Notes: generated by a model not told the origin, from the sequence alone. Counted from the stretch's first letter, positions 1 through 61,790 are shown. The stretch: 61,790 nt of DNA from Streptosporangiaceae bacterium (GCA_049284535.1 JBAPYC010001315.1:1-61790); one strand, 5' to 3'. Program-made: numbers and translations.

Positions 1-617
1 GCGCGGGCCGCGGCCAGCGCCTTGGCGGGCTCGATGCCGTCGCGTTCGGTCAGTACCTGGGCGACGGCCGCCGACGACGGCACGGTGAGCGTGACGACGC
101 GGCAGCGTGACCTGATCGTGGGCACCAGGTCCTCGGCGGACGGCGCGCACAGCAGCCACACCGTCTGGGGAGCCGGTTCCTCGATGGCTTTGAGCAGGGC
201 GTTGGCGGCTTGTTCGGTGCAGCGGTCGGCGTCCTCGAACAACACGATCTGCCAGCGGCCGCCGGTGGGCTTGCCCGCGGCGCGGAGCACCAGGTCGCGG
301 GTCTGCTTCACCCCGTAGGACAGCCCCTCGGGCCGGACCAGCAGCAGGTCGGCGTGGGTGCCGGCCAGCACCTGGTGGCAGCAGGCGCAGTCGCCGCAGC
401 CGCCGTCGTCGGCGTCGTCACAGAGGAGCGCGGCGGCGAAGGCCCGGGCCGCCACCGAGCGGCCGGAGCCGGGCGGGCCGGTGAACAGCCAGGCGTGCGT
501 CATCGCACCCGGTTCGGGGTGGCCGCCGGCCAGCACGGTTGAGGCGGCCGCCGCGGCCTTGCGGAGCTGGGCGACGACCGCGTCCTGGCCGGGCAGGTCG
601 GCGAACACGCCGGTCAT
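1..617 (-). CDS. holB: DNA polymerase III subunit delta' (N-terminal part; C-terminus lies beyond the window edge)
   Basis: Absent from the ORF track because it is open at the edge. My reverse-strand translation from ATG 617..615 gives MTGVFADLPGQDAVVAQLRKAA...HAWLFTGPPGSGRSVAARAFAAALLC..GCGDCACCHQVLAGTHADLLLV...FEDADRCTEQAANALLKAIEEP...IRSRCR. This shows a Walker A, a Cys-rich Zn module and an SRC-type motif. ATGA overlap with the upstream tmk stop (614..616). Confidence 0.85.
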   Translation of the reverse strand, partial: MTGVFADLPGQDAVVAQLRKAAAAASTVLAGGHPEPGAMTHAWLFTGPPGSGRSVAARAFAAALLCDDADDGGCGDCACCHQVLAGTHADLLLVRPEGLSYGVKQTRDLVLRAAGKPTGGRWQIVLFEDADRCTEQAANALLKAIEEPAPQTVWLLCAPSAEDLVPTIRSRCRVVTLTVPSSAAVAQVLTERDGIEPAKALAAAR

Positions 618-2917
618 GGGGCGCTGCGGGGGTGGCGGGGGGTGGGGGTGAGGACCTGTTCGCGGACGGCGGGGATCTCGCCGGTGTGGGCTTCGGCAAC
701 CGAGGGGACTGGGTCGGGCAGCAGCTCGCGGATCCGCTCGGTGATGTCGCGGGTGACGTCGCCGGGCGGGCGGGCGGCGTCCAGCACGAGGTAACGCGAT
801 GGATCGGCCTGGGCCAGGTCGAGGAAGCCCTGGCGGACCCGCAGGTGAAACTCGGCGGGTTCGGCCTCCAGCCGGTCCGCCGAACGGGCCCGGCGGCTCA
901 GCCCCGCTATCGGGTCCATGTCCAGCAGGATGGTCAGGTCCGGGGTGCGCCCGCCGGTGGCCCAGCGGTTGAAGCGGGTGATCTCGTCCAGGTCCAGGCC
1001 CCGGCCCGCGCCCTGGTAGGCCAGCGAGGAGTCGACGTACCGGTCGGTGATCACGATCGCGCCGCGCTCCAGCGCCGGGGCGATGACCGAGGACACGTGC
1101 TCGGCCCGGTCAGCCGCGTACATCAGCGCCTCGGCGTGCGCCGACATGCCGGTGTGGGTGGTGTCGAGCAGCAGCGCGCGCAGCCGCATGCCGATCTTGG
1201 TCGCGCCCGGCTCGTGCGTGGTCAGCACGTCGTAGCCGAGTTCGCGCAGCCAGATCGCGATCAGCCGGGCCTGGGTAGTCTTGCCCGAGCCCTCGCCGCC
1301 CTCGAACGCGATGAACAGCCCGGGCGAGGCGGCCAGGGCGGCGTTCCCGTTCATGGCCGCAGCGGCCGCGGCCTCGGCCGGCGACGGCAGATGCTCGCCG
1401 CGGATCGCGGCCAGCAGGTCCGCGACCAGCGGCACGCCCTTGCGGTCGTCCATCTGCCGGTAGGAGCTCACCCCGAGCAGCGCCGCGATCAGCGCGGCCA
1501 GCAAGATGACCACGTTCTGCCCGGCCGAGGCGTAGACCACGCTGCCGATCTTCACGTTGCCGGTGCCGTTCAGGTGGGTGATCAGCCCGGTCAGGCCGGC
1601 CGAGATGAACGGCACCACCGCGATCACCGCGAGCAGGATGACCTGGATGGTGGACATGAAGAAGGCGAACACGCGGCCGCGGGTGTCGTCGTCGACCTCG
1701 AGCCCGACGATGGTGAAACCGGTCGCGTAGGCGATGCCGGACAGCGCGCCGAGCAGCACCACGAACAGGACCACCGCGCCCAGCACCGGCACCAGGCCGA
1801 TCAGCGCGAGCGAGATCGCGGCCGCGGTGAGCGTGACGCCGAACAGGCGGCGGCGGCTGAAGTCTCCGAGCACCTTGGTGCCCAGCGCCATGCCCAGCGC
1901 CATCCCGATGAAGATGGCGGCGAAGACCAGACCCCAGCCCGCACTGCCCCCGTGCAGCGTGGCCGAGACGTACTGGTAGCCCAGGCCCACCACCACGCCG
2001 GCCGCGGCGAACGCGCCCAGCATGCCGAGCACCAGGCCGCGCACGGCCGGGGTGTTCCGGATGAACCGCCAGCCGTCCCAGATGGACTTCAGCGTGGACG
2101 GGACGGAGATCTTCCCGCTGGCGCTGCGCTTGGGGATCTCGTGGATGAAGTAGACGGTGATCGCGGAGATGAAGTAGGAGGCGGCGTTGAAGTACAGGGC
2201 CAGGTCCACGTTGCTGGCGTGGAACAGCGGCGTGACCCGGCTGATCCCTTCGCTGACCAGGGCCAGCACGCTGAACAGGCCGGCCGCGAGCGGCGCCGTG
2301 CCGTAGGTGGTGAGCAGGCTGAGCTGGTTGGCCCGTTCCAGCTTGTCCTTGGGCACCAGGTTGGGAATGGACGCCGAGGTGGCCGGGCTCCAGAACTGGC
2401 TGGTGATGCCGGCCAGGAACTTGGCGACGTAGATCCAGGTCAGGTTCGGGAAGAGCGGGATCGACAGGAACAGCAGGCCGCGGATCACGTCGCCGGCGAT
2501 CATCAGCATCCGGCGGTCCAGCCGGTCGGCCAGCGCCCCGGCCAGCGGCCCGAACAGCAGCGCCGGCAGCAGCGTCACCACCCAGACGAGGCCGACGGCC
2601 GAGGTCTTGGCGACCGCGCCGCCCGGCGTGAGTGACGGCGCGAGCACGATGAGCGCGAGGATAGACAGCCAGTCACCCAGGCTGGACAGGGACAGCGCGA
2701 TCCACAACCGCCGGAACGGCTTAATCGACAGCACGCCGGGCTCCCTGGTCCCCGGATGGCGGGTCCCAGGGTGGCGGGCATGGTGGCGCCGCACGACGCC
2801 GCGGCCGGGCTCCCCCCGGTCGGCGCCGTCAGATCTCGGTGCGGCGCGGAAGTTCACGGCGTAAGCGTATCGGCAGTACGGGCCCCATAACGGGTTAGTC
2901 CTTGATCGTGACGCCAC
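614..2917 (-). CDS. tmk: MFS-type membrane domain fused to thymidylate kinase
   Basis: 767-aa ORF. About 12 hydrophobic helices in the N-terminal two thirds (FRRLWIALSLSSLGDWL...). The C-terminal part, LFIAFEGGEGSGKTTQARLIAIWLRELGYDVLTTHEPGATKIGMRLR...DRYVDSSLAYQGAGRG, is a canonical dTMP kinase. Sits between topA and holB as in other actinomycetes. The start codon is uncertain; alternative GTG starts lie downstream of 2917. Confidence 0.85.
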   Translation of the reverse strand: MASRSRTNPLWGPYCRYAYAVNFRAAPRSDGADRGEPGRGVVRRHHARHPGTRHPGTREPGVLSIKPFRRLWIALSLSSLGDWLSILALIVLAPSLTPGGAVAKTSAVGLVWVVTLLPALLFGPLAGALADRLDRRMLMIAGDVIRGLLFLSIPLFPNLTWIYVAKFLAGITSQFWSPATSASIPNLVPKDKLERANQLSLLTTYGTAPLAAGLFSVLALVSEGISRVTPLFHASNVDLALYFNAASYFISAITVYFIHEIPKRSASGKISVPSTLKSIWDGWRFIRNTPAVRGLVLGMLGAFAAAGVVVGLGYQYVSATLHGGSAGWGLVFAAIFIGMALGMALGTKVLGDFSRRRLFGVTLTAAAISLALIGLVPVLGAVVLFVVLLGALSGIAYATGFTIVGLEVDDDTRGRVFAFFMSTIQVILLAVIAVVPFISAGLTGLITHLNGTGNVKIGSVVYASAGQNVVILLAALIAALLGVSSYRQMDDRKGVPLVADLLAAIRGEHLPSPAEAAAAAAMNGNAALAASPGLFIAFEGGEGSGKTTQARLIAIWLRELGYDVLTTHEPGATKIGMRLRALLLDTTHTGMSAHAEALMYAADRAEHVSSVIAPALERGAIVITDRYVDSSLAYQGAGRGLDLDEITRFNRWATGGRTPDLTILLDMDPIAGLSRRARSADRLEAEPAEFHLRVRQGFLDLAQADPSRYLVLDAARPPGDVTRDITERIRELLPDPVPSVAEAHTGEIPAVREQVLTPTPRHPRSAP

Positions 2918-2926
2918 ACATGCCGG

Positions 2927-5887
2927 TCAGGATTTCTTCGAGGCCGAACGGGTGGGGGTGGCAGCTTTTTTCGAGGCCGAACGGGCCGGGGTGGCAGCTT
3001 TCTTCCTGGTCGTCGTGGTGCTCCGGCGGCGGGGAGACGGCGGGGCGGAGCGCCGGTCAGCGAGCAGCTCGGCGGCCCGCTCGATGGTGATCGTGGCGAC
3101 CTCGTCGCCCTTGCGCAGCGACGCGTTCGTCTCCCCGTCGGTCACATACGGGCCGAACCGGCCGTCCTTGATCACCATCGGCTTCTTGGTGGCCGGGTCG
3201 TCGCCCAGCTCGCGCAGCGGCGGGGCGGCGGCGCCGGTGCGGCGGCCGCGCGCCTTGGGCTGGGCGAACAGCTCCTTGGCCTCGGCCAGGGTCATGGAGA
3301 ACAGCTGCTCCTCGGTCTCCAGCGACCGGCTGTCCGTGCCCTTCTTGACGTAGGGCCCGTACCGGCCGTTCTGCACGGTGACTGGCTCGCCGTCGAGCTC
3401 GCCCAGGGTGCGGGGCAGGCTCAGCAGCTTGAGCGCGTCCGCCAGCGTGACCGTGTCCAGCGCCATCGACTTCAGCAGCGACGCGGTGCGCGGCTTGGCG
3501 GAGGCGGGCGCGTCGTCGGGGAGCTGCTCGGTCACGTATGGGCCGAACCGGCCGGCCTTGGCGACCACCGGCAGACCGCTATCGGGATCAGCGCCGAGAA
3601 GCACATCCTCGTTCGGCTGACTGAACAGCTCCTCGGCCTTTTCCACGGTCAGCTCGTCCGGCGCGATGTCGTCGGGGACGTTCACCCGCTGCCCGTCGCG
3701 CTCCAGGTAGGGCCCGTACCGGCCGACCCGCACCACGATGTCGGACCCGGCCAGCGGGAACGAGCTGACGTCCCGCGCGTCGATGTCGCTGATGTCGCCG
3801 ACCAGGGACTTCAGGCCCGGGTCGTCGCCGTCGGCGGCACCGTCGCCGAAGTAGAACCGGCGCAGCCACGGCACCCGCTCGGCCTCGCCGCGGGCGATCT
3901 CGTCGAGCACGTCCTCCATGTGCGCGGTGAACTCATAGTCGACCAGCTGGCCGAAGTGCCGCTCCAGCAGGGTGACCACGGCGAAGGCCAGGAACGAGGG
4001 GACCAGCGCGGTGCCCTTCTTGAACACGTAGCCGCGGTCCAGGATCGTGCCCATGATGCTCGCGTAGGTCGAGGGCCGGCCGATCTCCCGGTCTTCCAGC
4101 TCCTTGACCAGCGACGCCTCGGTGTAGCGGGCCGGCGGCCGGGTGGAGTGCTCGGCCGCGGCCAGCCGGAGCACGTCCAGCGGGTCGCTCTCGGCCATCG
4201 GCGGCAGCCGGCGCTCGCGGTCGTCCCGGTCGGTGGCGTCGTCGGTGTCCTCGACGTAGGCCTTGAGGAAGCCGTAGAAGTTGATGATCTTGCCGCTGGC
4301 GCCGAACTCGGCCCGCTCACCCGCGGAAGAGGACCCGGCCACCCGGACCGAGACCGACTCGCCGGTGGCGTCCTTCATCTGCGAGGCCACGGTGCGCTGC
4401 CAGATCAGCTCGTACAGGCGGCGCTCGTCGGAGGACAGCTCGCTGCGGACCTGGTTCGGGGTGCGGAAGCTGTCACCGGCCGGGCGGATGGCCTCGTGCG
4501 CCTCCTGGGCGTTCTTGACCTTGCTGGCGTAGACACGCGGGGCGTCCGGCACGTAATTCGCGCCGTACAGCTCGGCGGCCTGCTTGCGGGCCGCGCTGAT
4601 CGCGGTCTGGGACAGCGTCACCGAGTCGGTGCGCATATAGGTGATGTGGCCGTTCTCGTACAGCCGCTGGGCCACCGACATCGTGTGCTTGGCCGAGAAG
4701 CCCAGCTTGCGGGAGGCTTCCTGCTGCAGCGTGGTGGTGCGGAACGGCGCGTACGGCGAGCGCTTGTACGGCTTGCGCTCCACGCTGGAGACGGCGAAGG
4801 CGGAGTTCTCCAGCCGCTGCGCCAGCGCGGCCGCGGCCTGCGCGTCCAGGTGCAGGACGTCGCTGCTGGCGCCCTTCAGCTGGCCGGCGGCGGTGAAGTC
4901 GCGGCCCTGGGCGACCCGGCGGCCGTCCACGCTGACCAGGTTGGCGGTGAAGCTGGTGGGTTCCTCGGCGCCGGGCTTGCCGTGCTCGGCCGTTGCGAAC
5001 TCGGCCTCGATGTCGGAGTAGGCAGCGGCGCGGAACGCGATCCGCTCCCGCTCACGGTCGACGACCAGGCGGGTGGCGACGGACTGCACGCGCCCGGCCG
5101 ACAGCTTGGGCATGACCTTCTTCCACAGCACGGGCGAGACCTCATACCCGTACAGCCGGTCAAGCACCCGGCGGGCCTGGTAGGCGTCGACCTTGCCCTC
5201 GTCGAGCTGCTGCGGGTTGGCGATGGCGCGGGCGATCGCCTCCGGGGTGATCTCGTGGAAGACCATCCGGCTGGTCGGGACCTTGGGCTTGAGCTCCTCG
5301 AGCAGGTGCCAGGCGATGGCCTCGCCCTCGCGGTCTTCATCAGTGGCCAGGAAGAGCTCGTCGGCGTCCTTGAGCAGGCTCTTGAGCTTGGAGACCTGCT
5401 GCTTCTTGTCGTTGTGCACGACATACAAGGCCTGGAAGTTGTCGTCCACGTTGACGCCGAGCCGGGCCCAGGGCTCGCCCTTGTACTTGGCCGGGATGTC
5501 GGCCGCGCTGTCGGGCATGTCCCGGATGTGGCCCACGCTGGACTCGACCACGTAGCCCCGGCCCAGGTAGCCGGCGATGGTGCGGGCCTTGGACGGGGAC
5601 TCGACGATGACCAGCTTGGTGCTCTGGCCGTCGCCCGCAGAGGTGGCAGCCGTCCTCGCCCTGGCGCCGCCGCCGCTCTTCACCGTGCCCTTGGCGGCAC
5701 TGGTCTTGGCGGTACTGGCCCTGGTGCTGGTCTTAGTGCTGGTCTTCTGGGCGGCACCCTTGGCGCCGCTGGCCGTTTTAGTAGTCGTCGTCGATGTCCT
5801 CGCTGGCACGTTCTTCCCGTCCTCGCATCCGCGCCGTGACCCGTTCACGGTACCTGTGGTCACGCGCAGCCCTGAAGCTGCAACCAT
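2927..5887 (-). CDS. topA: DNA topoisomerase I (type IA) with Lys-rich C-terminal repeats
   Basis: KLVIVESPSKARTIAGYLG, EGEAIAWHL, GHITYMRTDS and repeated GRFGPYV / GRYGPYV C-terminal modules. The tail ends KKAATPARSASKKAATPTRSASKKS. Start uncertain: ATG 5887, GTG 5809 (GAGGA about 10 nt upstream) or ATG 5947 are all possible. Confidence 0.9.
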   Translation of the reverse strand: MVAASGLRVTTGTVNGSRRGCEDGKNVPARTSTTTTKTASGAKGAAQKTSTKTSTRASTAKTSAAKGTVKSGGGARARTAATSAGDGQSTKLVIVESPSKARTIAGYLGRGYVVESSVGHIRDMPDSAADIPAKYKGEPWARLGVNVDDNFQALYVVHNDKKQQVSKLKSLLKDADELFLATDEDREGEAIAWHLLEELKPKVPTSRMVFHEITPEAIARAIANPQQLDEGKVDAYQARRVLDRLYGYEVSPVLWKKVMPKLSAGRVQSVATRLVVDRERERIAFRAAAYSDIEAEFATAEHGKPGAEEPTSFTANLVSVDGRRVAQGRDFTAAGQLKGASSDVLHLDAQAAAALAQRLENSAFAVSSVERKPYKRSPYAPFRTTTLQQEASRKLGFSAKHTMSVAQRLYENGHITYMRTDSVTLSQTAISAARKQAAELYGANYVPDAPRVYASKVKNAQEAHEAIRPAGDSFRTPNQVRSELSSDERRLYELIWQRTVASQMKDATGESVSVRVAGSSSAGERAEFGASGKIINFYGFLKAYVEDTDDATDRDDRERRLPPMAESDPLDVLRLAAAEHSTRPPARYTEASLVKELEDREIGRPSTYASIMGTILDRGYVFKKGTALVPSFLAFAVVTLLERHFGQLVDYEFTAHMEDVLDEIARGEAERVPWLRRFYFGDGAADGDDPGLKSLVGDISDIDARDVSSFPLAGSDIVVRVGRYGPYLERDGQRVNVPDDIAPDELTVEKAEELFSQPNEDVLLGADPDSGLPVVAKAGRFGPYVTEQLPDDAPASAKPRTASLLKSMALDTVTLADALKLLSLPRTLGELDGEPVTVQNGRYGPYVKKGTDSRSLETEEQLFSMTLAEAKELFAQPKARGRRTGAAAPPLRELGDDPATKKPMVIKDGRFGPYVTDGETNASLRKGDEVATITIERAAELLADRRSAPPSPRRRSTTTTRKKAATPARSASKKAATPTRSASKKS
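2930..3005 (-). repeat. Coding tandem repeat (about 36 nt x2) encoding the SASKKAATP(A/T)R tail of TopA
   Basis: ttcgaggccgaacgggtgggggtggcagc is followed by ttcgaggccgaacgggccggggtggcagc. Confidence 0.7.
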
Positions 5888-5985
5888 CGGCCCGGTTCGG
5901 TGTGTTCCCGTACGCCCGCCGTAATAAGCCGGCAACTTTCCCGCCATGGGTTGAATCACCGGTGAACTTAAGCACAATAGGACCG

Positions 5986-6171
5986 ATGGCCGAGTATGCC
6001 TACCTGGTCGTGTATCTGCCGCGCGGAACCAATCGCGACACCGCGCGGCGGATCCTGACCGACCACGCCGAGTACGGACACTGGGAACTTGCCAGGCTCC
6101 GGCTCAACGCCGACGGCAGCAGGAAGGCTACCCTCCGAAGGCGAATCATACGCGCAGTCCGCACATTCTGA
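5986..6171 (+). CDS. Small conserved actinobacterial protein (DUF5703-like), divergent from topA
   Basis: MAEYAYLVVYLPRGTNRDTARRILTDHAEYGHWELARLRLNADGSRKATLRRRIIRAVRTF. The ATG at 5986 is the internal Met of track ORF 5794..6171. I recognise this 61-aa pattern as a family usually found next to topA in actinomycetes. Confidence 0.6.
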   Translation: MAEYAYLVVYLPRGTNRDTARRILTDHAEYGHWELARLRLNADGSRKATLRRRIIRAVRTF

Positions 6172-6291
6172 GCTGATCCCGCGATCTGGCGGTTACACCG
6201 CGGCCCGGACTGCTGCTTTTCGGTGGCACTTTCTCTAACGCTTTTCCCGGCGTTTTCCTGCCCGTTCCCTGGGCTTTCCTGCCCGGACATG

Positions 6292-6339
6292 CCTGTGTGC
6301 GGCTTCTCCCGGAAGGGGCGGGAAGAAGCCGCACACAGG
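6292..6339. terminator. Strong hairpin between convergent genes (candidate bidirectional terminator)
   Basis: cctgtgtgcggcttct (6292..6307) pairs perfectly with agaagccgcacacagg (6324..6339), a 16-bp stem. It lies between the stop of the DUF5703-like gene (6171) and the stop of the chaplin gene (6537). No T-tract, as is usual in high-GC actinomycetes. Confidence 0.5.
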
Positions 6340-6536
6340 GGCGCCGCCGACGCGCGGCGCGGGCCACGCCGCCCGGCTGGCCTGAGCCCCCTGACAAAGG
6401 CTCGGCTGCGGGGCGGGTGTGGCCCTGGAAGGGCGGGGCCAGTGGGGCCGGGCCGCCTGACGGGAGTCGACCGGTTGAGGTGGGGTCGACCGTGTGGCTG
6501 GCCCGGCCGCCTGACTGGCGCGACCGCCCGGGAGGG

Positions 6537-7892
6537 CTAGGCTGCCTGGCTGACTTGCCCCTGGCTGGCCTGGTTGCTCCGGCGGCGCCGGGCGAACATC
6601 ACCGCGCCGGTACCCGCGGCGATGCTGCCGAATGCGACCGCTGCGACCGCTGCCAGGTCCGCGCCGGTGGTGGGCAGGTTGCCCGACATCGCCGTGGTAG
6701 TGGCTGAGGTCACGTTCGTGCTGCCCGAGCTGCCGGCATTGTTGCCGAGGCCCGGACCGGAACCGCCGGAAGTCGTGATGCCGGGAATGACGCCGCCCGG
6801 GTGCCGGTGGTGCGTGCCGCCGGCCGGCGGGACCACCGTGCAGGTGTGGCCGACGCAGCCGGGGGGCGTGGTGCAGTGCGTGCGGTGGCACACCGGGGTG
6901 GTGCAGTGGGTGCCGTGGCAGACGGGGGTGGTGCAGTCGCGGCCGTGGCACACCGGCGGCGGGGTGCAATCCCGGTCGCGGCAGGCCGGCGGCGGGGTGC
7001 AGTCCGCGCCGTGGCAGGTGGGCTGCGGGGTGATGATGGTGGTCGTGGTGGTGGCACCGCCGCGACAGCCGGAGTCGGCCTCCCCGAGCACGGCCAGCGA
7101 GACGCTGCAGACGCTGATCGGGATGCTGATCGGCGCGTTGATGGTGTTGCCGTCCACGGCGGACAGGTTGCCGATGCCGGTGACGTCGCCATTGTTGCCG
7201 CCGCCGCCGCCCGAACCGACGATGGCGGTGTCGGTGGTGGCGCCGCCGGCGCAGCCGGAGTTGGCGAGCCCGAGGATGGCCAGCGAGATGCTGCACGCGT
7301 CGATGGGCGCGCTGATCGGTGCGTTGATGGTGTTGCCGTTCACGGCGGAGATGTTGCCGACGCCCGAGGTGTCGCCGTCGTTGCCGCCGCCGCCACCGGA
7401 ACCGACGATGGCGGTGCTGGAGTGAGATCCGCCGGCGCAGTGCGATGTGGCCGCGCCGGCGACCGCGCCGGAGACCCCGCAGAGGCTGATCGGCGCGCTG
7501 ACTGGAGCGTTGATGGTGTTGCCGTTCACGGCGGTGATGTTGCCGACGCCGCTGGTGTCACCGCTGCCAGCCGAGCCGCCAGCCGAACCGCCGGCCAAGC
7601 CGCCGGCCGGGCCCCCGGCCGGACCGCCGGACGGGTCGACGACGGTCGTGTTCGAGCTGGCGCCACCCTGGCACCCGGCCTCGGACCCGCCGAGCACCCC
7701 GACGCCGATACCGCAGAGGTCGACCGGCAGGCTCACCGGCAGGTTGATGCCGTTCCCGTTCAGGAGCGAGAGGTTCCCCAGACCCGTGGTGTTGCCACTC
7801 GGGCCGGCGGCGTACGCCGCGGTGGGCATTGCGAGGGAAACAGCGACTATCGCCGTGCCGGCCGCAGCCGACAACCACCTGACCTTCTTCAT
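6537..7892 (-). CDS. Secreted four-domain chaplin-like protein with Cys/His/Thr/Pro repeat spacer and LPXTG sorting signal
   Basis: Signal peptide MKKVRWLSAAAGTAIVAVSLAMPTAAYA. Four copies of the chaplin/DUF320 pattern (G-N-x-[SL]-x-[LV]-[ND]-G-N-x-I-N-x-P-[VI]-S-x-P-[IV]-x-x-C-[GS]...G-C-x-G-G). Then CHGADCTPPPACRDRDCTPPPVCHGRDCTTPVCHGTHCTTPVCHRTHCTTPPGCVGHTC. Then LPTTG (6663..6677), a hydrophobic helix and ARRRR. Confidence 0.8.
   Translation of the reverse strand: MKKVRWLSAAAGTAIVAVSLAMPTAAYAAGPSGNTTGLGNLSLLNGNGINLPVSLPVDLCGIGVGVLGGSEAGCQGGASSNTTVVDPSGGPAGGPAGGLAGGSAGGSAGSGDTSGVGNITAVNGNTINAPVSAPISLCGVSGAVAGAATSHCAGGSHSSTAIVGSGGGGGNDGDTSGVGNISAVNGNTINAPISAPIDACSISLAILGLANSGCAGGATTDTAIVGSGGGGGNNGDVTGIGNLSAVDGNTINAPISIPISVCSVSLAVLGEADSGCRGGATTTTTIITPQPTCHGADCTPPPACRDRDCTPPPVCHGRDCTTPVCHGTHCTTPVCHRTHCTTPPGCVGHTCTVVPPAGGTHHRHPGGVIPGITTSGGSGPGLGNNAGSSGSTNVTSATTTAMSGNLPTTGADLAAVAAVAFGSIAAGTGAVMFARRRRSNQASQGQVSQAA
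6842..7025 (-). repeat. Coding tandem repeat, roughly 27-30 nt units, encoding C-H-x-x-x-C-T-T-P-V-like modules
   Basis: Repeated ggtgcagtgcgtgcggtggcacaccgggg-like units are visible on the + strand. They translate to about six Cys-pair modules. Confidence 0.7.
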
Positions 7893-7897
7893 GATTG

Positions 7898-8944
7898 CTA
7901 CTCCAATCCTGTCCGGCGGTCGCGCACGCGACGGCCGGCGATTTTCAGCGCGGACGCCCCCGCCAGCAATGCGCCGACGGCCAGGGCCGCGAAGGAATTA
8001 CTGCTCATTGGCGGGGCAGTCGCCGCGCTGAGCGCGGTGGCCGGCATCGGCACGCCGCCGCCCGTGTCGCCGTTCAGGGCCGGCATGGTGGTCAGGCCCG
8101 CCACTGACGGCAGGTCGGCCAGGCCCGGAAGGGCACCGATTCCGGCCAGCTGGCTGGCAGCCGGAACGGATGGGTCTCCCGCGCCCGGCTGGGCGAAGGA
8201 GGTGGTGCTGGAGTTCCGTTGCGTTCCGTTGCTGTTTCCGGCCGCTCCCGAACCGGGAGCCAGGCCCGACGCCGGTGCCAGGCCTGCCATCGCCCCGGCG
8301 GTGCGCCCCTGGGGCGTCACCGCGTTCAGTGCCGACGACACGGCCGCCTTCACCGGGGTCAGCACGCCGCTGACCACGGATCCGGCCGCACCGCCGGCAA
8401 TGGTGCCGCCGGTAACGGTGCTGGCGGACGCGCCCCCGGCACATCCCGCGGACGAGTCGCCGAGCACGGCGACCGCGTTGCCGCAGATGTCCGCGGGGAC
8501 ACTGACCGGAACGCTTAACTGGTTGCCGCTGCCGACCTGCCCAGTGCCGGCCAACACGGGGCCGACCAACACGGGGCCGGCGGAGTTACCGCCGGACGAC
8601 GTGCGGGCCGAGGCGGATCCAGCCGACGAAGGGCTGGAAGCCGCCGAGCTAGCAGCAGAGGGGCCGGCTGTCTCGGGATTCGTGACGGAGGTGGCTCCGC
8701 CACTGCAGCCGGCCCCGGCGACACCAAGCAGGGCGCCGGAAATACCGCAGACGGTCGCCGGGACGCTAACCGGCAGGCCGATCTGATTACCACCGAGCAC
8801 GGAAACGCTGCCTGACGGGTTGCCGTCGCCAGCCGCGGCGAGGGCGACGCCGGACAAGCCGGCGCTCGTGGCAGCGAAGCCGGCGGCCACCAGCGCCGCC
8901 CGTGGCAGCCAACACCGGGCCGTCCACTGTGCCCATGGACGCAT
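7898..8944 (-). CDS. Secreted two-domain chaplin-like protein with Ala/Gly/Ser-rich linker and C-terminal membrane anchor
   Basis: Signal-like N-terminus. Two chaplin/DUF320 units (VLGGNQIGLPVSVPATVCGISGALLGVAGAGCSGGA and GSGNQLSVPVSVPADICGNAVAVLGDSSAGCAGGA). C-terminal FAALAVGALLAGASALKIAG followed by RRVRDRR, but no canonical LPXTG or LAXTG. Only 5 nt upstream of the next chaplin gene, so an operon. Contains one in-frame TTA Leu codon (8516..8518). Confidence 0.75.
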   Translation of the reverse strand: MRPWAQWTARCWLPRAALVAAGFAATSAGLSGVALAAAGDGNPSGSVSVLGGNQIGLPVSVPATVCGISGALLGVAGAGCSGGATSVTNPETAGPSAASSAASSPSSAGSASARTSSGGNSAGPVLVGPVLAGTGQVGSGNQLSVPVSVPADICGNAVAVLGDSSAGCAGGASASTVTGGTIAGGAAGSVVSGVLTPVKAAVSSALNAVTPQGRTAGAMAGLAPASGLAPGSGAAGNSNGTQRNSSTTSFAQPGAGDPSVPAASQLAGIGALPGLADLPSVAGLTTMPALNGDTGGGVPMPATALSAATAPPMSSNSFAALAVGALLAGASALKIAGRRVRDRRTGLE

Positions 8945-9107
8945 GGGTACTCCTTGATTGCATGTGGTGCGCGGGGGGTGTTGTAGCAGGCGCCCGGCTG
9001 GGCGTTCTGACTACAAGCAGTGATCTTAGCATCACTAGGAGTACTCGCGTTGAGTTAACCGGGGAAATTGCGACCAGCCGGCTAAGGGGTGTTTGCCGTA
9101 TACAAGC

Positions 9108-9151
9108 GCTGACCTGAGTGTATGAGCTAGCTGACCTGAGTGTATGAGCTA
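9108..9151. repeat. Perfect 22-bp tandem duplication gctgacctgagtgtatgagcta x2
   Basis: Copy 1 is 9108..9129 and copy 2 is 9130..9151. Copy 2 ends on the TAG stop of the M20 peptidase gene. Both copies lie 165-205 nt upstream of the chaplin operon start. Confidence 0.9.
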
Positions 9152-10459
9152 ACAGCAGTCAAAGAAGCGGTCCAGCACCCGGACGCCGAATTGGAGCCCA
9201 TCGACCGGAACACGCTCGTCGATACCGTGAAACATTCCGGAAAAGTCCAGATCCGACGGCAGCCGCAGCGGCGTGAAACCGAAGCAGCGCATGCCCAGGC
9301 GGCTGAACGACTTGGCGTCTGTGCCCGCCGACAGGCAGTACGGGATCACCCGCGCGTCCGGGTCCTCGCCGACCAGTGCGCTGGTCATGGCGTCGTACAG
9401 GTCACCATCGGGGCTCGTTTCCACCGCTATGTCCTGGTGGATGAACTCACGGGTCACGTTCGGGCCGAGCACCTCATCGAGCTCGGCCAGGAACTCTTCC
9501 TCATATCCAGGCAGGAAACGCCCGTCGACTTCCGCAGTAGCGGTTTGCGGCACGACATTGACTTTATAACCGGCGCGCAGAACTGTCGGATTTACCGTAT
9601 TCCGCAGCGTCGCGGATATGATGCGGGAGGCTGCTCCTATTTTAGCGAGAAGTGGACCGGGATCGTTCGGCGCAATATCTGCCCCAATAGCCTGAGAGGC
9701 ACCTTCCAGGAAAGCCTGGACGGACGGGATGAGGCGGGTCGGCCACTCGTGCCGCCCCAGCCGGCCGATCGCCTCGGCCAGCTCGGTCACCGCGTTGTCC
9801 GGCTGCACCATGGATCCGTGCCCGGCCCGGCCCTGGACCGTCAGCCGGATCCAGGCGATGCCCTTCTCCGCCGTCTGCAGGAGATAGAGCCGCCGGTCCC
9901 CTAGGGTCAGGCTGAAGCCGCCGACCTCGCCGACCGCCTCGGTCACGCCCTCGAACAGGTCCGGGTGCTTGTCGACCAGGAAGCGGGCACCCCAGGCGCC
10001 GCCGGCCTCCTCGTCCGCGGTGAAGGTGAGCACGATGTCGCGGGCGGGCTTGCGGCCCTCGCGCAGCCGCTGGCGCACCAGGGCCAGCATCATCGCGTCC
10101 ATGTCCTTCATGTCGATGGCGCCGCGTCCCCAGACGCAGCCGTCGGCGATCTCGCCGGAGAACGGGTCGCGGGTCCAGTCCGGCGCGCTGGCGGGCACGA
10201 CGTCCAGGTGGCCGTGGACCAGGAGCGCGGGCCTGGTGCTGTCGCGGCCCTCGATTCTGGCGACAAGGCTGGTGCGTTTGGGGTGGGACTCCAGCACGGT
10301 GGGCTCGAGGCCTACCTCGGACAGCAGGCCGGCGACGAGTTCGGCAGCCTCGCGCTCGCCTGGGCCGGAGTGGTCCCCGAAGTTAGAGGTGTCGATCCGG
10401 ATCAGGTCACGGCAGATGTCGGTGACCTCTTCTTCTGCGGTCACATGATTCGCTGTCAC
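9149..10459 (-). CDS. M20/M25/M40-family metallopeptidase (dipeptidase-like)
   Basis: ICRDLIRIDTSNFGDHSGPGEREAAELV...ALLVHGHLDVVPA...WGRGAIDMKDM...FTADEEAGG. The Pro-rich N-terminal 60 aa of the track ORF (to 10645) would run up to the tRNA and looks spurious. GTG 10459 or GTG 10444 are proposed as the start. Confidence 0.8.
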   Translation of the reverse strand: MTANHVTAEEEVTDICRDLIRIDTSNFGDHSGPGEREAAELVAGLLSEVGLEPTVLESHPKRTSLVARIEGRDSTRPALLVHGHLDVVPASAPDWTRDPFSGEIADGCVWGRGAIDMKDMDAMMLALVRQRLREGRKPARDIVLTFTADEEAGGAWGARFLVDKHPDLFEGVTEAVGEVGGFSLTLGDRRLYLLQTAEKGIAWIRLTVQGRAGHGSMVQPDNAVTELAEAIGRLGRHEWPTRLIPSVQAFLEGASQAIGADIAPNDPGPLLAKIGAASRIISATLRNTVNPTVLRAGYKVNVVPQTATAEVDGRFLPGYEEEFLAELDEVLGPNVTREFIHQDIAVETSPDGDLYDAMTSALVGEDPDARVIPYCLSAGTDAKSFSRLGMRCFGFTPLRLPSDLDFSGMFHGIDERVPVDGLQFGVRVLDRFFDCC

Positions 10460-10650
10460 GCTTCTATGGTCGCACCGGGGCGTACTGGTGTGTACGGGCG
10501 GCGGGTGAGCCGGTCGGGTGGGGTGGCTCGGTGGGCTGGCTTGGGTGCGTGCCGGGGCGGGCTGGTGGGCTGTTCCGGTGGGCTGGGTGGCTCGCTTGGG
10601 GGCGTTGGGTTTGCTAAGGTAGCTCAGCCGATGCGTACGTTGCATCGCAC

Positions 10651-10735
10651 GTCCGGGTGGCGGAATAGGCAGACGCGCTAGCTTGAGGTGCTAGTGCCCC
10701 AAAAGGGCATGGGGGTTCAAGTCCCCCCTCGGACA
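10651..10735 (+). tRNA. tRNA-Leu, anticodon GAG (class II, long variable arm), CCA not encoded
   Basis: Cloverleaf folded by hand. Acceptor GTCCGGG/CTCGGAC (one G-U pair). D arm GCG..CGC. Anticodon stem CTAGC/GCTAG with loop TTGAGGT. Variable arm TGCCCCAAAAGGGCAT. T arm GGGGG-TTCAAGT-CCCCC. Discriminator A. Confidence 0.9.
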
Positions 10736-11071
10736 CGACATTTGCGCAGGTGAGAGGGTCGTAATTGCCTCTCCCGCACAGCTTTGATGCCGATCTGATG
10801 CTTGCGGCCCACCGGTCATGATTCCGCCTCCCATCTCAAGCCGCTGGCGTGCTTGACCGGTAGCCCACTCGACGTCATCGAGACGGCTCGAGATGAAGTG
10901 CTCCTCGCCATCGGCGGTCCATAGCGTCCATCCGTCGCGGTGGACCGGATGGTAGCCGTACTCCAGGATGGGCGTTCCGTGCTCATCGAATGTGACGTCG
11001 GCCGGGTCGACGTCATCGTCGAAGCGGCGGCCGTTGAGGTCGGCCAGGACCACGATCCTGATCTCGGTCAT
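10691..11071 (-). CDS. Hypothetical small protein; its 3' end reads through the complement of the tRNA (possibly a junction artefact)
   Basis: MTEIRIVVLADLNGRRFDDDVDPADVTFDEHGTPILEYGYHPVHRDGWTLWTADGEEHF... ATGA overlap with the stop of the integrase remnant. The last ~15 codons are tRNA antisense. Confidence 0.25.
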   Translation of the reverse strand: MTEIRIVVLADLNGRRFDDDVDPADVTFDEHGTPILEYGYHPVHRDGWTLWTADGEEHFISSRLDDVEWATGQARQRLEMGGGIMTGGPQASDRHQSCAGEAITTLSPAQMSCPRGDLNPHALLGH

Positions 11072-11250
11072 GCTTGCGCACCTCCGACTAGGGCCGCGAA
11101 CCGGTCGGCGGCATCACGCTGGCTGCCTGGCAGAACGTGCGCGTAGACGGTCATCGTCACCACGGCGCTGGCATGGCCGAGCCGGGCGGATACGACGTGC
11201 ACCGGCTCACGGGCCGTGAGAGTTTGTGCCCTCTGTGTGTCTCTGTTCGT
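11068..11250 (-). pseudogene. Tyrosine recombinase/integrase, C-terminal remnant only
   Basis: ...EPVHVVSARLGHASAVVTMTVYAHVLPGSQRDAADRFAALVGG is the LGH-x(n)-Y catalytic-Tyr box of phage-type integrases. Upstream of it the ORF has no integrase-like sequence. About 330 nt from the tRNA 3' end. Confidence 0.7.
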
Positions 11251-11926
11251 GGAACGAATGTTGTCGGCTGCTCTGTCTGGCAGCGCTCGGACTGCTGTCG
11301 CGGACGGTGGCGGCGGAGTCGATAAGGCAACTAAGAGCTCGCCGGGCGGCGCAGACGCCGACTTCGTTTTGATTAATCCCGTGCCGGTGCAGACCTGGTC
11401 CTGGTTCTTAGCGGCGCCACTGCGATCCGGGAGACGCCGGGTTGGCCAATTCTTCACGAGAGCTAACGGCGTCAAGCCGAGGCCGCCGCCCGCAGCTCGG
11501 CTCAGTAGGACAGCTTGGGGCAGTCTTTCATCACTCGAGTGACCCTGCCTAGTTAGAAGAGCAGATCCGCACAGGCGTGCTGACTCTTGGCGAGATCATC
11601 GACCGTGATGACCTCTCAAGGAATCTTCGCGAGAACGCTCTTCCGATGACGCTCGGAGAAGTCACGTCGGTCACCTACCCGGCATTCCTGGCTGCACGCC
11701 GCAAGCTCATGGCAGCCAAGATCCGCGAGTACTATGAGCGGTTGTGAGCAAGTTCCACGACCATGGCAGTCAGGCGCCGCTGTGCACCACTGCTAAGGCT
11801 GGCTGGCCGCGCGGGGCCTGGTCACCGCCCGCCAGGCTGGTGCCCTAGCCGGCTAACCCGCCCCCGATCCGGCCGCCACCGCCGACCGGCCACAGCAGTC
11901 CGCCCAGTCCGGGACCCTGGGTGTTA

Positions 11927-13228
11927 TCAGCCCATCACATTGCCCGCGCTCTCCACATGGGGCTGGCGAAGGCGTGAGTAGTGCCCGAGGTTTATTTCGT
12001 TCTTGGTAAAGTGTCCGCTAAACACAACCGGATCCGAGTCGTGATCGTGTCCGTTTTCGCAAGCGTGTACCAGGGCCGCTATAAAGCGGCCGGCGACAGG
12101 AGCGTTTTTGAACTGGTTGCCACTCGTGCCGATGGCCACATAGAACCCAGCCAGTGAGGTGCGGTCGTAGACCGGGATCCAGTCGTCGGCGACGTCATAG
12201 AGGGCAGCGTAACCAACGGGACGGGGCGGGATGCCCAGCGACGGGATTCTTCGGGCCAGGCGGAGTACCTGCGCATCCCACGTCTGCGCGGTAGGCTCGG
12301 CCTCGAAAACATCCGGGTCATCTATCCAGTGGAGGGCATCGCATTCCGGCTCCGCGCTTCCAACGATAAGCTGCCCGCCGAAGTGAGATCTGAAGTATGT
12401 TCCCAGGTCTCCGTCCGTGACAGCGGGACCCAGCTCGCCGCCCGCGTAGCCAGGCGGCGCAGGCACGGAATGGACTTCCTGCCGCAGTGGGCGGGTTCGG
12501 ATCCGGAATTCTCCTGGGACGCCCGCAAGAGCGTTAACCTGACCGGAGTACGGGCCCGCCGCATTGACCACGACGGGAGATTGAATCACGCTTCCTGAGC
12601 GCAGCATTACGCCCTGGACCCGCCCATTCTTCTGGAGGATCGCCACGACCTGTTCGCGGAGCTGAACTTCGGTCCCGCTCCGCTCCGCCGCCGCCATGAG
12701 GTTCCTCGCCGCCAGCTGCGGGTCGTCAATGAACCCGCCGTCGGGCGTGTAGTAGGCACCGAGTTCGCCATCGGCATCGGTCCAGAATGCAGCGTCCGTG
12801 ACCGGTTTGGGCGGAGCGTACCGTCCGGGATCCATACCCGGCACCCGCTGCCGGATGGTCTCAGCATCCCAGCACTCGTACGGGACACCGACGCGGTCAA
12901 AGAGAGGCAGCACCCGCTCACGCTGGGTACTGCCATCAAGGATCAGGCAGCCTGTCTTCATAAATCTGGCCAGGGATTCCTCAGGACGGCTGCCCAGATA
13001 TTCGGGCCAGCCCTCCCAGCTGAACTTGGCTTCCCAGGAAGCGGCCACGCCCTCGAAGGTCGAGTAGTGAAAGCGGACGATGCTTGCGGACGAGCTGGTA
13101 GAGCCCGAACCGACACCGCCCAGCCGGTCGATAGCCACGACCCGCAGTCCAGTCTGTGCGAGCTCGTAGGCGACAGCGGCACCGATGACCCCGGTTCCAA
13201 TCACGACTGCGTCGGCTGTCTGCGTCAC
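11927..13228 (-). CDS. FAD-dependent oxidoreductase (DAO / sarcosine-oxidase-beta-like family)
   Basis: N-terminal dinucleotide fold DAVVIGTGVIGAAVAYELAQTGLRVVAIDR. 433 aa. Confidence 0.75.
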   Translation of the reverse strand: MTQTADAVVIGTGVIGAAVAYELAQTGLRVVAIDRLGGVGSGSTSSSASIVRFHYSTFEGVAASWEAKFSWEGWPEYLGSRPEESLARFMKTGCLILDGSTQRERVLPLFDRVGVPYECWDAETIRQRVPGMDPGRYAPPKPVTDAAFWTDADGELGAYYTPDGGFIDDPQLAARNLMAAAERSGTEVQLREQVVAILQKNGRVQGVMLRSGSVIQSPVVVNAAGPYSGQVNALAGVPGEFRIRTRPLRQEVHSVPAPPGYAGGELGPAVTDGDLGTYFRSHFGGQLIVGSAEPECDALHWIDDPDVFEAEPTAQTWDAQVLRLARRIPSLGIPPRPVGYAALYDVADDWIPVYDRTSLAGFYVAIGTSGNQFKNAPVAGRFIAALVHACENGHDHDSDPVVFSGHFTKNEINLGHYSRLRQPHVESAGNVMG

Positions 13229-13358
13229 TCAATAGTCCTCTCGGACTAGGTCGACGGTCACGCTCACAGTATCCACCTGCCGTGCCGCCAGCCTCACGCG
13301 CTACCCTGGCGAACGATCCAAGCCGGCCCTACCTCCCACCTTGGATGGCAGCTGATCT

Positions 13359-14135
13359 GTGGACATCGCCGACTTCAGCCTCGACCTGTTCTCTCTCGTC
13401 GGGCGTAACGCCCTGGTCACCGGCGGCAACACTGGCCTGGGCCGGGCCTTCTCGGTGGCCCTGGCCAAAGCCGGCGCTGACGTATTCGCGGTCGCCCTGG
13501 CCGAGGACGACGGCACCACCCGGACCCTGATCGAGGCCTCCGGACGCCGGTTCGTGTTCGAAAAAGCCGACATCACCCAGCCGGGCGTGCCAGCCGCCAT
13601 CACCCGGAGCTGCGTGGAGGCGCTGGGCTCGGTCGACATCCTGGTCAACTCCGCCGGCATCAACCTGCTGGCTGACGTGGCGGAGTTCGGCCGTGACCGG
13701 TGGGACCCGATGGTGTCGGTCAACCTGACCGCCGCCTTCGAGCTTGCCCACGAGGCCAGCCGGTTCATGATCGGGCAGCGGTCCGGCAAGATCATCAATA
13801 TCGCGTCGCTGTTCTCCTTCCTCGGCGGGCGGCGCTCACCTGCCTACGCCGCGACCAAGGCCGGGATCGCGGGCTTCACCAAGGCCTACTGCGACGAGCT
13901 GGCGGCCTGCAATATCCAGGTCAATGCCATCGCGCCGGGATACCTCAAGACCGCCATCACCGAAGCGACCCGGGCCGATCCCGAGGCCGACCGCCGCATC
14001 GTCGAGCACATCCCCGCGGCCCGCTGGGGGGAGACCGCCGACCTGATGGGGGCGGTGGTCTTCCTGGCCAGCCGGGCCTCGGACTACGTCAACGGCCACG
14101 TCCTGGTGGTCGACGGCGGCTACCTTGTCCGCTGA
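13359..14135 (+). CDS. Short-chain dehydrogenase/reductase (KduD-like)
   Basis: ALVTGGNTGLGRAF (TGxxxGxG), NSAG, and S...YAATKAG (catalytic YxxxK). GTG start. Confidence 0.8.
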   Translation: MDIADFSLDLFSLVGRNALVTGGNTGLGRAFSVALAKAGADVFAVALAEDDGTTRTLIEASGRRFVFEKADITQPGVPAAITRSCVEALGSVDILVNSAGINLLADVAEFGRDRWDPMVSVNLTAAFELAHEASRFMIGQRSGKIINIASLFSFLGGRRSPAYAATKAGIAGFTKAYCDELAACNIQVNAIAPGYLKTAITEATRADPEADRRIVEHIPAARWGETADLMGAVVFLASRASDYVNGHVLVVDGGYLVR

Positions 14136-14166
14136 CCGCGCAGCTACCCGGAGAGCGACCTTCGCC

Positions 14167-15630
14167 ATGGCCCCATCCCGATCCCCGCTGACCCGCAAGT
14201 CGATCATCGACGCGATGACCGGACTCCTCGGCGCGACCGCCGTCGACACCCGCGACGAGCAGCTCAGGCAGGCCAGCGTCGACCGGTTCCGCAAGTACAC
14301 CGCCGTACACGGCATCTACGACGGGCCGATCCCGGCCGCGATCGTTTACCCCTCTTCCACGGCCGATGTGGCGGCGGTGCTGCGGTTCGCCGAGCAGAAC
14401 CTCGTCAACATCGTGCCGCGGACCGGAGGGACCGCCACCGAAGGCGGCCTGGAGACGGTGATCGAGGACAGCCTCGTGGTGGACGGGTCGCGGATGAACG
14501 CGATCCTGTCCGTCGACCCGGTGGACATGATGGCCACCGTGCAGTGCGGCGCCGGCCTCCAGGACCTGGAGGACACCGTCCGGGCCCGGGGCCTGACCAC
14601 CGGGCACTCGCCCCAGTCCAAGCCGCTGGCCCAGCTGGGCGGCCTGGTCGCCACGCGCTCGATCGGCCAGTTCTCCACCCTCTACGGCGGCATCGAGGAC
14701 CTGGTCGTGGGCCTGGAGGCGGTCTTCCCCGGCGGGCAGGTGGCCCGGATCAAGAACGTGCCGCGGCGGGCCGCGGGTCCGGACATCCGCCACATCGTCA
14801 TCGGCAGCGAGGGCGCGCTGTGCTTCATTACCGAGGTGACGGTGAAGCTGTTCCCCTATCAGCCGGAGAACAACCGGTACTTCGGGTTCCTGGTGGAGGA
14901 GTTCGCCGATGGCATCGACGCGCTCCGCGAGCTGATCACCGCGGGCTACCGGCCGTCGGTGTGCCGGGTCTACTCACCCGAGGACGCCCGCCAGCACTTC
15001 GCCGGCTTCTACCGGGGCCAGAACGTCGTCGTGCTGGTGGCTGAGGGCCCCGAGCCCATCGCCGCGGCCACCGCGGCGGCGATCAGGGACCTGTTCGCCG
15101 GCCGCGGCCACGAGCGTGTGGACGACGACCTGATCCGGCGGTGGTTCGAGAACCTCAACTGGGGCCAGGACAAGATCGACGCCGAGAAGGCCGATATGCT
15201 CGCCCACGCCCGCCTCGGCTACACCACCGAGGTCTCCGTCGACTGGTCGCGGGCTGCGGGCCTGTTCGCCGCCGTAATGAGCCGGATCCGCGGCGAGTTC
15301 CCGCGGGCCGGTGACCTGACGATGCTCGGCGCCCATTCCTCGCACAGCTACCAGACCGGGACCAACCTGTATTTCGTCTACGACTACGAGATCAGGTGCG
15401 GCCCGCGCGAGGAAATCGAGGTCTACCACAAGCCGCTGAACGCGATCATCGTCGAGGAAGCGCTGCGGGCGGGCGGGTCGATGGTGCACCACCACGGGAT
15501 CGGCAAGTACCGCACCCAGTGGGTGGCCGACGAGCACGGCAGTGCCTACTGGCTGCTGACGACCCTGAAGCAGGCGTTCGACCCCCAGGGTGTGATGAAC
15601 GCGGGCACCATCTTCCCGCTGCCGTCATGA
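14167..15630 (+). CDS. FAD-linked oxidase (GlcD / alkyl-DHAP-synthase-like, FAD_binding_4 plus FAD-oxidase_C)
   Basis: AIVYPSSTADVAAVLRFAEQNLVNIVPRTGGTATEGG...HHHGIGKYR...LKQAFDPQGVMNAG. The ATG at 14167 is chosen because the track start at 14125 overlaps the SDR gene. Confidence 0.75.
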   Translation: MAPSRSPLTRKSIIDAMTGLLGATAVDTRDEQLRQASVDRFRKYTAVHGIYDGPIPAAIVYPSSTADVAAVLRFAEQNLVNIVPRTGGTATEGGLETVIEDSLVVDGSRMNAILSVDPVDMMATVQCGAGLQDLEDTVRARGLTTGHSPQSKPLAQLGGLVATRSIGQFSTLYGGIEDLVVGLEAVFPGGQVARIKNVPRRAAGPDIRHIVIGSEGALCFITEVTVKLFPYQPENNRYFGFLVEEFADGIDALRELITAGYRPSVCRVYSPEDARQHFAGFYRGQNVVVLVAEGPEPIAAATAAAIRDLFAGRGHERVDDDLIRRWFENLNWGQDKIDAEKADMLAHARLGYTTEVSVDWSRAAGLFAAVMSRIRGEFPRAGDLTMLGAHSSHSYQTGTNLYFVYDYEIRCGPREEIEVYHKPLNAIIVEEALRAGGSMVHHHGIGKYRTQWVADEHGSAYWLLTTLKQAFDPQGVMNAGTIFPLPS

Positions 15631-17081
15631 AGCCGTACCTGCTGGCCATCGACAACGGCTCGCAGAGCACCAAGGTGACCATCTTCGACGCCCGCGGCCG
15701 GGTCCTGGCCGCGGCCAGCAGACGGCTTGAGCCCTATGACATCTCGGTGCCGGGGCATGCCGTCCACCCCGATGACGACATCTGGGAGTCCATCGCCGGC
15801 GCCTGCCGTGACGTCATGGCCGCCTTCCCCGGCAGTCTCGCCGACATCGCCGCAGTGGGCCTGTGCACCATCCGCTTCTGCCGGGCCCTGCTGAGGGCCG
15901 ATGGCAGCCTGGCCGAACCGGTACTGAGCTGGATGGACGAGCGAGTCGCCCGGCCCTACCAGGCCGACAACCCCCGAGCCCGCTACGTCACCACCTCCTC
16001 CGGTTACATCACCCACCGCCTGACCGGTCAGTTCACCGACACCGCGGCCAACTACGAGGGCATGTGGCCCATCGACCATGACACGGCGGCCTGGCCGGAC
16101 GATCCCGCTGCCTACGCCGCCGCCGGCATGCCGCGCGACATGCTCTTCGACTTGGTCCCCCCGGGCGGCCGGCTCGGCCAGGTGACCCCTGAGGCGGCCG
16201 GGGCCACCGGCATCCCGGCTGGCCTGCCGGTGTACGCCACGGCCAACGACAAGGCCGTCGAGGCGCTGGGCAGCGGCCTGGACGACGACGGCACCGTGCT
16301 GCTGTCGCTGGGCACCTACATCGCGGCCATGACCATCGGCTCGTCCTCATCCAGCGCGGACGGCAGCTACTGGGCCAACTTCGCGGCCCGGCCCGGGACC
16401 TACCTGTACGAGAGCACCGGGATCCGCCGCGGCATGTGGACGGTCAGCTGGTACCGGACCCTGCTGGAGGGGCCAGGCGGCGAGTCAGCCGCCGGGACGG
16501 CGAACCTGGAGACAGCGCACCTGGAGGATGGCCTCAACGAGGCGGCCGGCGAGCTGGCGCCGGGCAGCAACGGGCTGCTGACCATCCCGGACTGGCTGGC
16601 ACCCGGGCAGGCGCCCTGGCGCCGCGGCGCGCTGCTGGGCTTCGACGGCAGCCAGGGGCGCGCCCACATCTACCGCTCCATCCTCGAGGGCATCGCCCTG
16701 ACCATGGCCAACAACACCGCGGCCATGGAACACGCGCTAGGCCGCCGGCTCTCGCCCGTGCTGGTGTCCGGGGGCGGGTCCCGTTCTGACCTGATGATGC
16801 AGATCGTCACCGACGTCTACGGCCGCCCCGCTCGCCGTACCACCGTCAACGACGCCGCCGGCCTCGGCGCGGCCATCTGCGCCGCCGTCGGCCACGGCAT
16901 CTACCCCGGCTGGGACCAGGCCACCGCCGCGATGGTCAGCCCCGGCCAGCAGTTCACCCCAGACCCCGGGGCCGTCCGCGCCTACCAGCAGATTAACCAG
17001 GTCTACGCCACCCTGACCGGTTACACCGACCCGCTGTTCCGCTCGATGGCCGACGGCTTGACCGGCCTGGACCGCACGTGA
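15627..17081 (+). CDS. FGGY-family carbohydrate kinase
   Basis: MKPYLLAIDNGSQSTKVTIFDARG...GGGSRSDLMMQIVTDVYGRP. ATGA overlap with the preceding gene. Confidence 0.8.
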   Translation: MKPYLLAIDNGSQSTKVTIFDARGRVLAAASRRLEPYDISVPGHAVHPDDDIWESIAGACRDVMAAFPGSLADIAAVGLCTIRFCRALLRADGSLAEPVLSWMDERVARPYQADNPRARYVTTSSGYITHRLTGQFTDTAANYEGMWPIDHDTAAWPDDPAAYAAAGMPRDMLFDLVPPGGRLGQVTPEAAGATGIPAGLPVYATANDKAVEALGSGLDDDGTVLLSLGTYIAAMTIGSSSSSADGSYWANFAARPGTYLYESTGIRRGMWTVSWYRTLLEGPGGESAAGTANLETAHLEDGLNEAAGELAPGSNGLLTIPDWLAPGQAPWRRGALLGFDGSQGRAHIYRSILEGIALTMANNTAAMEHALGRRLSPVLVSGGGSRSDLMMQIVTDVYGRPARRTTVNDAAGLGAAICAAVGHGIYPGWDQATAAMVSPGQQFTPDPGAVRAYQQINQVYATLTGYTDPLFRSMADGLTGLDRT

Positions 17082-17127
17082 CCGTGCCCGTGGTGCTCGC
17101 GCCGTGTGAGTCTGCCTGCGGCCACCC

Positions 17128-17718
17128 TCACGGGGCCTTCTGCCTGAGATCGTCGAGGCGACTGAGGGAGCATTCAAGCGCATCGGTGAGCCGCTTACGG
17201 TGACCGGTGGCCAGCAGGTCGAGCACCAGGCCGGTGAACGTCGCCTTGATCAGCGACGCCTCGCGTTCAGCGTCCTCAGGCCTGATGCCGTCGGCGATCA
17301 GGCCGTCGGCGATGCCCTCGCGCCAGAACGAGATCTGCTCCGCACGGACATCACCGGGCAGGCCGCTGACCGTGGCGTCCAGCGTGGCGGCTTCGAGCCC
17401 CAGTCGCACCAGCGCCAAGTGCTCCGGGCTGCGGTTGATCCACCGCCACCAACGCCGCTGCAGCTCCGCCGTGGAGAGGTGAGGTACCTGCCGCCGCCAC
17501 CGCCCTTCGACTCCCCGCTGAATCTCAGCGGCCCGCCGCAACGCGGCGACCACCAGTCCGTCCTTGCTGCCGAAATGATGCACCAGCGCGTTGACCGACA
17601 CACCCAGAGCGCGGGCAACCGGCCGTAGCGACACTCCGGCGACGCCGTTCCGGCCGAGGTAGCGGACCACCTCGTCCAGCAACTCGGCCCGTCGTTCTGG
17701 GTCAGGACGGCGTCCCAT
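17128..17718 (-). CDS. TetR-family transcriptional regulator
   Basis: RRAELLDEVVRYLGRNGVAGVSLRPVARALGVSVNALVHHFGSKDGL (HTH). Its ATG at 17718 overlaps the stop of the upstream dehydrogenase gene by 1 nt. Confidence 0.85.
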   Translation of the reverse strand: MGRRPDPERRAELLDEVVRYLGRNGVAGVSLRPVARALGVSVNALVHHFGSKDGLVVAALRRAAEIQRGVEGRWRRQVPHLSTAELQRRWWRWINRSPEHLALVRLGLEAATLDATVSGLPGDVRAEQISFWREGIADGLIADGIRPEDAEREASLIKATFTGLVLDLLATGHRKRLTDALECSLSRLDDLRQKAP

Positions 17719-20147
17719 CAAACGCGCATGCGATGGCCCGCCGGGTCGAGCACCGGTTCTGGCAGCAGTCTCGCCGGACGGCGCTGGCCGATGATCTCCA
17801 CCTCGAACATCGCGCCGGGCACCGCGAGCTCGCTCGGCACGTAGCCGAACGCTAGCGAGCGGTGGCTGTAATGCGCGTACGCACCGGACGTCACCCAGCC
17901 CACTACCGCCCCGCCGTGCCAGATCGGCTCATCGCCGACGACGTCAGCCGGTTCCGCCGGATCGGGGATGATGTCGAAGTAGCTGAGCGTCCGAGCCGGA
18001 CCGCGCGCCAGCTCCGCCTCCACCGCAGCGCGGCCGATGAAGTCGTGATCGAGCTTGAGCGATCGGTGCATTCGCGCCTCCGCCGGCGTGTAGACCGGAC
18101 GGTACTCGCGCGCCCACGTGCCGAACATCTTCTCCATGCGCAGCGACATCAGCGCCCGGAACCCGAACAGGCCGATGCCGTAGGGCTGCCCGGCCTGCCA
18201 CAGCAGATCGAACAGTGCTCGCTGGTACTCCGGTGCGACCCAGATCTCGTAGCCAAGATCCCCGGTGTAGGTCATCCGGCCGACGTAGGCGGGAATCATC
18301 CCCACGTCGATCCGGCGGAACGTCATGAACGGGTAATTCTCGGTGGCCAAAGATGCGTCGGTGACCGATTGGAGCACGTCGCGGGCGCCCGGACCGGCCA
18401 GCGAGAGGCCCACCAGGGACAAGCCCAGCACGTCGAACCGCACACCATCGGTGAGGTGGCCAGAGAACCAGCGCGAGTGATGCGCCTCGGCGATCTGCGA
18501 GCCGAACAGGAAGAAATCGTCTGTGCCGACCCGCGCCACGGAAAACTCCCCGACGATGTGACCGCTGGAATCCAGGGCGGCGGTGAGGTTGATCCGGCCG
18601 GCTCGCGGCAGCCGGTTGGTGAACAGCCCCTGCAGCCAGTCGGCGCTGCCGGCGCCGGTCACGCGGTACTTGGCGAAGTTGGAGCACTCGGTGAGCCCGA
18701 CGCGTTCGCGCACCATGGCGCATTCTTCCGCGACGACCGGGAAGGCGTTGGAGCGACGGAACATCACGTCCTCGCGCGGCTCCTGCCCGGGCCGCTGAAA
18801 CCACAGGGGATGCTCCAGCCCGAAGCCGGCGCCCCATACCGCGTTGTGGGCAGTGAGCCGGTCGTAGACCGGCGTGGTGTGCAGCGGCCGGCCGGCCGGG
18901 AGCTCCTCGTTGGGGAAGGTGATACGGAACCGGCGGCTGTAGTTCTCCCGCACCTTGGCATTGGTATAGGCGAGGCTCGCCCAGTTGCCGAAGCGGGCCA
19001 CGTCCATCGCCCAGATGTCTTCCCCCGGATCGCCGTCGACCATCCAGCGCGCGAGCGTGAGGCCGACACCGCCGCCCTGCGAAAAACCGGCCATCACCGC
19101 GCAGGCCATCCAGCAGTTGCGCACGCCGGGCACCGGGCCGACCAGCGGATTGCCATCCGGCGCGAAGGTGAACGGCCCATTGATCACGTTCTTGATCCCC
19201 GCCTCCGCCATTGCCGGATAGTGCTTGAAGGCGATCTCCAGGGACGGGGCGATCCGGTCGAGATCGGGGGTCAGCAGCTGCTTGTCGAAGGTCCACGGCG
19301 TCTCGCGCGGTGACCAGGGCACGCACGCCTGCTCGTACGTGCCGAGCAGCATCCCGCCGCCCTCCTGGCGGATGTAGAGCTCGCCGTCGAAGTCCAGTGC
19401 CATCGGCAGCTCGTGTCCGGTGGCCCCGTTATGCTCGGCCACCTCGTCCATGTCTTCGGTGATCAAGTACATGTGCTCCATCGCGAGCACGGGCAGTTCC
19501 AAGCCGATCATCCTGCCCACCTCACGGGCCCACAGCCCGCCGGCGTTGACGATGTGCTCGGCGTGGATCTCGCCGGAGTCGGTGATGACGTCCCACGTGC
19601 CGTCGGGGCGCTGGCGAAGGTCGCTCACCCAGGCGTGCTGGTAGATCTCGGCGCCGGTCTGCCGCGCGCAGCCGGCGTAGGCCCGGGTGACCCCGGTCGG
19701 GTCGACGTGACCCTCGGCCGGGTCGAAGAGCGCGCCGATGAAGTAGCGCTCCTCCAGCAGCGGGAACATCCGCTTGGCCTCGGCCGCCGAGATGATCTCC
19801 ATATCCATGCCCAGATAGCGGCCGCGAGCCTGGGCCATCCGCAGCCAGTCCATCCGTTCCCGGTCGCCGGCCAGCATCAGCCCGCCCGGCATGTGGATGG
19901 AGCAGTTCTGGCCGGAACGCTCCTCGATCTTGCGATAAAGCTCGACGGTGTACTGCTGCAGTTTCGCGACATTAGGGTCACCGTTGAGCGTGTGCATGCC
20001 GCCCGCGGCGTGCCAGGTCGAGCCGGCGGTGAGCTCCTTGCGCTCGACGAGCACGACATCCGTCCAGCCCAGTTCGGTGAGGTGGTAGAGGACCGAGGCG
20101 CCGATCACGCCACCGCCGATGACGACTACCTGCGCGGAAGATTTCAT
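17718..20147 (-). CDS. Dimethylglycine/sarcosine dehydrogenase-like flavoprotein (DAO domain plus GcvT aminomethyltransferase-like C-terminal domain)
   Basis: 809 aa. QVVVIGGGVIGASVLYHLTELG. The C-terminal half carries GcvT-like folate-binding features (GYEIWVAPEY...). Confidence 0.8.
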   Translation of the reverse strand: MKSSAQVVVIGGGVIGASVLYHLTELGWTDVVLVERKELTAGSTWHAAGGMHTLNGDPNVAKLQQYTVELYRKIEERSGQNCSIHMPGGLMLAGDRERMDWLRMAQARGRYLGMDMEIISAAEAKRMFPLLEERYFIGALFDPAEGHVDPTGVTRAYAGCARQTGAEIYQHAWVSDLRQRPDGTWDVITDSGEIHAEHIVNAGGLWAREVGRMIGLELPVLAMEHMYLITEDMDEVAEHNGATGHELPMALDFDGELYIRQEGGGMLLGTYEQACVPWSPRETPWTFDKQLLTPDLDRIAPSLEIAFKHYPAMAEAGIKNVINGPFTFAPDGNPLVGPVPGVRNCWMACAVMAGFSQGGGVGLTLARWMVDGDPGEDIWAMDVARFGNWASLAYTNAKVRENYSRRFRITFPNEELPAGRPLHTTPVYDRLTAHNAVWGAGFGLEHPLWFQRPGQEPREDVMFRRSNAFPVVAEECAMVRERVGLTECSNFAKYRVTGAGSADWLQGLFTNRLPRAGRINLTAALDSSGHIVGEFSVARVGTDDFFLFGSQIAEAHHSRWFSGHLTDGVRFDVLGLSLVGLSLAGPGARDVLQSVTDASLATENYPFMTFRRIDVGMIPAYVGRMTYTGDLGYEIWVAPEYQRALFDLLWQAGQPYGIGLFGFRALMSLRMEKMFGTWAREYRPVYTPAEARMHRSLKLDHDFIGRAAVEAELARGPARTLSYFDIIPDPAEPADVVGDEPIWHGGAVVGWVTSGAYAHYSHRSLAFGYVPSELAVPGAMFEVEIIGQRRPARLLPEPVLDPAGHRMRV

Positions 20148-20216
20148 CGAGGCATCCCTACGTCGCTATTTTCCCGGTACAGTCGTTCCGACTATAAGAC
20201 CTTGGAGGTGTCGTGC

Positions 20217-21251
20217 ATGGGTAGGCTTCTCGATCGGCTCGCGGCCGGACCGGTGATTTGCGCCGAGGGATATTTGTTCGAGTTCGAGCGCCGCGGTTAC
20301 CTGCAGGCCGGCGCGTTCGTCCCTGAGGTGGTCCTCGAGGAGCCCGATATGGTAGCCGGGCTGCACCGGGAATACGTGCATGCCGGATCGGACGTGGTTG
20401 AGGCCTTCACCTACTACGCCCACCGCGAGAAACTGGCGGTGATCGGCCGCGAGGGTGACCTCGAGCCGATCAACCGGCAGGCGCTGCGTATCGCCGAGGA
20501 GGTCGGCGCCGAGCACGACTCCCTGGTGGCCGGCAACATCTGCAACACCAACGTCTACGACCCGGACGATCCCGCGACGCATAAGGTCGTCCGCGACATG
20601 TTCGCCGAGCAGGTCGGGTGGGCCGCCGAGGCTGGCGTCGACTTCGTTATCGCTGAGACCATCGACTATCCCGGCGAGGCACTGCTGGCGCTGGAAGCGA
20701 TCAAGGCGCACGGCCTCGATGCGGTGGTCACGCTCACCATTCATCGCCAGCCCATCGTCCGCGGCGGCGAACCGATCGGCGAGGCATGCCGTCGCCTGCA
20801 AGACGCCGGGGCGGATGTGGTCGGGCTGAACTGCATCCGCGGGCTCGCCACCATGCTGCCGCTACTCGGTGAAATCCGCGCCGCGTGCGACGGCTACATC
20901 GCCGCCCTGCCGGTGCCGTACCGCACGACAGAAGCCGAGCCGACGTTCCAGTCGCTCACCGACCCAGGTCACGAACTGCCCCCGAATGGGCGGCCATTCC
21001 CGACCGCACTAGACCCGTTCCTAGCGACCCGCTACGAGGTAGGCGCGTTCACGACGGCGGCGGCTGCGCTCGGAGTCAACTACCTCGGCATCTGCTGCGG
21101 CTGCGCACCCCACCACGTCCGCGCGATGGCCGAGGCACTCGGCCGCACGCCGCCGGCGAGCCGGTTCAGCGCCGATATGAGCCGGCACGCCTACTACGGC
21201 ACCAGCGAACGGATCAGTCGGCATTACCAGGAGTACGCCAAAGAGCTCTAG
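20217..21251 (+). CDS. Homocysteine S-methyltransferase family protein (betaine-homocysteine methyltransferase-like)
   Basis: MGRLLDRLAAGPVICAEGYLFEFERRGYLQAGAFVPEVVLEEPDMVAGLHREYVHAGSDVVEAFTYYAHREKL...GVNYLGICCGCAPHH. GGAGG lies 9 nt upstream of ATG 20217. The N-terminal 268 aa of track ORF 19413.. are antisense to the dehydrogenase gene. Confidence 0.8.
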   Translation: MGRLLDRLAAGPVICAEGYLFEFERRGYLQAGAFVPEVVLEEPDMVAGLHREYVHAGSDVVEAFTYYAHREKLAVIGREGDLEPINRQALRIAEEVGAEHDSLVAGNICNTNVYDPDDPATHKVVRDMFAEQVGWAAEAGVDFVIAETIDYPGEALLALEAIKAHGLDAVVTLTIHRQPIVRGGEPIGEACRRLQDAGADVVGLNCIRGLATMLPLLGEIRAACDGYIAALPVPYRTTEAEPTFQSLTDPGHELPPNGRPFPTALDPFLATRYEVGAFTTAAAALGVNYLGICCGCAPHHVRAMAEALGRTPPASRFSADMSRHAYYGTSERISRHYQEYAKEL

Positions 21252-21280
21252 GAACCCGGCGGACAACGCGACGCTCCGGT

Positions 21281-21317
21281 ATTCGGCGGGGCGCCTCTCC
21301 GGGGGCCCCCGCCGAAT
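21281..21317 (+). terminator. Hairpin downstream of the methyltransferase gene
   Basis: attcggcgggg (21281..21291) pairs with ccccgccgaat (21307..21317), an 11-bp perfect stem 30 nt after the stop codon. Confidence 0.45.
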
Positions 21318-21512
21318 CGCCGGCCGCGACCAGCCGGAGCATCCGGGTTTGATCAGTAGCCGACGTTAGGCAGTGTGCTCCCTGTCAGACGCCACGCGCT
21401 GCGGGTTGCGCAGCTCGCCGACCGAGTAGTGGCAGCGCGCCACCCTGGCGACTCACTGGGCCTGCTCCTGGCGAACCTGGACGCAGGTGACACAGACGGA
21501 AGGGCCATCGGG

Positions 21513-22271
21513 TTACGCCGTGCCCAGCATCCATCCCGCGCCGGTGCGGTGCGGGTTCCGGCCCGGGTCGGCCGCCGACGGGCACGGGACCCCGGCGTCG
21601 TTAAGCGCCCGGGCGATCCGCGCCACCGAATGCCCGGCCAGCCGCCGGGCGAAGATCCACCGGACGATATGCGCGGTCTCCGGGTCGGGCTCCAGACGGC
21701 GGGCACGGCGGCCCCAGGCCGCGTGGGCCTTGTTCGGGTGCGGCCCGGCATCACCCAGCCGGTACCCCTACGGCGGGCGGCCGCCCAGGTACCGGCCCTG
21801 CTCCCGCACCTGGACCGCCATCGCGGTCCGCACCCGGATGCTGGTCCGGGCCACCTCCCGCTTCGACGACAGGCCAAGGTAGGTCATGGCCTGCTCGTCA
21901 TGCTCGGACGTGAAATCGACCCGGCCGCCCGCCTCTGGCATCCACAATCCGACGCCGTAATGCTCGAACATCGGCGCCATCGCCGCGTACTGGCTGCCGT
22001 AGAACGCCCGCTCGTATTCCCCGATCACGATCGCGTCCCATCCCCGGCCGGGATCGGCCAGCTGGGCGACGAGAGCGGCGGCTTCCGGGCGCCGGCCCCA
22101 CGCCACTGTGCGGCTCTGCCCGGCGTCGAAGAACGCCGCCACGATCACCCCGTGTCCCCGGACCAGCGCCTCGGCCTGCTCCCGCTGCCGCGCCCGCGAC
22201 GTCACCGGATCCTGCCAGTCCTCCGTCGACACCCGCCCATAGAACACGAACCGCAACCCGCCCCGCATCGG
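21513..22271 (-). pseudogene. Large serine recombinase, N-terminal half only, with an in-frame TAG
   Basis: GGLRFVFYGRVSTEDWQD (catalytic Ser motif)...GRYLGGRPP-TAG-GYRLGDAGPHPNKAHAAWGRRARRLEPDPETAHIVRWIFARRLAGHSVARIARALNDAGVPCPSAADPGRNPHRTGAGWMLGTA-stop. The TAG at 21768..21770 sits where family members have Tyr (PPYGYRL). The frame ends at 21513, with the recombinase C-terminal domains missing. Confidence 0.8.
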
Positions 22272-22566
22272 TCCCCCGGCCCGGCGGCCCGACTCCTCCG
22301 CCCATGCCGCTAGGCCACCCGCATCCGCGGGCCGGACAGCTCCTCGTCTTCCCTCACGCACCGCCGCCATGGCAGCCACCTCCTCAGGTCAACTCCACAC
22401 GACCTACCTGGCATCAGCCACCACAGACCGTCTGATTTCCCTCAGATCCCACCCTGCTGGCGCACACCCGTACCACGCGGTTAAGTACCAGCACTGCAAC
22501 CGGCGTGGGCTGGGGGCCGCTGGTTTCGGCGCCCACCGCCGGGCGGAGGGGCACTTGTGTCGGTAG

Positions 22567-22749
22567 CAGTATGAAGCGCTGCAGGAGGCCGCCGAGCGGC
22601 AGCACGCGGTCGCGGCGGCGCTGGCATCGGTGCGGGCCGAGGGCCTGCAGCCAGGTGCGGAGCACCTGGCGCTGTTCGCCGAGGTAGCGGCCGGACGGCT
22701 GGCCGCCGACGAGCTACGGTAGCGGGTCCTGTCCCGCTACCGCAGGTGA
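22567..22749 (+). pseudogene. VbhA-type antitoxin (Fic-inhibitory) with an in-frame stop
   Basis: My translation: QYEALQEAAERQHAVAAALASVRAEGLQPGAEHLALFAEVAAGRLAADELR-TAG-RVLSRYRR. It has no start codon and an internal TAG at 22720. Confidence 0.5.
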
Positions 22750-22755
22750 GCCCCG

Positions 22756-22845
22756 ATGGCCGGCGCCCCGTGCCTGGATCCGGCCAGCGGGGCGCCGCGC
22801 AACCTGCTGGGCACCACAGACGCCGCCGAGCTGCCGTGCCCGTGA
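22756..22845 (+). pseudogene. Fic/DOC-family toxin, N-terminal 29 codons only
   Basis: MAGAPCLDPASGAPRNLLGTTDAAELPCP-stop resembles the Y-x-D-P-x-T-G-V-L-R-N-x-L-G-I-x-D N-terminus of Fic proteins that follow VbhA antitoxins. Confidence 0.4.
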
Positions 22846-22860
22846 GGTGACTGGACCCTG

Positions 22861-22915
22861 CTAATCCTCGGTCGGCACCCGCCCATGGAACGCGAACCGC
22901 AGCCCGCCCTGGCAT
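22861..22915 (-). pseudogene. Second serine-recombinase N-terminal stub
   Basis: GGLRFAFHGRVPTED-stop duplicates the GGLRFVFYGRVSTED motif of 21513..22271, with the catalytic Ser replaced by Pro. Confidence 0.5.
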
Positions 22916-23059
22916 GGCTCCGGGACTCGGCAGCGTCCCAAATGCCGATGTTCGCACTCGGCCCGGGACCGCTGTTGGAACCGGGCGCCGTCACCATGGC
23001 AGGTCGTTCCCGCTGTCCCGGGATGGAAGCCACCGTGACCACGCTTCGCAGTTCTCACA

Positions 23060-23455
23060 TTGATCGTAGTGAAAACATTTGCCCAGCCAGTCTCACCGTC
23101 CTGGTATCCGCCGCGTGGGCGGCTGATTGCTCTTACGCTTGCCGTCGTGAAAGAGCTGAGCGGGGCGGAGCTGGACGAGCTAATCGCCGAGGCTACGGTG
23201 GACTGCTACGGCGAGGAAGAGCAGCTGACCGGGCTGGCCGCCATGATCGCGGACAACCTGGCCGTGCCGTTCGAGACGACGGTCCTCGGACTGACGGTGA
23301 CCGTGCCGGCAATCGACCAGGCCGACTCCGGCATCGTCGCAATCTGCGTCCGCGGCAAGCACCGGCAGGCCATTTCCGTTCTTGACCTGCCGCTGCCAGA
23401 TCCGCCTCCCCCTGGGGCCGAGTGGATCGCCGCCTATCGCCGCTGGGCACGGTAA
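23060..23455 (+). CDS. Conserved hypothetical protein (unknown function)
   Basis: ...ELDELIAEATVDCYGEEEQLTGLAAMIADNLAVPFETTVLGLTVTVPAIDQADSGIVAICVRGKHRQAISVLDLPLPDPPPPGAEWIAAYRRWA. The real start may be an internal GTG (VKELSGAE, about 23147). 13 nt upstream of the next gene. Confidence 0.55.
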   Translation: MIVVKTFAQPVSPSWYPPRGRLIALTLAVVKELSGAELDELIAEATVDCYGEEEQLTGLAAMIADNLAVPFETTVLGLTVTVPAIDQADSGIVAICVRGKHRQAISVLDLPLPDPPPPGAEWIAAYRRWAR

Positions 23456-23468
23456 GGGGGCCGCAAGG

Positions 23469-24596
23469 ATGAGCGAGTACCAGTACTACGAGTTCCTCGC
23501 GCTGGACCGCCCGCTGACCGAGAAACAGCGCGCTGAGCTGCGGTCGATCTCGACCCGGGCGGAGATTACGGCCACGAGGTTCGTCAACGAGTACCAGTGG
23601 GGTGATCTCAAGGGCGACCCGCAGGCGATGGTGGAGCGCTACTTCGACGCGTTCTTGTACCTGGCGAACTGGGGGACGCGGCGGCTGATGTTCCGGCTGC
23701 CGCGCGGGGTGCTGGATGCGGAGGCGGCGGGGCTGTGCTGCTACACCGACGCCGCGTCCGTCATCGAGACCGATGATCACCTGATTGTCAGCCTGTACGC
23801 CGATCGCGACCCGGATGATGACTGGGTGGAGCCGGGCGGCCAGCTCACGGCCATGGTCCAGGCGCGTTCGGAGCTGGCCGCCGGGGACCTGCGGCTGCTC
23901 TACCTGGGCTGGCTGCTGGCCGTTCAGTCCGATGAGGTGGATGACGAGGACACCGAGCCGCCGGTGCCGTCCGGCCTGCAGGACCTGAGCGCGCCGCTTC
24001 AGGCGATCGCCGATTTCCTGGAGATCGATGAGGACCTGATCGCCGTGGCGGCGGCCGCCAGTCCCGCGCCTCGCGACGATACGGGGCTGGCCGGGTGGGT
24101 CGCGTCTCTCCCGGCAGGGCAGAAGGACGCGCTGCTCACCCGGGTCGCCTCCGGTGAGGGCGGGCAAGTCCAGGCGCTGCTGCTGCGCCGTTTCCGTGCC
24201 GCTGGCGGCCGGGGGCTGGCTGCGCCCGGCCGGACGGCCGCCGAGCTGTGGCAGGCAGCCGGTGACCGCAAGGCCGCGCGGGATAAGGCCGAGAAACGGC
24301 GCCGGCGCGAGGAGCAGGCCCGTGAGGACGCCGCCAGGACTGCCGCCTACGCCAGGCACCTTGACCAGCTCGCCACCCGGACCGAGGAAGCCTGGCGGGA
24401 GGCCGCCGCGCTGATCGAGACCAAACGGCCGGGCGACTATGACCAGGCGGTGACGCTGCTGAGGGACCTGCGGGCGCTCGCCGGCCGGCAGGGTGACCTG
24501 GCCGTGTTCACCGGACGGTTCGGCGAACTTCGCACCCGCCACCAGCGCAAGCCCAGCTTGCTGGAGCGGTTCGACAGGGCGGGGCTGTCCCCGTGA
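23469..24596 (+). CDS. Conserved hypothetical protein (unknown function; acidic middle, Arg/Glu-rich coiled region, helical C-terminus)
   Basis: MSEYQYYEFLALDRPLTEKQRAELRSISTRAEITATRFVNEYQWGDLKGDPQAMVERYFDAFLYLANWGTRRLMFRLP... AAGGGGG RBS-like run upstream of ATG 23469. Confidence 0.65.
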   Translation: MSEYQYYEFLALDRPLTEKQRAELRSISTRAEITATRFVNEYQWGDLKGDPQAMVERYFDAFLYLANWGTRRLMFRLPRGVLDAEAAGLCCYTDAASVIETDDHLIVSLYADRDPDDDWVEPGGQLTAMVQARSELAAGDLRLLYLGWLLAVQSDEVDDEDTEPPVPSGLQDLSAPLQAIADFLEIDEDLIAVAAAASPAPRDDTGLAGWVASLPAGQKDALLTRVASGEGGQVQALLLRRFRAAGGRGLAAPGRTAAELWQAAGDRKAARDKAEKRRRREEQAREDAARTAAYARHLDQLATRTEEAWREAAALIETKRPGDYDQAVTLLRDLRALAGRQGDLAVFTGRFGELRTRHQRKPSLLERFDRAGLSP

Positions 24597-24991
24597 CCCG
24601 ACCAGCTCGCCGCAACCGGGATAACCGGGCTGCCTAGCGGCTTTGTCAGCGGCCGGTTGGTCGCCTATGCAGGACGTTTCCATGACGAACGGCCGTCGGG
24701 AACCCGCCAGCTCGGCCCCTGGCTGGCCGCGGTGTTGTAGGCGTATGAGCCCATCCGTTCCGGGTCGGTCTCGCCTGCGGTCCGCTGATGCACAGAAGAA
24801 GGGGACAAGTATCCGGATTGCTGATTCCGCAGAACGACCGCGGAACCCGAACGCCCGGGTATATATAGCACTGCTGTGACCGCGGTAACGCGGGCCTGGC
24901 ATTCCCGTCTCGGCTATGTTCCGTATCTCGGCAGGCAGGCGGGGCTTCAGCAGAAAACCTCAACATCCTTAACTTCATGTAGCCTGTAGGT

Positions 24992-25273
24992 ATGCGCGAG
25001 ATGGGCATCCAGGAAGCCAGGCCCGTGCTCGGCGATCTGGTCAGAGACGCCCAGCGGCACGGGATCGAGACCCGGCTCACCCGTAACGGCCGCCCGGCCG
25101 CGATGATCGCCCGGCTGTCCGGCATCGAGGTCAGCGCAGCGGAATGCGAGAAGGCCCTGGCCCGCTATGCGGACGATCCCGGCATGATGCTGACGGGCGC
25201 GGAGCAGGAGGCGGTCAGGATGGTGCGGGCGGTGCTCACCAGGATCGCGGATGAGGAACGCGATGCCCGCTGA
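24992..25273 (+). CDS. Phd/YefM-like type II antitoxin-family protein
   Basis: MREMGIQEARPVLGDLVRDAQRHGIETRLTRNGRPAAMIARL matches the EAR-x-x-L-x(n)-ITR-x-G-x-P-x-A-x-[IL] N-terminal pattern. Confidence 0.6.
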   Translation: MREMGIQEARPVLGDLVRDAQRHGIETRLTRNGRPAAMIARLSGIEVSAAECEKALARYADDPGMMLTGAEQEAVRMVRAVLTRIADEERDAR

Positions 25274-25562
25274 AGCCCGGCGCGCCGCGAGCGCATTCCG
25301 GGCAGTCGTCACACGCCTCCGCGGGCGGCGGACAGGTGAAGGCCGCGCGGCAACGGATGCGGGACCAGAAGCGGCGCGGATCCAGGCTGCTCTGGACATG
25401 CACGAGCTCGGTGTCCGGCTGTACCGGCAGCGGATGCACCGCGAGCATCCGCGCGCACAGCGGCGCGAGATCGACGGCATGGTGCGGGCATGGCTGGCTG
25501 AGCCCCCGCGCAGCGGGCACCTCCGCCTGCCCTCCAGAGAACGAGACCGTGGCATCCGCTGA
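25263..25562 (+). CDS. Small helical hypothetical protein preceding a nucleotidyltransferase
   Basis: MPAEARRAASAFRAVV...AARIQAALDMHELGVRLYRQRMHREHPRAQRREIDGMVRAWLAEPP. It overlaps both neighbouring genes (11 nt and 14 nt). Confidence 0.5.
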   Translation: MPAEARRAASAFRAVVTRLRGRRTGEGRAATDAGPEAARIQAALDMHELGVRLYRQRMHREHPRAQRREIDGMVRAWLAEPPRSGHLRLPSRERDRGIR

Positions 25563-26127
25563 GTCGGCACTCCGCACCTCAGTCGCCGACCTGAACGCGG
25601 TCGGAGTACGGTGGGCACTCGTCGGCGGCCTGGCCGTGTCCGCCCGCACTATCCCCCGGTTCACCAAGGATCTCGACTTCGCCATCGCCGTAGCTAGCGA
25701 CAGCGAGGCGGAGGAGGCAGTGCACAGGCTTCGCTCACGCGGCTACTACCCCATCGAGGTACTCGAGCAGGACTATGTGGAACGCCTGTCCGGCGTCCGG
25801 ATGGCACGCAACGCCTCAGACGTGCTCGTAGATCTGCTCTTCGCCAGCTCAGGGATCGAGAACGAAGTCGTAGCGAGCGCCGACCATCTCGAGGTGCTGC
25901 CCCACCTGACTGTCCCGGTCGCGACCACGCCTCATCTGATTGCGCTCAAGGTACTGGCCGGGCGCAGCCAGGACCTCACAGACCTTGGCTACCTCATCCC
26001 GTCAGCGTCATCCGCCGAACTCGATGCCGCCCGTGAAGCAGTCAAGCTCATCCAGGCCCGCGGGTTCAGCCGGGGACAGGATGTTGCCGCCGACCTGGAA
26101 ACTCTCATCTCGGACGCGAACCGCTGA
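25549..26127 (+). CDS. Nucleotidyltransferase-fold protein (AbiEii/DUF6036-like small NTase)
   Basis: GVRWALVGGLAVSARTIPRFTKDLDFAIAV (GG-x-A-x(n)-R-x-T-x-D-[LI]-D)...VPVATTPHLIALKVLAGR. GTG start at 25549, inside the end of the previous gene. Confidence 0.6.
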   Translation: MASAESALRTSVADLNAVGVRWALVGGLAVSARTIPRFTKDLDFAIAVASDSEAEEAVHRLRSRGYYPIEVLEQDYVERLSGVRMARNASDVLVDLLFASSGIENEVVASADHLEVLPHLTVPVATTPHLIALKVLAGRSQDLTDLGYLIPSASSAELDAAREAVKLIQARGFSRGQDVAADLETLISDANR

Positions 26128-26233
26128 CAGCCGGCCACAACCTGCGAGGTCGATTTCGCAATCCAGGCCCGTGGAGCCGGCGGTCGGCACCCCGACCGCC
26201 GGCGCTGCAGAAACGATCAGGCGGTCCCGCTGG

Positions 26234-27004
26234 CTACGACCGCAGATAACCGATACCGGCGGTGATCAGCCACGTCGCGGACTCGGAGGTGAGGTTCCAC
26301 GGGCGCGAACGCAGAACCTGGCGAAGGAGCTTACGGTCGGCCACCACGGGCGGCTCGCGTGGCAGGCGTTTCCTGAGCTCCCCGCCCTGTCCCCAGTGCG
26401 TGTCAGCCGGATCCTCAAGGGCCAGTAGCAGCCTGTCGACCAGGTCAGGCCAGCGGGGATGACCCCACCAGTGCGGGCAGGCCAGCGCGCCGTGCGCCGC
26501 GGTCCGCGCCATGCCGAAGCGCGCTCCCCGGCCGGCGGCTTGCCTAGCGAATCCTCCCAGCCGCAGGCTGGCATCGTCTTCGTACTCCGGCAGGTCACCG
26601 CGGGCAAGCTCGGCCAGCGTGACGCCGGTGATCAGCCTCCGGCTCGGGTTCACCAGCCACCGGAACACCCGGGTCGCGAGCCATTCGACATCCTCTGGGG
26701 CGACATCGTCGAGCGCCGATAGCGGCCCGGTGGCGGCCAGGCCGGTCTCTGTCATCCAGCGGTGCAGGATCTGGCGGGCACGCCAGGTCATATGGCTGCT
26801 GACCCGCATCATGTCGCCGTCGTGCAGACGGCCCTCGGCGTGCCAGTCCTCAACGCACGTGTTCCGCCATGCGCTGCTGACCAGCCCCAGCGCCGCCAGG
26901 TCAATGACCGGACCCAGCCTGCCCGGATCGATGACGCCTCGCTCGCGGAGCATTTCGGCGATAAGGCGTCCTCCATGGTCAGGGCTGAGCTCATCGGCGG
27001 TCAT
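26234..27004 (-). CDS. Hypothetical protein (no family recognised; contains one R-x5-H element)
   Basis: 256 aa, predicted mostly helical. WRARQILHRW is the only motif-like element. 42 nt downstream of the NTase-domain gene on the same strand. Confidence 0.5.
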   Translation of the reverse strand: MTADELSPDHGGRLIAEMLRERGVIDPGRLGPVIDLAALGLVSSAWRNTCVEDWHAEGRLHDGDMMRVSSHMTWRARQILHRWMTETGLAATGPLSALDDVAPEDVEWLATRVFRWLVNPSRRLITGVTLAELARGDLPEYEDDASLRLGGFARQAAGRGARFGMARTAAHGALACPHWWGHPRWPDLVDRLLLALEDPADTHWGQGGELRKRLPREPPVVADRKLLRQVLRSRPWNLTSESATWLITAGIGYLRS

Positions 27005-27046
27005 GGTTCACGCGTCCTGCCCCTGATTCCGCACGCCAGCACGCGC

Positions 27047-27910
27047 TCAGCCCCACGCAGCCTGATCCAGCTGCTGCCTGTCGAGGGGAACGATCCGCAG
27101 GCAGTCCAAGGGCCGGGTCCTGGTGGGATGGACCACCTCGAGCCATTCCGTGCCGCCGAAGGTCGTCAGGCATGCCCGGACCGGCCTGAAGTACCGCAAC
27201 CCGAACCCGGCGAAATACGGCGTTTCCCTGTCGCGGATATCAGCTCCGTGAAGATGGCAGCGGCCAGGATCGATGCCACGCTGTTCCCAGTAGCGGACGA
27301 CCGCCGTGGCCGCCCGGTGCAGCGGACTCGAGGGTTTCCACCGGCCCGCAAGGTGCTCTGCGGCGATACGGCTCGTGATCGGGCCCTCCGGTAGCACGAC
27401 GCGGTCAAGCCCGATGGCCTTGCTGCTGACAGCCGCGCAGAGGACCTCGCGATACGGGCGGGGCACCCATGCGTCGAGTCCTTCGAACTGCGGCAGCATG
27501 GAATCGCGTGGCGCCCGTCCCGCCGCAGGGTCAGCCTTGATCGCGTGCAGGCGTTTCAGCCCGGTAGCGAGGCTCTCGCCCCTGCGCCACAGCAAGGTCA
27601 GTTCGAAATCTGCCTGCTCGCGGAAGTTGAAGGTGAACTGGCAGTCACGTTTGCCGGTGGCGAGCCGCTGGCGCATCAGCGCGTTCGGATCGCGGCCGTA
27701 AGCAAGCGAAGTGACGAAATGCGAGCACCACTCATCGTCGTTCTCGTGCTCTACATCGATGTCGAGGTCATGCGGAGCCAGCGCGCCGCGGGCGAACGAG
27801 CCGAACAGGTAAACCTCGGTGACCAGGCTCAGCGGCCAGTCCTGCTGGCCGTCATGGGCACTTCGCAAGACATACTCGACAAGCCTGACGGCCCGGTCCC
27901 GCTGCACCAT
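27047..27910 (-). CDS. Nucleotidyltransferase-domain protein (minimal Pol-beta-type NTase N-terminus plus ~200-aa unknown C-terminal region)
   Basis: VYLFGSFARGALAPHDLDIDVEH gives the G-S-x9-D-x-D signature of MNT/Pol-beta-superfamily NTases. 287 aa. Confidence 0.6.
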   Translation of the reverse strand: MVQRDRAVRLVEYVLRSAHDGQQDWPLSLVTEVYLFGSFARGALAPHDLDIDVEHENDDEWCSHFVTSLAYGRDPNALMRQRLATGKRDCQFTFNFREQADFELTLLWRRGESLATGLKRLHAIKADPAAGRAPRDSMLPQFEGLDAWVPRPYREVLCAAVSSKAIGLDRVVLPEGPITSRIAAEHLAGRWKPSSPLHRAATAVVRYWEQRGIDPGRCHLHGADIRDRETPYFAGFGLRYFRPVRACLTTFGGTEWLEVVHPTRTRPLDCLRIVPLDRQQLDQAAWG

Positions 27911-28121
27911 TCGAGTCTGCCACGCCTAGCCCACCGTTACTGCCGAAAGTAAGCATATGATCACAGATGAGTAGTACCGGTTACGTCCGGGCGGCTGCTC
28001 CAGCGTACGAGCCCTTGCCAGGACCAGCCTCACCCGAAGGCGCCGCGATGCCTGGACGGCGAACGCCTGGAGACGGGTGAGCGCGACCGCGGGGCGCCCG
28101 GCGCGGAGCCTGCCGCCGCGT

Positions 28122-30410
28122 TCAACGATGCCGCCGCCGACCGCCCTTGCGCGGCCGGGCAGACCGTGACCTGGCCTTCTTCTTCCGATGGGGGGCGGTC
28201 ACCGTCGCCTGCGCTGCCGGGCGTGCACGGCGGGCCGCGTGCGCCACTTCGGGGTCCGGGTGCTGGGACAGCGGCCTTGCGAGGAGCGCGAAGGTGCCGG
28301 GCGCCGCGCGCGCGATCACGGCGAGCAGAGCCGTAGCACCGCCGGGCCAGCCATCCGCCGCGCGGTCGAAGGCTTCCCTCAGCTCTGGCGGCAGCCATGG
28401 GTCACTGCCGGGATCGGCGCTGGTCATCCGGTGAGCGAGGAACGCCGCGTGGCTCACCTCCTGGAGCTCGCCCGCAAGGAGCACGGCCCGGGCGGAGGCG
28501 GGCACGTCTGCCTCATCGGACGGGAGGCCGCGCAAGCGCAGTGCCCGCTCGGCGAAGGCTCCGATGACTCCGTCCGGCACGGCACCACGTAGCACCTCGG
28601 CCGGTGCGGCGCCGAGGTCGACCAGGCGCATCAGGTGCGCAGGCGCCAGTACCCTGTCATCGGACGGCGGCGCGCTCAGCGCAGGCAGGAGCGTCTCCCA
28701 GCCGGCCGCGCCGCGGGCCGCCAGCCAGTCGCGCAGCACCTGCCGCGCCGCCGCTTCCGGCCAGTTGCCGACGGCGCCGGCCAGCTGCCGGGCGTCCCAG
28801 GACAACCCCTCGTCCCGGGTCGGGAACGACGCCGCCGCCTTCTCGTCCAGTTCCGTCGTGCCCAGGATCAGCGCGTCGCGCACCAGCGCCGAGCCCAGCG
28901 GCGTCAGGGCGATCGCGTCACCGGCGCGGGTGGTGATGCCGAGCCCCGCCAGCCGGTCGACGACGCGAGCCAGCCGGGAGGCGGCGGGCTCGAGTTCTTC
29001 ACGGTCCTCCTCGGTGAGGCCGGGGATGCCGGTGAGCTGCGACAGAACCGGGATGGCGGGCAGCTGGTAAGGCCCGGCGTCCGCAGCGGGAGCATCGCGT
29101 GCGGCCTCAGTTTCCGGGGAGAGGATCCATTCCTCAGCCACTGCCGCCTGCCATGCCAGGGACTGCGGGATCCCGGCATGCTCGTAGAGGGAGTACAGCA
29201 GCAGCAGGTTCTCGCCGGGGAATTCCTCGGCGGTCTCCTCGTCCTGTACCATCTGGGCGAGCAGCGCGCCCAGCACGTCCAGGGCCAGTCCGGCCAGCTC
29301 GGCAGGCGTGCCCTCTGTCCAGATCTCGGCGGCGGTGCCGGGCAGCAGCAGGCCTTCCCCGCCTCGCCGCAGGAAGCCGCTGGCCAGCGTCATATCCAGC
29401 AGCGGCAGGTCAGCGTGTTCGGGGTCGGCGGCGGTCGCGGCTAGCGACGCGGGCAGCGGCGCCGCGCGGATGGCGGCGGCTACATCCTGGGCGGTAGCAG
29501 GCAGCGGCGCGGGAGCCAGCGGGACAACGCCGGGCCCGAACATCTCCAGGTGCGTGGTGGCGAGTTCCTCCACCACATCCAGCAGCGGTGCCGGCCGGTC
29601 CAGGCCAGGCGCGAGCCGGGTGGCCCGCCCGCGCAGCAGCGCGTCCAGCCCGGCCGCCGTCCAGCGGTCCGCCAGAAACCCGGCCTGGGCGTCAAACCAC
29701 AAGCCCGCGGCCTTCTGATCCTCCGTGTCCCGCGGGGCTCCCGCGACCAGCGGCACACTGTCGTGCCCGACCAGCCGCTCGCGCAGCACGACCGACTCCA
29801 GCCGGCGGGCTAGCAGCAGACGGGCCTGCCGCGAGCGCTCGCCGATCAGTGCCCGGACGAACGCCGCCGAGGCGAGCGGGACCACCCCGGAAGCGTCAGC
29901 GGCCGCCAAGCCGAGCGCTGGGCACCGCTGCGGGTAGGGACGGCCCGCCATGGCGTCCACCCAGGCGCCGACGGCCTGCGGATCGGCGGCGTCAACGCCT
30001 TCGGCGCGCAGCAACTGGCTGTACAGCCGCGCCCATGTAACGCGGCGCGGGCTGGTCATCGCCGACTCGAACTGCGGCCGCAGCGTCTCGACCTCGGCAA
30101 TGAGCCGGTCCCGCCGCTTGGCGTTGAGTTTGCCTGCCGCATGCGTGTGGCCGATGAGCGCGACCAGCACGGCCGGGTAACCGGCCAGATCGGCCGGGAT
30201 GGCGCTGACGTACAACGGCAGCAGGACGAGCATCAGCTCCTTCACCAGCTCAGCCGCTGGTTCAGGCAAGCCGGTGCGGCGCCGCGCCCCGGACAGCGCC
30301 AGCAGGCCGACAACGGCCTCAGCCGCCCGCGGCTCCAGTGGGTCGCCGTGCCGGCAACCCCAGTCGAGAAGCGGGGCGAGATCGAGGTTGAGAGGCGCAA
30401 TGCTGTTCAC
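28122..30410 (-). CDS. Large hypothetical protein (762 aa, Ala/Leu-rich helical, highly basic C-terminal tail)
   Basis: Long uninterrupted ORF with coding-like composition. The tail is PHRKKKARSRSARPRKGGRRRHR. No catalytic motif recognised. Confidence 0.55.
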   Translation of the reverse strand: MNSIAPLNLDLAPLLDWGCRHGDPLEPRAAEAVVGLLALSGARRRTGLPEPAAELVKELMLVLLPLYVSAIPADLAGYPAVLVALIGHTHAAGKLNAKRRDRLIAEVETLRPQFESAMTSPRRVTWARLYSQLLRAEGVDAADPQAVGAWVDAMAGRPYPQRCPALGLAAADASGVVPLASAAFVRALIGERSRQARLLLARRLESVVLRERLVGHDSVPLVAGAPRDTEDQKAAGLWFDAQAGFLADRWTAAGLDALLRGRATRLAPGLDRPAPLLDVVEELATTHLEMFGPGVVPLAPAPLPATAQDVAAAIRAAPLPASLAATAADPEHADLPLLDMTLASGFLRRGGEGLLLPGTAAEIWTEGTPAELAGLALDVLGALLAQMVQDEETAEEFPGENLLLLYSLYEHAGIPQSLAWQAAVAEEWILSPETEAARDAPAADAGPYQLPAIPVLSQLTGIPGLTEEDREELEPAASRLARVVDRLAGLGITTRAGDAIALTPLGSALVRDALILGTTELDEKAAASFPTRDEGLSWDARQLAGAVGNWPEAAARQVLRDWLAARGAAGWETLLPALSAPPSDDRVLAPAHLMRLVDLGAAPAEVLRGAVPDGVIGAFAERALRLRGLPSDEADVPASARAVLLAGELQEVSHAAFLAHRMTSADPGSDPWLPPELREAFDRAADGWPGGATALLAVIARAAPGTFALLARPLSQHPDPEVAHAARRARPAAQATVTAPHRKKKARSRSARPRKGGRRRHR

Positions 30411-30731
30411 CTGGGCAGCCTAACCACCCCCATGGCCAGCAATCCGTACATCAGATCAGCCAATTCCGCACGACACCGGGTGGCTGCCGTGACGACCGGT
30501 CCGGTCGGTCACTTGAGCGTGTGCGTCGCTCCGCTCATCACGGAAGGCGGCCCGGACCCGCCCGCACAGCCCAGCTGACGAAGCAGCTGGCTCATACCTG
30601 CCGTCCAGCCATAATAGGCCAGGCAATGGGTCAAATACCGAACACGCCGCTGGATAACCGTGGACGCTGGACCCGTACGCGTTACCCTTATTGCCTGATT
30701 TCCCTGATTCGGGGAAATCGCACCGGTTTCC

Positions 30732-30754
30732 GTGTTCAAGTCCCCCTCGGACAC
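30732..30754 (+). repeat. tRNA-Leu 3'-end remnant (att-like core), copy R1
   Basis: gtgttcaagtccccctcggacac versus the tRNA ggttcaagtcccccctcggacac (one C shorter). Confidence 0.75.
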
Positions 30755-30829
30755 ATCATCATGCATAGCCCTGACCTGCGGTCATCCGTTTCCCGGTGTG
30801 GGCAGGTGAGCAAGGCCGCAGGTCACAGT

Positions 30830-30856
30830 CATGGGGGTTAAGTCTCTCTCGGACAC
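30830..30856 (+). repeat. tRNA-Leu 3'-end remnant, copy R2
   Basis: catgggggttaagtctctctcggacac versus the tRNA catgggggttcaagtcccccctcggacac. Confidence 0.75.
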
Positions 30857-31418
30857 ATGCTTACGTATACGCTGACAGCCCATGCACGTGGCGGAACCTA
30901 CCCGGTGCTTCTGCACCTCATCAGCGGCCATGGCTTTATTCCGGTGTGCCAGAACACACATCTCCGCCCGTATCCTTTTCACCCGTAAGCGCAGATATGA
31001 ATCCGGCAAAGCTCTGACTTGGGATTCTTATCAGTCCACGCCATCGCCGGGGATTGACTATCGCCTGGCTGCCGGTCGTCGGCATGACTTGCAGTCACTC
31101 AGTGTAATGTGGCTCGTTTGCCTGGTCGACGGCGTTCTCGCAGAACGCTGACTCCGAGCTCGGCAGGCAGCGAACCGGTGAACCTGGCTGATCATCGTCG
31201 GCTGGCCCGAGCGCGCGTCCGCCGGGGATTGCGGAACATCCGCGCGAAGACCGCCCAGCCCGCCGGCGCACCGAAACCCCGGCAAACCCGGGCCCGGACG
31301 GCCGCCAGGCTCGAAAAACCGCCGCCCCATACCCGCCATGACGTGGGAAAACGACCAAGAGGGAACTCACACTCAAAGCAAGCCGAACGCTCAGGTTAAA
31401 CGACGAGCTCAGGCCATG

Positions 31419-32060
31419 TCATAGGAGATGACTGGTGTCGTTGACGCGCCTGACGGCAGCGAACTCATGGCCGTGCCATTGGATCTCGTTGATGCAGGCG
31501 GAGCCGAGGTACAACCGGTAGAGCGTGGTAAGCGGGACGTCGAGGGCCCGGCACAGCAGTATTTTTATCGGCGTTATGTGGCTTACCACCAGCACACTCT
31601 GACCGTAGTGGTCACGCAGGAGCCGGTCACAAGCCTGGTGGACCCTCTGGGCGGTGTCAGCGAAGCTTTCACCGCCCGGCGGTGCCTGCTCGGGATTGTG
31701 CTGCCAGGCGGCCACTGCTTCGGGCCATCGTTCCTGAATCTCGGCCAGGGTGAAGCCTTCCCATTCGCCAAAGTCCGTTTCCCGTAGGTCATCATCGGTG
31801 GCGGCGGTCAGACCCAATTCAGTGGCCGCGATGGCAGCGGTGGCGGCAGCACGCCGCAACGGTGAGGTGACAACGGCGTCGATCCGGGCGCCGGCGGCCA
31901 GCCGGCAGGCAGCGGCTCTGGCCTGCCGGGAGCCGTCGGCGCTGAGAGGCAGGTCGCACAGACCACTGAACCGGTGTTCTGGTGACATGCGGGTGTCACC
32001 ATGCCGCAGCAGGACCGTGATGGTGGGTTGTGCTGTGGGATTGGTCCAGCCGAGTGTCAT
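31419..32060 (-). CDS. Histidine phosphatase family protein (phosphoglycerate-mutase-like / CobC-like)
   Basis: ITVLLRHGDT (RHG catalytic motif)...VVTSPLRRAAATA...VLVVSHITPIK. 4-nt overlap with the upstream glycosyltransferase gene. Confidence 0.8.
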   Translation of the reverse strand: MTLGWTNPTAQPTITVLLRHGDTRMSPEHRFSGLCDLPLSADGSRQARAAACRLAAGARIDAVVTSPLRRAAATAAIAATELGLTAATDDDLRETDFGEWEGFTLAEIQERWPEAVAAWQHNPEQAPPGGESFADTAQRVHQACDRLLRDHYGQSVLVVSHITPIKILLCRALDVPLTTLYRLYLGSACINEIQWHGHEFAAVRRVNDTSHLL

Positions 32061-33064
32061 GGCAGCCCCGCAAGGATGGTGAAGAACTGTTGCGCTGATT
32101 GCTCCCAGGTGGGCAGGCTCCGGGCCCGGCAGGCCGCGGCGGCCCCCATCCTGCGGCGTTCGGGCTCGTCCTCGGCGAGTCTGCGCAGCGCACTGGCAAG
32201 CGCCCGGATATCGCCGGGCGTGATCACGATGCCCTGCTCGCCGTCGTCGACGAGATGTGGCAGGTTGCCGCAGCGCCAGCCGATCACCGGAAGGCCCGCA
32301 TCCATCGCTTCCGCAATGGCGGTACCGTACGTCTCCCAGCGTGAAACCGAGACGAACAGGTCGGCCGAGCGGTACAGATGCCCCACCTCGGCGTCGTCAC
32401 AGGGCCCATGCCGCACGACCCGGTCTGACAGGTCGCGCATCCGGCGGATCACGCGCCGCCCGTAGGCCGTGTCTGTCCGCTCGTCGCCTGCGAAGTGCAG
32501 GCGCAGCGTACCGGCCGGCACGGCGGCGGCTGCGTCCAGCAGCTCGAGGATGCCCTTGTTGGGCAGCCAGTTAGCCACGCACAGCGCAGCGGCTCGGGCC
32601 CCGTGCCGCAGGTTGCTGGCCTTCGTTCCCGGCTTCTGGTCCCGGCCAGGAGGCACGACAACGGCCTGATCAAACGAGCCGGTTAGCACTGCACCGGCGA
32701 CGATCACCGTTTCGCAGCGCTGGTAGAGGTATCGGTCCAGCCGGGCCTGTACCCATCGGCGGAGCGGTGCGTGATCGATTCCACCGGGCGGCTGATGAAC
32801 GATGGCGGCCAGCCGCCGCGGGCGCCGCAGAATTATCCACGGGGCCAGGAACGCCGCTGCGATGCTGTCGACCAAGACCACATCGGCCTCGCCAGCAGTA
32901 CGCAGCACCTGGTGGCCATACAGGTAGGGCAGCCGCGGTGGCAGTGACGCGAACGCGATTCGCGCGTCGTTACGCGGCGCGAGTTCGGCCATCTTCCGGT
33001 GGTACCGGTATCCGCCCGTCAGGGTAGCCGGGTCACCTAGGGTAATCAGGCATACCGTCAGCAT
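32057..33064 (-). CDS. Glycosyltransferase, GT-B fold, group 1 (GT4-like)
   Basis: ADLFVSVSRWETYGTAIAEAMDAGLPVIGWRCGNLPHLVDDGEQGIV (E-x7-E region). Start taken at MLTVCLITLG (33064). Confidence 0.8.
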   Translation of the reverse strand: MLTVCLITLGDPATLTGGYRYHRKMAELAPRNDARIAFASLPPRLPYLYGHQVLRTAGEADVVLVDSIAAAFLAPWIILRRPRRLAAIVHQPPGGIDHAPLRRWVQARLDRYLYQRCETVIVAGAVLTGSFDQAVVVPPGRDQKPGTKASNLRHGARAAALCVANWLPNKGILELLDAAAAVPAGTLRLHFAGDERTDTAYGRRVIRRMRDLSDRVVRHGPCDDAEVGHLYRSADLFVSVSRWETYGTAIAEAMDAGLPVIGWRCGNLPHLVDDGEQGIVITPGDIRALASALRRLAEDEPERRRMGAAAACRARSLPTWEQSAQQFFTILAGLP

Positions 33065-33468
33065 GGTGCGCGGTATCCGCCAAACGCGACCGGAGTCTCC
33101 CACACCCGTACCGCCAGCATGTCAGCGCCTTCCGTGGCCACAGCGGACGCGAGTGTGTCATGCACCCAGCGGGCGAACACCTCGACGGTGACCGCCTCAG
33201 CGCTGGCGGGCCGGATCTCCTCAAGGTTGCGCCCATCGATCCGCCCAGTCAGCTCGGTCATCGCCGCCTCCAGCACATCCAGGTCGCAGACCATGCCTCT
33301 TTCGTCCAGCCGCTCGCGGTCAACCACCACCTCGATTCGGTAGTCGTGATCATGCAGCTGACCCTCCGGACCCGGCAGTCCCGGCATGATGTGAAAAGCA
33401 CGGACACCCCGGCTCAGGCCCACTTCATATGTCACAGATCGCACTCCTGTCGTAGTCGAGAACGGCAT
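33058..33468 (-). CDS. 6-pyruvoyl-tetrahydropterin synthase / QueD-family protein
   Basis: AFHIMPGLPGPEGQLHDHDYRIEVVVD...GMVCDLDVLEAAMTEL matches the PTPS-fold pattern (s-A-a-H..., H-x-H-x-Y, m-v-x-D-f-x-x-L). The start could be GTG 33435 instead of ATG 33468. Confidence 0.7.
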   Translation of the reverse strand: MPFSTTTGVRSVTYEVGLSRGVRAFHIMPGLPGPEGQLHDHDYRIEVVVDRERLDERGMVCDLDVLEAAMTELTGRIDGRNLEEIRPASAEAVTVEVFARWVHDTLASAVATEGADMLAVRVWETPVAFGGYRAPC

Positions 33469-34405
33469 GCATCAGGCCGGGCGTGTTCTCGTCCACCGCG
33501 CGGAACGCCTCGGCGGCCTCACTGAAGGCGAACACGTGTGTGCATAGCTCTGGTAGCGGAAGCTCAGGCATCAGCTCAACGGCCTCCAGCCGGCGGCGAG
33601 ACCGCGGCCATGTCACGGACAGCCGGGACGGAACCGTGGAGACCTGGGTACTGCGGATGGTCAGGCGGCGGCGGTGAAAGGCGCCGCCGAGCGGCAACAC
33701 CACTGGTTTGGTGCCGAACCAGGACGCGACCAGCAAGGTGCCCTCGTGGGCCAGCATGTCCAGCGCCATGGCCGGTGCATCCGGGTTACCGCTGGCGTCG
33801 ATGACCAGCGCGACTTCCTCCTTCATCAGCTCCTCGGGTGCTGCGGCGGTGACGCCGAGGCTGCTGGCCAGGACACGCCGCCACGCCTGAGGTTCGGCCA
33901 GCAGCGGCCGCTGCCCCGAGCGCTGCAGCAGCAAGGCGGTCAGCAGCCCGAGTACGCCGGCGCCGAGCACGATGACCCGGTCGCGGTATCCCGTCCCGGC
34001 GTCGAGGGTCACCTGCAAGGCTGTCTCCACCAGCGGGAACAAGGTTGCGGACGCGGGATCGATGGCTGGAAGGGAAATCAGGTCACTGGCCCGCGCCGCG
34101 AATACGTCCTGATGCGGCTGGAATGCGAAAACCGCCCGGCCGGAGTCCGCTACTTCGCCAACACACGCATAGCCGTAAGGGAAGGGATAGCGGAAGGCGC
34201 CGCCAAGTGCGTCGATCGTGTTGTCCAGCGCCAGATCCTCAGGGACCTCGCCACGGTAAACCAGCCGTTCGGTGCCGCTGCTGATGCCGGAGAACAAGGT
34301 GCTGATAAGGACCTCGCCCGCCGCTGGCCGCGGCGTGGGCAGCTCCCTGATCTCCACGCAGCGCGGCGCGGTGTGAAACAGCGCGCGAGCGGGCACGCAA
34401 CGCAC
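33425..34405 (-). CDS. Medium-chain dehydrogenase/reductase (zinc-type ADH fold, BchC-like)
   Basis: GEVLISTLFSGISSGTERLVYRG...VIVLGAGVLGLLTALLL (Rossmann fold). Confidence 0.75.
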   Translation of the reverse strand: MRCVPARALFHTAPRCVEIRELPTPRPAAGEVLISTLFSGISSGTERLVYRGEVPEDLALDNTIDALGGAFRYPFPYGYACVGEVADSGRAVFAFQPHQDVFAARASDLISLPAIDPASATLFPLVETALQVTLDAGTGYRDRVIVLGAGVLGLLTALLLQRSGQRPLLAEPQAWRRVLASSLGVTAAAPEELMKEEVALVIDASGNPDAPAMALDMLAHEGTLLVASWFGTKPVVLPLGGAFHRRRLTIRSTQVSTVPSRLSVTWPRSRRRLEAVELMPELPLPELCTHVFAFSEAAEAFRAVDENTPGLMHAVLDYDRSAICDI

Positions 34406-34471
34406 CTACCCGCCGACAAACCTGGCGAAACGCCGCGGTTGATCACCGCCGTAGGAGGGTAGCGGACTTCC

Positions 34472-35827
34472 ATGGGCGAGCTTCGCGAGGCCGCGCGGGT
34501 CCAGCTGCCAACCGTCGCGGGCGAGTTCGACGTACGAGCATTCACCTTCGGATCGGGCTACGTCTACCTCGCGCTGATCAAGGGCGATCTCGGTGATGGC
34601 CGGTCGGTGCTGACCCGCGTGCACTCCGAATGCCTGACCGGGGATGCGCTGGGATCACTGCGCTGCGACTGCGGCGCTCAGCTCGACCTGGGGATGCGCG
34701 CACTTGCCGCCGAAGGGCGCGGAGTCCTGATCTACGCCACCGATCATGAGGGACGCGGCATCGGTCTGCTCGACAAGCTCCGCGCCTACATGGAGCAAGA
34801 AGCCGGAGCCGACACCGTCGACGCCAACCTACGGCTCGGGCTGGACCCCGACAGCAGGCGCTACGACAACGCCGCGGCTGTGCTGAAGGCCCTCGGCGTC
34901 CGCTCAGTCCGCCTGTCGACCAACAATCCACGCAAAGTCAAGGAGTTGCAGGCTGCGGGCATCACGGTTGAGGAAGTCATCTCGGTACCTGCCTTCCCGC
35001 ACCTGCGTAATCAGCGCTACTTGCGCACCAAGCAGGAGCGGTTCGGCCACGTAAATCTCATCGGCGATCCGCCGCCAGCCGAACGCGCTAGGCAGTCCAT
35101 AGACGTCGGTAGCCTGCTCGGTAGCGCGCAGGCCCCTGACAAGCGTCCGTTCGTCGTGCTGAAATACACCCAGACGCTTGACGGGCGGATCGCCGCCGCA
35201 ATGAGCGGTACTGGACCTGCCAGTGGCCAGGCCGAAAGCCGGATCTCGCACGCCCTGCGCGCCGCCTGCGACGCGGTGCTCATCGGCGTGGGCACCGTGC
35301 TATCTGACGATCCTCAGCTCACCGTGCGGGCGCTCCCTGCCCAGTCCCCGGCTCGCGTGATCCTCGACTCTCGCCTCCGCTCTCCGCTCAGCGCCGCAGT
35401 GTTCAGCCCTGACGCGCCCACGTATGTGATGACTGCCGCGCCCGCTGACCACCAGCGCAAGCGGCTGGCGCTGGCCGCACGTCACATCGCAGTCCGCGAC
35501 ATCCGGCCGGGGCCAGCAGGCCTGGACATCCCGGCAGTGCTGCATCAGCTCCGGACCGAAGGCATCCGGTCGGTCATCGTCGAGGGCGGGGCGCGTGTGA
35601 TCACCTCCATGCTGGCCGCCGGAGTGGTCGACAGGGTCATTGTTTCCATCTCACCGCAGATCCTTGGCCGCAGCACCGACGCGGTCGGCGAGCTACACAA
35701 AGAACGGATTGCCGACGGTCTCCGGCTAGACGGCCACACCGTCCACCTCATCGGCGCCACCATCATTGTTGCCGCCGACGTCGCCGGCCCCTCCGCGCTT
35801 CCACCGGACGGCAAGACCCCCCGCTGA
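34472..35827 (+). CDS. Fusion of GTP cyclohydrolase II and a RibD C-terminal (pyrimidine reductase) domain; no deaminase domain
   Basis: RVHSECLTGDALGSLRCDCGAQLD...DHEGRGIGLLDKLRAY (GCH II). Then RPFVVLKYTQTLDGRIAAA...LIGVGTVLSDDPQLTVR...VIVEGGARVITSMLAAGVVDRV (RibD_C). The C/H-A-E...P-C-x-x-C deaminase motif is absent. Confidence 0.85.
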   Translation: MGELREAARVQLPTVAGEFDVRAFTFGSGYVYLALIKGDLGDGRSVLTRVHSECLTGDALGSLRCDCGAQLDLGMRALAAEGRGVLIYATDHEGRGIGLLDKLRAYMEQEAGADTVDANLRLGLDPDSRRYDNAAAVLKALGVRSVRLSTNNPRKVKELQAAGITVEEVISVPAFPHLRNQRYLRTKQERFGHVNLIGDPPPAERARQSIDVGSLLGSAQAPDKRPFVVLKYTQTLDGRIAAAMSGTGPASGQAESRISHALRAACDAVLIGVGTVLSDDPQLTVRALPAQSPARVILDSRLRSPLSAAVFSPDAPTYVMTAAPADHQRKRLALAARHIAVRDIRPGPAGLDIPAVLHQLRTEGIRSVIVEGGARVITSMLAAGVVDRVIVSISPQILGRSTDAVGELHKERIADGLRLDGHTVHLIGATIIVAADVAGPSALPPDGKTPR

Positions 35828-36089
35828 CGCGGGGCACGCGTGACCTGGAGCACTTCACACGGCACTGACGGCGGAGCCGCTCTGGAGGTAGCCGGCTCGA
35901 CTTAATCGCCAGTTTCGCGGCTTACCCATATTTGGCCACCGCCGAAGCGACACAAGGGCCTTACGCCCCCGGTCACACGGAAGTCCGCGAGGTACTCATA
36001 CGGGCCCACCAGAACTAGCCGGTCCGCCCGCCCGCTTACCGCCACTCTCAAGCGCGAAATCGGCGGCCAGCGCGAACGGATGTGCAATT

Positions 36090-36112
36090 GGTTCGTCTCC
36101 GGCCTCGGACAC
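36090..36112 (+). repeat. tRNA-Leu 3'-end remnant, copy R2b
   Basis: ggttcgtctccggcctcggacac shows a T-loop-like GGTTCG and the CCTCGGACAC core. Confidence 0.6.
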
Positions 36113-36339
36113 AAATACCAGTGAGATTTCCCCAAATCAGACACCACTTGAACACGCGTGCCCGGGTGCTGCCCGCAGGCACCACGCCCGGCGGCCGGTC
36201 CCGCCGCCTCCTTCCGGGGAGGCGGCCGTGAGCGGCCAGCTCATCGCACCCGTGATCCCGCCCGATGCCGGGCCGGGTCGCGGCGTATCCCGCGGCCGGG
36301 GTGGCGGCGGTCCGCTGCCGCTGGCCAGCTCGCCTGTTG

Positions 36340-36690
36340 TACCGCTGGATGCGGTGTACCGGGTGAGCCCGGGTTGACGCTTCCCGCCGGGTGACCGGGC
36401 AGGTGATCACCCAGGTGCTGGGCTGACGAGCCGGTGACCGGCTGACCCTGACCGCCGACGCCGGGGTGGTGGTCGCGCGCCGCAACCCCGGCGGCATGGT
36501 CAGCGTGCTCGCGCGGCGCGCGGTCGCGATCCCGGCCGCGCTGCGGCACCGGTGCGGGCTCCGGGCTGGTGACCTGATGCTGCTGGCAGCCCTCGCAATG
36601 TCATCCGACCCGTGCCGCCGCGTTTCGCTCGGTGCGCGCCGGCAGCGCCGTGACGTCCGCAGCGCTCTTCAGCTGAGGGTCTACCGCTGC
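36340..36690 (+). pseudogene. AbrB/SpoVT-like small DNA-binding protein gene with an in-frame TGA and frameshifts
   Basis: ARVDASRRVTGQVITQVLG-TGA-RAGDRLTLTADAGVVVARRNPGGMVSVLARRAVAIPAALRHRCGLRAGDLMLLAA. The TGA at 36424 sits where family members have Trp (LGW). The frame also changes near 36364 and again after 36590. Confidence 0.5.
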
Positions 36691-36867
36691 CCGGTCGGCC
36701 TGGGATGGCACCTGACGTCCCGCCGGGCCCGCCGACCCCCTGACCGGCGGCCCGGCCGCGTCCCGCGGCACGAGCCCCGGCCACCCGACGCCGGGACTGA
36801 CTAGGCCGTACAGGCTCACATAACCGGCTTGATCCCTGGGGTATTCGACCAGAGGAGCATGCGACGG

Positions 36868-37376
36868 CTAGCAACGGGGCCAAGGGAACGAGCCGCAGAC
36901 TCCGTCGGTGGGAACGAGGAACTTACGGCCGGTCGAAGTCTCTGCCTGCAGCCAGGCGACTCTTAACCCAATGCCTACCGGGACTTGTCCTACATCCGAC
37001 CACCCCGACGCCACGTCCGTGATCAGGGCGTCGGCGAGGGCGGCGGCGGCGAACAGCATGGCCACGAACAGCAGGCCGCTGCCCTGGAACATGGTGGCGA
37101 GAACCGGTCCTCCCGTTGCCCGATCCGGTCCCGCGCGACCCCGATGAATCCCAGGAAGGTGATGCCGGCGATCGGCACCAGGTTCAGCGCGACGTCTATG
37201 GCGGTGCGGTGCGCCCCCTCTGTCAGCCACACGCCCGGACTGGCCGGGTTCGAAGGTACCGAGACATTGATAAGGACGAGCGCCAGGCTGAGCAGGAGCG
37301 AGAAGACGATTCCCGCGACGGCGGCGGCGCGGGGCGCGCGAAGGCCAGCGCCCGCTGTCCGTTCTTGGTCAGCCAT
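36868..37376 (-). pseudogene. Small multi-pass membrane protein gene split by a frameshift
   Basis: ORF 37023..37376 reads sensibly up to ...GFIGVARDRIGQREDRF. ORF 36868..37230 continues sensibly from ...ATMFQGSGLLFVAMLFAAAALADALITDV. The frame switches near 37085-37100. Confidence 0.5.
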
Positions 37377-37410
37377 GATGCGGTGCCTCCTCAGGGCCTC
37401 GGTCGGCCGG

Positions 37411-38874
37411 TTACGCGATCGTCCCGGACGGCGACGGCGAGGCGGCGGCCTGGACGGTGAACGGCGGGACCGCGGCCCCCGCGAGGAGGTTGGCGAGCGG
37501 TTCCAGACTGGACTGCTGATCGATGGTGAGTACGGTGCGCTCCAGGCGGTCCTGCCGGTCCGGTTTGATGACGCTCCGGGTGAGGTGGCGGTACTTGGTG
37601 ACGATTTCCTCGTTACTCAGGGGGGTCTGGTGGGACCGGGCGGCGAACTGGTACGACTCCAGATCGGAGCCGTCGGTGAAGTGGATGCGGAGCCTGGTCT
37701 GACCGTCGCCGCCGGGGCTGTCGAACGCGGGGTCGTGGCGGGCGGTGATCTTCGGGATCAGGTCCCACACGTCGTCGCGGTTGATGCGGTCCGGGGTGAA
37801 CTGATCCATCAGGGCATCACCGTCGATGAGGGCCGCGGCCAGCACGTAGGCGATGTTCATCTGGGCGCCGGTGGGGGTCAGCGGCCGCTGTGCCACCCAG
37901 CCGCCGTGGTTGTAGACGGACTCGGCGAGGTCGACGTCGATGCGGGCGATTTCACCGGCCTTCAGCGGCCGGGTGGCCGCGATCTGGAACAGGATGTCGA
38001 GCGCGGTGTGCAGGCCGCCCATGGCGGCGTACTGCTTGACGACGATGCTCTGCGTCTCCCACCGGTTCCCGAGCTCGCTAGTGACCTGGGCCGGGTCGGG
38101 ATCATGTCCCTCGCCGAAGGTCGAGAGCCAGCCACCGTAGGGCTGCTCGAACACCTGCTTGATGCCGGTGTAGCCGCCACGCGCCAGCACCGCCGCGTAA
38201 AGGCCGTTGCGGGAGGCCATGCCGTGGTGCATCCGCTTGCTCATGGCCCCGAACTGGGCTGCCATCAGACCGAAGGACTGGGTGGCGCCGAGGCCGAGCG
38301 CATCCTCCACCGCCGCCGCGTCCAGGCCCAGGAAGTTCGCAACGGCGGCGGCAGCCGCGAGCGTGCCGAACACGGACCCGGAGTGCCAGCCGCGGGTCAG
38401 CATCTCGGCGCCGTGCAGCGCCAGCCCGACCCGGGGCCCGGTCTCGTAGCCGATGATGACCGCGGCCAGGAACCGGGCGCCATCGGCGGAGGGGGCAAGG
38501 CGGGCGGCGGACAGCAGGGCGGGGAGGATGAGGGAGTTGCTGTGCAGCGGGGCGCCCGGGTGGAAGTCGTCCAGCTCGAAGCCCTGGATGAAGGTGCCGT
38601 TGAGCAGGGCGGCGCCGGGCAGGCTGGTGGTGGCGTCCCAGCCGATGAGCGGCGCGTCGCCCGCGCCTTCCAGGGCGATCGCCGCCTCGACCGCGGTGGC
38701 CGACCACGGCAGCCGCGCTCCGACGAGCGCGCAGCCGAGCCCGTCGAGGATCAGGTGCATGGCCCGTTCCCGTACGACGGGCGGGGCCTTGTCGAGGGTG
38801 AAGTCGGTGATCCAGCTGGACAGCTGGCCGGTTGGGCTGTCGAGGGCCGCGGGCTGGCCGGGAGCGGTTGGCAT
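37411..38874 (-). CDS. MmgE/PrpD-family protein (2-methylcitrate dehydratase / cis-aconitate decarboxylase superfamily)
   Basis: LSSWITDFTLDKAPPVVRERAMHLILDGLGCALVGAR...GTFIQGFELDDFH...WHSGSVFG. 487 aa. Confidence 0.8.
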   Translation of the reverse strand: MPTAPGQPAALDSPTGQLSSWITDFTLDKAPPVVRERAMHLILDGLGCALVGARLPWSATAVEAAIALEGAGDAPLIGWDATTSLPGAALLNGTFIQGFELDDFHPGAPLHSNSLILPALLSAARLAPSADGARFLAAVIIGYETGPRVGLALHGAEMLTRGWHSGSVFGTLAAAAAVANFLGLDAAAVEDALGLGATQSFGLMAAQFGAMSKRMHHGMASRNGLYAAVLARGGYTGIKQVFEQPYGGWLSTFGEGHDPDPAQVTSELGNRWETQSIVVKQYAAMGGLHTALDILFQIAATRPLKAGEIARIDVDLAESVYNHGGWVAQRPLTPTGAQMNIAYVLAAALIDGDALMDQFTPDRINRDDVWDLIPKITARHDPAFDSPGGDGQTRLRIHFTDGSDLESYQFAARSHQTPLSNEEIVTKYRHLTRSVIKPDRQDRLERTVLTIDQQSSLEPLANLLAGAAVPPFTVQAAASPSPSGTIA

Positions 38875-38884
38875 GGTTTCTCCG

Positions 38885-39427
38885 TTAGCGTTCGTAGGTG
38901 CCGTCGAGGCGGCCTCGGGCGAGCACCACGCCGCGCATGGCGGCGAGCAGGTCGCGCCGGGTGAACGACGGCCCGAGGGTCAGGGGCTGGCCGAGGGCGA
39001 AGAGCTGGAAGACGTAGGTGTGCGGGCCGTGGCCGGGAACTGGCCGTGGGCCGTCGTACGCGCTGTGCCCCAGCGAGTTGCGGCCGAGCCTGACTGTGTC
39101 GCCGGGGCTGAGCCCTCCTTCGGCCAGCTCGGGCGGCTCGGCTGGCAGGACGGCGAGGACGTGCGCGATGGGCCGCGGGAGCGGGGCGTCGCGGTCCTCC
39201 ACGATCAGGACCAGCTGCCCGGTGCCGTCCGGGACGCCGGACCAGTTCAGGGCGGGCGAAATGTTTCCCCCCACGCCGCGGCCGGCGTATCGCGCGGGGA
39301 TGGTGCCGCCGGGCCGGAAAGCGGGGCTGGACAGGGTCAGGGTGGCGGGCACGGCGCGAATGGCCGGGTCGTTGCCGGCGAGGTGCTTCTCGCCGGCCCG
39401 GACGGGCCGCAGCAGCTGGCCGATCAC
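38885..39427 (-). CDS. YbhB/YbcL-family PEBP (Raf-kinase-inhibitor-like) protein
   Basis: LTLSSPAFRPGGTIPARYA...ISPALNWSGVPDGTGQLVLIVEDRDAP...GPHTYVFQLFAL. Confidence 0.8.
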   Translation of the reverse strand: MIGQLLRPVRAGEKHLAGNDPAIRAVPATLTLSSPAFRPGGTIPARYAGRGVGGNISPALNWSGVPDGTGQLVLIVEDRDAPLPRPIAHVLAVLPAEPPELAEGGLSPGDTVRLGRNSLGHSAYDGPRPVPGHGPHTYVFQLFALGQPLTLGPSFTRRDLLAAMRGVVLARGRLDGTYER

Positions 39428-40806
39428 TGCTGGTACTCCGGGAGGTCAGCGAGCCACCTCAGCGCCGGCAAGCTGGGCACGAAAAGGTACTCGCCGCCGC
39501 GAAGCACATTGAACGTCTCGATCCCGTGGATGCGCCGCCTGACCGGCTCCTTCGGGATCGTGAACGTGGCCTGCTCTTTCGGCTGCAGCCCGAGCAGCGG
39601 GTCTCGTTCGTCATCCAGGCCCGTGAAGTTGCCGTCGTTGATCCACTCTTTCTGCAGGAACTCGATGGTCTCCATCGCGCGCGCAGCGAGGAAGATGAAG
39701 AAGATGCCGCGCGGAATCTCGTCGTCGTCCGATGAGGACGCATCCGGGTCATAGGGCGCGCCATAGGTGGTGCCGCGCCTGATGATGCGGTGGAGGTTCA
39801 CGTCGGTGAGCACCGCCAGGTTTGTATCGCGCGGATTCATGCGGCGCATATGAGCCCCGAACGGCACTTCCCTGCCATGCGGGTCGTTGGCGTAGGTGAA
39901 GTCGTTGTTACGCTGCGGGTCAGCGCCCAGCGCCGGGTCATCTTTTTCTGGCGCAAGGGTCAGTGGCGCGCCACTGCGCCATCTCCCCACCAGCTTCGCC
40001 GCGAGGAGCTCTCGCTCCTCGAGAGTCTGGGCGTTCTCACGCAGAAAACGGTTGAACGCGCCGACCCGCGACTGGTACTTGCGGATGCCCGCGAAGGTGC
40101 TATTGCGTCCGAGCACTTCCGGGTAGGGCATCGGATACGTCACCCCCGCTTCGCCGGGGTACCCGAGGATGAACTCCCCGGCCTTGATCGGCCGGCCCTG
40201 TCCGGGCAACGGATCGGCTCCGCTGCCCTCGATGGCAGGCTGGCCGATCAGATCCTTGTAGCCGAATGAGTTCCGGTCATCGGGCTGAGCGCCGAAGTCC
40301 TGCGCCATCAGCACGGTGACGCCCGGTAGTTCCCCGAACTGGTGCCGCACAGCCGCCAGGGCAGTGCGCCACTTGTCCGGGGAATCGCTGAAGATGCTCA
40401 CCCCGATATGGATGTCTCCACTCCCGAACGGCTGTTCCCAGTGCTTCGGATCGTTCGCTCCGTAGTCCGAAAGCTGCTCGGCCCGCGCAGCCATCCCTTG
40501 CCGGAACGAATCCGGGAAGCTTCGCAGCGAGTCCTCCGGAACCCCCAGTGCGGTCAGGCCGGTATAGCTGAGGGCGACGGAGGTCCACGTGTCGCGGGCC
40601 TGCCACCACTCGGCGGCAGAATGGATGTGCGGGGCCAGTCTCCGCAGCAGTTCACGACCCGCGTGCGCGTCGTCGAAGTGCCCCAGGATGTGCGTGCCGT
40701 AATAAGGTTCGGGCCGGTAACGCAGCACCGCGGCCTGAATGTCGTCAAGCTCGACGGTGACGGCACCGCGTCGAAGCCGCCCGCCTGGACGATCCGGTAG
40801 GGCCAT
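39424..40806 (-). CDS. Dye-decolorizing (DyP-type) peroxidase
   Basis: LDDIQAAVL...SFGYKDLIGQPAIEGSG...FGAHMRRMNPRD (proximal His / GxxDG-region context). ATGA overlap with the PEBP gene. Confidence 0.8.
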   Translation of the reverse strand: MALPDRPGGRLRRGAVTVELDDIQAAVLRYRPEPYYGTHILGHFDDAHAGRELLRRLAPHIHSAAEWWQARDTWTSVALSYTGLTALGVPEDSLRSFPDSFRQGMAARAEQLSDYGANDPKHWEQPFGSGDIHIGVSIFSDSPDKWRTALAAVRHQFGELPGVTVLMAQDFGAQPDDRNSFGYKDLIGQPAIEGSGADPLPGQGRPIKAGEFILGYPGEAGVTYPMPYPEVLGRNSTFAGIRKYQSRVGAFNRFLRENAQTLEERELLAAKLVGRWRSGAPLTLAPEKDDPALGADPQRNNDFTYANDPHGREVPFGAHMRRMNPRDTNLAVLTDVNLHRIIRRGTTYGAPYDPDASSSDDDEIPRGIFFIFLAARAMETIEFLQKEWINDGNFTGLDDERDPLLGLQPKEQATFTIPKEPVRRRIHGIETFNVLRGGEYLFVPSLPALRWLADLPEYQQ

Positions 40807-40846
40807 GGTTACCTCCGCACGAGCCTCGACGGGATCCGCAGGACGG

Positions 40847-41485
40847 TCACTGGCTCACCTTGTCCAGGAACTCCTCCAGGGCCTGGCCGACGCGCTCAAG
40901 TCGCCTGGTCTCGACCACCGTCAGATCGGGATTGGCGACGTACCACGCCTCCACCTGGATCTGGTATTTGGCGATGACGTCCTTGACCGACGGGTCATGG
41001 ATCCCCGGCCAATCGGAGATGGCGGAGAACAGCAGGTCCATATAGGCGGGGATCTTCGTCGCGAAGTCGTTGATGTAGGTATCCCAGTCGCCGTCGTAGG
41101 CGGTCGCGAACAGGAGCTTGGTGTCGTTGTCCAGAAACGCGAAGCGCATGTCATGGACCGTGCCGACCCGGTCCGCGGCATGGGCATTGCCGTGCAGAAG
41201 GTTCAGGGCGGCGCGGAGCCGTTTCGCCCCGTCGGGTGACAGCGGGGCGATAAAGGTCAGCTCTGAGACCTTGCCCTGGCGGAGCCCAATCCGGCCGGCG
41301 CTGACCACCGGTGCCACTGATCCCTCTGGGGCCGGCTCGTCCGGGGCCGCCTCGCCGATCACTTCTTCCAGGGCAGTCTTTGCCGTGTCCGGGGCGTCGG
41401 CGAAAAGGTCCCGCAGCTCCTTGACCTTCTGCTGGGATTCCGGGGATAGCGCGGGCGATGCGGCTGCGTGCGTTTGCGTAACCAT
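40847..41485 (-). CDS. Hypothetical protein, paralog A (shared motif LLFATAYDGDWD-x-YINDF ... WPGIHDPSVKD)
   Basis: 212 aa counted from MVTQTHAAAS, with AAGGAG upstream of ATG 41485. About 55% identical by eye to 42824..43318 over the C-terminal ~140 aa. Confidence 0.65.
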   Translation of the reverse strand: MVTQTHAAASPALSPESQQKVKELRDLFADAPDTAKTALEEVIGEAAPDEPAPEGSVAPVVSAGRIGLRQGKVSELTFIAPLSPDGAKRLRAALNLLHGNAHAADRVGTVHDMRFAFLDNDTKLLFATAYDGDWDTYINDFATKIPAYMDLLFSAISDWPGIHDPSVKDVIAKYQIQVEAWYVANPDLTVVETRRLERVGQALEEFLDKVSQ

Positions 41486-41614
41486 CTTTTTCTCCTTGAT
41501 CTTCCGGGCGCCATCAATGCCTGAGGGCACCTGCCGGGGTGATTTGACACGTGGTGATTAGCCAGTGATGCGGGAACGGTCAGAACCCGGCGGCCGGTCT
41601 GTGGCCGGGCTGTT

Positions 41615-42814
41615 TCAGGCTGAAGGTTGCTTGACGGCTGAGTTTTCGTCGCAGTCGGTCAGGCGCACCTGTCGTGCCGAAGCCGCATCCGGGGCTGCGG
41701 CGGCGGGCAACGAAGTGGGCGGCGCGAGGTAAGGGAACACCTCTGCTGCTGGCACTGCCGCCCGGTCGACGCCCTGATGGATCCGTGGGCCGGCTCCGCC
41801 GTTGATGAGGATGGTGTACATGGTGTCGATGAAATTGTCGTTCAGGGACCGGCCTCCGTAGCTGGTATGCGTGCGACCCTGCAAGATGGCCTCTTCGATG
41901 TCGAAGTAGCTCTGCTGCGTGTACGGTTTTGAAGCGTCCACGATCAGAAAGTCCTGGAGCAGCAGTTCGGTCAGCGGATGGGTCCCGTCTTCGTCCGGCG
42001 GCCACGCGGTTTCACCGTCCAGGCTGTCCCAGAAGGCAAGGTTGGCGTTCAGCCTGGCGCGGTAGGCGCCCAGGTAGCCATGGCCAAGGTGGAAGGCGTC
42101 TTCGGCGTTGTAGAGGTCCCGGACGTCCAGGTCGCGGTTCACGGTGTCGAAGTCCTTCATGCCCATGGTGATGTTCTTGATCTCCGGGCGGCCAACGCGT
42201 TCGAGACGAACCGGCAGCTTGCTGCTGACCAGCGTCTCACCGACGACCGCGAAGAGCGGGCCCGGTCCGAGCGTGGCCGCCCAGTCGATGTCGACGACCA
42301 CCGAGAGGACATTGCGGCCGTCGGTGGTGTTGACGCCGGCGTCGGCGAACGCTACCTGCCGGGTAGAAATCATCTTGTGCCATGCCGCCAGATCGAATAT
42401 GAACGGGTCAGAGCGCAGCCCGGCGAAGACCCGTGTCCCGTCCCCGGTGCAGGTCTCCTCATCGACGGTGACGTTCACCCGCGTGCCATCCGGCAGCACG
42501 CAACTGCCGTGCTGACGTGGCCGGCCACCGGACGCGCGGCTCGTGGCCGCTGCGAAGCTGAAACGGAAGCTGAACTCGTTCTCGCCGACCACGAAGGGCG
42601 CCTTCGAGCCTGGCCCGGCGATGGTCACCGGCCGGACGCGAATCTGGAAAATCAGCGCCTCGGAGAAGGAAGCGTCGCCAGGAGCGGTCGGGTGGACGTT
42701 CATGGCAAGCACCAGACGTCCCGGCTGCCCGGGACCGGGAAAGGCATAGACGTCGGTGATGTCGCCGTGAGGTTCCGCCAGGGCCCGCGGCCCGGAGAAG
42801 TGGTCAGACATCAA
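41615..42814 (-). CDS. DUF4331-family protein
   Basis: MMSDHFSGPRALAEPHGDITDVYAFPGPGQPGRLVLAMNVHP matches the DUF4331 N-terminal signature (SDH..gp....dp..DitDvYaF) as I recall it. Confidence 0.6.
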   Translation of the reverse strand: MMSDHFSGPRALAEPHGDITDVYAFPGPGQPGRLVLAMNVHPTAPGDASFSEALIFQIRVRPVTIAGPGSKAPFVVGENEFSFRFSFAAATSRASGGRPRQHGSCVLPDGTRVNVTVDEETCTGDGTRVFAGLRSDPFIFDLAAWHKMISTRQVAFADAGVNTTDGRNVLSVVVDIDWAATLGPGPLFAVVGETLVSSKLPVRLERVGRPEIKNITMGMKDFDTVNRDLDVRDLYNAEDAFHLGHGYLGAYRARLNANLAFWDSLDGETAWPPDEDGTHPLTELLLQDFLIVDASKPYTQQSYFDIEEAILQGRTHTSYGGRSLNDNFIDTMYTILINGGAGPRIHQGVDRAAVPAAEVFPYLAPPTSLPAAAAPDAASARQVRLTDCDENSAVKQPSA

Positions 42815-42823
42815 CCTCTCCCC

Positions 42824-43318
42824 TCACTGCTGCGCCGCGTCGAGCAGCTCGTCGAATGCCTTGGTAATCCGCTGGCCCCTGATCACGTCGTTCACCGTCG
42901 CGTCGGGAGACGCGACGTACCAGAAGTCGGCCGTGATCTGGTGGTCGGCGATGTAGTCCTTCACCGAGGGGTCATGGATGCCCGGCCAGCCCTCGAGGTC
43001 GCCGAAGAACTCGTCCATTACCTCGGGGATGAGCCGGGCGAAGTCGTTGATGTAGGGATCCCAGTCGCCGTCGTAGGCGGTGGCGAACAGCAGCCTGGTG
43101 TCATTGTCGATGATGACGAAGCGGGAGTTGTGCAGCGTGCCCACCTTCGCGGCGGCGTGGAAGGCCCCGGGGTTCGCGGCGAATTTCGCGCGGAGGCGCT
43201 CCGCGCCTCCCGGCTTGAACGGGGCGATGACGGTCAGCTCGCTTACCCGGCCCACCCGCTTCCCGGCGCGGCCTGCGCTCTGCTCGGATGCGCCAGCATT
43301 CTGGGTCTGCTCGGACAT
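42824..43318 (-). CDS. Hypothetical protein, paralog B of 40847..41485
   Basis: MSEQTQNAG...VSELTVIAPFKPGGAERLRAKF...LLFATAYDGDWDPYINDFARLIPEVMDEFFGDLEGWPGIHDPSVKDYI. AAGGAG upstream of ATG 43318. Confidence 0.65.
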   Translation of the reverse strand: MSEQTQNAGASEQSAGRAGKRVGRVSELTVIAPFKPGGAERLRAKFAANPGAFHAAAKVGTLHNSRFVIIDNDTRLLFATAYDGDWDPYINDFARLIPEVMDEFFGDLEGWPGIHDPSVKDYIADHQITADFWYVASPDATVNDVIRGQRITKAFDELLDAAQQ

Positions 43319-43328
43319 GGTCGTCTCC

Positions 43329-44192
43329 TTAGCGGTGTACGTAGTCGGGTATGTCATATGAATTACTGAAGAACCGCACCAGCTCGACGTTGACCTCATC
43401 CGCGTGCGTCCAGCACAGACCATGCGGAGCGCCGTCTATGACGACATATTCGCTACTGCTGATCTGCTCGTGCGTCGGCGACCCGCATGCCTCGATCGGC
43501 AGGATCCGGTCCGCGCTCCCGTGCATGACGAGCACTGGGATGTCGATCTTCGGCAGGTCCATCCGGAAGTCGGTGTGCCAGGTCGCGACGCAGGCGATGG
43601 TTCCCGCCGGCGAGGCGGCGACGGCGGTGTGCCAGGCATCACGGACAGCTTCCTCGCTGATCCGGCGCCCCAGGTTCTCGTCGAGGTTGTAGAAGTTCTC
43701 GTTCCATGTGGTGAAGTACGCGAGGCGATCCGCCGTGAGCCCCGCCTCGGTCTCGTCGAAGATCTCCTGGGGCACGCCGTGGGGAGTGTCCGGGGTCTGC
43801 AGCAGGTAAGGAGTAACACCGGCGACTATCGCCGCTCGCCGCACACGCTCCGATCCGTACCTGCCAAGGTAGCGGACGATCTCGCCACCGCCCATGGAGT
43901 GTCCGGCGATATCGAAGTCATACAGACCTAGGGCGTTGATGAGGCTGTTCAAGTCGGCAGCGAACGTGTCGTAGTCATAACCGCACGAGGGCTGGCTGGA
44001 CTTGCCGAATCCGCGCCGGTCGTAGGTGATCACGCGATGTCCGGCCTCGACCAGGGCGCGCTCTTGCCGCTCCCATGCCCTTCCGCTGAGCGGGAAGCCG
44101 TGGATCAGGACGACCGTACTCCCGGAGCCGTGGTCTTCGTAATAGATGTCGACGGGAGCCGAGTTCTCTTTCCCTACCGTGACGGAAGGCAT
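43329..44192 (-). CDS. Alpha/beta hydrolase, non-haem haloperoxidase/perhydrolase-like
   Basis: VDIYYEDHGSGSTVVLIHGFPLSGRAWERQ...DIAGHSMGGGE (G-x-S-x-G)...VLVMHGSADRILP. ATG 44192 with GGAGG upstream. The longer track ORF (to 44414) overlaps the LuxR gene end. Confidence 0.75.
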   Translation of the reverse strand: MPSVTVGKENSAPVDIYYEDHGSGSTVVLIHGFPLSGRAWERQERALVEAGHRVITYDRRGFGKSSQPSCGYDYDTFAADLNSLINALGLYDFDIAGHSMGGGEIVRYLGRYGSERVRRAAIVAGVTPYLLQTPDTPHGVPQEIFDETEAGLTADRLAYFTTWNENFYNLDENLGRRISEEAVRDAWHTAVAASPAGTIACVATWHTDFRMDLPKIDIPVLVMHGSADRILPIEACGSPTHEQISSSEYVVIDGAPHGLCWTHADEVNVELVRFFSNSYDIPDYVHR

Positions 44193-44374
44193 ATCCGTAA
44201 CCTCCGTAGATTCGGGGCCTGGTCCCTGCTCAGACGCCCGGCCGCTGTGACCGGCAAACTGAGCATCTCCAGCGGCGGAGGCGTTCGCATCACGCTTCGC
44301 GCGTAGGCACTGGACAGCGGTGACGCGTAGTCCGGTCAGACCTGCGGCTATGCGTGCCGGCACCTGCGAGATGA

Positions 44375-47293
44375 CTACCCGGCCCCGCTGTGGCCGATCT
44401 CGGCGTTGTTCCATGCCGAAGGGGATCCCAACCTGGTGACCGAGCTGCTGAACCTGGACATATCGCTGACTTGCCAGGCCTGGGGTTCAGGCGGATCGTG
44501 GTCGTGCTGCGGAGAGGATAACGGCAGGACGCTGCGCAGGTCCCGCCGGGAATTGATGCCCAGTTTCCGGTAGACCTTGCGCAGGTGATAGTCGACGGTA
44601 TTCGCGCTCAGGAACAGCCTCATAGCGATCTGCGCATCTGTGTCGCCCTGGCGGGCTAGGCGAGCGACCTGGTCTTCGCGCGGCGTCAGCTCTGTGGTGT
44701 GAGTGGGGGCGGTTGCCTGGGCGCGCACGCCGGTCGCCTCCAGTTCTCGGCGAGTCCGGTCGGCGAAGGCATGCGCGCCCATCTGGGAGAACATGTCAAA
44801 GGCAGTCTGCAGTTCCTGGCGGGCATCCGACCTCCGCTTCCGTCGGCGCAACCACTCGCCGTAAAGCAGATGGCTGCGGGCGAGATCTGTCCGGACCCCC
44901 GCTTCGGCAAGCAGCCGCACGGCTTGGGTGAAAAACGGCTCGGACTGCTGCCCGTCGGCGACTAGGGCACGTGACCGGGCCAGCAGACCTAGTCCCCATG
45001 CCTGTTTGCTGGCGGTCGCGCGTTCCTCAAGTCGGGCCAGGCCCGTCTGTGCCTTCGCGTTGTCGCCGACGTAAACGGCGGCCTCAACCAGACCTGGCAG
45101 GCACAGCTGGTTCGGCGGGAAGTCACGGTTAAACAGCAGCCATGACGCCGAAAGCGCCTCCTCGTACTGGCCACGGGCCGCGGCCAGTGACGCTGAGGTG
45201 AGCAGGCCCATGTTGATAGCCTGCCCCATTCCCAGATTCTCGGTCAGCTCACCGGTTAGCAGGGCTATGGCGTCCCGCGCCTCTTCATCACGTCCTTGCC
45301 AGGCAGGAAGCTCGGAGGTAAACGCCTGCCAGATTTGGGAGCCTGGCCCGCCATCTATCGCAGCACTGATCGAGAGCAGTTCGGCGCGGCTCGCCGCCGC
45401 GGCGCCGAAATCACCGGCCCATACCTGGACGATGCACAGACCGCACATCTCCATGCGCAGCATATTCAGCTCGCCCCTGGCGCGATGGCAGGCAGCCAGC
45501 TTGGTGAGGATCTCGCGCGCAGCGTCCAGATCCCACAGTTCCAGGGCCGCATAACTGCCCTGGGCCAGGAACATCGTCCCCTCCAGCATGGCGGGGTCCG
45601 CCTCGCGGATCGAGTCGACCGCGGACCGCAGCAGCGATACGGCTGGCATATAGCCGACGCCGACCCTGGTCGCCAGGGCATCGCGGAGCAGGTCTGACGG
45701 GTAGGGTGTAGCACTGCGCGGCAGGGCCAGCACCGCGCGCGCGATTTCCGCAGGCGACGTCCGTCGGGTGAGCTGGGCCGAACCCAGCGCGGCCTGAATG
45801 GCATCGGTGTAGATATCACGAGCCAGGTGGGCATCGGCTGATTCAGCAGTCCGCGCCGCAGCGAGATAGCGGGCGGCAGTGTCACCGATCCTGCCGTAGA
45901 GCAGGTCGAGGGTGGCTTGTACCCGCTGCGCTTCTGCCCTCAGCGCCGGCGTGGCGGCGATGGCAGTGACCTCCTCAATCAGGCGGGACGCCTGTTGCAT
46001 GAGCCCGGCGGGGATCGCCGCCTGCGCGGCGTTGAGCAGCCGGCGTGCCCGGTCGCCGCGATCGGGGCTCAGCTCTCCGGCGCGGGCGAGGAAGATCACC
46101 TCGGTTGCCCGGCCGCCCCGGTCACGCACGAAGCCCGCGGCGAGCTCAAGTTCGGCCGCGACGGTGCCATCCGGACCGGCCGACGCCGCGGAACGGTGCC
46201 ATGCGTATCGGTCAGGAGCCGTGCCACGGCTGGTCGCGGCAGCGAGCGCCGCATGGACCTGACGGCGCTGAGCCGTGGACGCGCCGTTGTACACCGCAGA
46301 CCGGACCAGCGGGTGACGAAACCGAAGCCATACCTGCCTGTCAAGCAGGCCGACGTCGACCGCTGGCGCGTCCGCGTCAGCGGGTACGTCGAGGGCCAGC
46401 GCCGCCCGGTGGAGCAGGGCCTCGTCCCCCGAGGCGTCGGCGGCACCGATGAGCAGGAGAATCTGCGTGGCCGCAGGCAGCAGCCGGACCCGCCGGAGGA
46501 AATGCGTCTCAAGCCGACGCCCCAAGGGGAGCGGCTGCGGGGCGAGAGCGAGCCACTCAAGCTCTGCATCGGTGAGGTCTCGCGCGAGCTCCAGCAAAGC
46601 CAGCGGGCACCCCTGCGTCTCGTCGATGATCCGCCTGGTCACCAGCGGGTCTAGGGCGCGGCCGACCCAGTGGGCCAGCAGCGCCTGGGCGTCCTCGTCG
46701 CGAAGGTGCGCCACCTCCAGGTTGTCAAGATCGTTGAGGCAACTGGTCCGATCGCCGGAATCCCGCAGCCCGACCAGGATCGCGATCCCATCGGCGTGCA
46801 GCCGCCTGGCGACGATTCCCAGGGCACTGACCGACTCCATATCCAGCCACTGAGCATCGTCTACCAGGCAGAGTAGGCCATGATCGCCTGCCTCCCCCGC
46901 GAGCAGCGTGAGCACGGCCAGGGCGAAGAGGTACTGGTCGGGGCGAGGCCCAGTGGCCAGGCCGAAGGCCACCTCCAGCGCGGTGCGCTGACTCTGCGGC
47001 AGGTTCCTCGCATTGTGCAGAAGCGGCGAGACCAGGCGGTGCAGCCCGGCAAACGCGAAATTCGACTCGGCCTCCACACCAGCGACAGAAAGCCGAGTTA
47101 GGTCCGTGGCTCTGGCGGCATAGCTGATCAGGGCGGTCTTACCCATACCCGGTTCACCGCGCAGCACCAAGGTCCGGCTCATCCGGTTCCTGGCCGCGTC
47201 AAGGACAGCGTCTATCGCGCGCCGTTCTGTCTCACGGCCGAGGAGGAGGGGGGTGTGCCCAGGGTCGGCCGGGCTGGAGCTCGGCCGGTTCAT
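44375..47293 (-). CDS. Large ATP-binding LuxR-family regulator (LAL / MalT-like: AAA, helical repeats, LuxR HTH)
   Basis: LVLRGEPGMGKTALISYA (Walker A)...long TPR-like helical region...LTPREDQVARLARQGDTDAQIAMRLFLSANTVDYHLRKVYRKLGINSRRDL. Confidence 0.85.
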   Translation of the reverse strand: MNRPSSSPADPGHTPLLLGRETERRAIDAVLDAARNRMSRTLVLRGEPGMGKTALISYAARATDLTRLSVAGVEAESNFAFAGLHRLVSPLLHNARNLPQSQRTALEVAFGLATGPRPDQYLFALAVLTLLAGEAGDHGLLCLVDDAQWLDMESVSALGIVARRLHADGIAILVGLRDSGDRTSCLNDLDNLEVAHLRDEDAQALLAHWVGRALDPLVTRRIIDETQGCPLALLELARDLTDAELEWLALAPQPLPLGRRLETHFLRRVRLLPAATQILLLIGAADASGDEALLHRAALALDVPADADAPAVDVGLLDRQVWLRFRHPLVRSAVYNGASTAQRRQVHAALAAATSRGTAPDRYAWHRSAASAGPDGTVAAELELAAGFVRDRGGRATEVIFLARAGELSPDRGDRARRLLNAAQAAIPAGLMQQASRLIEEVTAIAATPALRAEAQRVQATLDLLYGRIGDTAARYLAAARTAESADAHLARDIYTDAIQAALGSAQLTRRTSPAEIARAVLALPRSATPYPSDLLRDALATRVGVGYMPAVSLLRSAVDSIREADPAMLEGTMFLAQGSYAALELWDLDAAREILTKLAACHRARGELNMLRMEMCGLCIVQVWAGDFGAAAASRAELLSISAAIDGGPGSQIWQAFTSELPAWQGRDEEARDAIALLTGELTENLGMGQAINMGLLTSASLAAARGQYEEALSASWLLFNRDFPPNQLCLPGLVEAAVYVGDNAKAQTGLARLEERATASKQAWGLGLLARSRALVADGQQSEPFFTQAVRLLAEAGVRTDLARSHLLYGEWLRRRKRRSDARQELQTAFDMFSQMGAHAFADRTRRELEATGVRAQATAPTHTTELTPREDQVARLARQGDTDAQIAMRLFLSANTVDYHLRKVYRKLGINSRRDLRSVLPLSSPQHDHDPPEPQAWQVSDMSRFSSSVTRLGSPSAWNNAEIGHSGAG

Positions 47294-47589
47294 GATCGCG
47301 GACCCGGCGGTGCTGCTCCACGACCGCGCCGCGTACTAGGACGACGTTCCTGGGCGCGGCGCATGACAATCGCCTCGTTCTCTGCCGTGGACACGAGCCG
47401 AAGGTGTCCACACACGCTTCGAGCAACTATAGGTTCGTTGACCTCGACGGTGTGCGCGTGGGCCGTGGGCCGCTCGCGCACCCCCTCCAGTATGTCTTTG
47501 GCGGCGACTTCCGCCAGCCAGGTGGCAAGCCTCCCGGTCGGCCCGGATGGGCAGGCCGGGGCTGAAGCCGCTTCGCTGTCAGTGCTCAT
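47290..47589 (-). pseudogene. MmgE/PrpD-family N-terminal fragment (about 55 recognisable codons) read through to the LuxR start
   Basis: PTGRLATWLAEVAAKDILEGVRERPTAHAHTVEV parallels PTGQLSSWITDFTLDKAPPVVRERAMHLILDG of the intact PrpD-family gene at 37411..38874. The remainder of the 99-aa ORF is low-complexity. Its stop overlaps the LuxR ATG (ATGA). Confidence 0.4.
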
Positions 47590-47618
47590 CGAGATACCTG
47601 CCGCTTCGCGTGTGCCGT

Positions 47619-48131
47619 TCAGTGTTCGGTGGCCGGGCGCAGCCGGCCGCTAGCTTCGAGCTGGGGGAAAATGCCGCCGGCGGCGACGATTTCGCGCAGG
47701 AACCCGGGGAGCGGCACCGCCTGGGCGGTGGCGCCCGTCGTCTCGTTGACCAGCCTCCCGGCTTCGGTGTCGAGACAGACCTGGTCCCCCTCGGTGATCA
47801 GCTCACGGGCACCGGGGACGGTCAGCGCGAGCAGCCCGTAGTTGATGCAGTTGCGGTAGAACAGCGAGTTGAACTGTTCCGCTACCAAACCCGCGATGCC
47901 GAGTTCCTTGAAGAGCAGCGGGACCGGCCGGCTGGAGCCCAGGCCGAAGTTGCGCCCGCCCACCACGATGTCGCCGGGCCGGACCAGCGCGGGCCAGCCG
48001 GGACGTGACGCGCTGAACATGTGCGTGGCGGCCTCCGCCATGGGCAGCCGCATGGCGAACCCCGGGTACATGTCGTCGGTGTTGACTTCGTCGCCGAAAA
48101 CCCAGGCCCGGCCGGTGGCGGACATGCTCAC
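47619..48131 (-). CDS. Aconitase-family small subunit (LeuD/HacB-like)
   Basis: GRAWVFGDEVNTDDMYPG...VVGGRNFGLGSSRPVPLLFKELGIAGLVAEQFNSLFYRNCINYG. Confidence 0.8.
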   Translation of the reverse strand: MSMSATGRAWVFGDEVNTDDMYPGFAMRLPMAEAATHMFSASRPGWPALVRPGDIVVGGRNFGLGSSRPVPLLFKELGIAGLVAEQFNSLFYRNCINYGLLALTVPGARELITEGDQVCLDTEAGRLVNETTGATAQAVPLPGFLREIVAAGGIFPQLEASGRLRPATEH

Positions 48132-49390
48132 GCGGGAATCCCTTCAAGCTCGCGAACGTCGGCTATTGCGCCTCGGAGCGCCGACGCCGCGACCGTCGCC
48201 GGCGACGCCATGAAAATGGAAGCGTCGGGGCTCCCCATCCGGCCGCGGAAGTTGCGGGTGCTTGCGGTGATGCAGGTCTCGCCGGCCGCGACCAGCCCCA
48301 TGTGGTAGCCGAAGCAGGCTCCGCAGGTGGGGTTCGTGATGGTCGCGCCGGCCTCCGCGAGGTCAGCCAGGTAGCCGAGACGAGAAGCCTGCTGGTAGAT
48401 GCGCTGACTGGCGGGCGTCACGATCAGCCTGGTCGTGGACGCCACCTGCCGTCCCCGCAGGATTCGCGCTGCGATTTCTAGGTCCGCCAGCTGGCCGTTG
48501 GCGCACGAGCCGATGAAAGCCTGGTCGACCCTGGTCCCGGCAAGCTGCTCCACTGGTCCGGCGTTGTTGATCACCGTACCGGGCAGCGCGACCATCGGCG
48601 AGACGCGTCCGAGGTCCAGCGGACGGACGTCCGCGTACTCGGCGCCGCGATCGGCGGCCAGCGGGGACAGGTCGGCATCCGGCGCCGCGGCGCGTACGTA
48701 GTCCAGGCAGATGTCGTCGGCGGGGAACAGCGTAAAGTCGGCGCCGATCTCCGCCCCCTGGGTCGCGATTGTCCTTCGGTCCGTCATCGGCAGCTGGCCC
48801 AGGCCCGGCCCGCCGAACTCCACACACTGGCTGGTCGCGGCCCCGTATTCCGCAGCGACGTGCAGGAACACGTCCTTGCCGTTGACCCACTCGTGCGGGG
48901 CGCCAGTGAGCTCGTACCGCACGGTGGGGGGGACCTGATACCAGGTGCGGCCGGTGCAGACGATCTGCAGCACCTCGGCGGGCCCGAGCCCGCGGGCGGC
49001 TGCGCCCACCGCGCCCGCGGCGCAGGTGTGTGAGTCGGTGCAGGCCACCACCATCCCCGGCTGGACGAGGCCCTGCTCGGCGAGCACCTGGTGCACGATG
49101 CCGTGCCTTCCGACATCGAAGAATTTCGTGATGCCGTAGGCGGCAGCGAAGGCCCGCGCCTTCTTCCCCGATTCCGCGTCCCTGATGGAGGGGGCGGGTA
49201 CGGCGTGATCCATCACGATCGCGACGCGGTCGGGGTCATGGATGGCGGTGATGTCGCCAAAACGGTCGTGGCTGAACTGGATGTCGATGATGGCCGCGAG
49301 ATCGACGTCGCAAACGGCGATGTCGCCCGCCTGAAGCGGGGTGCCACCGGAGCGGTTGCGGAGGATCTTCACGATCAGTGTGTCGGCCAT
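48128..49390 (-). CDS. Aconitase-family large subunit (LeuC/HacA-like dehydratase)
   Basis: VMDHAVPAPS...VACTDSHTCAAGAVGA...IGSCANG...TCGACFG (Fe-S cluster Cys ligands). ATGA overlap with the small-subunit gene. Confidence 0.8.
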   Translation of the reverse strand: MADTLIVKILRNRSGGTPLQAGDIAVCDVDLAAIIDIQFSHDRFGDITAIHDPDRVAIVMDHAVPAPSIRDAESGKKARAFAAAYGITKFFDVGRHGIVHQVLAEQGLVQPGMVVACTDSHTCAAGAVGAAARGLGPAEVLQIVCTGRTWYQVPPTVRYELTGAPHEWVNGKDVFLHVAAEYGAATSQCVEFGGPGLGQLPMTDRRTIATQGAEIGADFTLFPADDICLDYVRAAAPDADLSPLAADRGAEYADVRPLDLGRVSPMVALPGTVINNAGPVEQLAGTRVDQAFIGSCANGQLADLEIAARILRGRQVASTTRLIVTPASQRIYQQASRLGYLADLAEAGATITNPTCGACFGYHMGLVAAGETCITASTRNFRGRMGSPDASIFMASPATVAASALRGAIADVRELEGIPA

Positions 49391-49393
49391 GGC

Positions 49394-50263
49394 CTACCTC
49401 GCCTCCGTTTCGTAGCGGCCGCGGAGGTCCTCCCAGAAGTCGAGGCCAAGAGCCGCGAACTTCTCCTGCGGGGAGTCCTGGTCGTCCGACGTGAGGTCGC
49501 CGCGGGCCGCGCGGGCCAGCGCTGCCCGCATGGCGCGCGCGGCGCTGCCGCTGTTCAGCCCCGGCATGATGACCAGCGCGTAGCGGGCCACGCGGAGCTG
49601 GTCGAGGGTGACGGGAGGCGTCTTGCCGCGGGTGACATGATTGAACAGCGCAGGTGCCCTGACCGCGCCAGGCACTGCGAGCACTTCCTCCACCGATTGC
49701 GGGGCCTCGAGGAAGACCATGTCCGCTCCCGCCTCGGCGTAGAGGTTAATGCGGCGGACCGCTTCTTCGAAGCCAAGGCAGGCCCGCGCGTCGGTCCTGG
49801 CGATGATCACCGTGTCCGGGTCACGGCGCGCCTCGATAGCCGCCTCGACTTTGCGGGCGAATTCCTCGGCCGGTACCACGCGCTTGCTGGCCAGGTGGCC
49901 GCAGCGCTTAGGGAACTCCTGGTCCTCCAGCTGAATCGCCGCCGCGCCGGCCCGCTCGTACAGCTGGACCGTCCGGTAGGCATGGGTGACATCCCCGAAC
50001 CCGGTGTCGGCGTCCGCGACCAGCGGGATGTCCAGGCAGCGGGACAGCAGTGCCACCTGGTTCACCAGCTCCGTCTGAGTCGCCAGGCCGATATCCGGCA
50101 GCCCGGTCACCGTGGCGGCGGCGGCCGCTCCGGACATGTAGGCGACACGGAATCCAGCCGCGGCGGTGAGTTTCGCCGAGACGCCGTCGAAGACGCCCGG
50201 TGCGATCGGAGCGGAGCGCTCGGCGAGAAGTCCACCCAGTTGCCGCGCGAAAGAATTGATCAA
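49394..50263 (-). CDS. Isocitrate lyase / PEP mutase superfamily protein (methylisocitrate-lyase-like)
   Basis: GVFDGVSAKLTAAAGFRVAYMSG...PLVADADTGFG...AAIQLEDQEFPKRCGHL...IIARTDA. Confidence 0.8.
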   Translation of the reverse strand: MINSFARQLGGLLAERSAPIAPGVFDGVSAKLTAAAGFRVAYMSGAAAAATVTGLPDIGLATQTELVNQVALLSRCLDIPLVADADTGFGDVTHAYRTVQLYERAGAAAIQLEDQEFPKRCGHLASKRVVPAEEFARKVEAAIEARRDPDTVIIARTDARACLGFEEAVRRINLYAEAGADMVFLEAPQSVEEVLAVPGAVRAPALFNHVTRGKTPPVTLDQLRVARYALVIMPGLNSGSAARAMRAALARAARGDLTSDDQDSPQEKFAALGLDFWEDLRGRYETEAR

Positions 50264-50338
50264 GAGAGCCTGCCTCTCGGACGAAGGACGTGCTGAGGCA
50301 CGCCGGAAGGCGTCCTCAGGGCGAAACAGCAGGAACGG

Positions 50339-51190
50339 CTAGCCGGCCCAGTGCATGGCGGAAGAAATCTGCCGCGTGCAGTCGGTAACGTCTGCTGCCA
50401 GGGCCTTCGCCCGGGCATCGGTTAGCCGGAAAGAAGGTCCCCCGACTGCTACGGACGCCACGATCTGCCCGGTAGCACCGAAGACCGGCGCTGCCAGCGA
50501 GTTCAGGCCTTCCTCGCGCTCTTGCCCGGAGAAAGCCCAGCCGCGCTCACGGACTACGGCAAGTTCCTCGGCCAGCGCTTCAGGACTCGTGATCGAGTAC
50601 TCGGTGAACCCGGTCAGCCCCTCGTTTAGCACCGCCGCGTGCGCCGCTGGGTCGAAGGCCATGAACACCTTCCCCGCCGCGCCCGCACTCAGCGGCATTA
50701 CCTGGCCGACATATCCGCGGTACACAATCGACTTCTGCGACTCCACCTGGAACACCGAGACCCTGGTGGTGCCCTGCCGCACGTAAAGGCCGCAGCTCTC
50801 GCCGGACGTGTCCCGCAGCCGGGTCAGCAGCGGGCCCGCCGTGACCAGCAGGTCAGAGCCCGCATTGGCAGCAGCGGACCATGCCGTGACCCGCAGCCCG
50901 ATGCTGTAAAGGGCACCCTCGCGCTGCAGGATGTTACGGTCGACCAAGGTCCGCAGCAGCCGGGACACGGTCGAGTTCGGCAGACCAGTACGAGCCGCGA
51001 CATCGACGGCCCGCAGCCGGGGGCTGCCGACGCTGAAGCAGTCGAGGATGCGGGTAACCCTGTCGACCACCTGCACGGAGTTCGGCTCGCCGGCCGCGGG
51101 GATCCCCTCCATCACGTCATCGTCCCACGCTCGGCCCACGGCACTGTCGCTTGAAACCACCGGCGTCGCGATCTCCGCCATAGTCATCAC
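50339..51190 (-). CDS. IclR-family transcriptional regulator
   Basis: VQVVDRVTRILDCFSVGSPRLRAVDVAARTGLPNSTVSRLLRTLVDRNIL (wHTH) plus an IclR effector-domain pattern. Confidence 0.85.
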   Translation of the reverse strand: MMTMAEIATPVVSSDSAVGRAWDDDVMEGIPAAGEPNSVQVVDRVTRILDCFSVGSPRLRAVDVAARTGLPNSTVSRLLRTLVDRNILQREGALYSIGLRVTAWSAAANAGSDLLVTAGPLLTRLRDTSGESCGLYVRQGTTRVSVFQVESQKSIVYRGYVGQVMPLSAGAAGKVFMAFDPAAHAAVLNEGLTGFTEYSITSPEALAEELAVVRERGWAFSGQEREEGLNSLAAPVFGATGQIVASVAVGGPSFRLTDARAKALAADVTDCTRQISSAMHWAG

Positions 51191-51250
51191 TCCCCCTCAC
51201 GGACGAACGCGGGGCTCCGCCATGCCGCGCTGAGATCAGCCCGTTCGACC

Positions 51251-51381
51251 GTCAGAACTCCCACTGAATGGGCATGACACCCACCTGATGGTTATTACTT
51301 TGAACCCTTCGAGGCCTCTTGTCAATCGTCAGAAACCCACTGAATGGGCATGACACCCACTTAGTGGTTGTCACTTTGTCC
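51251..51381. repeat. Two imperfect direct repeats of about 55 nt
   Basis: gtcagaactcccactgaatgggcatgacacccacctgatggttattactttgaac (51251..51305) and gtcagaaacccactgaatgggcatgacacccacttagtggttgtcactttgtcc (51328..51381). Located between the IclR start and a transposase fragment. Confidence 0.8.
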
Positions 51382-51384
51382 CCC

Positions 51385-51545
51385 GGGATCCGCTAGAGGA
51401 GGCGACGGGCGGGGATGAGGTGTTCCGCGACATGGTGCTGGCGCGGATCATCGAGCCCACCAGCAAGCTAGACAGCACCCGCGGCCTGGAGGAGGCCGGC
51501 GTGGTGCCGGCCTCGTATCCCACGGCCCGTCGGCGCCTGCGCGCG
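51385..51545 (+). pseudogene. IS1634/IS4-like transposase internal fragment
   Basis: PLEEATGGDEVFRDMVLARIIEPTSKLDSTRGLEEAGVVPASYPTARRRLRAYA matches the F-R-D-[LM]-V-L-A-R-I-I-E-P-T-S-K-x-D-S motif. It has no start and no DDE region. Confidence 0.55.
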
Positions 51546-51555
51546 TATGCTGGGG

Positions 51556-51715
51556 TGGCGGCGCGCGGGCGGGCGTCGGCGGCTAGCTTGCGGGCCTGGG
51601 TCTCGGTGATCCACTGGCCGCCCACGGCGGGGTCCGCTCCGGAGTCGAGCGCCGCGCGGTACCGGGCTAGTTTCTGGTCGCAGTTGCCGATCTCCTCGGG
51701 AGGGTGATCGACGCA
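51556..51715 (-). pseudogene. Large serine recombinase, C-terminal coiled-coil fragment
   Basis: My reverse translation gives PPEEIGNCDQKLARYRAALDSGADPAVGGQWITETQARKLAADARP. It matches the C-D-x-[KR]-L-x-R-Y-R-A-A-L-[DE]-x-G-A-D-P motif near the C-terminus of actinomycete serine recombinases. Confidence 0.55.
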
Positions 51716-51950
51716 CGGTCGTCGCGGTTAGTAAGGCCTGCTCAGCCAGAAGATGGTGAGGAGGGAAGTGCCGGTGGTGGCCTGTCCAAATCAGCGAACC
51801 AGCCGGGCCGACCACCACCCAGGTCTCCCTGTACGCCCGAACGAGAGCGTAAGCGTGCTCATAGGACGCGACCGCCGCCGGCACCGCGCCCGCGGTAGAC
51901 CACTGATGATTTGATCTACCCCAGTCATCGCGCACCGCCAGCAGGAATGG

Positions 51951-52035
51951 CAAACTCCGTGGCCAGAGCGATGTTGATCATGTAGGTAAGGTGCGTGTCG
52001 CCCCTCGGACACGAATACAAGTCCTTGAGCTGCGA
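51951..52035 (+). repeat. Extended junction repeat containing tRNA-end core, copy R3
   Basis: caaactccgtggccagagcgatgttgatcatgtaggtaaggtgcgtgtcgcccctcggacac... About 87% identical over 62 nt to 56125..56186. Confidence 0.8.
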
Positions 52036-52085
52036 TTATTTTCATCCGATATTGCTATGCCAGCAAAACCGCAGCTCACGACCGT

Positions 52086-52110
52086 GAGGGTTTAACTCCC
52101 TCTCTGACAC
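52086..52110 (+). repeat. tRNA-like T-arm plus 3'-end remnant, copy R4
   Basis: gagggtttaactccctctctgacac has a perfect GAGGG/CCCTC stem, a 7-nt loop, and then CTCTGACAC. Confidence 0.6.
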
Positions 52111-52388
52111 ACTCCTACGTACATGCTTGCGTCATCACCCTCGCCGGACCTGAGCGAACCCGGGCGGCTACAGGGATGCAGGGATTCACGGCATACTGTG
52201 GAGCGGGATAGCCTCCACCTCTACAGGGACGGCCGTCGGCGTTCACGGTCAGCTCAAGCTTGACGGCCACGGACCCGACGTGGATGACCCAAGTGGCGGC
52301 GATGCTATAGGTAGCCAGAGGTCGCCATCGAACTCGCATTGACCGGGCTCAGGCCAAGAGCCCAGTAAGCGCGCCGCCGCTAGCCGCT

Positions 52389-52454
52389 GCGGATATCCGC
52401 GCTCGCGGATATATATCACGCAGGACTGCTACGCTGACTGCAAGCCGCGGATAT
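52389..52454. promoter_or_regulatory. Candidate operator: GCGGATAT motif three times, the first within a perfect 12-bp palindrome
   Basis: gcggatatccgc (52389..52400), gcggatat (52405..52412) and gcggatat (52447..52454). They lie 30-95 nt upstream of the GTG start at 52483. Confidence 0.35.
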
Positions 52455-52482
52455 CTTCACGGATAAGCTAGCTGGAGGCGTC

Positions 52483-54201
52483 GTGCAGACCGGACCGGGG
52501 CCTGACCAAGGCCTGCTTGAACGTGTTGCCCGTTGCATCGCCGCGGGTGAGTCGTTCGAGGTTGAGTTCAGGGGTGAGAGCCACACACCGCTGAAAGACC
52601 GAGACCTAGTTGAGGCGGTGGTCTGCCTGGCGAACGGCGCCGGGGGGCTTCTGCTCGTCGGGGTTGAGGACGATGGAACCGTCACCGGCGCTCGGCCGAG
52701 ACATGAGGCCGGGCGGACGGACCCCCTCCGCGTACAAGCCCTGGTCGCGAACCTGACGCAACCACCGTTGCCGGTATCTGCGGCTGTCGTCGAGGTGGCG
52801 GGGCAGGAAGTCCTGGCAGTCGATGTCCCGGTCAGCCCCCGCGTTGTCGGCACTACGCGGGGCACGTATGTGCGACGGGCATTGGCAGGTGACGGGAGCC
52901 CGAAGTGCCTGCCCTATCACGCTCACGAGATGCTCGCTCACGAGGTTGACCGCGGCGCGGTGGACTGGGCAGCGCTGCGCATCAGCGGGGCGGAGTGGTC
53001 AGATCTTGATCCACTTGAGTTCGAGCGGCTCAGGCAGATGGCGGGAAGCGCAAGCGGGGGCGCCGACCGAATCCTCGGCACGCTGGCGGATCGCGAGATC
53101 ACGAGCGCGTTGGGCTTTACACGGCACGACGCCGAGGTGACGACTGGTGCGCTGCTGTTGTTCGGGAAGGTGGACGCGATCCGGCGATTCCTGCCCACTC
53201 ACGAGGCAGCCTTCCAGGTAACGCGCGGGCTCGAGGTCGAAGTCAATGACTTCATGCCCCACCCACTCCTGAGGCTGGCCGAAGAGATGCTCACCCGGTT
53301 CAGGGCTCGTAACAGCGAGGCGGAGGCGGATTTCGGGATGCTTCGCGTGGCGGTCCCGGCCTACTCGGAAACGGCCTTCCGGGAAGCCTTGGCAAACGCC
53401 CTGGTCCACCGCGACTACACGAGGCGCGGAGCCGTGCACGCCCAATGGAGCGAGGACCAGCTTGAGATCTCCAGCCCTGGCGGCTTCCCCGCAGGAATAC
53501 GCGTGAACAACCTGCTCGTCGCTCCACCTCACCCGCGCAGCCCACTGCTTGCCGATGCCTTTAAGAGGGTGGGTCTCGTCGAAAGGACGGGCAGGGGCGT
53601 CAACCGGATGTTCGCCGAGCAACTCCGCGTGGGCCGCCCGGCGCCCGACTACGGCAGGACATCCGATGATCACGTCGTGGCCATCCTCCCCGGCGGCCCG
53701 GCGAATATGTCCATGACCAAGTGGGTCCTAGAGCAGGAGAACCAGCAAGGGGCTCCACTTCGTGTCCAGGAACTACAGGTTCTCGCAGAATTGCTGCGCG
53801 AGCGGCAGATGACAACCGCGGAACTCGCTGCCATCGTGCAGCGGACAGACGCCGAGACAAGGAACCTGCTCACCCGGATGGTGGAACGCAGCTGGGTCCA
53901 GGCACGGGGCGACGGCAAAGCCAGAAGCTGGCACCTGTCCGCCGCCGTCTACCGCGTGCTCGATGCCCCGTCCGGCTACGTCCGGGTACACGGCTTCGAA
54001 CCCTTGCAGCAAGAACAGATGGTCATCCAGTACGTGAAAGCCCACGGTCAGATAACTCGGAACGAGGCCGCCGAATTGTGCGGCCTCAGTCCGGACCAGG
54101 CCAACCGGTTGCTACGGCGCCTCGTCTCAGCTGGGAAGCTCGGCCAGCGGGGGGAAAACAAGGGACGCGTTTATATCCCGCCAGCCAGCCCTAAAAGTTG
54201 A
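52483..54201 (+). CDS. AlbA_2 (Schlafen-like) / HATPase_c_4 / C-terminal wHTH protein ('RecG-like putative transcriptional regulator' family)
   Basis: GESFEVEFRGESHTPLKDRDLVEAVVCLANGAGGLLLVGVEDDGTVTGARP (AlbA_2)...FREALANALVHRDYTRRGAVHAQWSEDQLEISSPGGFP (HATPase_c_4)...C-terminal helix-turn-helix-like segments. GGAGG lies 5 nt upstream of GTG 52483. Confidence 0.75.
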   Translation: MQTGPGPDQGLLERVARCIAAGESFEVEFRGESHTPLKDRDLVEAVVCLANGAGGLLLVGVEDDGTVTGARPRHEAGRTDPLRVQALVANLTQPPLPVSAAVVEVAGQEVLAVDVPVSPRVVGTTRGTYVRRALAGDGSPKCLPYHAHEMLAHEVDRGAVDWAALRISGAEWSDLDPLEFERLRQMAGSASGGADRILGTLADREITSALGFTRHDAEVTTGALLLFGKVDAIRRFLPTHEAAFQVTRGLEVEVNDFMPHPLLRLAEEMLTRFRARNSEAEADFGMLRVAVPAYSETAFREALANALVHRDYTRRGAVHAQWSEDQLEISSPGGFPAGIRVNNLLVAPPHPRSPLLADAFKRVGLVERTGRGVNRMFAEQLRVGRPAPDYGRTSDDHVVAILPGGPANMSMTKWVLEQENQQGAPLRVQELQVLAELLRERQMTTAELAAIVQRTDAETRNLLTRMVERSWVQARGDGKARSWHLSAAVYRVLDAPSGYVRVHGFEPLQQEQMVIQYVKAHGQITRNEAAELCGLSPDQANRLLRRLVSAGKLGQRGENKGRVYIPPASPKS

Positions 54202-54502
54202 CCTCGCTGTCTTAGCTTGTTATTTAAGCTGGCTGCCTGCGGGTTCTTGGCCTTGGTGGCTCAGACCGTTGGGAAGCGCAGAAGGTCGACTGCCAGGGTT
54301 GGCAAGGACAGGGTCAAGCTGCAGATTTGCGGAGTACCGGCTCAGCTGACCTGCCGTCGGCATCTGGTTGCACGACACGCCACCGCGTGTTGATTCTGGA
54401 CGGAGCCGTTCCGCTGACGGTGGTGTTCGGAGATCGCTGACTTCCCGGGACCGGAAGGGAATTCCCCGGCCGTGTGGCCCTTGGAGCCGCTAGTGTCATT
54501 GC

Positions 54503-54871
54503 GTGCCCGAGAGTACGAGCATCACAGGCCGGTGGCGTATCACGGAGATGGACAAATGGGATCAGGAGGCCGTCGACCTAGTCCAGCCCGGCTTCATCGA
54601 ATTCGGTGAGGACGGCCTCGGCGACCTGGGTTTCATCGTAGTGACGGGAGAGCTTGACTACCGCGACGCGGATCGTGATGGCAGGCCAGGGGTCGAGTTC
54701 TCGTGGCAAGGTTCTGACGAGGGCGACGAGGTAAGCGGTCGCGGCTGGGCCGCGCTCAACGCCGACGGCACGCTCGAGGGGCACGTCTACTTCCACCTTG
54801 GTGATGACTCCGCGTTCCGCGCCGAGCGGTTCAACGGAGCCGTCCAGACAATGGCCTACCCGATCGCCTGA
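54503..54871 (+). CDS. Hypothetical protein (122 aa, acidic, predicted beta-rich)
   Basis: ITGRWRITEMDKWDQEAVDLVQPGFIEFGEDGLGDLGFIVVTGELDYR...VEFSWQGSDEGDEVSGRGWAALNADGTLEGHVYFHLGDDSAFRAER. GTG start. I recognise the pattern as a recurrent uncharacterised family but cannot name it. Confidence 0.5.
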   Translation: MPESTSITGRWRITEMDKWDQEAVDLVQPGFIEFGEDGLGDLGFIVVTGELDYRDADRDGRPGVEFSWQGSDEGDEVSGRGWAALNADGTLEGHVYFHLGDDSAFRAERFNGAVQTMAYPIA

Positions 54872-54968
54872 AAGCTGCCGACTCGTTCAGCGCATCCACA
54901 GCCGCCCACGGGGGCTGGCTCGCGGTTTGCGATTTGCTTGACCTGCCTCTCGCCTACCATGAGTCGTC

Positions 54969-56063
54969 ATGGTCGCGAACCGGATGAACCGTGACGGGTT
55001 TTACGCCACGATGGCGCCGAGTGACGAAACTCGCCTCCGCAAGATCTTGTGGACCCTCTACTGGCGGGGAGACGCCCGGCTCCGCGAGCGCATCGAGGAC
55101 GAGCTGCGCCCGCCGGACCAGCTGAAGGTGAAGCCGAAGAAGGAAGTGCCTGCACCGGACACGGTGCTGAATGAGGTAACGGCGTTCGTCAAGCTGGCGA
55201 GGGACGGTGCATACATGGCCGGGGACCGCCGGGTGCACCACACCGAGCGGTCCAGGTGGCGACTCACGTTCCGTCGGCTGGCGGACGAAGCACTGGCGGC
55301 GCTTCAAGCCGACAATCCAGGGCCAGCGCAGCAAGCCGTCGCGGAGATAGTTGACCTTGCCTGCGAAACGAAGAGTTATGACTACTTCCACTCCGATGAC
55401 CCGGTGGAGGCCGCGAAATTCGTGGTGTCGGACGCTGTCGCCGTGCTGTGGGAGTCGGTGCTCCGTCACGACGGCTTCACGGCCTTCGCCCAGCGCGTTC
55501 CCGAACAGCTCATCCGCTGGGAGGCGGCTTACGGCTGGACCCGGCGAGGCTACGGCCAGGTGCCGGAAAAGGAGACCGCCCTGGGTGTCCTGCTTGCGCG
55601 GCTGCTCACCACGCCGGACATGTGGCGGACGTTTGCCGAGGCCTACCTGGCGGCGCTAGATGCGGCCGGACGGACGGCCCCGAAGCGATCGCGCATCATG
55701 TACGGAAGTTCCGATTTCGACGAGTCCCGCTACCGGCGCCAAGAGCGCGCCAAGAACCTCGCAGGCTGGCATGAGCTGCTGCTTGACCACTTCGGGGCGG
55801 GCCCCGAAGACGAGCTCCTCGGCCGACTCGCCGCGAGCCCGGGACTGGCCGGGCCGGAACTCACCTTTCTGCGCGCCCGCATCGCTGAGCGTCGCGGAGA
55901 ACGCACCCAGGCTGCGGCACTGGTCACTCAGTCCCTGAAGGAGCTGCCCGGTCATCCGGCCTACCTCAGCTTCGCCGCAGAGGTCGGCGCGGAACTTCCT
56001 CCCCGCGCACGCGACCTGCTATCCGAGCGCACTCGGTTCCCGGTGTCGCCGGACCACTCGTAG
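54969..56063 (+). CDS. Hypothetical protein (364 aa, helical)
   Basis: FYATMAPSDETRLRKILWTLYWRGDARLRERIEDELRP... Coding-like composition, no recognisable catalytic motif. The start could be ATG 54984. Confidence 0.5.
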   Translation: MVANRMNRDGFYATMAPSDETRLRKILWTLYWRGDARLRERIEDELRPPDQLKVKPKKEVPAPDTVLNEVTAFVKLARDGAYMAGDRRVHHTERSRWRLTFRRLADEALAALQADNPGPAQQAVAEIVDLACETKSYDYFHSDDPVEAAKFVVSDAVAVLWESVLRHDGFTAFAQRVPEQLIRWEAAYGWTRRGYGQVPEKETALGVLLARLLTTPDMWRTFAEAYLAALDAAGRTAPKRSRIMYGSSDFDESRYRRQERAKNLAGWHELLLDHFGAGPEDELLGRLAASPGLAGPELTFLRARIAERRGERTQAAALVTQSLKELPGHPAYLSFAAEVGAELPPRARDLLSERTRFPVSPDHS

Positions 56064-56124
56064 GCATTTGCCGCGAGCGCCGCCCCGATCCGCGCCGCTC
56101 ACCACACGTCACTCGTGGCAAGCG

Positions 56125-56210
56125 CAAACTCCTTGGTCAGAGCGATGTCGATCATGTACGTAAGTTGCGACTCGCTCCTCGGACACACATAACAAGCCTG
56201 TGACCTGGGA
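56125..56210 (+). repeat. Extended junction repeat containing tRNA-end core, copy R5
   Basis: caaactccttggtcagagcgatgtcgatcatgtacgtaagttgcgactcgctcctcggacac... Confidence 0.8.
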
Positions 56211-56262
56211 ATATGCATTTCGCTCTAGCTGCCCATATGACATCTATGCAGGTCAGAGCTAT

Positions 56263-56281
56263 AGGGGTTCAAGTCGGGTCC
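56263..56281 (+). repeat. tRNA T-loop-like remnant, copy R6
   Basis: aggggttcaagtcgggtcc retains GGGGTTCAAGTC of the tRNA T arm. The 3' core is degraded. Confidence 0.45.
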
Positions 56282-56423
56282 AGGTTGCGGAACGGTAACA
56301 TTAGCTCTCGTTCAGTCCCACAGATCACGCATGCCGGGCGCTGCCCGGCTGCTGTTGCAACGTCGGCTTCCGCAAGCCCGTCACTCCGCCGTGACCCGCC
56401 AACGGCTTCGTCACCAAGATCCC

Positions 56424-56452
56424 GGGCTTCTTGGTGCACTCCCTCCTCACAA
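56424..56452 (+). repeat. Degenerate tRNA-end remnant, copy R6', left partner of R7
   Basis: gggcttcttggtgcactccctcctcacaa versus R7 gggctttttggtgcagtcccccctcggacac. Confidence 0.55.
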
Positions 56453-56504
56453 TTAAGCCCCCGCGTCCGCTGCTGACCTGCTGTTACGTCCCGGCTACGG
56501 GCTC

Positions 56505-57665
56505 TTAGCCGGCCCGCCCGCGCCGGAATCCAGCCTCGGCGCAGGCGGCTTCGAGCGGGGCGATGCCGAAGGCTTCAACCGGCCCGAGCGCGCCCGCAAG
56601 CGGGGTGCCGTCGGCGGAGCGAACGCCGTCGGCGGCCGCCTTGCCCGCCGCCCAGCCCAGTATCTGGGCCGTGAACGAGTACGGATCCGCGCCGGTCAGA
56701 CGGATCGCGGCCAGATCCTCGCCGTCGGCATCGGCCGCGACGGCCACCACGTCCGAGCGGACGGGGCTGGGATTGCCCGGCGTGACCCGGCCGCGCTGCA
56801 CCCGCCGAGCCGCGGCTGCAAGCGCCCCGCGCGCCCCGGGCAGGTGGCCCATCGGCGCGTTGAGCACGGAGGCGTAGCTGACGGCTCTGCTCGCACGGCC
56901 GAACCAGCCGAGGTAGACGTCCACGTCAGTGATCTCCTGGCCGTCGCCGGTCCCCGCCGTCGGCCGAAGCCGGGGCAGCGCGAAATGCTCGGCCGCGCCC
57001 AGCGACACCGCCTCTCGCGCCTTGCCATCGATGGTGAACGATGCGACGTGGGCCGAGGTGCGCTCGGACACGATGCGCCCGCCGCGGAAGGCGTACCCGG
57101 GCTCGAGCAGCACGCCGAGCATTGACGCGCGGGTCCCGGCGCTCGCTGACCGCCGGAGGTCACCGCTCACGAAATAGCCGACTCGGACCCGGGCCGCGCG
57201 GGGCCCGGCCGCGTCGAGCGCGAGCGCCCCGGCCAGGTTCCCCGGCACGAAGTCGTAGCCGAATGCGGTCAGCAGCACCGCGCCGGTCCGTTCCGCCAGC
57301 GGACCGAAATCCTCGAACACCTGGCGGATGAACGGCGGCTCGCCGGCGGAGTCCAGGTAAACCGCGCCGGCATCAACCGCGGCGGCCACGATCGGTCGCC
57401 CGACTTGCAGGAACGGCCCCGCGGTGGACACCAGCACGTCACCGGGCCCGAGCAGGTCCCGCAGCGGCCCGGGCCGTTCGGCGTCGACGACCGCCGTCTC
57501 AGGCTCGGTCCCGCCGCCCGCCTGCGCCAGCCGGGCGGCCAGCGCCGACAGCCGACCCTGGTCGCGGCCCGCCAGGACCAAGCGCACCCCGCCGGCGACC
57601 AGCGCCTGCGCGGTCAGCGCGCCCGTGTAGCCGGTGGCGCCGTACAGCACGATCCGGCTCGCCAT
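56505..57665 (-). CDS. Saccharopine dehydrogenase NADP-binding domain protein
   Basis: MASRIVLYGATGYTGALTAQALVAGG (Rossmann fold). 386 aa. Confidence 0.75.
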   Translation of the reverse strand: MASRIVLYGATGYTGALTAQALVAGGVRLVLAGRDQGRLSALAARLAQAGGGTEPETAVVDAERPGPLRDLLGPGDVLVSTAGPFLQVGRPIVAAAVDAGAVYLDSAGEPPFIRQVFEDFGPLAERTGAVLLTAFGYDFVPGNLAGALALDAAGPRAARVRVGYFVSGDLRRSASAGTRASMLGVLLEPGYAFRGGRIVSERTSAHVASFTIDGKAREAVSLGAAEHFALPRLRPTAGTGDGQEITDVDVYLGWFGRASRAVSYASVLNAPMGHLPGARGALAAAARRVQRGRVTPGNPSPVRSDVVAVAADADGEDLAAIRLTGADPYSFTAQILGWAAGKAAADGVRSADGTPLAGALGPVEAFGIAPLEAACAEAGFRRGRAG

Positions 57666-57726
57666 GACATTAACCTACTCGCCGCCGCGCGACCGCCGGA
57701 AGGCCGTGGCGGCCGGGAGTAACCCG

Positions 57727-58237
57727 TCAGCTCCCCGGCGTCTGGCCGAAGATCGTGTCCGCGAAGCCGAGCATCTCGCCGAAGTCGGTGTCAGCGGAAA
57801 CTATCACCAGATCGTTGGCCGCCGCGTCCTCCAGGCTGGTGCGGTCAGCCGCAGTCAGCAGGCCCACATCACCGACGTGAGCAGCCTCGGACCCCGACTT
57901 GCCCAGGGCACGGCAACCTTGGGCGACGGGTTGGCGTCGATAAGAAGACGCACGACGGCTAGGCGGACTGGCCAGCGGGAGTTCACGTTCTTGCACGGCC
58001 GCCGCGGCGTACTCCAGCGCGGCCAGGACATCCACCCGGTCCAGGTACGGAAGTCAGCCCGGCAGCAAGCTGCCCCAGGACCGCGCTCGCCGTCACCCGC
58101 GTATCCCGGATGCACGGCAGGCCGCTCATCCGGTTCGGGTCGATGGTAATCCGCTCGTAAGCCACCCAGCTCAGACTGCGCTTCCCGGTCGTCCGGCGCC
58201 CGCGTGACGCGACGCGCCCGGGAAACTGCCCGGCCAC
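57727..58237 (-). pseudogene. Decayed DUF433 (antitoxin-like) / DUF5615 (PIN-like) gene pair with several frameshifts
   Basis: DUF433 pieces: ERITIDPNRMSGLPCIRDTRVTASAVLGQLAAG in one frame and VDVLAALEYAAAAVQE in another. DUF5615 pieces: RLLIDANPSPKV in one frame and AAHVGDVGLLTAADRTSLEDAAANDLVIVSADTDFGEMLG in another. Confidence 0.55.
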
Positions 58238-58372
58238 GCCGCGGAGACAACCTGGGTCAGAATCAAGTCACCCTTCACTTGCATTCCGTGGCAGGCGGGC
58301 GACTCCGCTCCACCGTCTTGCCCGTCTACTCACCGCTATTACACCAGCGAGAACTCCGCCGAAAGCAGCCAT

Positions 58373-58403
58373 GGGCTTTTTGGTGCAGTCCCCCCTCGGA
58401 CAC
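58373..58403 (+). repeat. Distal tRNA-Leu 3'-end copy R7 (17/17 identity to the tRNA end)
   Basis: gggctttttggtgcagtcccccctcggacac. The segment agtcccccctcggacac is identical to 10720..10736. Confidence 0.8.
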
Positions 58404-58871
58404 TTTCCTGGTCACATGATCGTTTCCGGTCGCGCTTCGGTCAGCCCCCGCTATGCCCAGAGACGGGCCACGAGATCTGGGCTTTCCTCGCAGGTCGTGC
58501 AGGGTCGCCCGGCTGGTTACGACCCTCGGCGATAATGCGTGCCGCGAGCTCCTGGCGATGCATGAGGCTTTCTACGACGAGCAAGACGCGACGCGGTCTT
58601 CGCGGACTTGATCGCGGCCAGGCGGTTGTCGTGCGGCTTCAGGTCGGCCACCTGTACGGCGTGATGACCAAAGCCGGGGCGAGACCGTGACCGCGGGCAG
58701 GTTCCTCCAGCTGACTGCGCCCCGGCGGACGCGGCACGATTCGGCTGCGGACCCGGGACTTATCCGCAGCCCTATGGCGCCGCGCCTGGATGCGGACGGC
58801 CTGGGCGCCGGAGGATGCGTGAGCCTGTGACCGGTGACGTTTGCCCAGCTAATGCGGAGGTAGAGACAGGT

Positions 58872-59693
58872 ATGCATTCTGCATCGGCGGCTGATGCGAC
58901 CCGCATGGCCAGGCGAGCTTCGGATAGCCCGGTGGCCCACTTCCTGGCCCGGATGGGCCTGACGGCGCGTGGTGTCATCTACCTGCTGGTCGGCTGGGTT
59001 GCCTTGCTGGTCGCGCTGGGGCAGAGCTCGCGCGAGGCGGATCAGCAGGGCGCCTTGCAGTTGCTCGCGGGAAAGTCCTACGGGCTGGTTTCGCTCTGGC
59101 TGCTTGGCATCGGTTTCGCGGCCTACGCGCTGTGGCGGCTGAGCGAGGCCGTCTTCGGCGTCATCGGCGCATCGCCTGGTGCGGGTCCCCGGCTCAAGTC
59201 GCTGGCCCGGGCGGTCATCTACGCGGGCCTGGCCTGCCTGACGTTCGAGGTGATCTCCGGTACGGGCAGCAGCCAGTCCCGCCGGCAGCAAGATATGACG
59301 GCCACGGCCATGCAGCACCCGGCCGGCCGGTGGGCGGTTGGCATCGCCGGGCTGATCGTCGTGGTCTGCGGCCTCGCCCTGGTCGTCGAGGGCGCCCGCC
59401 GGAAGTTCATGAAGTACCTGCGGTCAGCGCAGATGAGCGCCAGGACGCGCCGCGTCGTCGAACTGCTCGGCACGGTCGGGACGATTGCGCGGGGACTGGT
59501 TTTCGCCCTGGCCGGGGTGCTGGTGATCGACGCGGCGGTCACCCATAAGGCGTCCGAGTCCGGCGGCATCGACAAGGCGCTGCTCACGCTGCGGAACCAG
59601 CCGTTCGGCGAGTTCCTGATGATGCTTGCCGCGCTCGGCCTCGTGGTCTTCGGTGTGTACGGGCTGTGCGAGGCCCGCTGGCGGAAGGTTTGA
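58872..59693 (+). CDS. DUF1206 domain-containing membrane protein
   Basis: HFLARMGLTARGVIYLLVGWVALLVALG...LWLLGIGFAAYALWRLSEAVFG, with a repeated pair of TM hairpins. GGAGG upstream of ATG 58872. Confidence 0.7.
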   Translation: MHSASAADATRMARRASDSPVAHFLARMGLTARGVIYLLVGWVALLVALGQSSREADQQGALQLLAGKSYGLVSLWLLGIGFAAYALWRLSEAVFGVIGASPGAGPRLKSLARAVIYAGLACLTFEVISGTGSSQSRRQQDMTATAMQHPAGRWAVGIAGLIVVVCGLALVVEGARRKFMKYLRSAQMSARTRRVVELLGTVGTIARGLVFALAGVLVIDAAVTHKASESGGIDKALLTLRNQPFGEFLMMLAALGLVVFGVYGLCEARWRKV

Positions 59694-59725
59694 GCACAGC
59701 AGGATTTATGGGCTGGCTCGTGGCC

Positions 59726-60621
59726 TCACGGAGTTAGGGCGGCGGCTGGAGGCATCCGCAGCAGCAGGGCACCTGGCTGGGCCACGACCGTGAGCCGACG
59801 GGCCGACCCCATGACCTCGCCATCCCGCTCCCACAGCTGCTCCTGGTCCAGCATCACCTGCAGCTCGGTGAACTGAATGCGGTAGATCCCGCCACGAGAC
59901 GGGCGCCGCAGCACGATGTTCGCAGCCGCCGCCAGCCATCCGGTCAGGCCGCTGGCGATCAGCATGACCGCGTCCAGCATGCCGTCGTCGGGCCGCACAT
60001 CCGGCAGCAGCGGGAGCCCGCCTTGCAGCCGGCCCACGTTGCCGACGATCAGTGTGTTGGCCGGCATCCGCCGGCGCCGGCCGCCATCGGCACTGACGGT
60101 CACCTTCATGGGCCGGTCGCCCAGGTGACGAACCGCCGAGATCGCATAGGCGAACCAGCCAAGGCGCTTCTTGAGCGGATCGCTGGTGCCGCTCAGCATC
60201 CGGGCATCCAGGCCCAGGCCCGCCATCACGACGAACAGCGTCCCGTTCACCCGGCCCGCGTCAATCGGGTGCTGCACGCCGCCGAGCGCGACGGCGAGCG
60301 CCTCGTCCAGGTCCATCGGCAGGCCGATATTGCGGGCCAGCAGGTTGCCGGTCCCCATCGGGATGATCGCCAGCGGCACCCCCGTGCCGATGACGCCTTC
60401 CGCGCACGCGGTGACCGTCCCGTCACCGCCACAGGCGAGCACGAGGCCGACCCCGGCGGGCACCGCCGACTTAGCCTGCCCCCGCCGGGATCCTCCGGTG
60501 TCGTCTCCAGCCAGAGCGGTTGGTCCCAGCCATGATCGTCCATGGCCTGGCGGACGGACGCGCTGAATGCCTTCTCGTCATCCAGCTTCGCCGGGTTCAC
60601 CACGATTGCAGCACGGCTCAT
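59726..60621 (-). pseudogene. Diacylglycerol-kinase-family lipid kinase (DAGK_cat) with an apparent 1-nt frameshift
   Basis: ORF 60247..60621 gives MSRAAIVVNPAKLDDEKAF...WLETTPEDPGGG. ORF 59726..60463, extended upstream in its own frame, gives QAKSAVPAGVGLVLACGGDGTVTACAEGV...IIPMGTGNLLARN. The frames join within gcctgcccccgccggg (60474..60489). Confidence 0.65.
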
Positions 60622-60859
60622 TGGCGTATCCGTCCTAGGGCGAACCCTCGGCTTACCAGGTACCCCACGCGGGCGCCTGCGCGGGCAGAGACCTCCCGGC
60701 TACCGGGCCTCGAGGCGAACTGCTGCCCGGTACCTGGCATGAGGCATCTCCGGGTCGGGTGGTTGACCATACCGCCGCCGTAAGGAACAGGCTGTACCTG
60801 CGAAAACACCAGCCATCGCGCCGGTTGCTGTCTTTCGTGGTTCTCGTTGCGGTCTCACC

Positions 60860-61790
60860 TTAACGGGTTGCGGGCGCGGCTTCCCGGCTGTGGTCGGTTG
60901 CCTTCCTGCGGAGCGGCCCCAGAGATATGCGGCCCGCGCGGTGGAGGGCATCCTCGTTCGGCTTGATAAGCATCGTGGTGGCAGTCAGCCAAAGCGCGGC
61001 GAACAGCAGGCTGGCAAGGATGTCGGTGGGGTGATGCTCGCCCCGGTACATGCGGGCCAGAGCGATCATAACCGGCATGACCACCGCGGGGATCAGGAAC
61101 AGGTAGCGCCACCAGCGGCGGGCGTGGCCGATGACCAAGATGGCGATTCCAGCGTAAAGGCACGTGGTCGCGGCCATGTGACCGGACGGGAACGCTGAGG
61201 TGGGCAGGTTCGAGTCGAGGTGGGCAACGTCAGGGCGCGGGCGCATAACCACCGCGGCGATCGCCAGGAAGGCCGCCAGTTCGCCGAACATGAGCACAGC
61301 GAGGAAGGTCACCGGCCGCCACCGGCGGGTGACGGCGAGGAACACGACACAGGTGATAACGGCCACGATGAGGATGTCCTGAGAGGCCCCGAGGTTGCTG
61401 ACGATCCCGCTCCAGTGGTTCAGCGCCGACGTCCGGTGCGCGGCGAACCAGTGCGGGATCGTGCTGTCACCGAGCAGGTTGCCGTTCGCATTGTGGGTGA
61501 TCATGATCAGCTTGCCGATGCCGGTGAGGGCACCGGAAATCAGCACCCAGATCACCACGACTCCGGCAGCGATACGGCCGTACCTGCGAGCGCGGTCATG
61601 ATGCATGGTCGTCTCCCGTTCTGCTGGCTGGAGATCGGCGCGGGCCTCGGGCTCAAGGCCCTCGGTCACCGGATCGGTCACCGGCGCCCCAGTGGCCTGG
61701 CGGGATAGCTCGAAGGCGAAAGCGGTGATGCCCAGCCAGGTGATACCGAGCGCCCAGCCGCCGAGCACGTCAGAGACGTAATGCACGCCG
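60860..61790 (-). CDS. PAP2-superfamily phosphatase (partial; N-terminus beyond the window end)
   Basis: SAFPSGHMAATT...ARMYRGEHHPTDILAS (PSGH and SR-x5-H-x3-D motifs). The first residues in the window, HYVSDVLGGWALG, look like the end of another PAP2 motif. The protein is therefore either a tandem PAP2 or continues upstream. Confidence 0.7.
   Translation of the reverse strand, partial: GVHYVSDVLGGWALGITWLGITAFAFELSRQATGAPVTDPVTEGLEPEARADLQPAERETTMHHDRARRYGRIAAGVVVIWVLISGALTGIGKLIMITHNANGNLLGDSTIPHWFAAHRTSALNHWSGIVSNLGASQDILIVAVITCVVFLAVTRRWRPVTFLAVLMFGELAAFLAIAAVVMRPRPDVAHLDSNLPTSAFPSGHMAATTCLYAGIAILVIGHARRWWRYLFLIPAVVMPVMIALARMYRGEHHPTDILASLLFAALWLTATTMLIKPNEDALHRAGRISLGPLRRKATDHSREAAPATR

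Follow-up and report, generated by a model that had tools for sequence, protein, structure and literature searches.

The tRNA-Leu(GAG) gene and the segments behind it

The window, i.e. the whole stretch of 61,790 nucleotides analysed here, comes from a soil actinomycete (Streptosporangiaceae bacterium) and contains a tRNA-Leu(GAG) gene with an array of about 48 kb after it (Table 1). ARAGORN and Rfam agreed that the tRNA at the start of the array is intact, as an earlier note on this DNA had proposed. We count at least seven segments in the array and six junction cores that are still visible, instead of the five blocks first described. No core-like string was present in 21241-21540, between segments 1 and 2, and the junction near 21.3 kb is deleted.

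Table 1. Features of the tRNA-Leu(GAG) locus.
Feature	Position	Strand	Basis or remark
Intact tRNA-Leu(GAG)	10651-10736	+	ARAGORN (only tRNA found); Rfam tRNA, 51.2 bits
Segment 1	10737-21350		Presumed newest, by position; right joint missing
Tyrosine-integrase C-terminal fragment, ~50 residues (…RLGHASAVVTMTVYAHV…)	11068-11250	-	ORF listing; reads toward tRNA
Segment 2	21351-30731		Pfam Resolvase, AbiEii, NTP_transf_2, PhdYeFM
Large-serine-recombinase fragment	21531-22253	-	Residues 18-259 of ~580; tblastn, Pfam Resolvase
Duplicated N-terminal large-serine-recombinase piece, ~24 residues	22828-22899	-	tblastn
Core A1, gtgttcaagtccccctcggacac	30732-30754	+	Right joint of segment 2; 28.2 bits vs shuffled mean maximum 22.3
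Module M, copy A	30755-30856	+	Left end of segment 3
Segment 3	30857-36089		R1-type left arm to ~31131, h-type right arm; Pfam
Core B, ggttcgtctccggcctcggacac	36090-36112	+	tRNA-end alignment with relatives
Segment 4	36113-51996		Left end of AbrB and tyrosine-integrase element; a-type right arm
Core C1, gtcgcccctcggacac	51997-52012	+	a-type arm before; 24.3 bits
Module M, copy C	52013-52110	+	Left end of segment 5
Segment 5	52111-56170		R1-like left arm, a-type right arm; Pfam
Core D1, ctcgctcctcggacac	56171-56186	+	a-type arm before
Segment 6	56187-56452	+	No cargo; module M copy D, R3-type arm to ~56420, core D3
Module M, copy D	within 56187-56452	+	Part of segment 6
Core D3 with degenerate b-type arm	56424-56452	+	End of segment 6
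Segment 7	56453-58369		b-type right arm; Pfam Sacchrp_dh_NADP
Core E, catgggctttttggtgcag and tcccccctcggacac	58370-58403	+	Last recognisable core; 17/17 match, 34.2 bits

The segments differed in their genes and in the state of their ends. Segment 1 begins with a dead tyrosine integrase beside the tRNA, followed (Pfam) by a DAO oxidoreductase, SDR, FAD oxidase, FGGY kinase, TetR, a dimethylglycine-dehydrogenase-like protein and a homocysteine S-methyltransferase. The left end of segment 2 holds large-serine-recombinase remnants, and its cargo comprises an AbiEii toxin with a Phd-like antitoxin, a nucleotidyltransferase and large unknown ORFs. Its c-type right arm (30571-30745) was shared with nine other contigs, including L129, in which a sequence 84% identical to 24933-26179 lies immediately beside the c-type arm. 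Segment 3 carries a histidine phosphatase, a glycosyltransferase, PTPS, a Zn-dehydrogenase-like protein and GTP cyclohydrolase II/RibD_C, with no recombinase detected by Pfam; its left arm (30857-31131) was found in eight contigs with differing left neighbours.

At the start of segment 4 the integrase is gone and the AbrB-like gene is truncated (36361-36594; tblastn with the AbrB-like proteins of L006 and L007, and NCBIfam AbrB at E=0.002). The cargo consists of PrpD, PEBP, DyP peroxidase, DUF4331, an alpha/beta hydrolase, a LuxR-type regulator, aconitase subunits, PEP mutase/ICL and IclR. Its right end contains an IS1634 piece (51420-51545; NCBIfam E=0.011), a serine-recombinase piece (51569-51718, corresponding to recombinase residues 440-494 by tblastn) and, before the a-type arm, a DUF2637 gene remnant (about 51791-51990), with 51791-52012 being homologous to the 5' part of DUF2637 genes in three contigs. 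The arm family at the start of this segment differed from that at its end, and segment 4 may have arisen by fusion of two or more elements. How the array divides into elements is partly guesswork, because segment 4 has mixed arms and no joint separates segments 1 and 2.

Segment 5 has a Schlafen/AlbA_2-HATPase_c_4 regulator-like gene and two unknown genes, with no recombinase by Pfam, and its arms CCTACGTACATG and CATGTACGTAAG matched. In L018, a homologue 79% identical to its last gene (54969-56063) lies 380 bp past the live tRNA; L187 carries an inverted copy. In segment 6, the alignment with the R3 arms of five contigs ended at about 56420, and that with L133 began at 56425, with a clear b-type arm in the latter. 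Segment 7 contains a saccharopine-dehydrogenase-like gene on the minus strand (56505-57665). The stretch 56177-57920, which includes module copy D and segment 6, was 97% identical to L196, and parts of it were 92-96% identical to L118, L125, L103, L111 and L133.

The composition of the array also deviated from its surroundings. The GC3 of the block genes was 0.78-0.84 (0.84 in segment 1) versus 0.91 in the conserved left flank, and that of the right-flank genes was 0.85. The earlier placement of the tRNA-end copies in lower-GC gaps held for seven of the nine sites, with a local GC of 0.57-0.58 at the six near 30.8, 52.0-52.1 and 56.2-56.3 kb and 0.63 at 58403 (window, 0.68), but not for 36112 and 56452 (0.68-0.69).

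Copies of the tRNA end and the double-core module

The last 9-23 bases of tRNA-Leu(GAG) form the shared recombination core, and the tRNA itself is the attL side of the array. Direct repeats of this 3' end stand at the far ends of elements, as cores A1, B, C1, D1, D3 and E. All nine tRNA-end-like strings reported from first inspection were recovered on the plus strand, within 2 bases of where they had been placed, and the perfect 17-base match of the last copy was located at 58387-58403. The short sequence CTCGGACAC had eight exact matches, on the plus strand only, versus 1.10 +/- 1.09 (maximum 4) in dinucleotide shuffles. The 17-mer AGTCCCCCCTCGGACAC had five matches with at most 3 mismatches versus 0.38 expected. 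Using blastn-short with tRNA positions 10690-10736 as the query, we obtained four matches of at least 24 bits (58387-58403, 30734-30754, 56264-56275, and 52001-52012; plus strand only) versus 0.18 expected from 100 shuffles. The comparison with shuffled controls that had been proposed as a check thus came out with real counts above the shuffled ones.

The copies at 36103, 56177, and 30830 scored 20.3 bits each, and since eight real matches at that level compare with 4.8 expected, they were not significant singly. They were rescued by homology. The sequence 36090-36590 aligned with the tRNA 3' end and downstream flank of six relatives, starting 23 bases inside their tRNA, which accounts for 36103; the other two belong to a module that occurs more than 100 times elsewhere. 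The flanks of the remaining cores had counterparts as well. At core A1 the tRNA identity begins in the T loop, and the left flank was homologous to c-type arms in many contigs. The joint at core B was also present in L163 and L095, and together with its right flank it corresponds to the tRNA end and the start of an AbrB-integrase element in the six relatives. The a-type arm before core C1 was common to 17 metagenome modules.

Could chance in a GC-rich sequence, or some generic intergenic repeat, account for the short matches and leave the 48 kb as ordinary chromosome? Three sites taken singly are indeed no better than shuffled sequence, and one further copy of CTCGGACAC (see below) is itself probably chance. 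The probability of this explanation is nevertheless negligible, and we regard it as refuted by the shuffle counts, the blastn-short result and the flank homology: the counts exceeded every shuffle and fell on one strand only, the flanks of every site were homologous to joints beside the same tRNA elsewhere, and neither a module nor a core occurred on the M20 peptidase side of the tRNA, in the window or in 80 related loci.

As a separate observation, a "tenth" CTCGGACAC was present at 57063-57071, in a coding region with a local GC of 0.75. It is probably a chance match, because it is kept as coding sequence in L196 and L118.

Three of the joints carry a conserved module of about 100 bp, here called M, which contains two cores and travels with the element to its right, of which it is the end nearer the tRNA. 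In copy A, a spacer with 10-bp inverted repeats (30772-30781 and 30816-30825) leads to a second T-arm-like core, A2 (30830-30856). In copy C the inverted repeats lie at 52026-52034 and 52070-52078 and the second core, C2, at 52086-52110; in copy D they lie at 56201-56207 and 56249-56255, and core D2 (56261-56281) is cut at the T loop. Module M was present in at least 120 metagenome contigs, and its subtype tracked the right flank (AMI of 0.61, versus 0.16 between module and left flank). Because the module belongs to the element on its right, A2, C2, and D2 are not separate scars. The repeats of the earlier note are therefore real, but its view of nine separate remnants did not stand for these three.

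The double-core module lies outside the predictions of a simple accretion model. It may be asked whether it is an independent miniature element that inserts into CTCGGACAC at the tRNA or at older joints and duplicates the core, in which case the second cores would be insertion scars in their own right, as in the count of the earlier note. The module is bounded by two direct copies of CTCGGACAC and is of near-constant length; if it were removed, the a-type/R1 and e-type/R2 arms would form dyad-symmetric sites of about 50 bp around a single core; and R1- or R2-like arms come after a live tRNA both without the module, in L029, L003, and L038, and with it, in L013, L141, and L147. However, the module subtype co-varies with the sequence past the second core as expected for one unit, a 100-bp circle is implausible as a transfer intermediate, and no recombinase was associated with the module. 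We consider an independent miniature element quite improbable, and below we treat the module as belonging to its right-hand element.

The same site in related genomes

We compared the locus with related genomes and more than 120 soil metagenome contigs; the M20 protein of the nearest relatives was no more than about 85% identical, which puts the comparison above strain level. The same or nearly the same tRNA lies beside an M20 peptidase gene in more than 30 relatives, and the pair is kept in 80 loci that range from Streptosporangiales MAGs to Streptomyces. The DNA 3' of the tRNA varied in nearly all of these 80 loci. Five relatives (L024 with three cores) have their own series of displaced cores after the same tRNA, and in some relatives intact tyrosine integrases or large serine recombinases adjoin it. 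On this comparative sequence evidence, tRNA-Leu(GAG) is an integration hotspot in many relatives. Most Streptomyces loci have a hairpin and T run directly after the tRNA, an arrangement that looks like an unoccupied site. The empty site that had been predicted, with the tRNA directly followed by the DUF1206 gene, was searched for among the relatives and none was found. The right border at 58403 is therefore provisional, as the last visible core, and together with the right-flank GC3 this means that the array may exceed the window or that the flank itself is variable.

Several blocks of the window recurred in other contigs with the same ends and with other neighbours, cargo or order. In L196, segments 6 and 7 are followed by an arm and E-like core and then by a serine-recombinase element, which in the window sits 35 kb closer to the tRNA. 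L118, L125, L103, and L111 have the same right end followed by other modules of type M, and L163 has the end sequences of segment 3 with different cargo. The left- and right-arm families at joints paired almost freely (AMI of 0.13 between left and right flanks). Together, the tRNA hotspot in relatives and the recurrence of blocks with the same ends supported the idea of serial integration.

The same data bear on whether the array, instead of growing stepwise in this lineage, was acquired as larger composites, by joint excision of accreted elements, or was shuffled by homologous recombination between strains via cores, modules or arms. Joints share 100-300 bp of conserved sequence between unrelated blocks, enough for RecA-mediated exchange; a module with segments 6-7 travels as a single piece in L196; and transfer of a whole composite is documented (PMC5704250). 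Shuffling fits poorly with a breakpoint that lies at the first core and is not spread over the arms, as the AMI values of the module with its two flanks indicate. Moreover, either process still needs site-specific integration at the tRNA to make the joints, and so it modifies and does not replace serial integration. We judge such an origin unlikely.

As first reported, every recombinase in the window is dead: one tyrosine-integrase C-terminus and three large-serine-recombinase pieces survive, and a scan of the window ORFs turned up no intact one. NCBIfam matched the tyrosine-integrase fragment weakly to the final 40 positions of the tyrosine recombinase XerS (E=0.0056), and neither Pfam nor PDB gave a match. 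The main serine-recombinase fragment (21531-22253) is frameshifted, and its C-terminal half and the adjoining att site are deleted; it lies 11 kb from the tRNA, with its joint deleted. It showed 81% nucleotide identity to a tRNA-adjacent pseudogene of L020 and, by tblastn, 50-56% identity to the intact recombinases of L003, L029, and L062, which are 582 aa long and lie beside the left joint and the live tRNA on the reverse strand. A 249-aa ORF of L003, without Pfam match, has a resolvase-like N-terminus (39% identity over 83 residues to the recombinase N-terminus); its counterpart was absent from the window. In L006 and L023, an AbrB-like gene followed by an intact Phage_integrase lies beside the live tRNA. 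Among 150 ORFs near such joints in the metagenome contigs, only three were integrases, a figure that simple decay explains less neatly than trans-mobilised cassettes would. The earlier note's view of the array as immobilised goes beyond what the window can show: wherever both arms of a joint survive, a recombinase from another part of the genome could still act on it.

Probable accretion at the tRNA and its known parallels

Taken together, 10737-58403 probably consists of at least seven decayed integrative elements in tandem, all of which entered through site-specific recombination at the 3' end of tRNA-Leu(GAG), a reading drawn from sequence comparison. Each incoming circular element would bring a further copy of the 9-23 bases at the end of the tRNA, and recombination inside the shared stretch would restore an intact tRNA at the left joint; the tRNA end present before would come to lie at the right joint, joined to the right arm of the element. 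Subsequent elements would reuse the rebuilt tRNA and push older elements outward, and the order of arrival would follow position. At least two types of recombinase probably acted, a tyrosine integrase paired with an AbrB-like small protein and a large serine recombinase whose reading frame runs into the tRNA T loop; their assignment to individual blocks is tentative. Deletions in this genome would then have removed or broken all recombinase genes and one joint, presumably with loss of mobility, while metabolic genes, regulators and toxin-antitoxin or defence-like genes were retained. Accretion at tRNA ends is a well-known route of bacterial genome growth, and comparable processes are described at tRNA and tmRNA hotspots (PMC3146451, PMC9513070, PMC5704250, bioRxiv 10.1101/2020.12.28.424599).

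The Dehalococcoides ssrA islands (McMurdie et al. 2011, PMC3146451) stand in tandem downstream of one small-RNA gene, each bounded by a direct repeat of about 20 bp of the gene 3' end, with insertion in the T loop. Their integration module lies beside the left joint on the reverse strand, with a CcrB-like serine recombinase of about 540 aa first and a smaller one after it, and many islands without the module are read as cis-mobilisable or fixed (PMC3146451). The layout in L003 is similar, with the 582-aa recombinase beside the tRNA on the reverse strand and then the 249-aa ORF, and the identity at core A1 and the c-type joints starts at TTCAAG of the T loop, a likeness of position only. Unlike those islands, the present array has a tRNA and not a tmRNA as its target, an actinomycete as host, at least one tyrosine-integrase family at the same site, a double-core module, and recombinases that survive in the window as fragments only.

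Tycheposons of Prochlorococcus are tRNA-targeting cargo elements with tyrosine and, more rarely, large serine recombinases (bioRxiv 10.1101/2020.12.28.424599). There, too, newcomers push older elements into the island, and fragmented integrases and partial tRNAs are scattered, but they belong to an unrelated phylum and have unrelated recombinases, our window showed no replication module, and the second-core module has no described counterpart in them. Integron cassette arrays offer an analogy only: at one fixed place in the chromosome, conserved recombination sites enclose variable cargo in a single orientation, and most units are without their own recombinase. Here, however, no resident integrase stands beside the array and the units are multi-gene with their own regulators. 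Membership in integrons was rejected, with an M20 peptidase gene upstream of the array and sites that are tRNA ends and not attC.

In Streptomyces, AICEs and defective AICEs accrete at tRNA genes (PMC9513070), and CIME/ICE accretion is known in streptococci (Pavlovic 2004, Bellanger 2011, reviewed in PMC5704250). No TraB/FtsK, Rep or other conjugation gene was found among the window ORFs (Pfam), which differs from AICEs, or in the 25 commonest families of the 150 ORFs near 120 joints, where DUF2637 was the only recurrent backbone gene. Among the features of tRNA-integrated islands, the locus shows the intact tRNA, the 3'-end direct repeats, variable occupancy and deviant composition, and the window is missing an intact site-specific recombinase gene beside a joint. 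As in AICE and CIME/ICE accretion, successive different elements share one site specificity with direct repeats between them, the element sets at one site vary by strain, and decayed forms keep both att sites without integration or transfer genes; likewise segments 3, 5, 6, and 7, in the manner of CIMEs, are bounded to left and right by recognisable arms and cores and contain no recombinase. The array would thus be a new example, real but ordinary, of site-specific accretion at a tRNA hotspot.

The tRNA-Leu(GAG) locus and copies of its 3' end

Related loci were retrieved by a genome scan anchored on the M20 peptidase, with 10 kb of flank taken per locus. The scan yielded 80 loci ranging from uncultured Streptosporangiales (at most 85% protein identity) to Actinomadura and Streptomyces; an exact-protein look-up of the window's own M20 peptidase returned no record. 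The order holB-tmk-topA-M20-tRNA-Leu(GAG) was conserved among the related loci, and the content 3' of the tRNA was not. Inspection of translations and comparison with relatives identified holB-like, tmk-like, and topA-like genes on the minus strand as the conserved left flank of the window. ORFs were called by a heuristic based on GC3 and annotated with Pfam, by which the gene blocks following the tRNA were functionally unrelated to one another; DUF1206, diacylglycerol kinase, and PAP2 genes lay beyond the last core (the cores, A1 to E, being the tRNA-end-like sites downstream of the tRNA). Between topA and the M20 peptidase gene, a repetitive Gly/Ser/Thr/Cys-rich ORF (6537-7892) weakly matched Pfam ChpA-C (chaplin), its strand and frame being uncertain among several overlapping long ORFs.

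Features of the tRNA-Leu(GAG) locus, with proposed segments (decayed integrative elements), cargo, module copies, and arm families
Feature	Coordinates	Sequence	Description
M20 peptidase gene	9149-10645		between conserved left flank and tRNA
tRNA-Leu(GAG)	10651-10736		+ strand; sole tRNA in the window (ARAGORN); Rfam 51.2 bits
Segment 1	10737 to about 21350		directly after the tRNA; right joint lost
Segment 2	to 30731		then core A1
Segment 3	to 36089		begins with module A; then core B
Segment 4	to 51996		then core C1
Segment 5	to 56170		begins with module C; then core D1
Segment 6	to 56452		module D and arms only; ends in core D3
Segment 7	to 58369		then core E, then flank
Block 1 cargo			oxidoreductases, FGGY kinase, TetR, dimethylglycine-dehydrogenase-like protein, homocysteine methyltransferase
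Block 2 cargo			resolvase fragment, then AbiEii and antitoxin, nucleotidyltransferase-type genes
Block 3 cargo			small pterin/riboflavin-like cluster
Block 4 cargo			PrpD, PEBP, DyP, DUF4331, hydrolase, LuxR, aconitase, ICL-like, IclR genes
Block 5 cargo			Schlafen/AlbA_2 protein and two unknown genes
Block 6 cargo			saccharopine-dehydrogenase-like gene
Module M copies A, C, D	30746-30856, 52004-52110, 56178-56281
a-type left arm		ATCATGTAnGTAAG	at C1, D1
b-type left arm		GGCTTTTTGGTGCAG	at E, D3
c-type left arm		CACCGGTTTCCGTGTTCAAG	at A1
h-type left arm			at B
d-type, e-type left arms			outside the window only
R1 right flank		CTTACGTACATG	at A2, C2
R2 right flank		GAACCCTTTGGGCATGC
R3 right flank		GGGTCCAG	preceded by second core cut at the T loop; at D2
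R4 right flank			directly after a single core, without module; starts an AbrB-integrase element, as right of B
L003 serine recombinase	8014-9762 (+), in L003
L003 tRNA	9743-9828 (-), in L003

The earlier note had listed nine downstream recurrences of the tRNA 3' end, and each of the nine strings it quoted was found within 2 bases of its reported position. The terminal 9-mer, CTCGGACAC, occurred 8 times in the window, on the + strand only, against 1.10 +/- 1.09 (maximum 4) in dinucleotide shuffles, and a 17-mer of the tRNA end with up to 3 mismatches gave 5 matches against 0.38 expected. With tRNA positions 10690-10736 as the blastn-short query against the window and 100 shuffles, four matches of at least 24 bits were obtained, all on the + strand (0.18 expected), the highest being 34.2 bits (58387-58403) and 28.2 bits (30734-30754); the best scores in shuffled sequence averaged 22.3. 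Sites 36103, 56177, and 30830, at 20.3 bits each at most, were non-significant alone; these three are validated by homology to joints elsewhere. An additional CTCGGACAC at 57063 lay within a coding region, as it also did in two relatives (L196 and L118), and was treated as chance because it was conserved as part of that region. The placement of the copies in lower-GC gaps was borne out at 7 of the 9 sites (local GC 0.57-0.63), but no dip was seen at 36112 or 56452.

Among related loci, most of those from Streptomyces (within L030-L080) carried a GC hairpin and a T run immediately 3' of the tRNA, an arrangement that looks like an unoccupied site. Displaced tRNA-end copies within 10 kb of the tRNA were found in L021, L024 (three copies), L030, L037, and L046. 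L030 had a 1.5-kb insert delimited by a repeated tRNA end together with the 6 bases that follow it. In L046, a complete Wadjet jetABCD system (DUF3375, DUF4194/MksE, SMC-like ATPase, JetD; 2180-8925) was the sole cargo between the live tRNA and the displaced core, and no integrase was found in that interval. Downstream of tRNA-Leu(GAG) in L034 (2453-3756; Actinomadura), at a distance of about 6 kb, was a cluster of eleven tRNA genes, which may be a mobile tRNA array sharing the hotspot.

Recombinases, joints, and reassortment of blocks

No intact recombinase gene was detected among the annotated ORFs of the window, only pieces. Assignment to serine recombinases is clear for the pieces at 21531-22253, 22828-22899, and 51569-51718, which share 45-67% identity with the intact proteins of relatives. 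The tyrosine-integrase piece adjoining the tRNA comprised about 50 residues with an LGH..T..Y.H motif and weakly matched the XerS C-terminus (NCBIfam, E=0.0056); it had no Pfam match, and a PDB sequence search was likewise empty. The IS1634-like piece was retained as a weak match (NCBIfam, E=0.011).

Directly after the live tRNA, relatives encoded two types of recombinase. The first, on the strand opposite to the tRNA, was a large serine recombinase (about 570-580 aa) whose domains were Resolvase, Recombinase, and Zn_ribbon_recom. It was intact in L003, L029, and L062, always abutting the tRNA-Leu(GAG) 3' end, and fragmentary in nine further loci including one Streptomyces (among them L020, L026, L038, L037, L008, L027, L011, and L066). 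In L003 the final seven codons and TGA stop of the gene were antisense to the T loop and end of the tRNA, and its reading frame therefore passes through the attachment site. Enzymes so tied to this 3' end would be candidate tools for site-specific integration in actinomycetes. The second type was a small AbrB-like gene with a Phage_integrase gene behind it; L006 and L023 had this pair, and L007 a truncated form.

In L005, L006, L007, L009, L015, and L023, the tRNA end and the adjoining start of an AbrB-integrase element aligned with window 36090-36590, the alignment beginning 23 bases inside the tRNA, which makes site B a former left joint of an element of this kind; the AbrB-like gene at B was cut at 36594, and its integrase was gone. 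The left flank of A1 matched the last 106 bases of L020, in which a decayed serine recombinase lay beside the tRNA. The joint between segments 1 and 2 was missing, with nothing core-like in 21241-21540. Segment 4 may be a fusion, since it had an R4 arm at its start, an a-type arm at its end, and stray IS and recombinase pieces.

The comparison that the earlier note regarded as decisive, block-wise reassortment among relatives, gave a positive result: the same blocks recurred in other contigs with other neighbours, order, or cargo. L196, a soil metagenome contig like the others of L081-L200, was 97% identical to window 56177-57920 and 92% identical to 58261-58403. Its E-like core was followed by the left end of a serine-recombinase element (window 21518-21732, 92%), and its left neighbour also differed, indicating that element order differs between two close relatives. 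Part of the array was 95-98% identical in contigs L196, L100, and L185, which places close relatives in forest and peat soils. The gene and right end of segment 7 recurred in L118, L125, L103, and L111, followed by modules of another type. The match to L133 began at 56425, where a clear b-type arm and a DUF2637 remnant were found, showing that D3 is a real joint and 56187-56452 a cargo-less element. The AbiE pair was 84% identical in L129, adjoining a c-type arm; L163 and L095 combined this B joint with different cargo; segment 5's final gene had its counterpart in L018, 380 bp downstream of the live tRNA; and the diacylglycerol-kinase gene right of the array was 86% identical in L171, there 1.6 kb past the last core. 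Separately, about 340 bp of the window (57921-58260, from the saccharopine-dehydrogenase-like gene to the b-type arm) were absent from L196, L118, L125, L103, and L111.

We consider it likely that the array was built by successive site-specific integrations at the 3' end of the tRNA, in which several element families would have arrived one after another and subsequently decayed. Composites acquired already assembled, or homologous exchange from one array to another, probably played a part as well, without replacing serial integration as the main model.

A double-core module and its flanking arms

The sites at 30.8, 52.0, and 56.2 kb were pairs about 100 bp apart and mutually homologous, and define module M. 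In this unit the first core, CTCGGACAC, is followed after 13-17 nt by an inverted repeat of 10-bp units, TGACCTGCGG and CCGCAGGTCA, separated by about 34 nt; some 8 nt further on lies the second core, a T-arm-like GGGGGTTCAAGTCCCT-CTCGGACAC. Module M was also present in L013 and L024 (two copies, one directly after the live tRNA). A pattern scan of metagenomes detected it in at least 120 soil contigs, most of them short and unplaced, and a scan of viral contigs gave zero matches. Among the matches listed, 108 distinct copies had almost invariant spacings of 13/14, 40/41, and 8 nt, with freely varying loops and stems lacking compensatory changes. Such a module, very widespread and of fixed geometry, is predicted by no current model of tRNA-targeted integration.

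A structured RNA was considered for module M. No Rfam family besides the tRNA reached the gathering threshold in the window, matches around module A were at chance level (E about 1), and the z-scores for folds of single sequences ranged from -2.8 to +0.2. Three base pairs beside the fixed stem paired no oftener than shuffled partners in the 108 listed modules, and what looked like a compensatory difference when copy A was compared with copy C was not general, so the RNA idea was dropped. A pseudo-tRNA was also rejected, the 5' acceptor strand being absent on inspection and ARAGORN finding nothing there. The fixed spacing, lack of covariation, and negative Rfam and folding results together favour a protein-DNA architecture over an RNA.

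Sequences left of the first core fell into a few families, and left and right families combined almost freely. Dyads around the core were formed by the arm pairs a/R1, e/R2, and c/R4, which fits the two arms of one attachment site. The a/R1 dyad reads CATGTACGTAAG / CTTACGTACATG (window 51950-52130 and 56130-56190; consensus arms of L081-L200) and the e/R2 dyad GCATGCCCAA / TTGGGCATGC (consensus arms of L081-L200). A palindrome common to c-type and R4 arms, GGGGAAATTTCCCC, might be a binding site of the AbrB-like protein. Pfam annotation of 150 ORFs lying no more than 3.5 kb from modules gave 126 families in all, with DUF2637 present in 10 ORFs and Phage_integrase in only 3. A DUF2637 gene started about 60 nt left of many cores, with a window remnant at about 51791-51990. 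The proposal that left flanks are starts of long minus-strand genes was rejected, as the ORFs were mostly short and the recurrent gene was DUF2637; derivation of R1 arms from serine-recombinase C-termini was unsupported (z at most 3.4 in local protein alignment of translated arms with the C-terminal 160 residues of three intact recombinases).

Adjusted mutual information (AMI), which measures how well one feature predicts another, was 0.61 between module subtype and right flank and 0.16 between subtype and left flank. The subtype thus tracks the right flank and not the left, which places the reassortment breakpoint at the first core, and module M with its second core is the tRNA-proximal end of the element to its right. 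All nine remnants of the earlier count are present, but on the AMI evidence A2, C2, and D2 lie within elements and do not count as separate scars. The same co-variation with the right flank disfavours modules as independent mini-elements, a reading that fits the two direct cores per module, the arm dyads that module removal would restore, and the existence of live tRNAs that lack a module beside others that have one.

Less conservatively, though we think it unlikely, module M could be a functional portable landing pad and the locus an integron-like exchange platform in soil actinomycetes. Each cassette would then have a second copy of the tRNA end, T arm included, placed 100 bp in from the tRNA-proximal end and having protein-binding repeats of fixed geometry on its flanks. 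With a small set of reusable arms, mostly recombinase-less cassettes would be exchanged by tyrosine or serine recombinases acting in trans from other loci, and the host could survive the insertion of elements that fail to restore the tRNA.

Comparison with known systems

The window offers a clear, well-delimited case of accessory-gene build-up at a tRNA hotspot in a little-studied group of soil actinomycetes, the accumulated genes being metabolic, regulatory, and toxin-antitoxin or defence-like. The conceptual gain from the array is small, because accretion at tRNA/tmRNA genes is already well described; what deserves further attention is the double-core module, together with the serine recombinases specific to tRNA-Leu(GAG). 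In the tandem ssrA islands of Dehalococcoides, a reverse-strand serine recombinase lies beside the left joint and insertion occurs in the T loop (PMC3146451). Other known cases are the accretion of AICEs at Streptomyces tRNA genes (PMC9513070), the formation of CIMEs (PMC5704250), and tycheposons (bioRxiv 10.1101/2020.12.28.424599).

Follow-up and report, generated by a model that had tools for sequence, protein, structure and literature searches.

A five-gene cassette that probably makes a glycosylated small molecule from GTP

Introduction

What is made by a set of five genes that joins a GTP cyclohydrolase II (GCH II) to a reductase domain and sets beside this fusion a dehydrogenase, a protein of the PTPS/QueD fold (T-fold), a glycosyltransferase and a phosphatase? 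Such a set occupies positions 31419-35827 of the stretch of DNA analysed here (the window; 61,790 nt, Streptosporangiaceae bacterium, GCA_049284535.1). The host is an uncultured soil actinomycete. An earlier note, made from the sequence alone, had read the block as a self-contained cassette for a glycosylated pyrimidine-, pteridine- or flavin-related molecule, an interpretation that our analysis partly supports. The same enzyme core occurs from low-GC bacteria to salt-loving archaea, and its probable route is not known to have been characterised.

Results

An ORF scan of the window found all five genes intact and arranged in two divergent units. The GCH II-RibD_C fusion (34472-35827, 451 aa) lies on the plus strand. 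On the minus strand are the genes for an MDR dehydrogenase (33425-34396, called from GTG 34396, 323 aa; longest ORF to 34405), the T-fold (PTPS-like) protein (33058-33435, called from GTG 33435, 125 aa; longest ORF to 33468), a GT4 glycosyltransferase (32057-33064, ATG 33064 in the public gene call, 335 aa; longest ORF to 33103) and a histidine phosphatase (31419-32060, 213 aa). With the gene-call starts, adjacent minus-strand genes overlap by 4, 7 and 11 nt, as expected of the overlapping four-gene operon that had been described, and the 4-nt overlap joins the phosphatase start to the GT4 stop. The divergent gap, given earlier as 66 nt, has that length by longest ORF and measures 75 nt when counted from GTG 34396. 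A Pfam profile search agreed with every earlier domain call, including the missing deaminase, which was found in none of the five proteins, and the motifs RVHSECLTGD..SLRCDCG and RHG are both present in the translations.

The block is a discrete unit. DNA homology of 79-96% to other soil metagenome-assembled genomes (MAGs) begins and ends at the two outer stop codons, with unrelated flanks, and the match to further copies of the cassette stops at 31407 and 35835. These sharp edges, together with flanks that differ among genomes, make the case for a self-contained cassette stronger than one sequence could. Its GC3 is below that of the neighbouring genes. The block had also been thought to be bracketed by tRNA-end remnants. 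The decamer CTCGGACACA occurs at 30746, 30848, 36104 and 56178 (4 copies against 0.21 expected), and the sequence around it can be aligned to the tRNA-Leu(GAG) 3' end (tRNA at 10651-10736). One remnant on the plus strand at 30830-30857 (CATGGGGGTT-AAGTC-TCTCTCGGACACA) aligns with this 3' end, a second lies at about 30737-30755, and a weaker, tRNA-3'-end-like one is found on the plus strand at 36090-36113 (GGTTCGTCTCCGGCCTCGGACACA), about 255 nt beyond the homology end at 35835. The remnants are real, but all lie outside the cassette and do not mark its ends, and none of the other copies compared is near a tRNA; they belong to the local context of the window.

In the divergent intergenic region (34397-34471, 75 nt), each strand carries GGGTAG 9 nt ahead of the start codon, at 34457-34462 for the fusion and at 34406-34411 (minus strand) for the dehydrogenase, and TTGATC stands at 34439-34444. 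These motifs are kept in all nine aligned cassette copies and may serve as promoters or for leaderless starts. The region matched neither a riboswitch nor any other Rfam family, nor the sigma-70 consensus.

The fusion comprises a GTP_cyclohydro2 domain (PF00925, aa 8-170, nt 34493-34981, 3.9e-55) and a RibD_C domain (PF01872, aa 226-408, nt 35147-35695, 1.1e-41), and the 55-aa linker between them is too short to hide a deaminase. It scores above the cut-offs of NF001591 RibA (207.8 bits, cut-off 148) and TIGR00227 ribD_Cterm (163.9 bits, cut-off 150.15) and below that of the TIGR01508 equivalog (125.6 bits, cut-off 186.45). Alignment showed that the GCH II domain retains the zinc-binding Cys triad and the Tyr of KLRAY. 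With its zinc site intact and the deformylation Tyr in place, this domain would convert GTP into 2,5-diamino-6-ribosylamino-4(3H)-pyrimidinone 5'-phosphate (DARPP), which the fused RibD_C domain would reduce with NADPH to the ribityl compound, in the order of archaeal and fungal riboflavin synthesis. The nearest solved reductases are the DARPP reductases 6p8c and 2azn, and this ranking of relatives suggests a preference for a 2-amino substrate. Since no deaminase acts, the 2-amino group would stay. The architecture is present in at least 120 clusters at 90% identity and, at 50% identity, in roughly 30 of the 150 top representatives, and dN/dS against intact copies is 0.21-0.22.

The dehydrogenase matches TIGR01202 BchC over its full length (aa 9-303, E 2.4e-23), though its 82.7 bits fall far short of the cut-off of 291, and Pfam ADH_zinc_N at 28.3 bits, under the cut-off of 31.8. 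These scores are weaker than those of the other cassette genes and suggest a member of a BchC-like branch of the MDR superfamily. An acidic residue follows its Rossmann GxGxxG, and the Cys/His/Glu zinc ligands are absent. In the PDB, L-arabinitol 4-dehydrogenase (1.7e-8) and threonine dehydrogenases come closest. The signature SxGTE, YGY, PH, GxGxxG, SWxG, FH and SQV is invariant in our alignment from actinomycetes to haloarchaea, and dN/dS is 0.08-0.22. As to substrate and regiochemistry, which we purely infer, this NAD-type enzyme might oxidise one of the secondary hydroxyls on the ribityl chain. Were this the 2'-OH, the result would be the 2'-keto (Amadori) compound that is also the product of GTP cyclohydrolase I (GCH I), and closing the ring through the 5-amino group would give 7,8-dihydroneopterin 3'-phosphate. 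Such a dihydropterin intermediate is a tentative proposal, and reduction at C1' followed by oxidation at C2' looks roundabout given that GCH I exists, which counts against our best reading.

The T-fold protein matches Pfam PTPS (PF01242) at 80.3 bits (cut-off 22.4; 1.5e-22) and the QueD equivalog at 48.4 bits, under its cut-off of 89.25. Alignments showed conserved H, E-x3-H-x-H, D and WE residues; all three zinc-binding His and the Glu that anchors the ring are kept, with Glu in place of the catalytic Cys and Gly in place of the catalytic His. This loss of the PTPS/QueD catalytic Cys/His pair also counts against our best reading. Searched with the family profile, the top match was SCO6650 (3d7j; 7.7e-18 over the full length), the closest solved relative, ahead of QueD and PTPS, and no PTPS-III structure, from P. 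falciparum or elsewhere, was matched at E <= 0.01. The conserved Glu could hold a 2-amino-4-oxo ring while the zinc protein either helps the ring to close or reshapes or cuts the side chain. T-fold proteins bind varied purine, pterin and pyrimidine rings, a breadth that also suits a different outcome, in which the dehydrogenase and the T-fold protein act elsewhere on the ribityl chain and the product is a monocyclic ribityl-diaminopyrimidine, an 8-ribityl pteridine or a flavin analogue and not a 6-substituted pterin. Of the enzyme logic set out in the earlier note, only GTP ring opening and ribosyl reduction can be read from the sequence, and the end product, be it pteridine, pyrimidine or other, is a matter of inference, which leaves room for this outcome; so does the likeness of the phosphatase to alpha-ribazole phosphatase CobC, whose substrate is an N-linked ribose 5-phosphate. 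The cassette, however, lacks lumazine synthase, DHBP synthase or another carbon donor for a second ring, and free 2,5-diamino-6-ribitylaminopyrimidinone is very reactive and therefore an unlikely end product. We regard this outcome as quite improbable.

The glycosyltransferase is a retaining GT-B enzyme (Glycos_transf_1 5.3e-27, Glyco_trans_1_4 2.1e-26) with the E-x7-E motif (WETYGTAIAE in the translation) and a divergent N-terminal acceptor domain. Its best PDB match is the sucrose-phosphate synthase (SPS) 6kih (7.6e-17), followed by MshA and BshA. The phosphatase belongs to branch 1 (RHG motif; His_Phos_1 1.3e-58). Among curated families it comes nearest to PRK07238, in the acid-phosphatase half (247.9 bits), and to alpha-ribazole phosphatase CobC (148.1 bits, cut-off 162.9), and its PDB matches are PspA, PhoE, CobC and glucosyl-3-phosphoglycerate phosphatase (GpgP). 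By analogy, the two more likely form a synthase/phosphatase pair in which a phosphorylated intermediate is glycosylated first, because the best structural relatives of the GT4 enzyme take phosphorylated or acidic acceptors, the relatives of the phosphatase include GpgP and CobC, and the two genes overlap. The translationally coupled phosphatase would then take off the phosphate, as in the synthesis of sucrose (via sucrose-P), mycothiol and glucosylglycerate. This logic makes the order dephosphorylation then glycosylation, as first proposed, less likely than the reverse.

Co-occurrence of the genes elsewhere had been put forward as a test of the cassette, which the finding survives: gene content and order recur in many genomes. 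The fusion, dehydrogenase and T-fold genes are adjacent in six of seven distinct loci at 59-100% identity, the seventh having MDR and GT4 stubs that flank an internal deletion, and are linked in four of five loci at 35-44% identity from genomes of 36-62% GC. The cassette reaches beyond actinomycetes, with its core in low-GC bacteria and an unfused form in haloarchaea. Purifying selection acts on each of the five genes (dN/dS 0.08-0.23), and metatranscriptome contigs 95-97% identical span the GT4, MDR and fusion genes, which suggests expression in situ, although DNA carry-over is possible. The earlier note knew of no characterised pathway with this gene set, and the finding also survives the test of a named product: none is linked to any version in the annotations or literature searched.

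These distributions bear on whether the fusion is a housekeeping source of riboflavin or F420 precursors with four unrelated neighbours. Its GCH II domain is of the canonical Tyr type and its RibD_C domain passes the riboflavin-type cut-off. The block, however, holds no deaminase, DHBP synthase, lumazine synthase or riboflavin synthase by Pfam, and the fusion stays with the MDR and T-fold genes over 35-100% identity and 36-73% GC. It adjoins the dehydrogenase in only 5 of 80 related MDR loci, and the block is placed differently among genomes and is decaying in L102, L078 and perhaps L040 and L065. Seen at the level of the contig, housekeeping riboflavin synthesis is unlikely, and such a chance neighbourhood is very improbable.

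Ordinary folate synthesis, with the trio of fusion, dehydrogenase and T-fold protein replacing FolE and perhaps FolB and with the GT4 enzyme and phosphatase secondary, is to be weighed in the same way. Glu-type PTPS paralogues reportedly replace FolB, a finding ascribed to Pribat et al. 2009. The trio stands alone in one low-GC genome, for which a giant ankyrin/HEAT protein suggests a host-associated lifestyle, and Chlamydia makes folate via GCH II (PMC4161248). Against this, folK, folP and folC adjoin no copy inspected, folate synthesis has no use for a glycosyltransferase, and the cassette is sporadic and mobile in actinomycetes, thus a poor fit to an essential vitamin pathway. We give a folate role very little credence.

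Unfused versions occur in Streptomyces, alphaproteobacteria, haloarchaea and also Microbacterium. They encode a CDP-alcohol phosphatidyltransferase along with a methyltransferase, in place of the GT4 gene or next to it. Those of Methylosinus and Microbacterium add a deaminase-less 'RibD family' reductase, and the haloarchaeal ones add GTP cyclohydrolase IIa only; in the haloarchaeal riboflavin route, reduction comes first. This make-up of the unfused versions supports our best reading. In most related Streptosporangiaceae genomes, neither the fusion nor GT4 accompanies the trio of dehydrogenase, T-fold protein and phosphatase, whose neighbour is a membrane protein of the CDP-alcohol phosphatidyltransferase type; in 62-66 of 73 such three-gene MAG loci, a CDP-OH_P_transf membrane protein of 820-940 aa adjoins the phosphatase. 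This neighbour and the membrane-associated genes of the wider module speak for a lipid or envelope product and not a free glycoside. The enzymes would then supply an envelope lipid or glycoconjugate with its polar head. A polyol phosphate made from GTP would first be joined to a lipid or glycan and would lose its phosphate afterwards, as in phosphatidylglycerol-phosphate and phosphatidylinositol-phosphate synthesis, with the GT4 enzyme in the window cassette replacing the CDP-alcohol phosphatidyltransferase. That transferase is found in the unfused Streptomyces, Microbacterium and three haloarchaeal versions, some unfused versions have an LPG-synthase-type membrane protein, those of Methylosinus and Neorhizobium have MdoH instead, and PimA and PimB, both phosphatidylinositol mannosyltransferases, are among the relatives of the GT4 enzyme. 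By ORFs, Pfam matches and gene calls, however, the window cassette and the other full cassettes are without a membrane protein or CDP-alcohol transferase, and none of the five proteins was flagged as membrane-bound. A lipid with a head group of this kind is not known to us, and we consider an envelope product unlikely.

Discussion

Taken together, the product of the cassette is probably a GTP-derived, non-deaminated, glycosylated small molecule. By a narrower preference, we favour an accessory, horizontally exchanged five-gene pathway from GTP to a glycosylated heterocycle that keeps its 2-amino group and is most likely of pterin type. In favour of it stand the domains and catalytic residues, the fusion of the first two activities, the tight linkage of fusion, dehydrogenase and T-fold genes, the purifying selection, the sharp edges with their lower GC3, the likely synthase/phosphatase pair, the metatranscriptome contigs and the Chlamydia precedent described below.

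The Streptomyces version looks like the SCO6650-SCO6655 cluster of S. coelicolor, a partly studied relative that the earlier note did not name; its T-fold protein is SCO6650 (PDB 3D7J) and its GCH II paralogue is SCO6655. Compared on the equivalent cluster of Streptomyces fungicidicus plasmid p1, the MDR (40% identity to that of the cassette), T-fold and GT4 (31%) genes have the same order, a GTP cyclohydrolase II gene is nearby, and neither system has an assigned product. The Streptomyces GCH II, however, is unfused, has Met where the window protein has Tyr, and is accompanied by a creatininase-family gene that the window cassette lacks; the Met form reportedly gives a formylated product, as ascribed to Spoonamore et al. 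2006. In the Streptomyces T-fold protein, one of the zinc-binding His is gone and Ala stands in place of Glu, and the cluster has an extra CDP-alcohol phosphatidyltransferase and SAM methyltransferase, no histidine phosphatase and no reductase within 7 kb.

With the start of archaeal and fungal riboflavin or F420 synthesis (GCH II or III, then ArfC/Rib7 before deamination), the cassette would share the first two reactions in the same order, and the DARPP reductases of that route are the nearest to its reductase. Unlike that route, the cassette fuses both activities, has no later deaminase, lumazine synthase or riboflavin synthase, and falls under the TIGR01508 cut-off. With cyanobacterial and Chlorobium pterin glycosides, made by GCH I, PTPS, sepiapterin reductase and a tetrahydrobiopterin/pteridine glycosyltransferase, it has in common a PTPS fold, a Glycos_transf_1-type GT-B enzyme and a retained 2-amino group. 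The parallel with cyanobacteria had been drawn earlier, but the cassette begins with GCH II and a reductase instead of GCH I, its T-fold protein has no catalytic Cys, it has no sepiapterin reductase, and the tetrahydrobiopterin glucosyltransferases 5zer and 9v0l match its GT4 enzyme at E ~1e-5, as weak matches of the same fold far behind SPS and MshA.

The Glu-for-Cys site of the T-fold protein presumably recalls PTPS-III, the Glu-type paralogues that replace dihydroneopterin aldolase. Both have Glu at the catalytic Cys position of QueD/PTPS and keep the zinc site, but they are not close in sequence and the window protein also lacks the catalytic His. The PTPS-III product is 6-hydroxymethyl-dihydropterin (PMC4674097). 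In the Chlamydia folate bypass, RibA and TrpF yield 7,8-dihydroneopterin monophosphate (PMC4161248), so that a GCH II product becomes a pterin without GCH I and at the monophosphate level, as proposed here; there an isomerase performs the Amadori step directly, whereas the cassette would use a reductase and a dehydrogenase in two redox steps to reach the same ketone. Finally, the pairs SPS/SPP, GpgS/GpgP and MshA/MshA2 likewise follow a GT4-type enzyme with a dedicated phosphatase, and the best structural relatives of the cassette's GT4 enzyme and phosphatase come from pairs of this kind; where they act on a sugar, glycerate or inositol phosphate, the acceptor in the cassette would be a GTP-derived heterocycle with a polyol phosphate.

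Organization and boundaries of the cassette

The five open reading frames described in the earlier note are all present, and Pfam confirms each of its domain calls. The cassette (31419-35827) comprises a histidine phosphatase, a GT4 glycosyltransferase, a T-fold (PTPS/QueD-fold) protein, and a BchC-like MDR dehydrogenase on the minus strand, and a fusion of GTP cyclohydrolase II (GCH II) with a RibD_C reductase domain on the plus strand. The public gene call of the source contig (ENA ERZ25039470 contig_2515, 574 kb, soil metagenome) places three gene starts slightly later (33064 for GT4, 33435 for the T-fold protein, and a GTG at 34396 for the dehydrogenase), in agreement with the N-termini of homologues. 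With these starts, neighbouring genes of the operon overlap by 4, 7, and 11 nt. Third-position GC is 0.72-0.81 within the cassette, below that of the flanking genes (0.85 and 0.92).

Comparison with six other full copies by blastn revealed 79-96% similarity from 31407-31424 to 35787-35835. The homology spans one outer stop codon to about 40 nt from the other, and the flanks are unrelated in all six. The cassette thus behaves as a discrete unit placed or kept in different genomic settings. The sole tRNA gene of the window, tRNA-Leu(GAG), lies at 10651-10736. The decamer CTCGGACACA, identical to the 3' end of this gene except for the last base, occurs at 30746, 30848, 36104, and 56178 (4 copies against 0.21 expected in the window), and each context aligns with the tRNA end. 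The four copies in this context suggest repeated integration downstream of tRNA-Leu(GAG), amounting to about 45 kb of successive insertions. The remnants that had been proposed to bracket the cassette are therefore real by count; they are not its ends, as the homology stops inside the repeats. A tRNA-bounded island was rejected as the vehicle of the cassette: the homology ends at gene ends, no tRNA lies within 5-8 kb of the six other full copies, and the flanks in the window contain no recognisable integrase and no ORF with a Pfam domain.

Between the tRNA gene and the cassette are a resolvase-type serine recombinase (21768-22388, minus strand) and an AbiEii-type nucleotidyltransferase toxin (25255-26127, plus strand), the latter followed by ORFs at 26234-27007, 27047-27925, and 28122-30410 (762 aa), none with a Pfam match. 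Downstream of the cassette, 37411-43435 (minus strand) carries MmgE/PrpD-family, PEBP-family, DyP-type peroxidase-like, and DUF4331 genes unrelated to it.

The divergent intergenic region (34397-34471) carries a GGGTAG at a distance of exactly 9 nt upstream of each start codon, with TTGATC between, and the GGGTAG pair and TTGATC are conserved in nine cassette copies. Judged from these motifs, the region looks like a pair of putative back-to-back promoters for leaderless transcripts. Neither a sigma-70 consensus nor a terminator consensus was found around the cassette, and a search for riboswitches or other RNA elements returned no Rfam match, either at E <= 1 in 30000-37500 or in 31100-31420. 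Just past the last stop codon of the operon, a non-coding stretch of about 50 nt (31278-31327) is matched at about 90% by short metatranscriptome contigs in all four metatranscriptomes tried, with depth up to 21, above that of the cassette genes. These contigs run on into similar but diverged sequence. The element is single-copy in the window, has no Rfam match, and folds no better than shuffled sequence. The GT4, MDR, and fusion genes are covered by metatranscriptome contigs from a permafrost sample that are 95-97% identical to the window, which suggests that the cassette is expressed in nature, with DNA carry-over as another possible source.

The fusion protein combines GCH II with a reductase domain

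The fusion (34472-35827, plus strand, 451 aa) carries GTP_cyclohydro2 and RibD_C domains in Pfam. Its GCH II domain belongs to the RibA family (PF00925, 186.4 bits against a cut-off of 23.3; NF001591, 207.8 against 148), scoring slightly under the cut-off of the stricter RibA model TIGR00505 (192.9 against 205.85). When aligned with E. coli RibA (alignment A3), the zinc Cys triad is kept (SEC..RCDCG), as is the Tyr equivalent to E. coli Tyr105 (KLRAY); the Streptomyces ribA adjoining an unfused version of the module has Met at this position (KLRAM). The Tyr105-type residue separates diaminopyrimidine-forming GCH II from formylamino-forming paralogues. In work by Spoonamore and colleagues published in Biochemistry in 2006, the Tyr-to-Met change reportedly leaves S. 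coelicolor paralogues with the formylamino compound as their end product. A Met-type GCH II with such a product is in keeping with the creatininase-family (deformylase-like) gene next to the Streptomyces copy, a gene absent from the window.

The RibD_C domain passes the riboflavin-type domain model (PF01872, 143.3 against 24.1; TIGR00227, 163.9 against 150.15) and falls below the archaeal-type equivalog TIGR01508 (125.6 against 186.45) for reductases of 2,5-diamino-6-ribosylamino-4(3H)-pyrimidinone 5'-phosphate (DARPP). Its nearest solved structures are DARPP reductases (6p8c and 2azn), ahead of bacterial RibD. The absence of a deaminase, pointed out previously, was borne out: none of the five cassette proteins matched a CMP/dCMP-type deaminase domain in Pfam (E <= 0.01), and the linker in the fusion, at 55 aa, is too short to accommodate one. 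With the N-terminal deaminase domain missing, the fusion is not a bifunctional bacterial RibD (deaminase-reductase).

The dehydrogenase and the T-fold protein

The MDR-type dehydrogenase (33425-34405, minus strand) is the weakest domain call of the five, its ADH_zinc_N score being narrowly under the cut-off (28.3 against 31.8). BchC is the nearest curated family, with a full-length match to TIGR01202 at 82.7 bits against a cut-off of 291.25, and polyol and threonine dehydrogenases are its closest relatives of known structure. By eye, the classical Cys/His/Glu zinc ligands are replaced by GISSGTE and YGY at the ligand positions; lacking catalytic zinc ligands, the protein does not fit the zinc-dependent MDR alcohol dehydrogenases. 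The Rossmann motif GAGVLG is present, and the acidic residue that follows it suggests NAD as the probable cofactor. The family signature is invariant across the window, actinomycete, and distant unfused versions. Matches in Sinorhizobium (25-30% identity) were too weak to be placed in the same family.

The T-fold protein (33058-33468, minus strand) is a PTPS-domain member of COG0720 (PF01242, 80.3 bits against 22.4). It conserves H26, H39, and H41 as zinc ligands and E124, the residue that in this fold anchors the 2-amino-4-oxo ring. It scores well below the QueD equivalog (TIGR03367, 48.4 against 89.25), and alignment with E. coli QueD places Glu at the Cys27 position and Gly at the His71 position. 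The Glu at the Cys position of QueD may recall PTPS-III, the FolB-replacing enzyme in which an active-site Glu replaces or accompanies Cys and whose product is 6-hydroxymethyl-dihydropterin. A profile of the family (A5) matched 3d7j first by far among PDB sequences (7.7e-18, 67.9 bits, positions 1-124), with QueD (46 bits) and PTPS (31-41 bits) lower. The 3D7J entry, S. coelicolor SCO6650, was deposited as uncharacterised, and SCO6650-type proteins are the closest full-length solved relatives. The window protein differs from them in its retained zinc ligands: the Streptomyces and Methylosinus T-fold proteins have lost one zinc His as well, whereas it keeps all three.

The glycosyltransferase and the phosphatase

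The Glycos_transf_1 protein (32057-33103, minus strand) is a retaining GT4 enzyme (PF00534, 94.9 bits against 26.4) with the E-x7-E motif as WETYGTAIAE. Among solved structures it is closest to sucrose-phosphate synthase, MshA, and BshA. Close kinship with pteridine/tetrahydrobiopterin glycosyltransferases was rejected, since 5zer, 5ze7, and 9v0l match at only 1e-5 to 3e-5, over the C-terminal domain only, and rank 15th or lower. The His_Phos_1 protein (31419-32060, minus strand) is a branch 1 histidine phosphatase (PF00300, 198.3 bits; RHG motif in LLRHGDT) that resembles PspA/PhoE, CobC, and glucosyl-3-phosphoglycerate phosphatase, with a score under the CobC equivalog (148.1 against 162.9). 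True orthology to BchC, QueD, or CobC was rejected and that to archaeal DARPP reductase was not supported, as all four comparisons fell under the equivalog cut-offs. The superfamily is known for each protein, and among functionally defined families a curated threshold was reached only for the generic GCH II and RibD_C models. An anti-phage defence system was also considered and dismissed, PADLOC giving no meaningful match for any of the five proteins; the Pfam 'GT4-conflict' match to the cassette is marginal (29.2 bits).

Conservation among close relatives

The fusion architecture is common, with both domains present in all of the best 120 90%-identity clusters (59-100% identity). The samples behind the gene-neighbourhood counts are small (12 look-ups and 80 loci). 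At six of the seven distinct loci looked up, the MDR, T-fold, and GT4 genes (the last in one or two copies) lie directly beside the fusion, and five of these six also have the phosphatase. The seventh (L102, 7044-8000) has suffered an internal deletion: phosphatase and fusion are intact, but all that is left between them is the C-terminal 29 aa of GT4 and the N-terminal 37 aa of MDR. dN/dS is 0.08-0.23 for all five genes against three intact copies (L004, L054, and L001). Frame disruptions in two further loci (L040 and L065) may be sequencing errors, because many related MAGs are long-read assemblies. Cluster look-ups for a cultured carrier of the actinomycete cassette gave metagenome-derived proteins only.

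A scan for MDR relatives, with one genome per species, returned 214, and the best 80 of these 214 were examined. All 80 are from soil or peat MAGs labelled as Streptosporangiaceae or uncultured Actinomycetes. Five have the full cassette, two the cassette minus the fusion, and 73 a three-gene form consisting of MDR, T-fold protein, and phosphatase. In a neighbour-joining tree of the best matches, drawn without bootstrap, the three-gene form is one tight clade inside more divergent full-cassette lineages. Both forms occur on one 2.34-Mb contig (CAWIMN010000007.1; loci L064 and L078), in a genome with the three-gene form and a decayed full cassette whose fusion is absent and GT4 truncated. In 62-66 of the 73 three-gene loci, the gene after the phosphatase encodes a membrane protein of 820-940 aa that contains a CDP-alcohol phosphatidyltransferase domain, and an SRPBCC protein and a methyltransferase precede MDR in 30 loci. 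In this membrane protein (e.g. L005, 9110-11578) the CDP-alcohol phosphatidyltransferase domain is N-terminal and a C-terminal part of about 350 aa has no Pfam match; the C-terminal half of an 822-aa representative gave no PDB sequence match.

Distant fusions and unfused versions of the module

Among the best 150 matches in a search of 1.84 billion cluster representatives, about 30 are full-length fusions (35-57% identity), and five of the distant ones were looked up for neighbours. A locus of 36% GC (L105) has fusion, MDR, T-fold protein, and GT4 in one direction. Another of 36% GC, on a 1.75-Mb contig (L106), has fusion and T-fold protein, plus a HAD phosphatase and an MDR-like gene in convergent orientation. 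The third (L108, 56% GC) pairs fusion and MDR, and the fourth (L109, 62% GC) has fusion, MDR, T-fold protein, and methyltransferase, with two integrase genes adjoining. No partner gene was seen for the fifth, on a contig of only 2.2 kb. The GCH II Tyr is kept in all, and the E-x3-H-x-H of the T-fold protein is kept where this protein is present (L105, L106, and L109). The L106 genome also encodes an ankyrin/HEAT protein of at least 2740 aa (1-6761), which hints at a host-associated bacterium. For the low-GC carriers a folate bypass is conceivable, but it leaves unexplained both the glycosyltransferase and a distribution among actinomycetes that is sporadic and mobile. A housekeeping role in riboflavin supply is unlikely, as gene content and distribution speak against it.

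The unfused module was read from annotated plasmid and megaplasmid records. Streptomyces fungicidicus p1 carries CDP-alcohol phosphatidyltransferase, MDR, T-fold protein, GT4, methyltransferase, creatininase-family protein, and ribA. Methylosinus trichosporium OB3b and Neorhizobium carry MdoH, MDR, T-fold protein, GT4, and a hypothetical protein, with a RibD-family reductase in Methylosinus, and a Microbacterium plasmid combines CDP-alcohol transferase, MDR, T-fold protein, GT4, methyltransferase, an LPG-synthase-type membrane protein, and a RibD-family reductase. In four haloarchaea, MDR is accompanied by GTP cyclohydrolase IIa or a creatininase-family gene, and by a CDP-alcohol transferase in three of the four. 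Compared with their window counterparts, the MDR proteins are 37-42% identical, GT4 26-31%, the haloarchaeal T-fold proteins 28-35%, and the reductases 33-35%.

GCH II also adjoins a deaminase-less pyrimidine reductase on the Ralstonia solanacearum megaplasmid (L104, 5815-7241), with DoxX and a TetR regulator as neighbours, and in Streptomyces sp. BHT-5-2 (L103, 7001-8499). These pairs were rejected as the same module, having no MDR and no T-fold genes; they may be further uses of the same two first steps.

The strongest rival to a soluble product is an envelope lipid or glycoconjugate whose head group the enzymes would build, a reading that in our estimate has a small chance of being correct. 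Both the wider module and the three-gene form are linked to membrane enzymes, CDP-alcohol phosphatidyltransferases among them, but the window cassette itself has none of these, so a soluble glycoside is the more likely product there. The two readings may be different endings of one pathway.

A proposed pathway from GTP

The cassette reads as a GTP-derived pteridine or pyrimidine pathway in a distinctive compact form, in which the first steps are fused, the Glu-type T-fold enzyme retains zinc, and GT4 and phosphatase make up the ending; we infer the steps after the reductase. As read from the sequence, the GCH II domain would open GTP to DARPP and the fused RibD_C domain would reduce DARPP to its ribityl form. 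The 2-amino group would be retained, since no enzyme deaminates. A handful of loci support ribityl-diaminopyrimidinone phosphate as the probable committed intermediate through their accessory genes: a deaminase-less reductase in Methylosinus and Microbacterium, and only a cyclohydrolase in haloarchaea, whose own pathway already reduces first.

MDR would then oxidise the ribityl 2'-hydroxyl to the ketone that GTP cyclohydrolase I reaches via an Amadori rearrangement, and the ketone would close onto the 5-amino group to give 7,8-dihydroneopterin 3'-phosphate, with the zinc T-fold protein helping ring closure or perhaps remodelling the side chain. A monocyclic or 8-ribityl product is a rather unlikely alternative. 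On the glycoside reading, GT4 would attach a sugar to an intermediate that still bears phosphate, which the translationally coupled phosphatase would remove afterwards. The two look like a synthase/phosphatase pair by analogy with sucrose, glucosylglycerate, and mycothiol synthesis, in which the synthase acts first and the phosphatase second.

We tentatively propose, as a possible though somewhat doubtful reading, that the trio of fusion, MDR, and T-fold protein leads from GTP to dihydropterin without GTP cyclohydrolase I, with C1' reduction and C2' oxidation replacing the Amadori rearrangement and lineage-specific tailoring giving new pterin conjugates. In Chlamydia, the GCH II product is converted to dihydroneopterin monophosphate by a different enzyme (PMC4161248). 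The proposed dihydropterin route would range from low-GC bacteria to actinomycetes, and to haloarchaea with GTP cyclohydrolase IIa. Tailoring would fall to GT4 and phosphatase in the window cassette and to methyltransferase and CDP-alcohol phosphatidyltransferase elsewhere, an ending that might yield a pterin-headed lipid.

Comparison with known systems

Pterins, flavins, and deazaflavins all start with GTP ring opening, and there are few textbook branch points. The cassette looks like a further branch, in which riboflavin-type opening and reduction occur, deamination is skipped, and the product is passed to a dehydrogenase and a T-fold enzyme. The same core recurs in distant bacterial lineages and archaea, which argues for an old, successful piece of metabolism without a name. 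The window version is its handiest experimental form: the five genes are intact, take up 4.4 kb, come with a divergent control region of their own, include no recognised membrane protein, and could be expressed together. Identification of the product would give a function to many proteins annotated as 'zinc-binding alcohol dehydrogenase' or '6-carboxytetrahydropterin synthase', annotations that are probably wrong.

Consistent with the earlier note, which knew of no characterised pathway with this gene set, no product name was found for any version of the module in the open-access literature or in annotations. Among described systems, the S. coelicolor SCO6650-6655 cluster comes closest; it has a solved structure and a characterised cyclohydrolase, and no pathway is known to have been assigned to it. 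If the trio does lead to a dihydropterin, this would also solve SCO6650-6655, functionally unassigned since 2006-2008.
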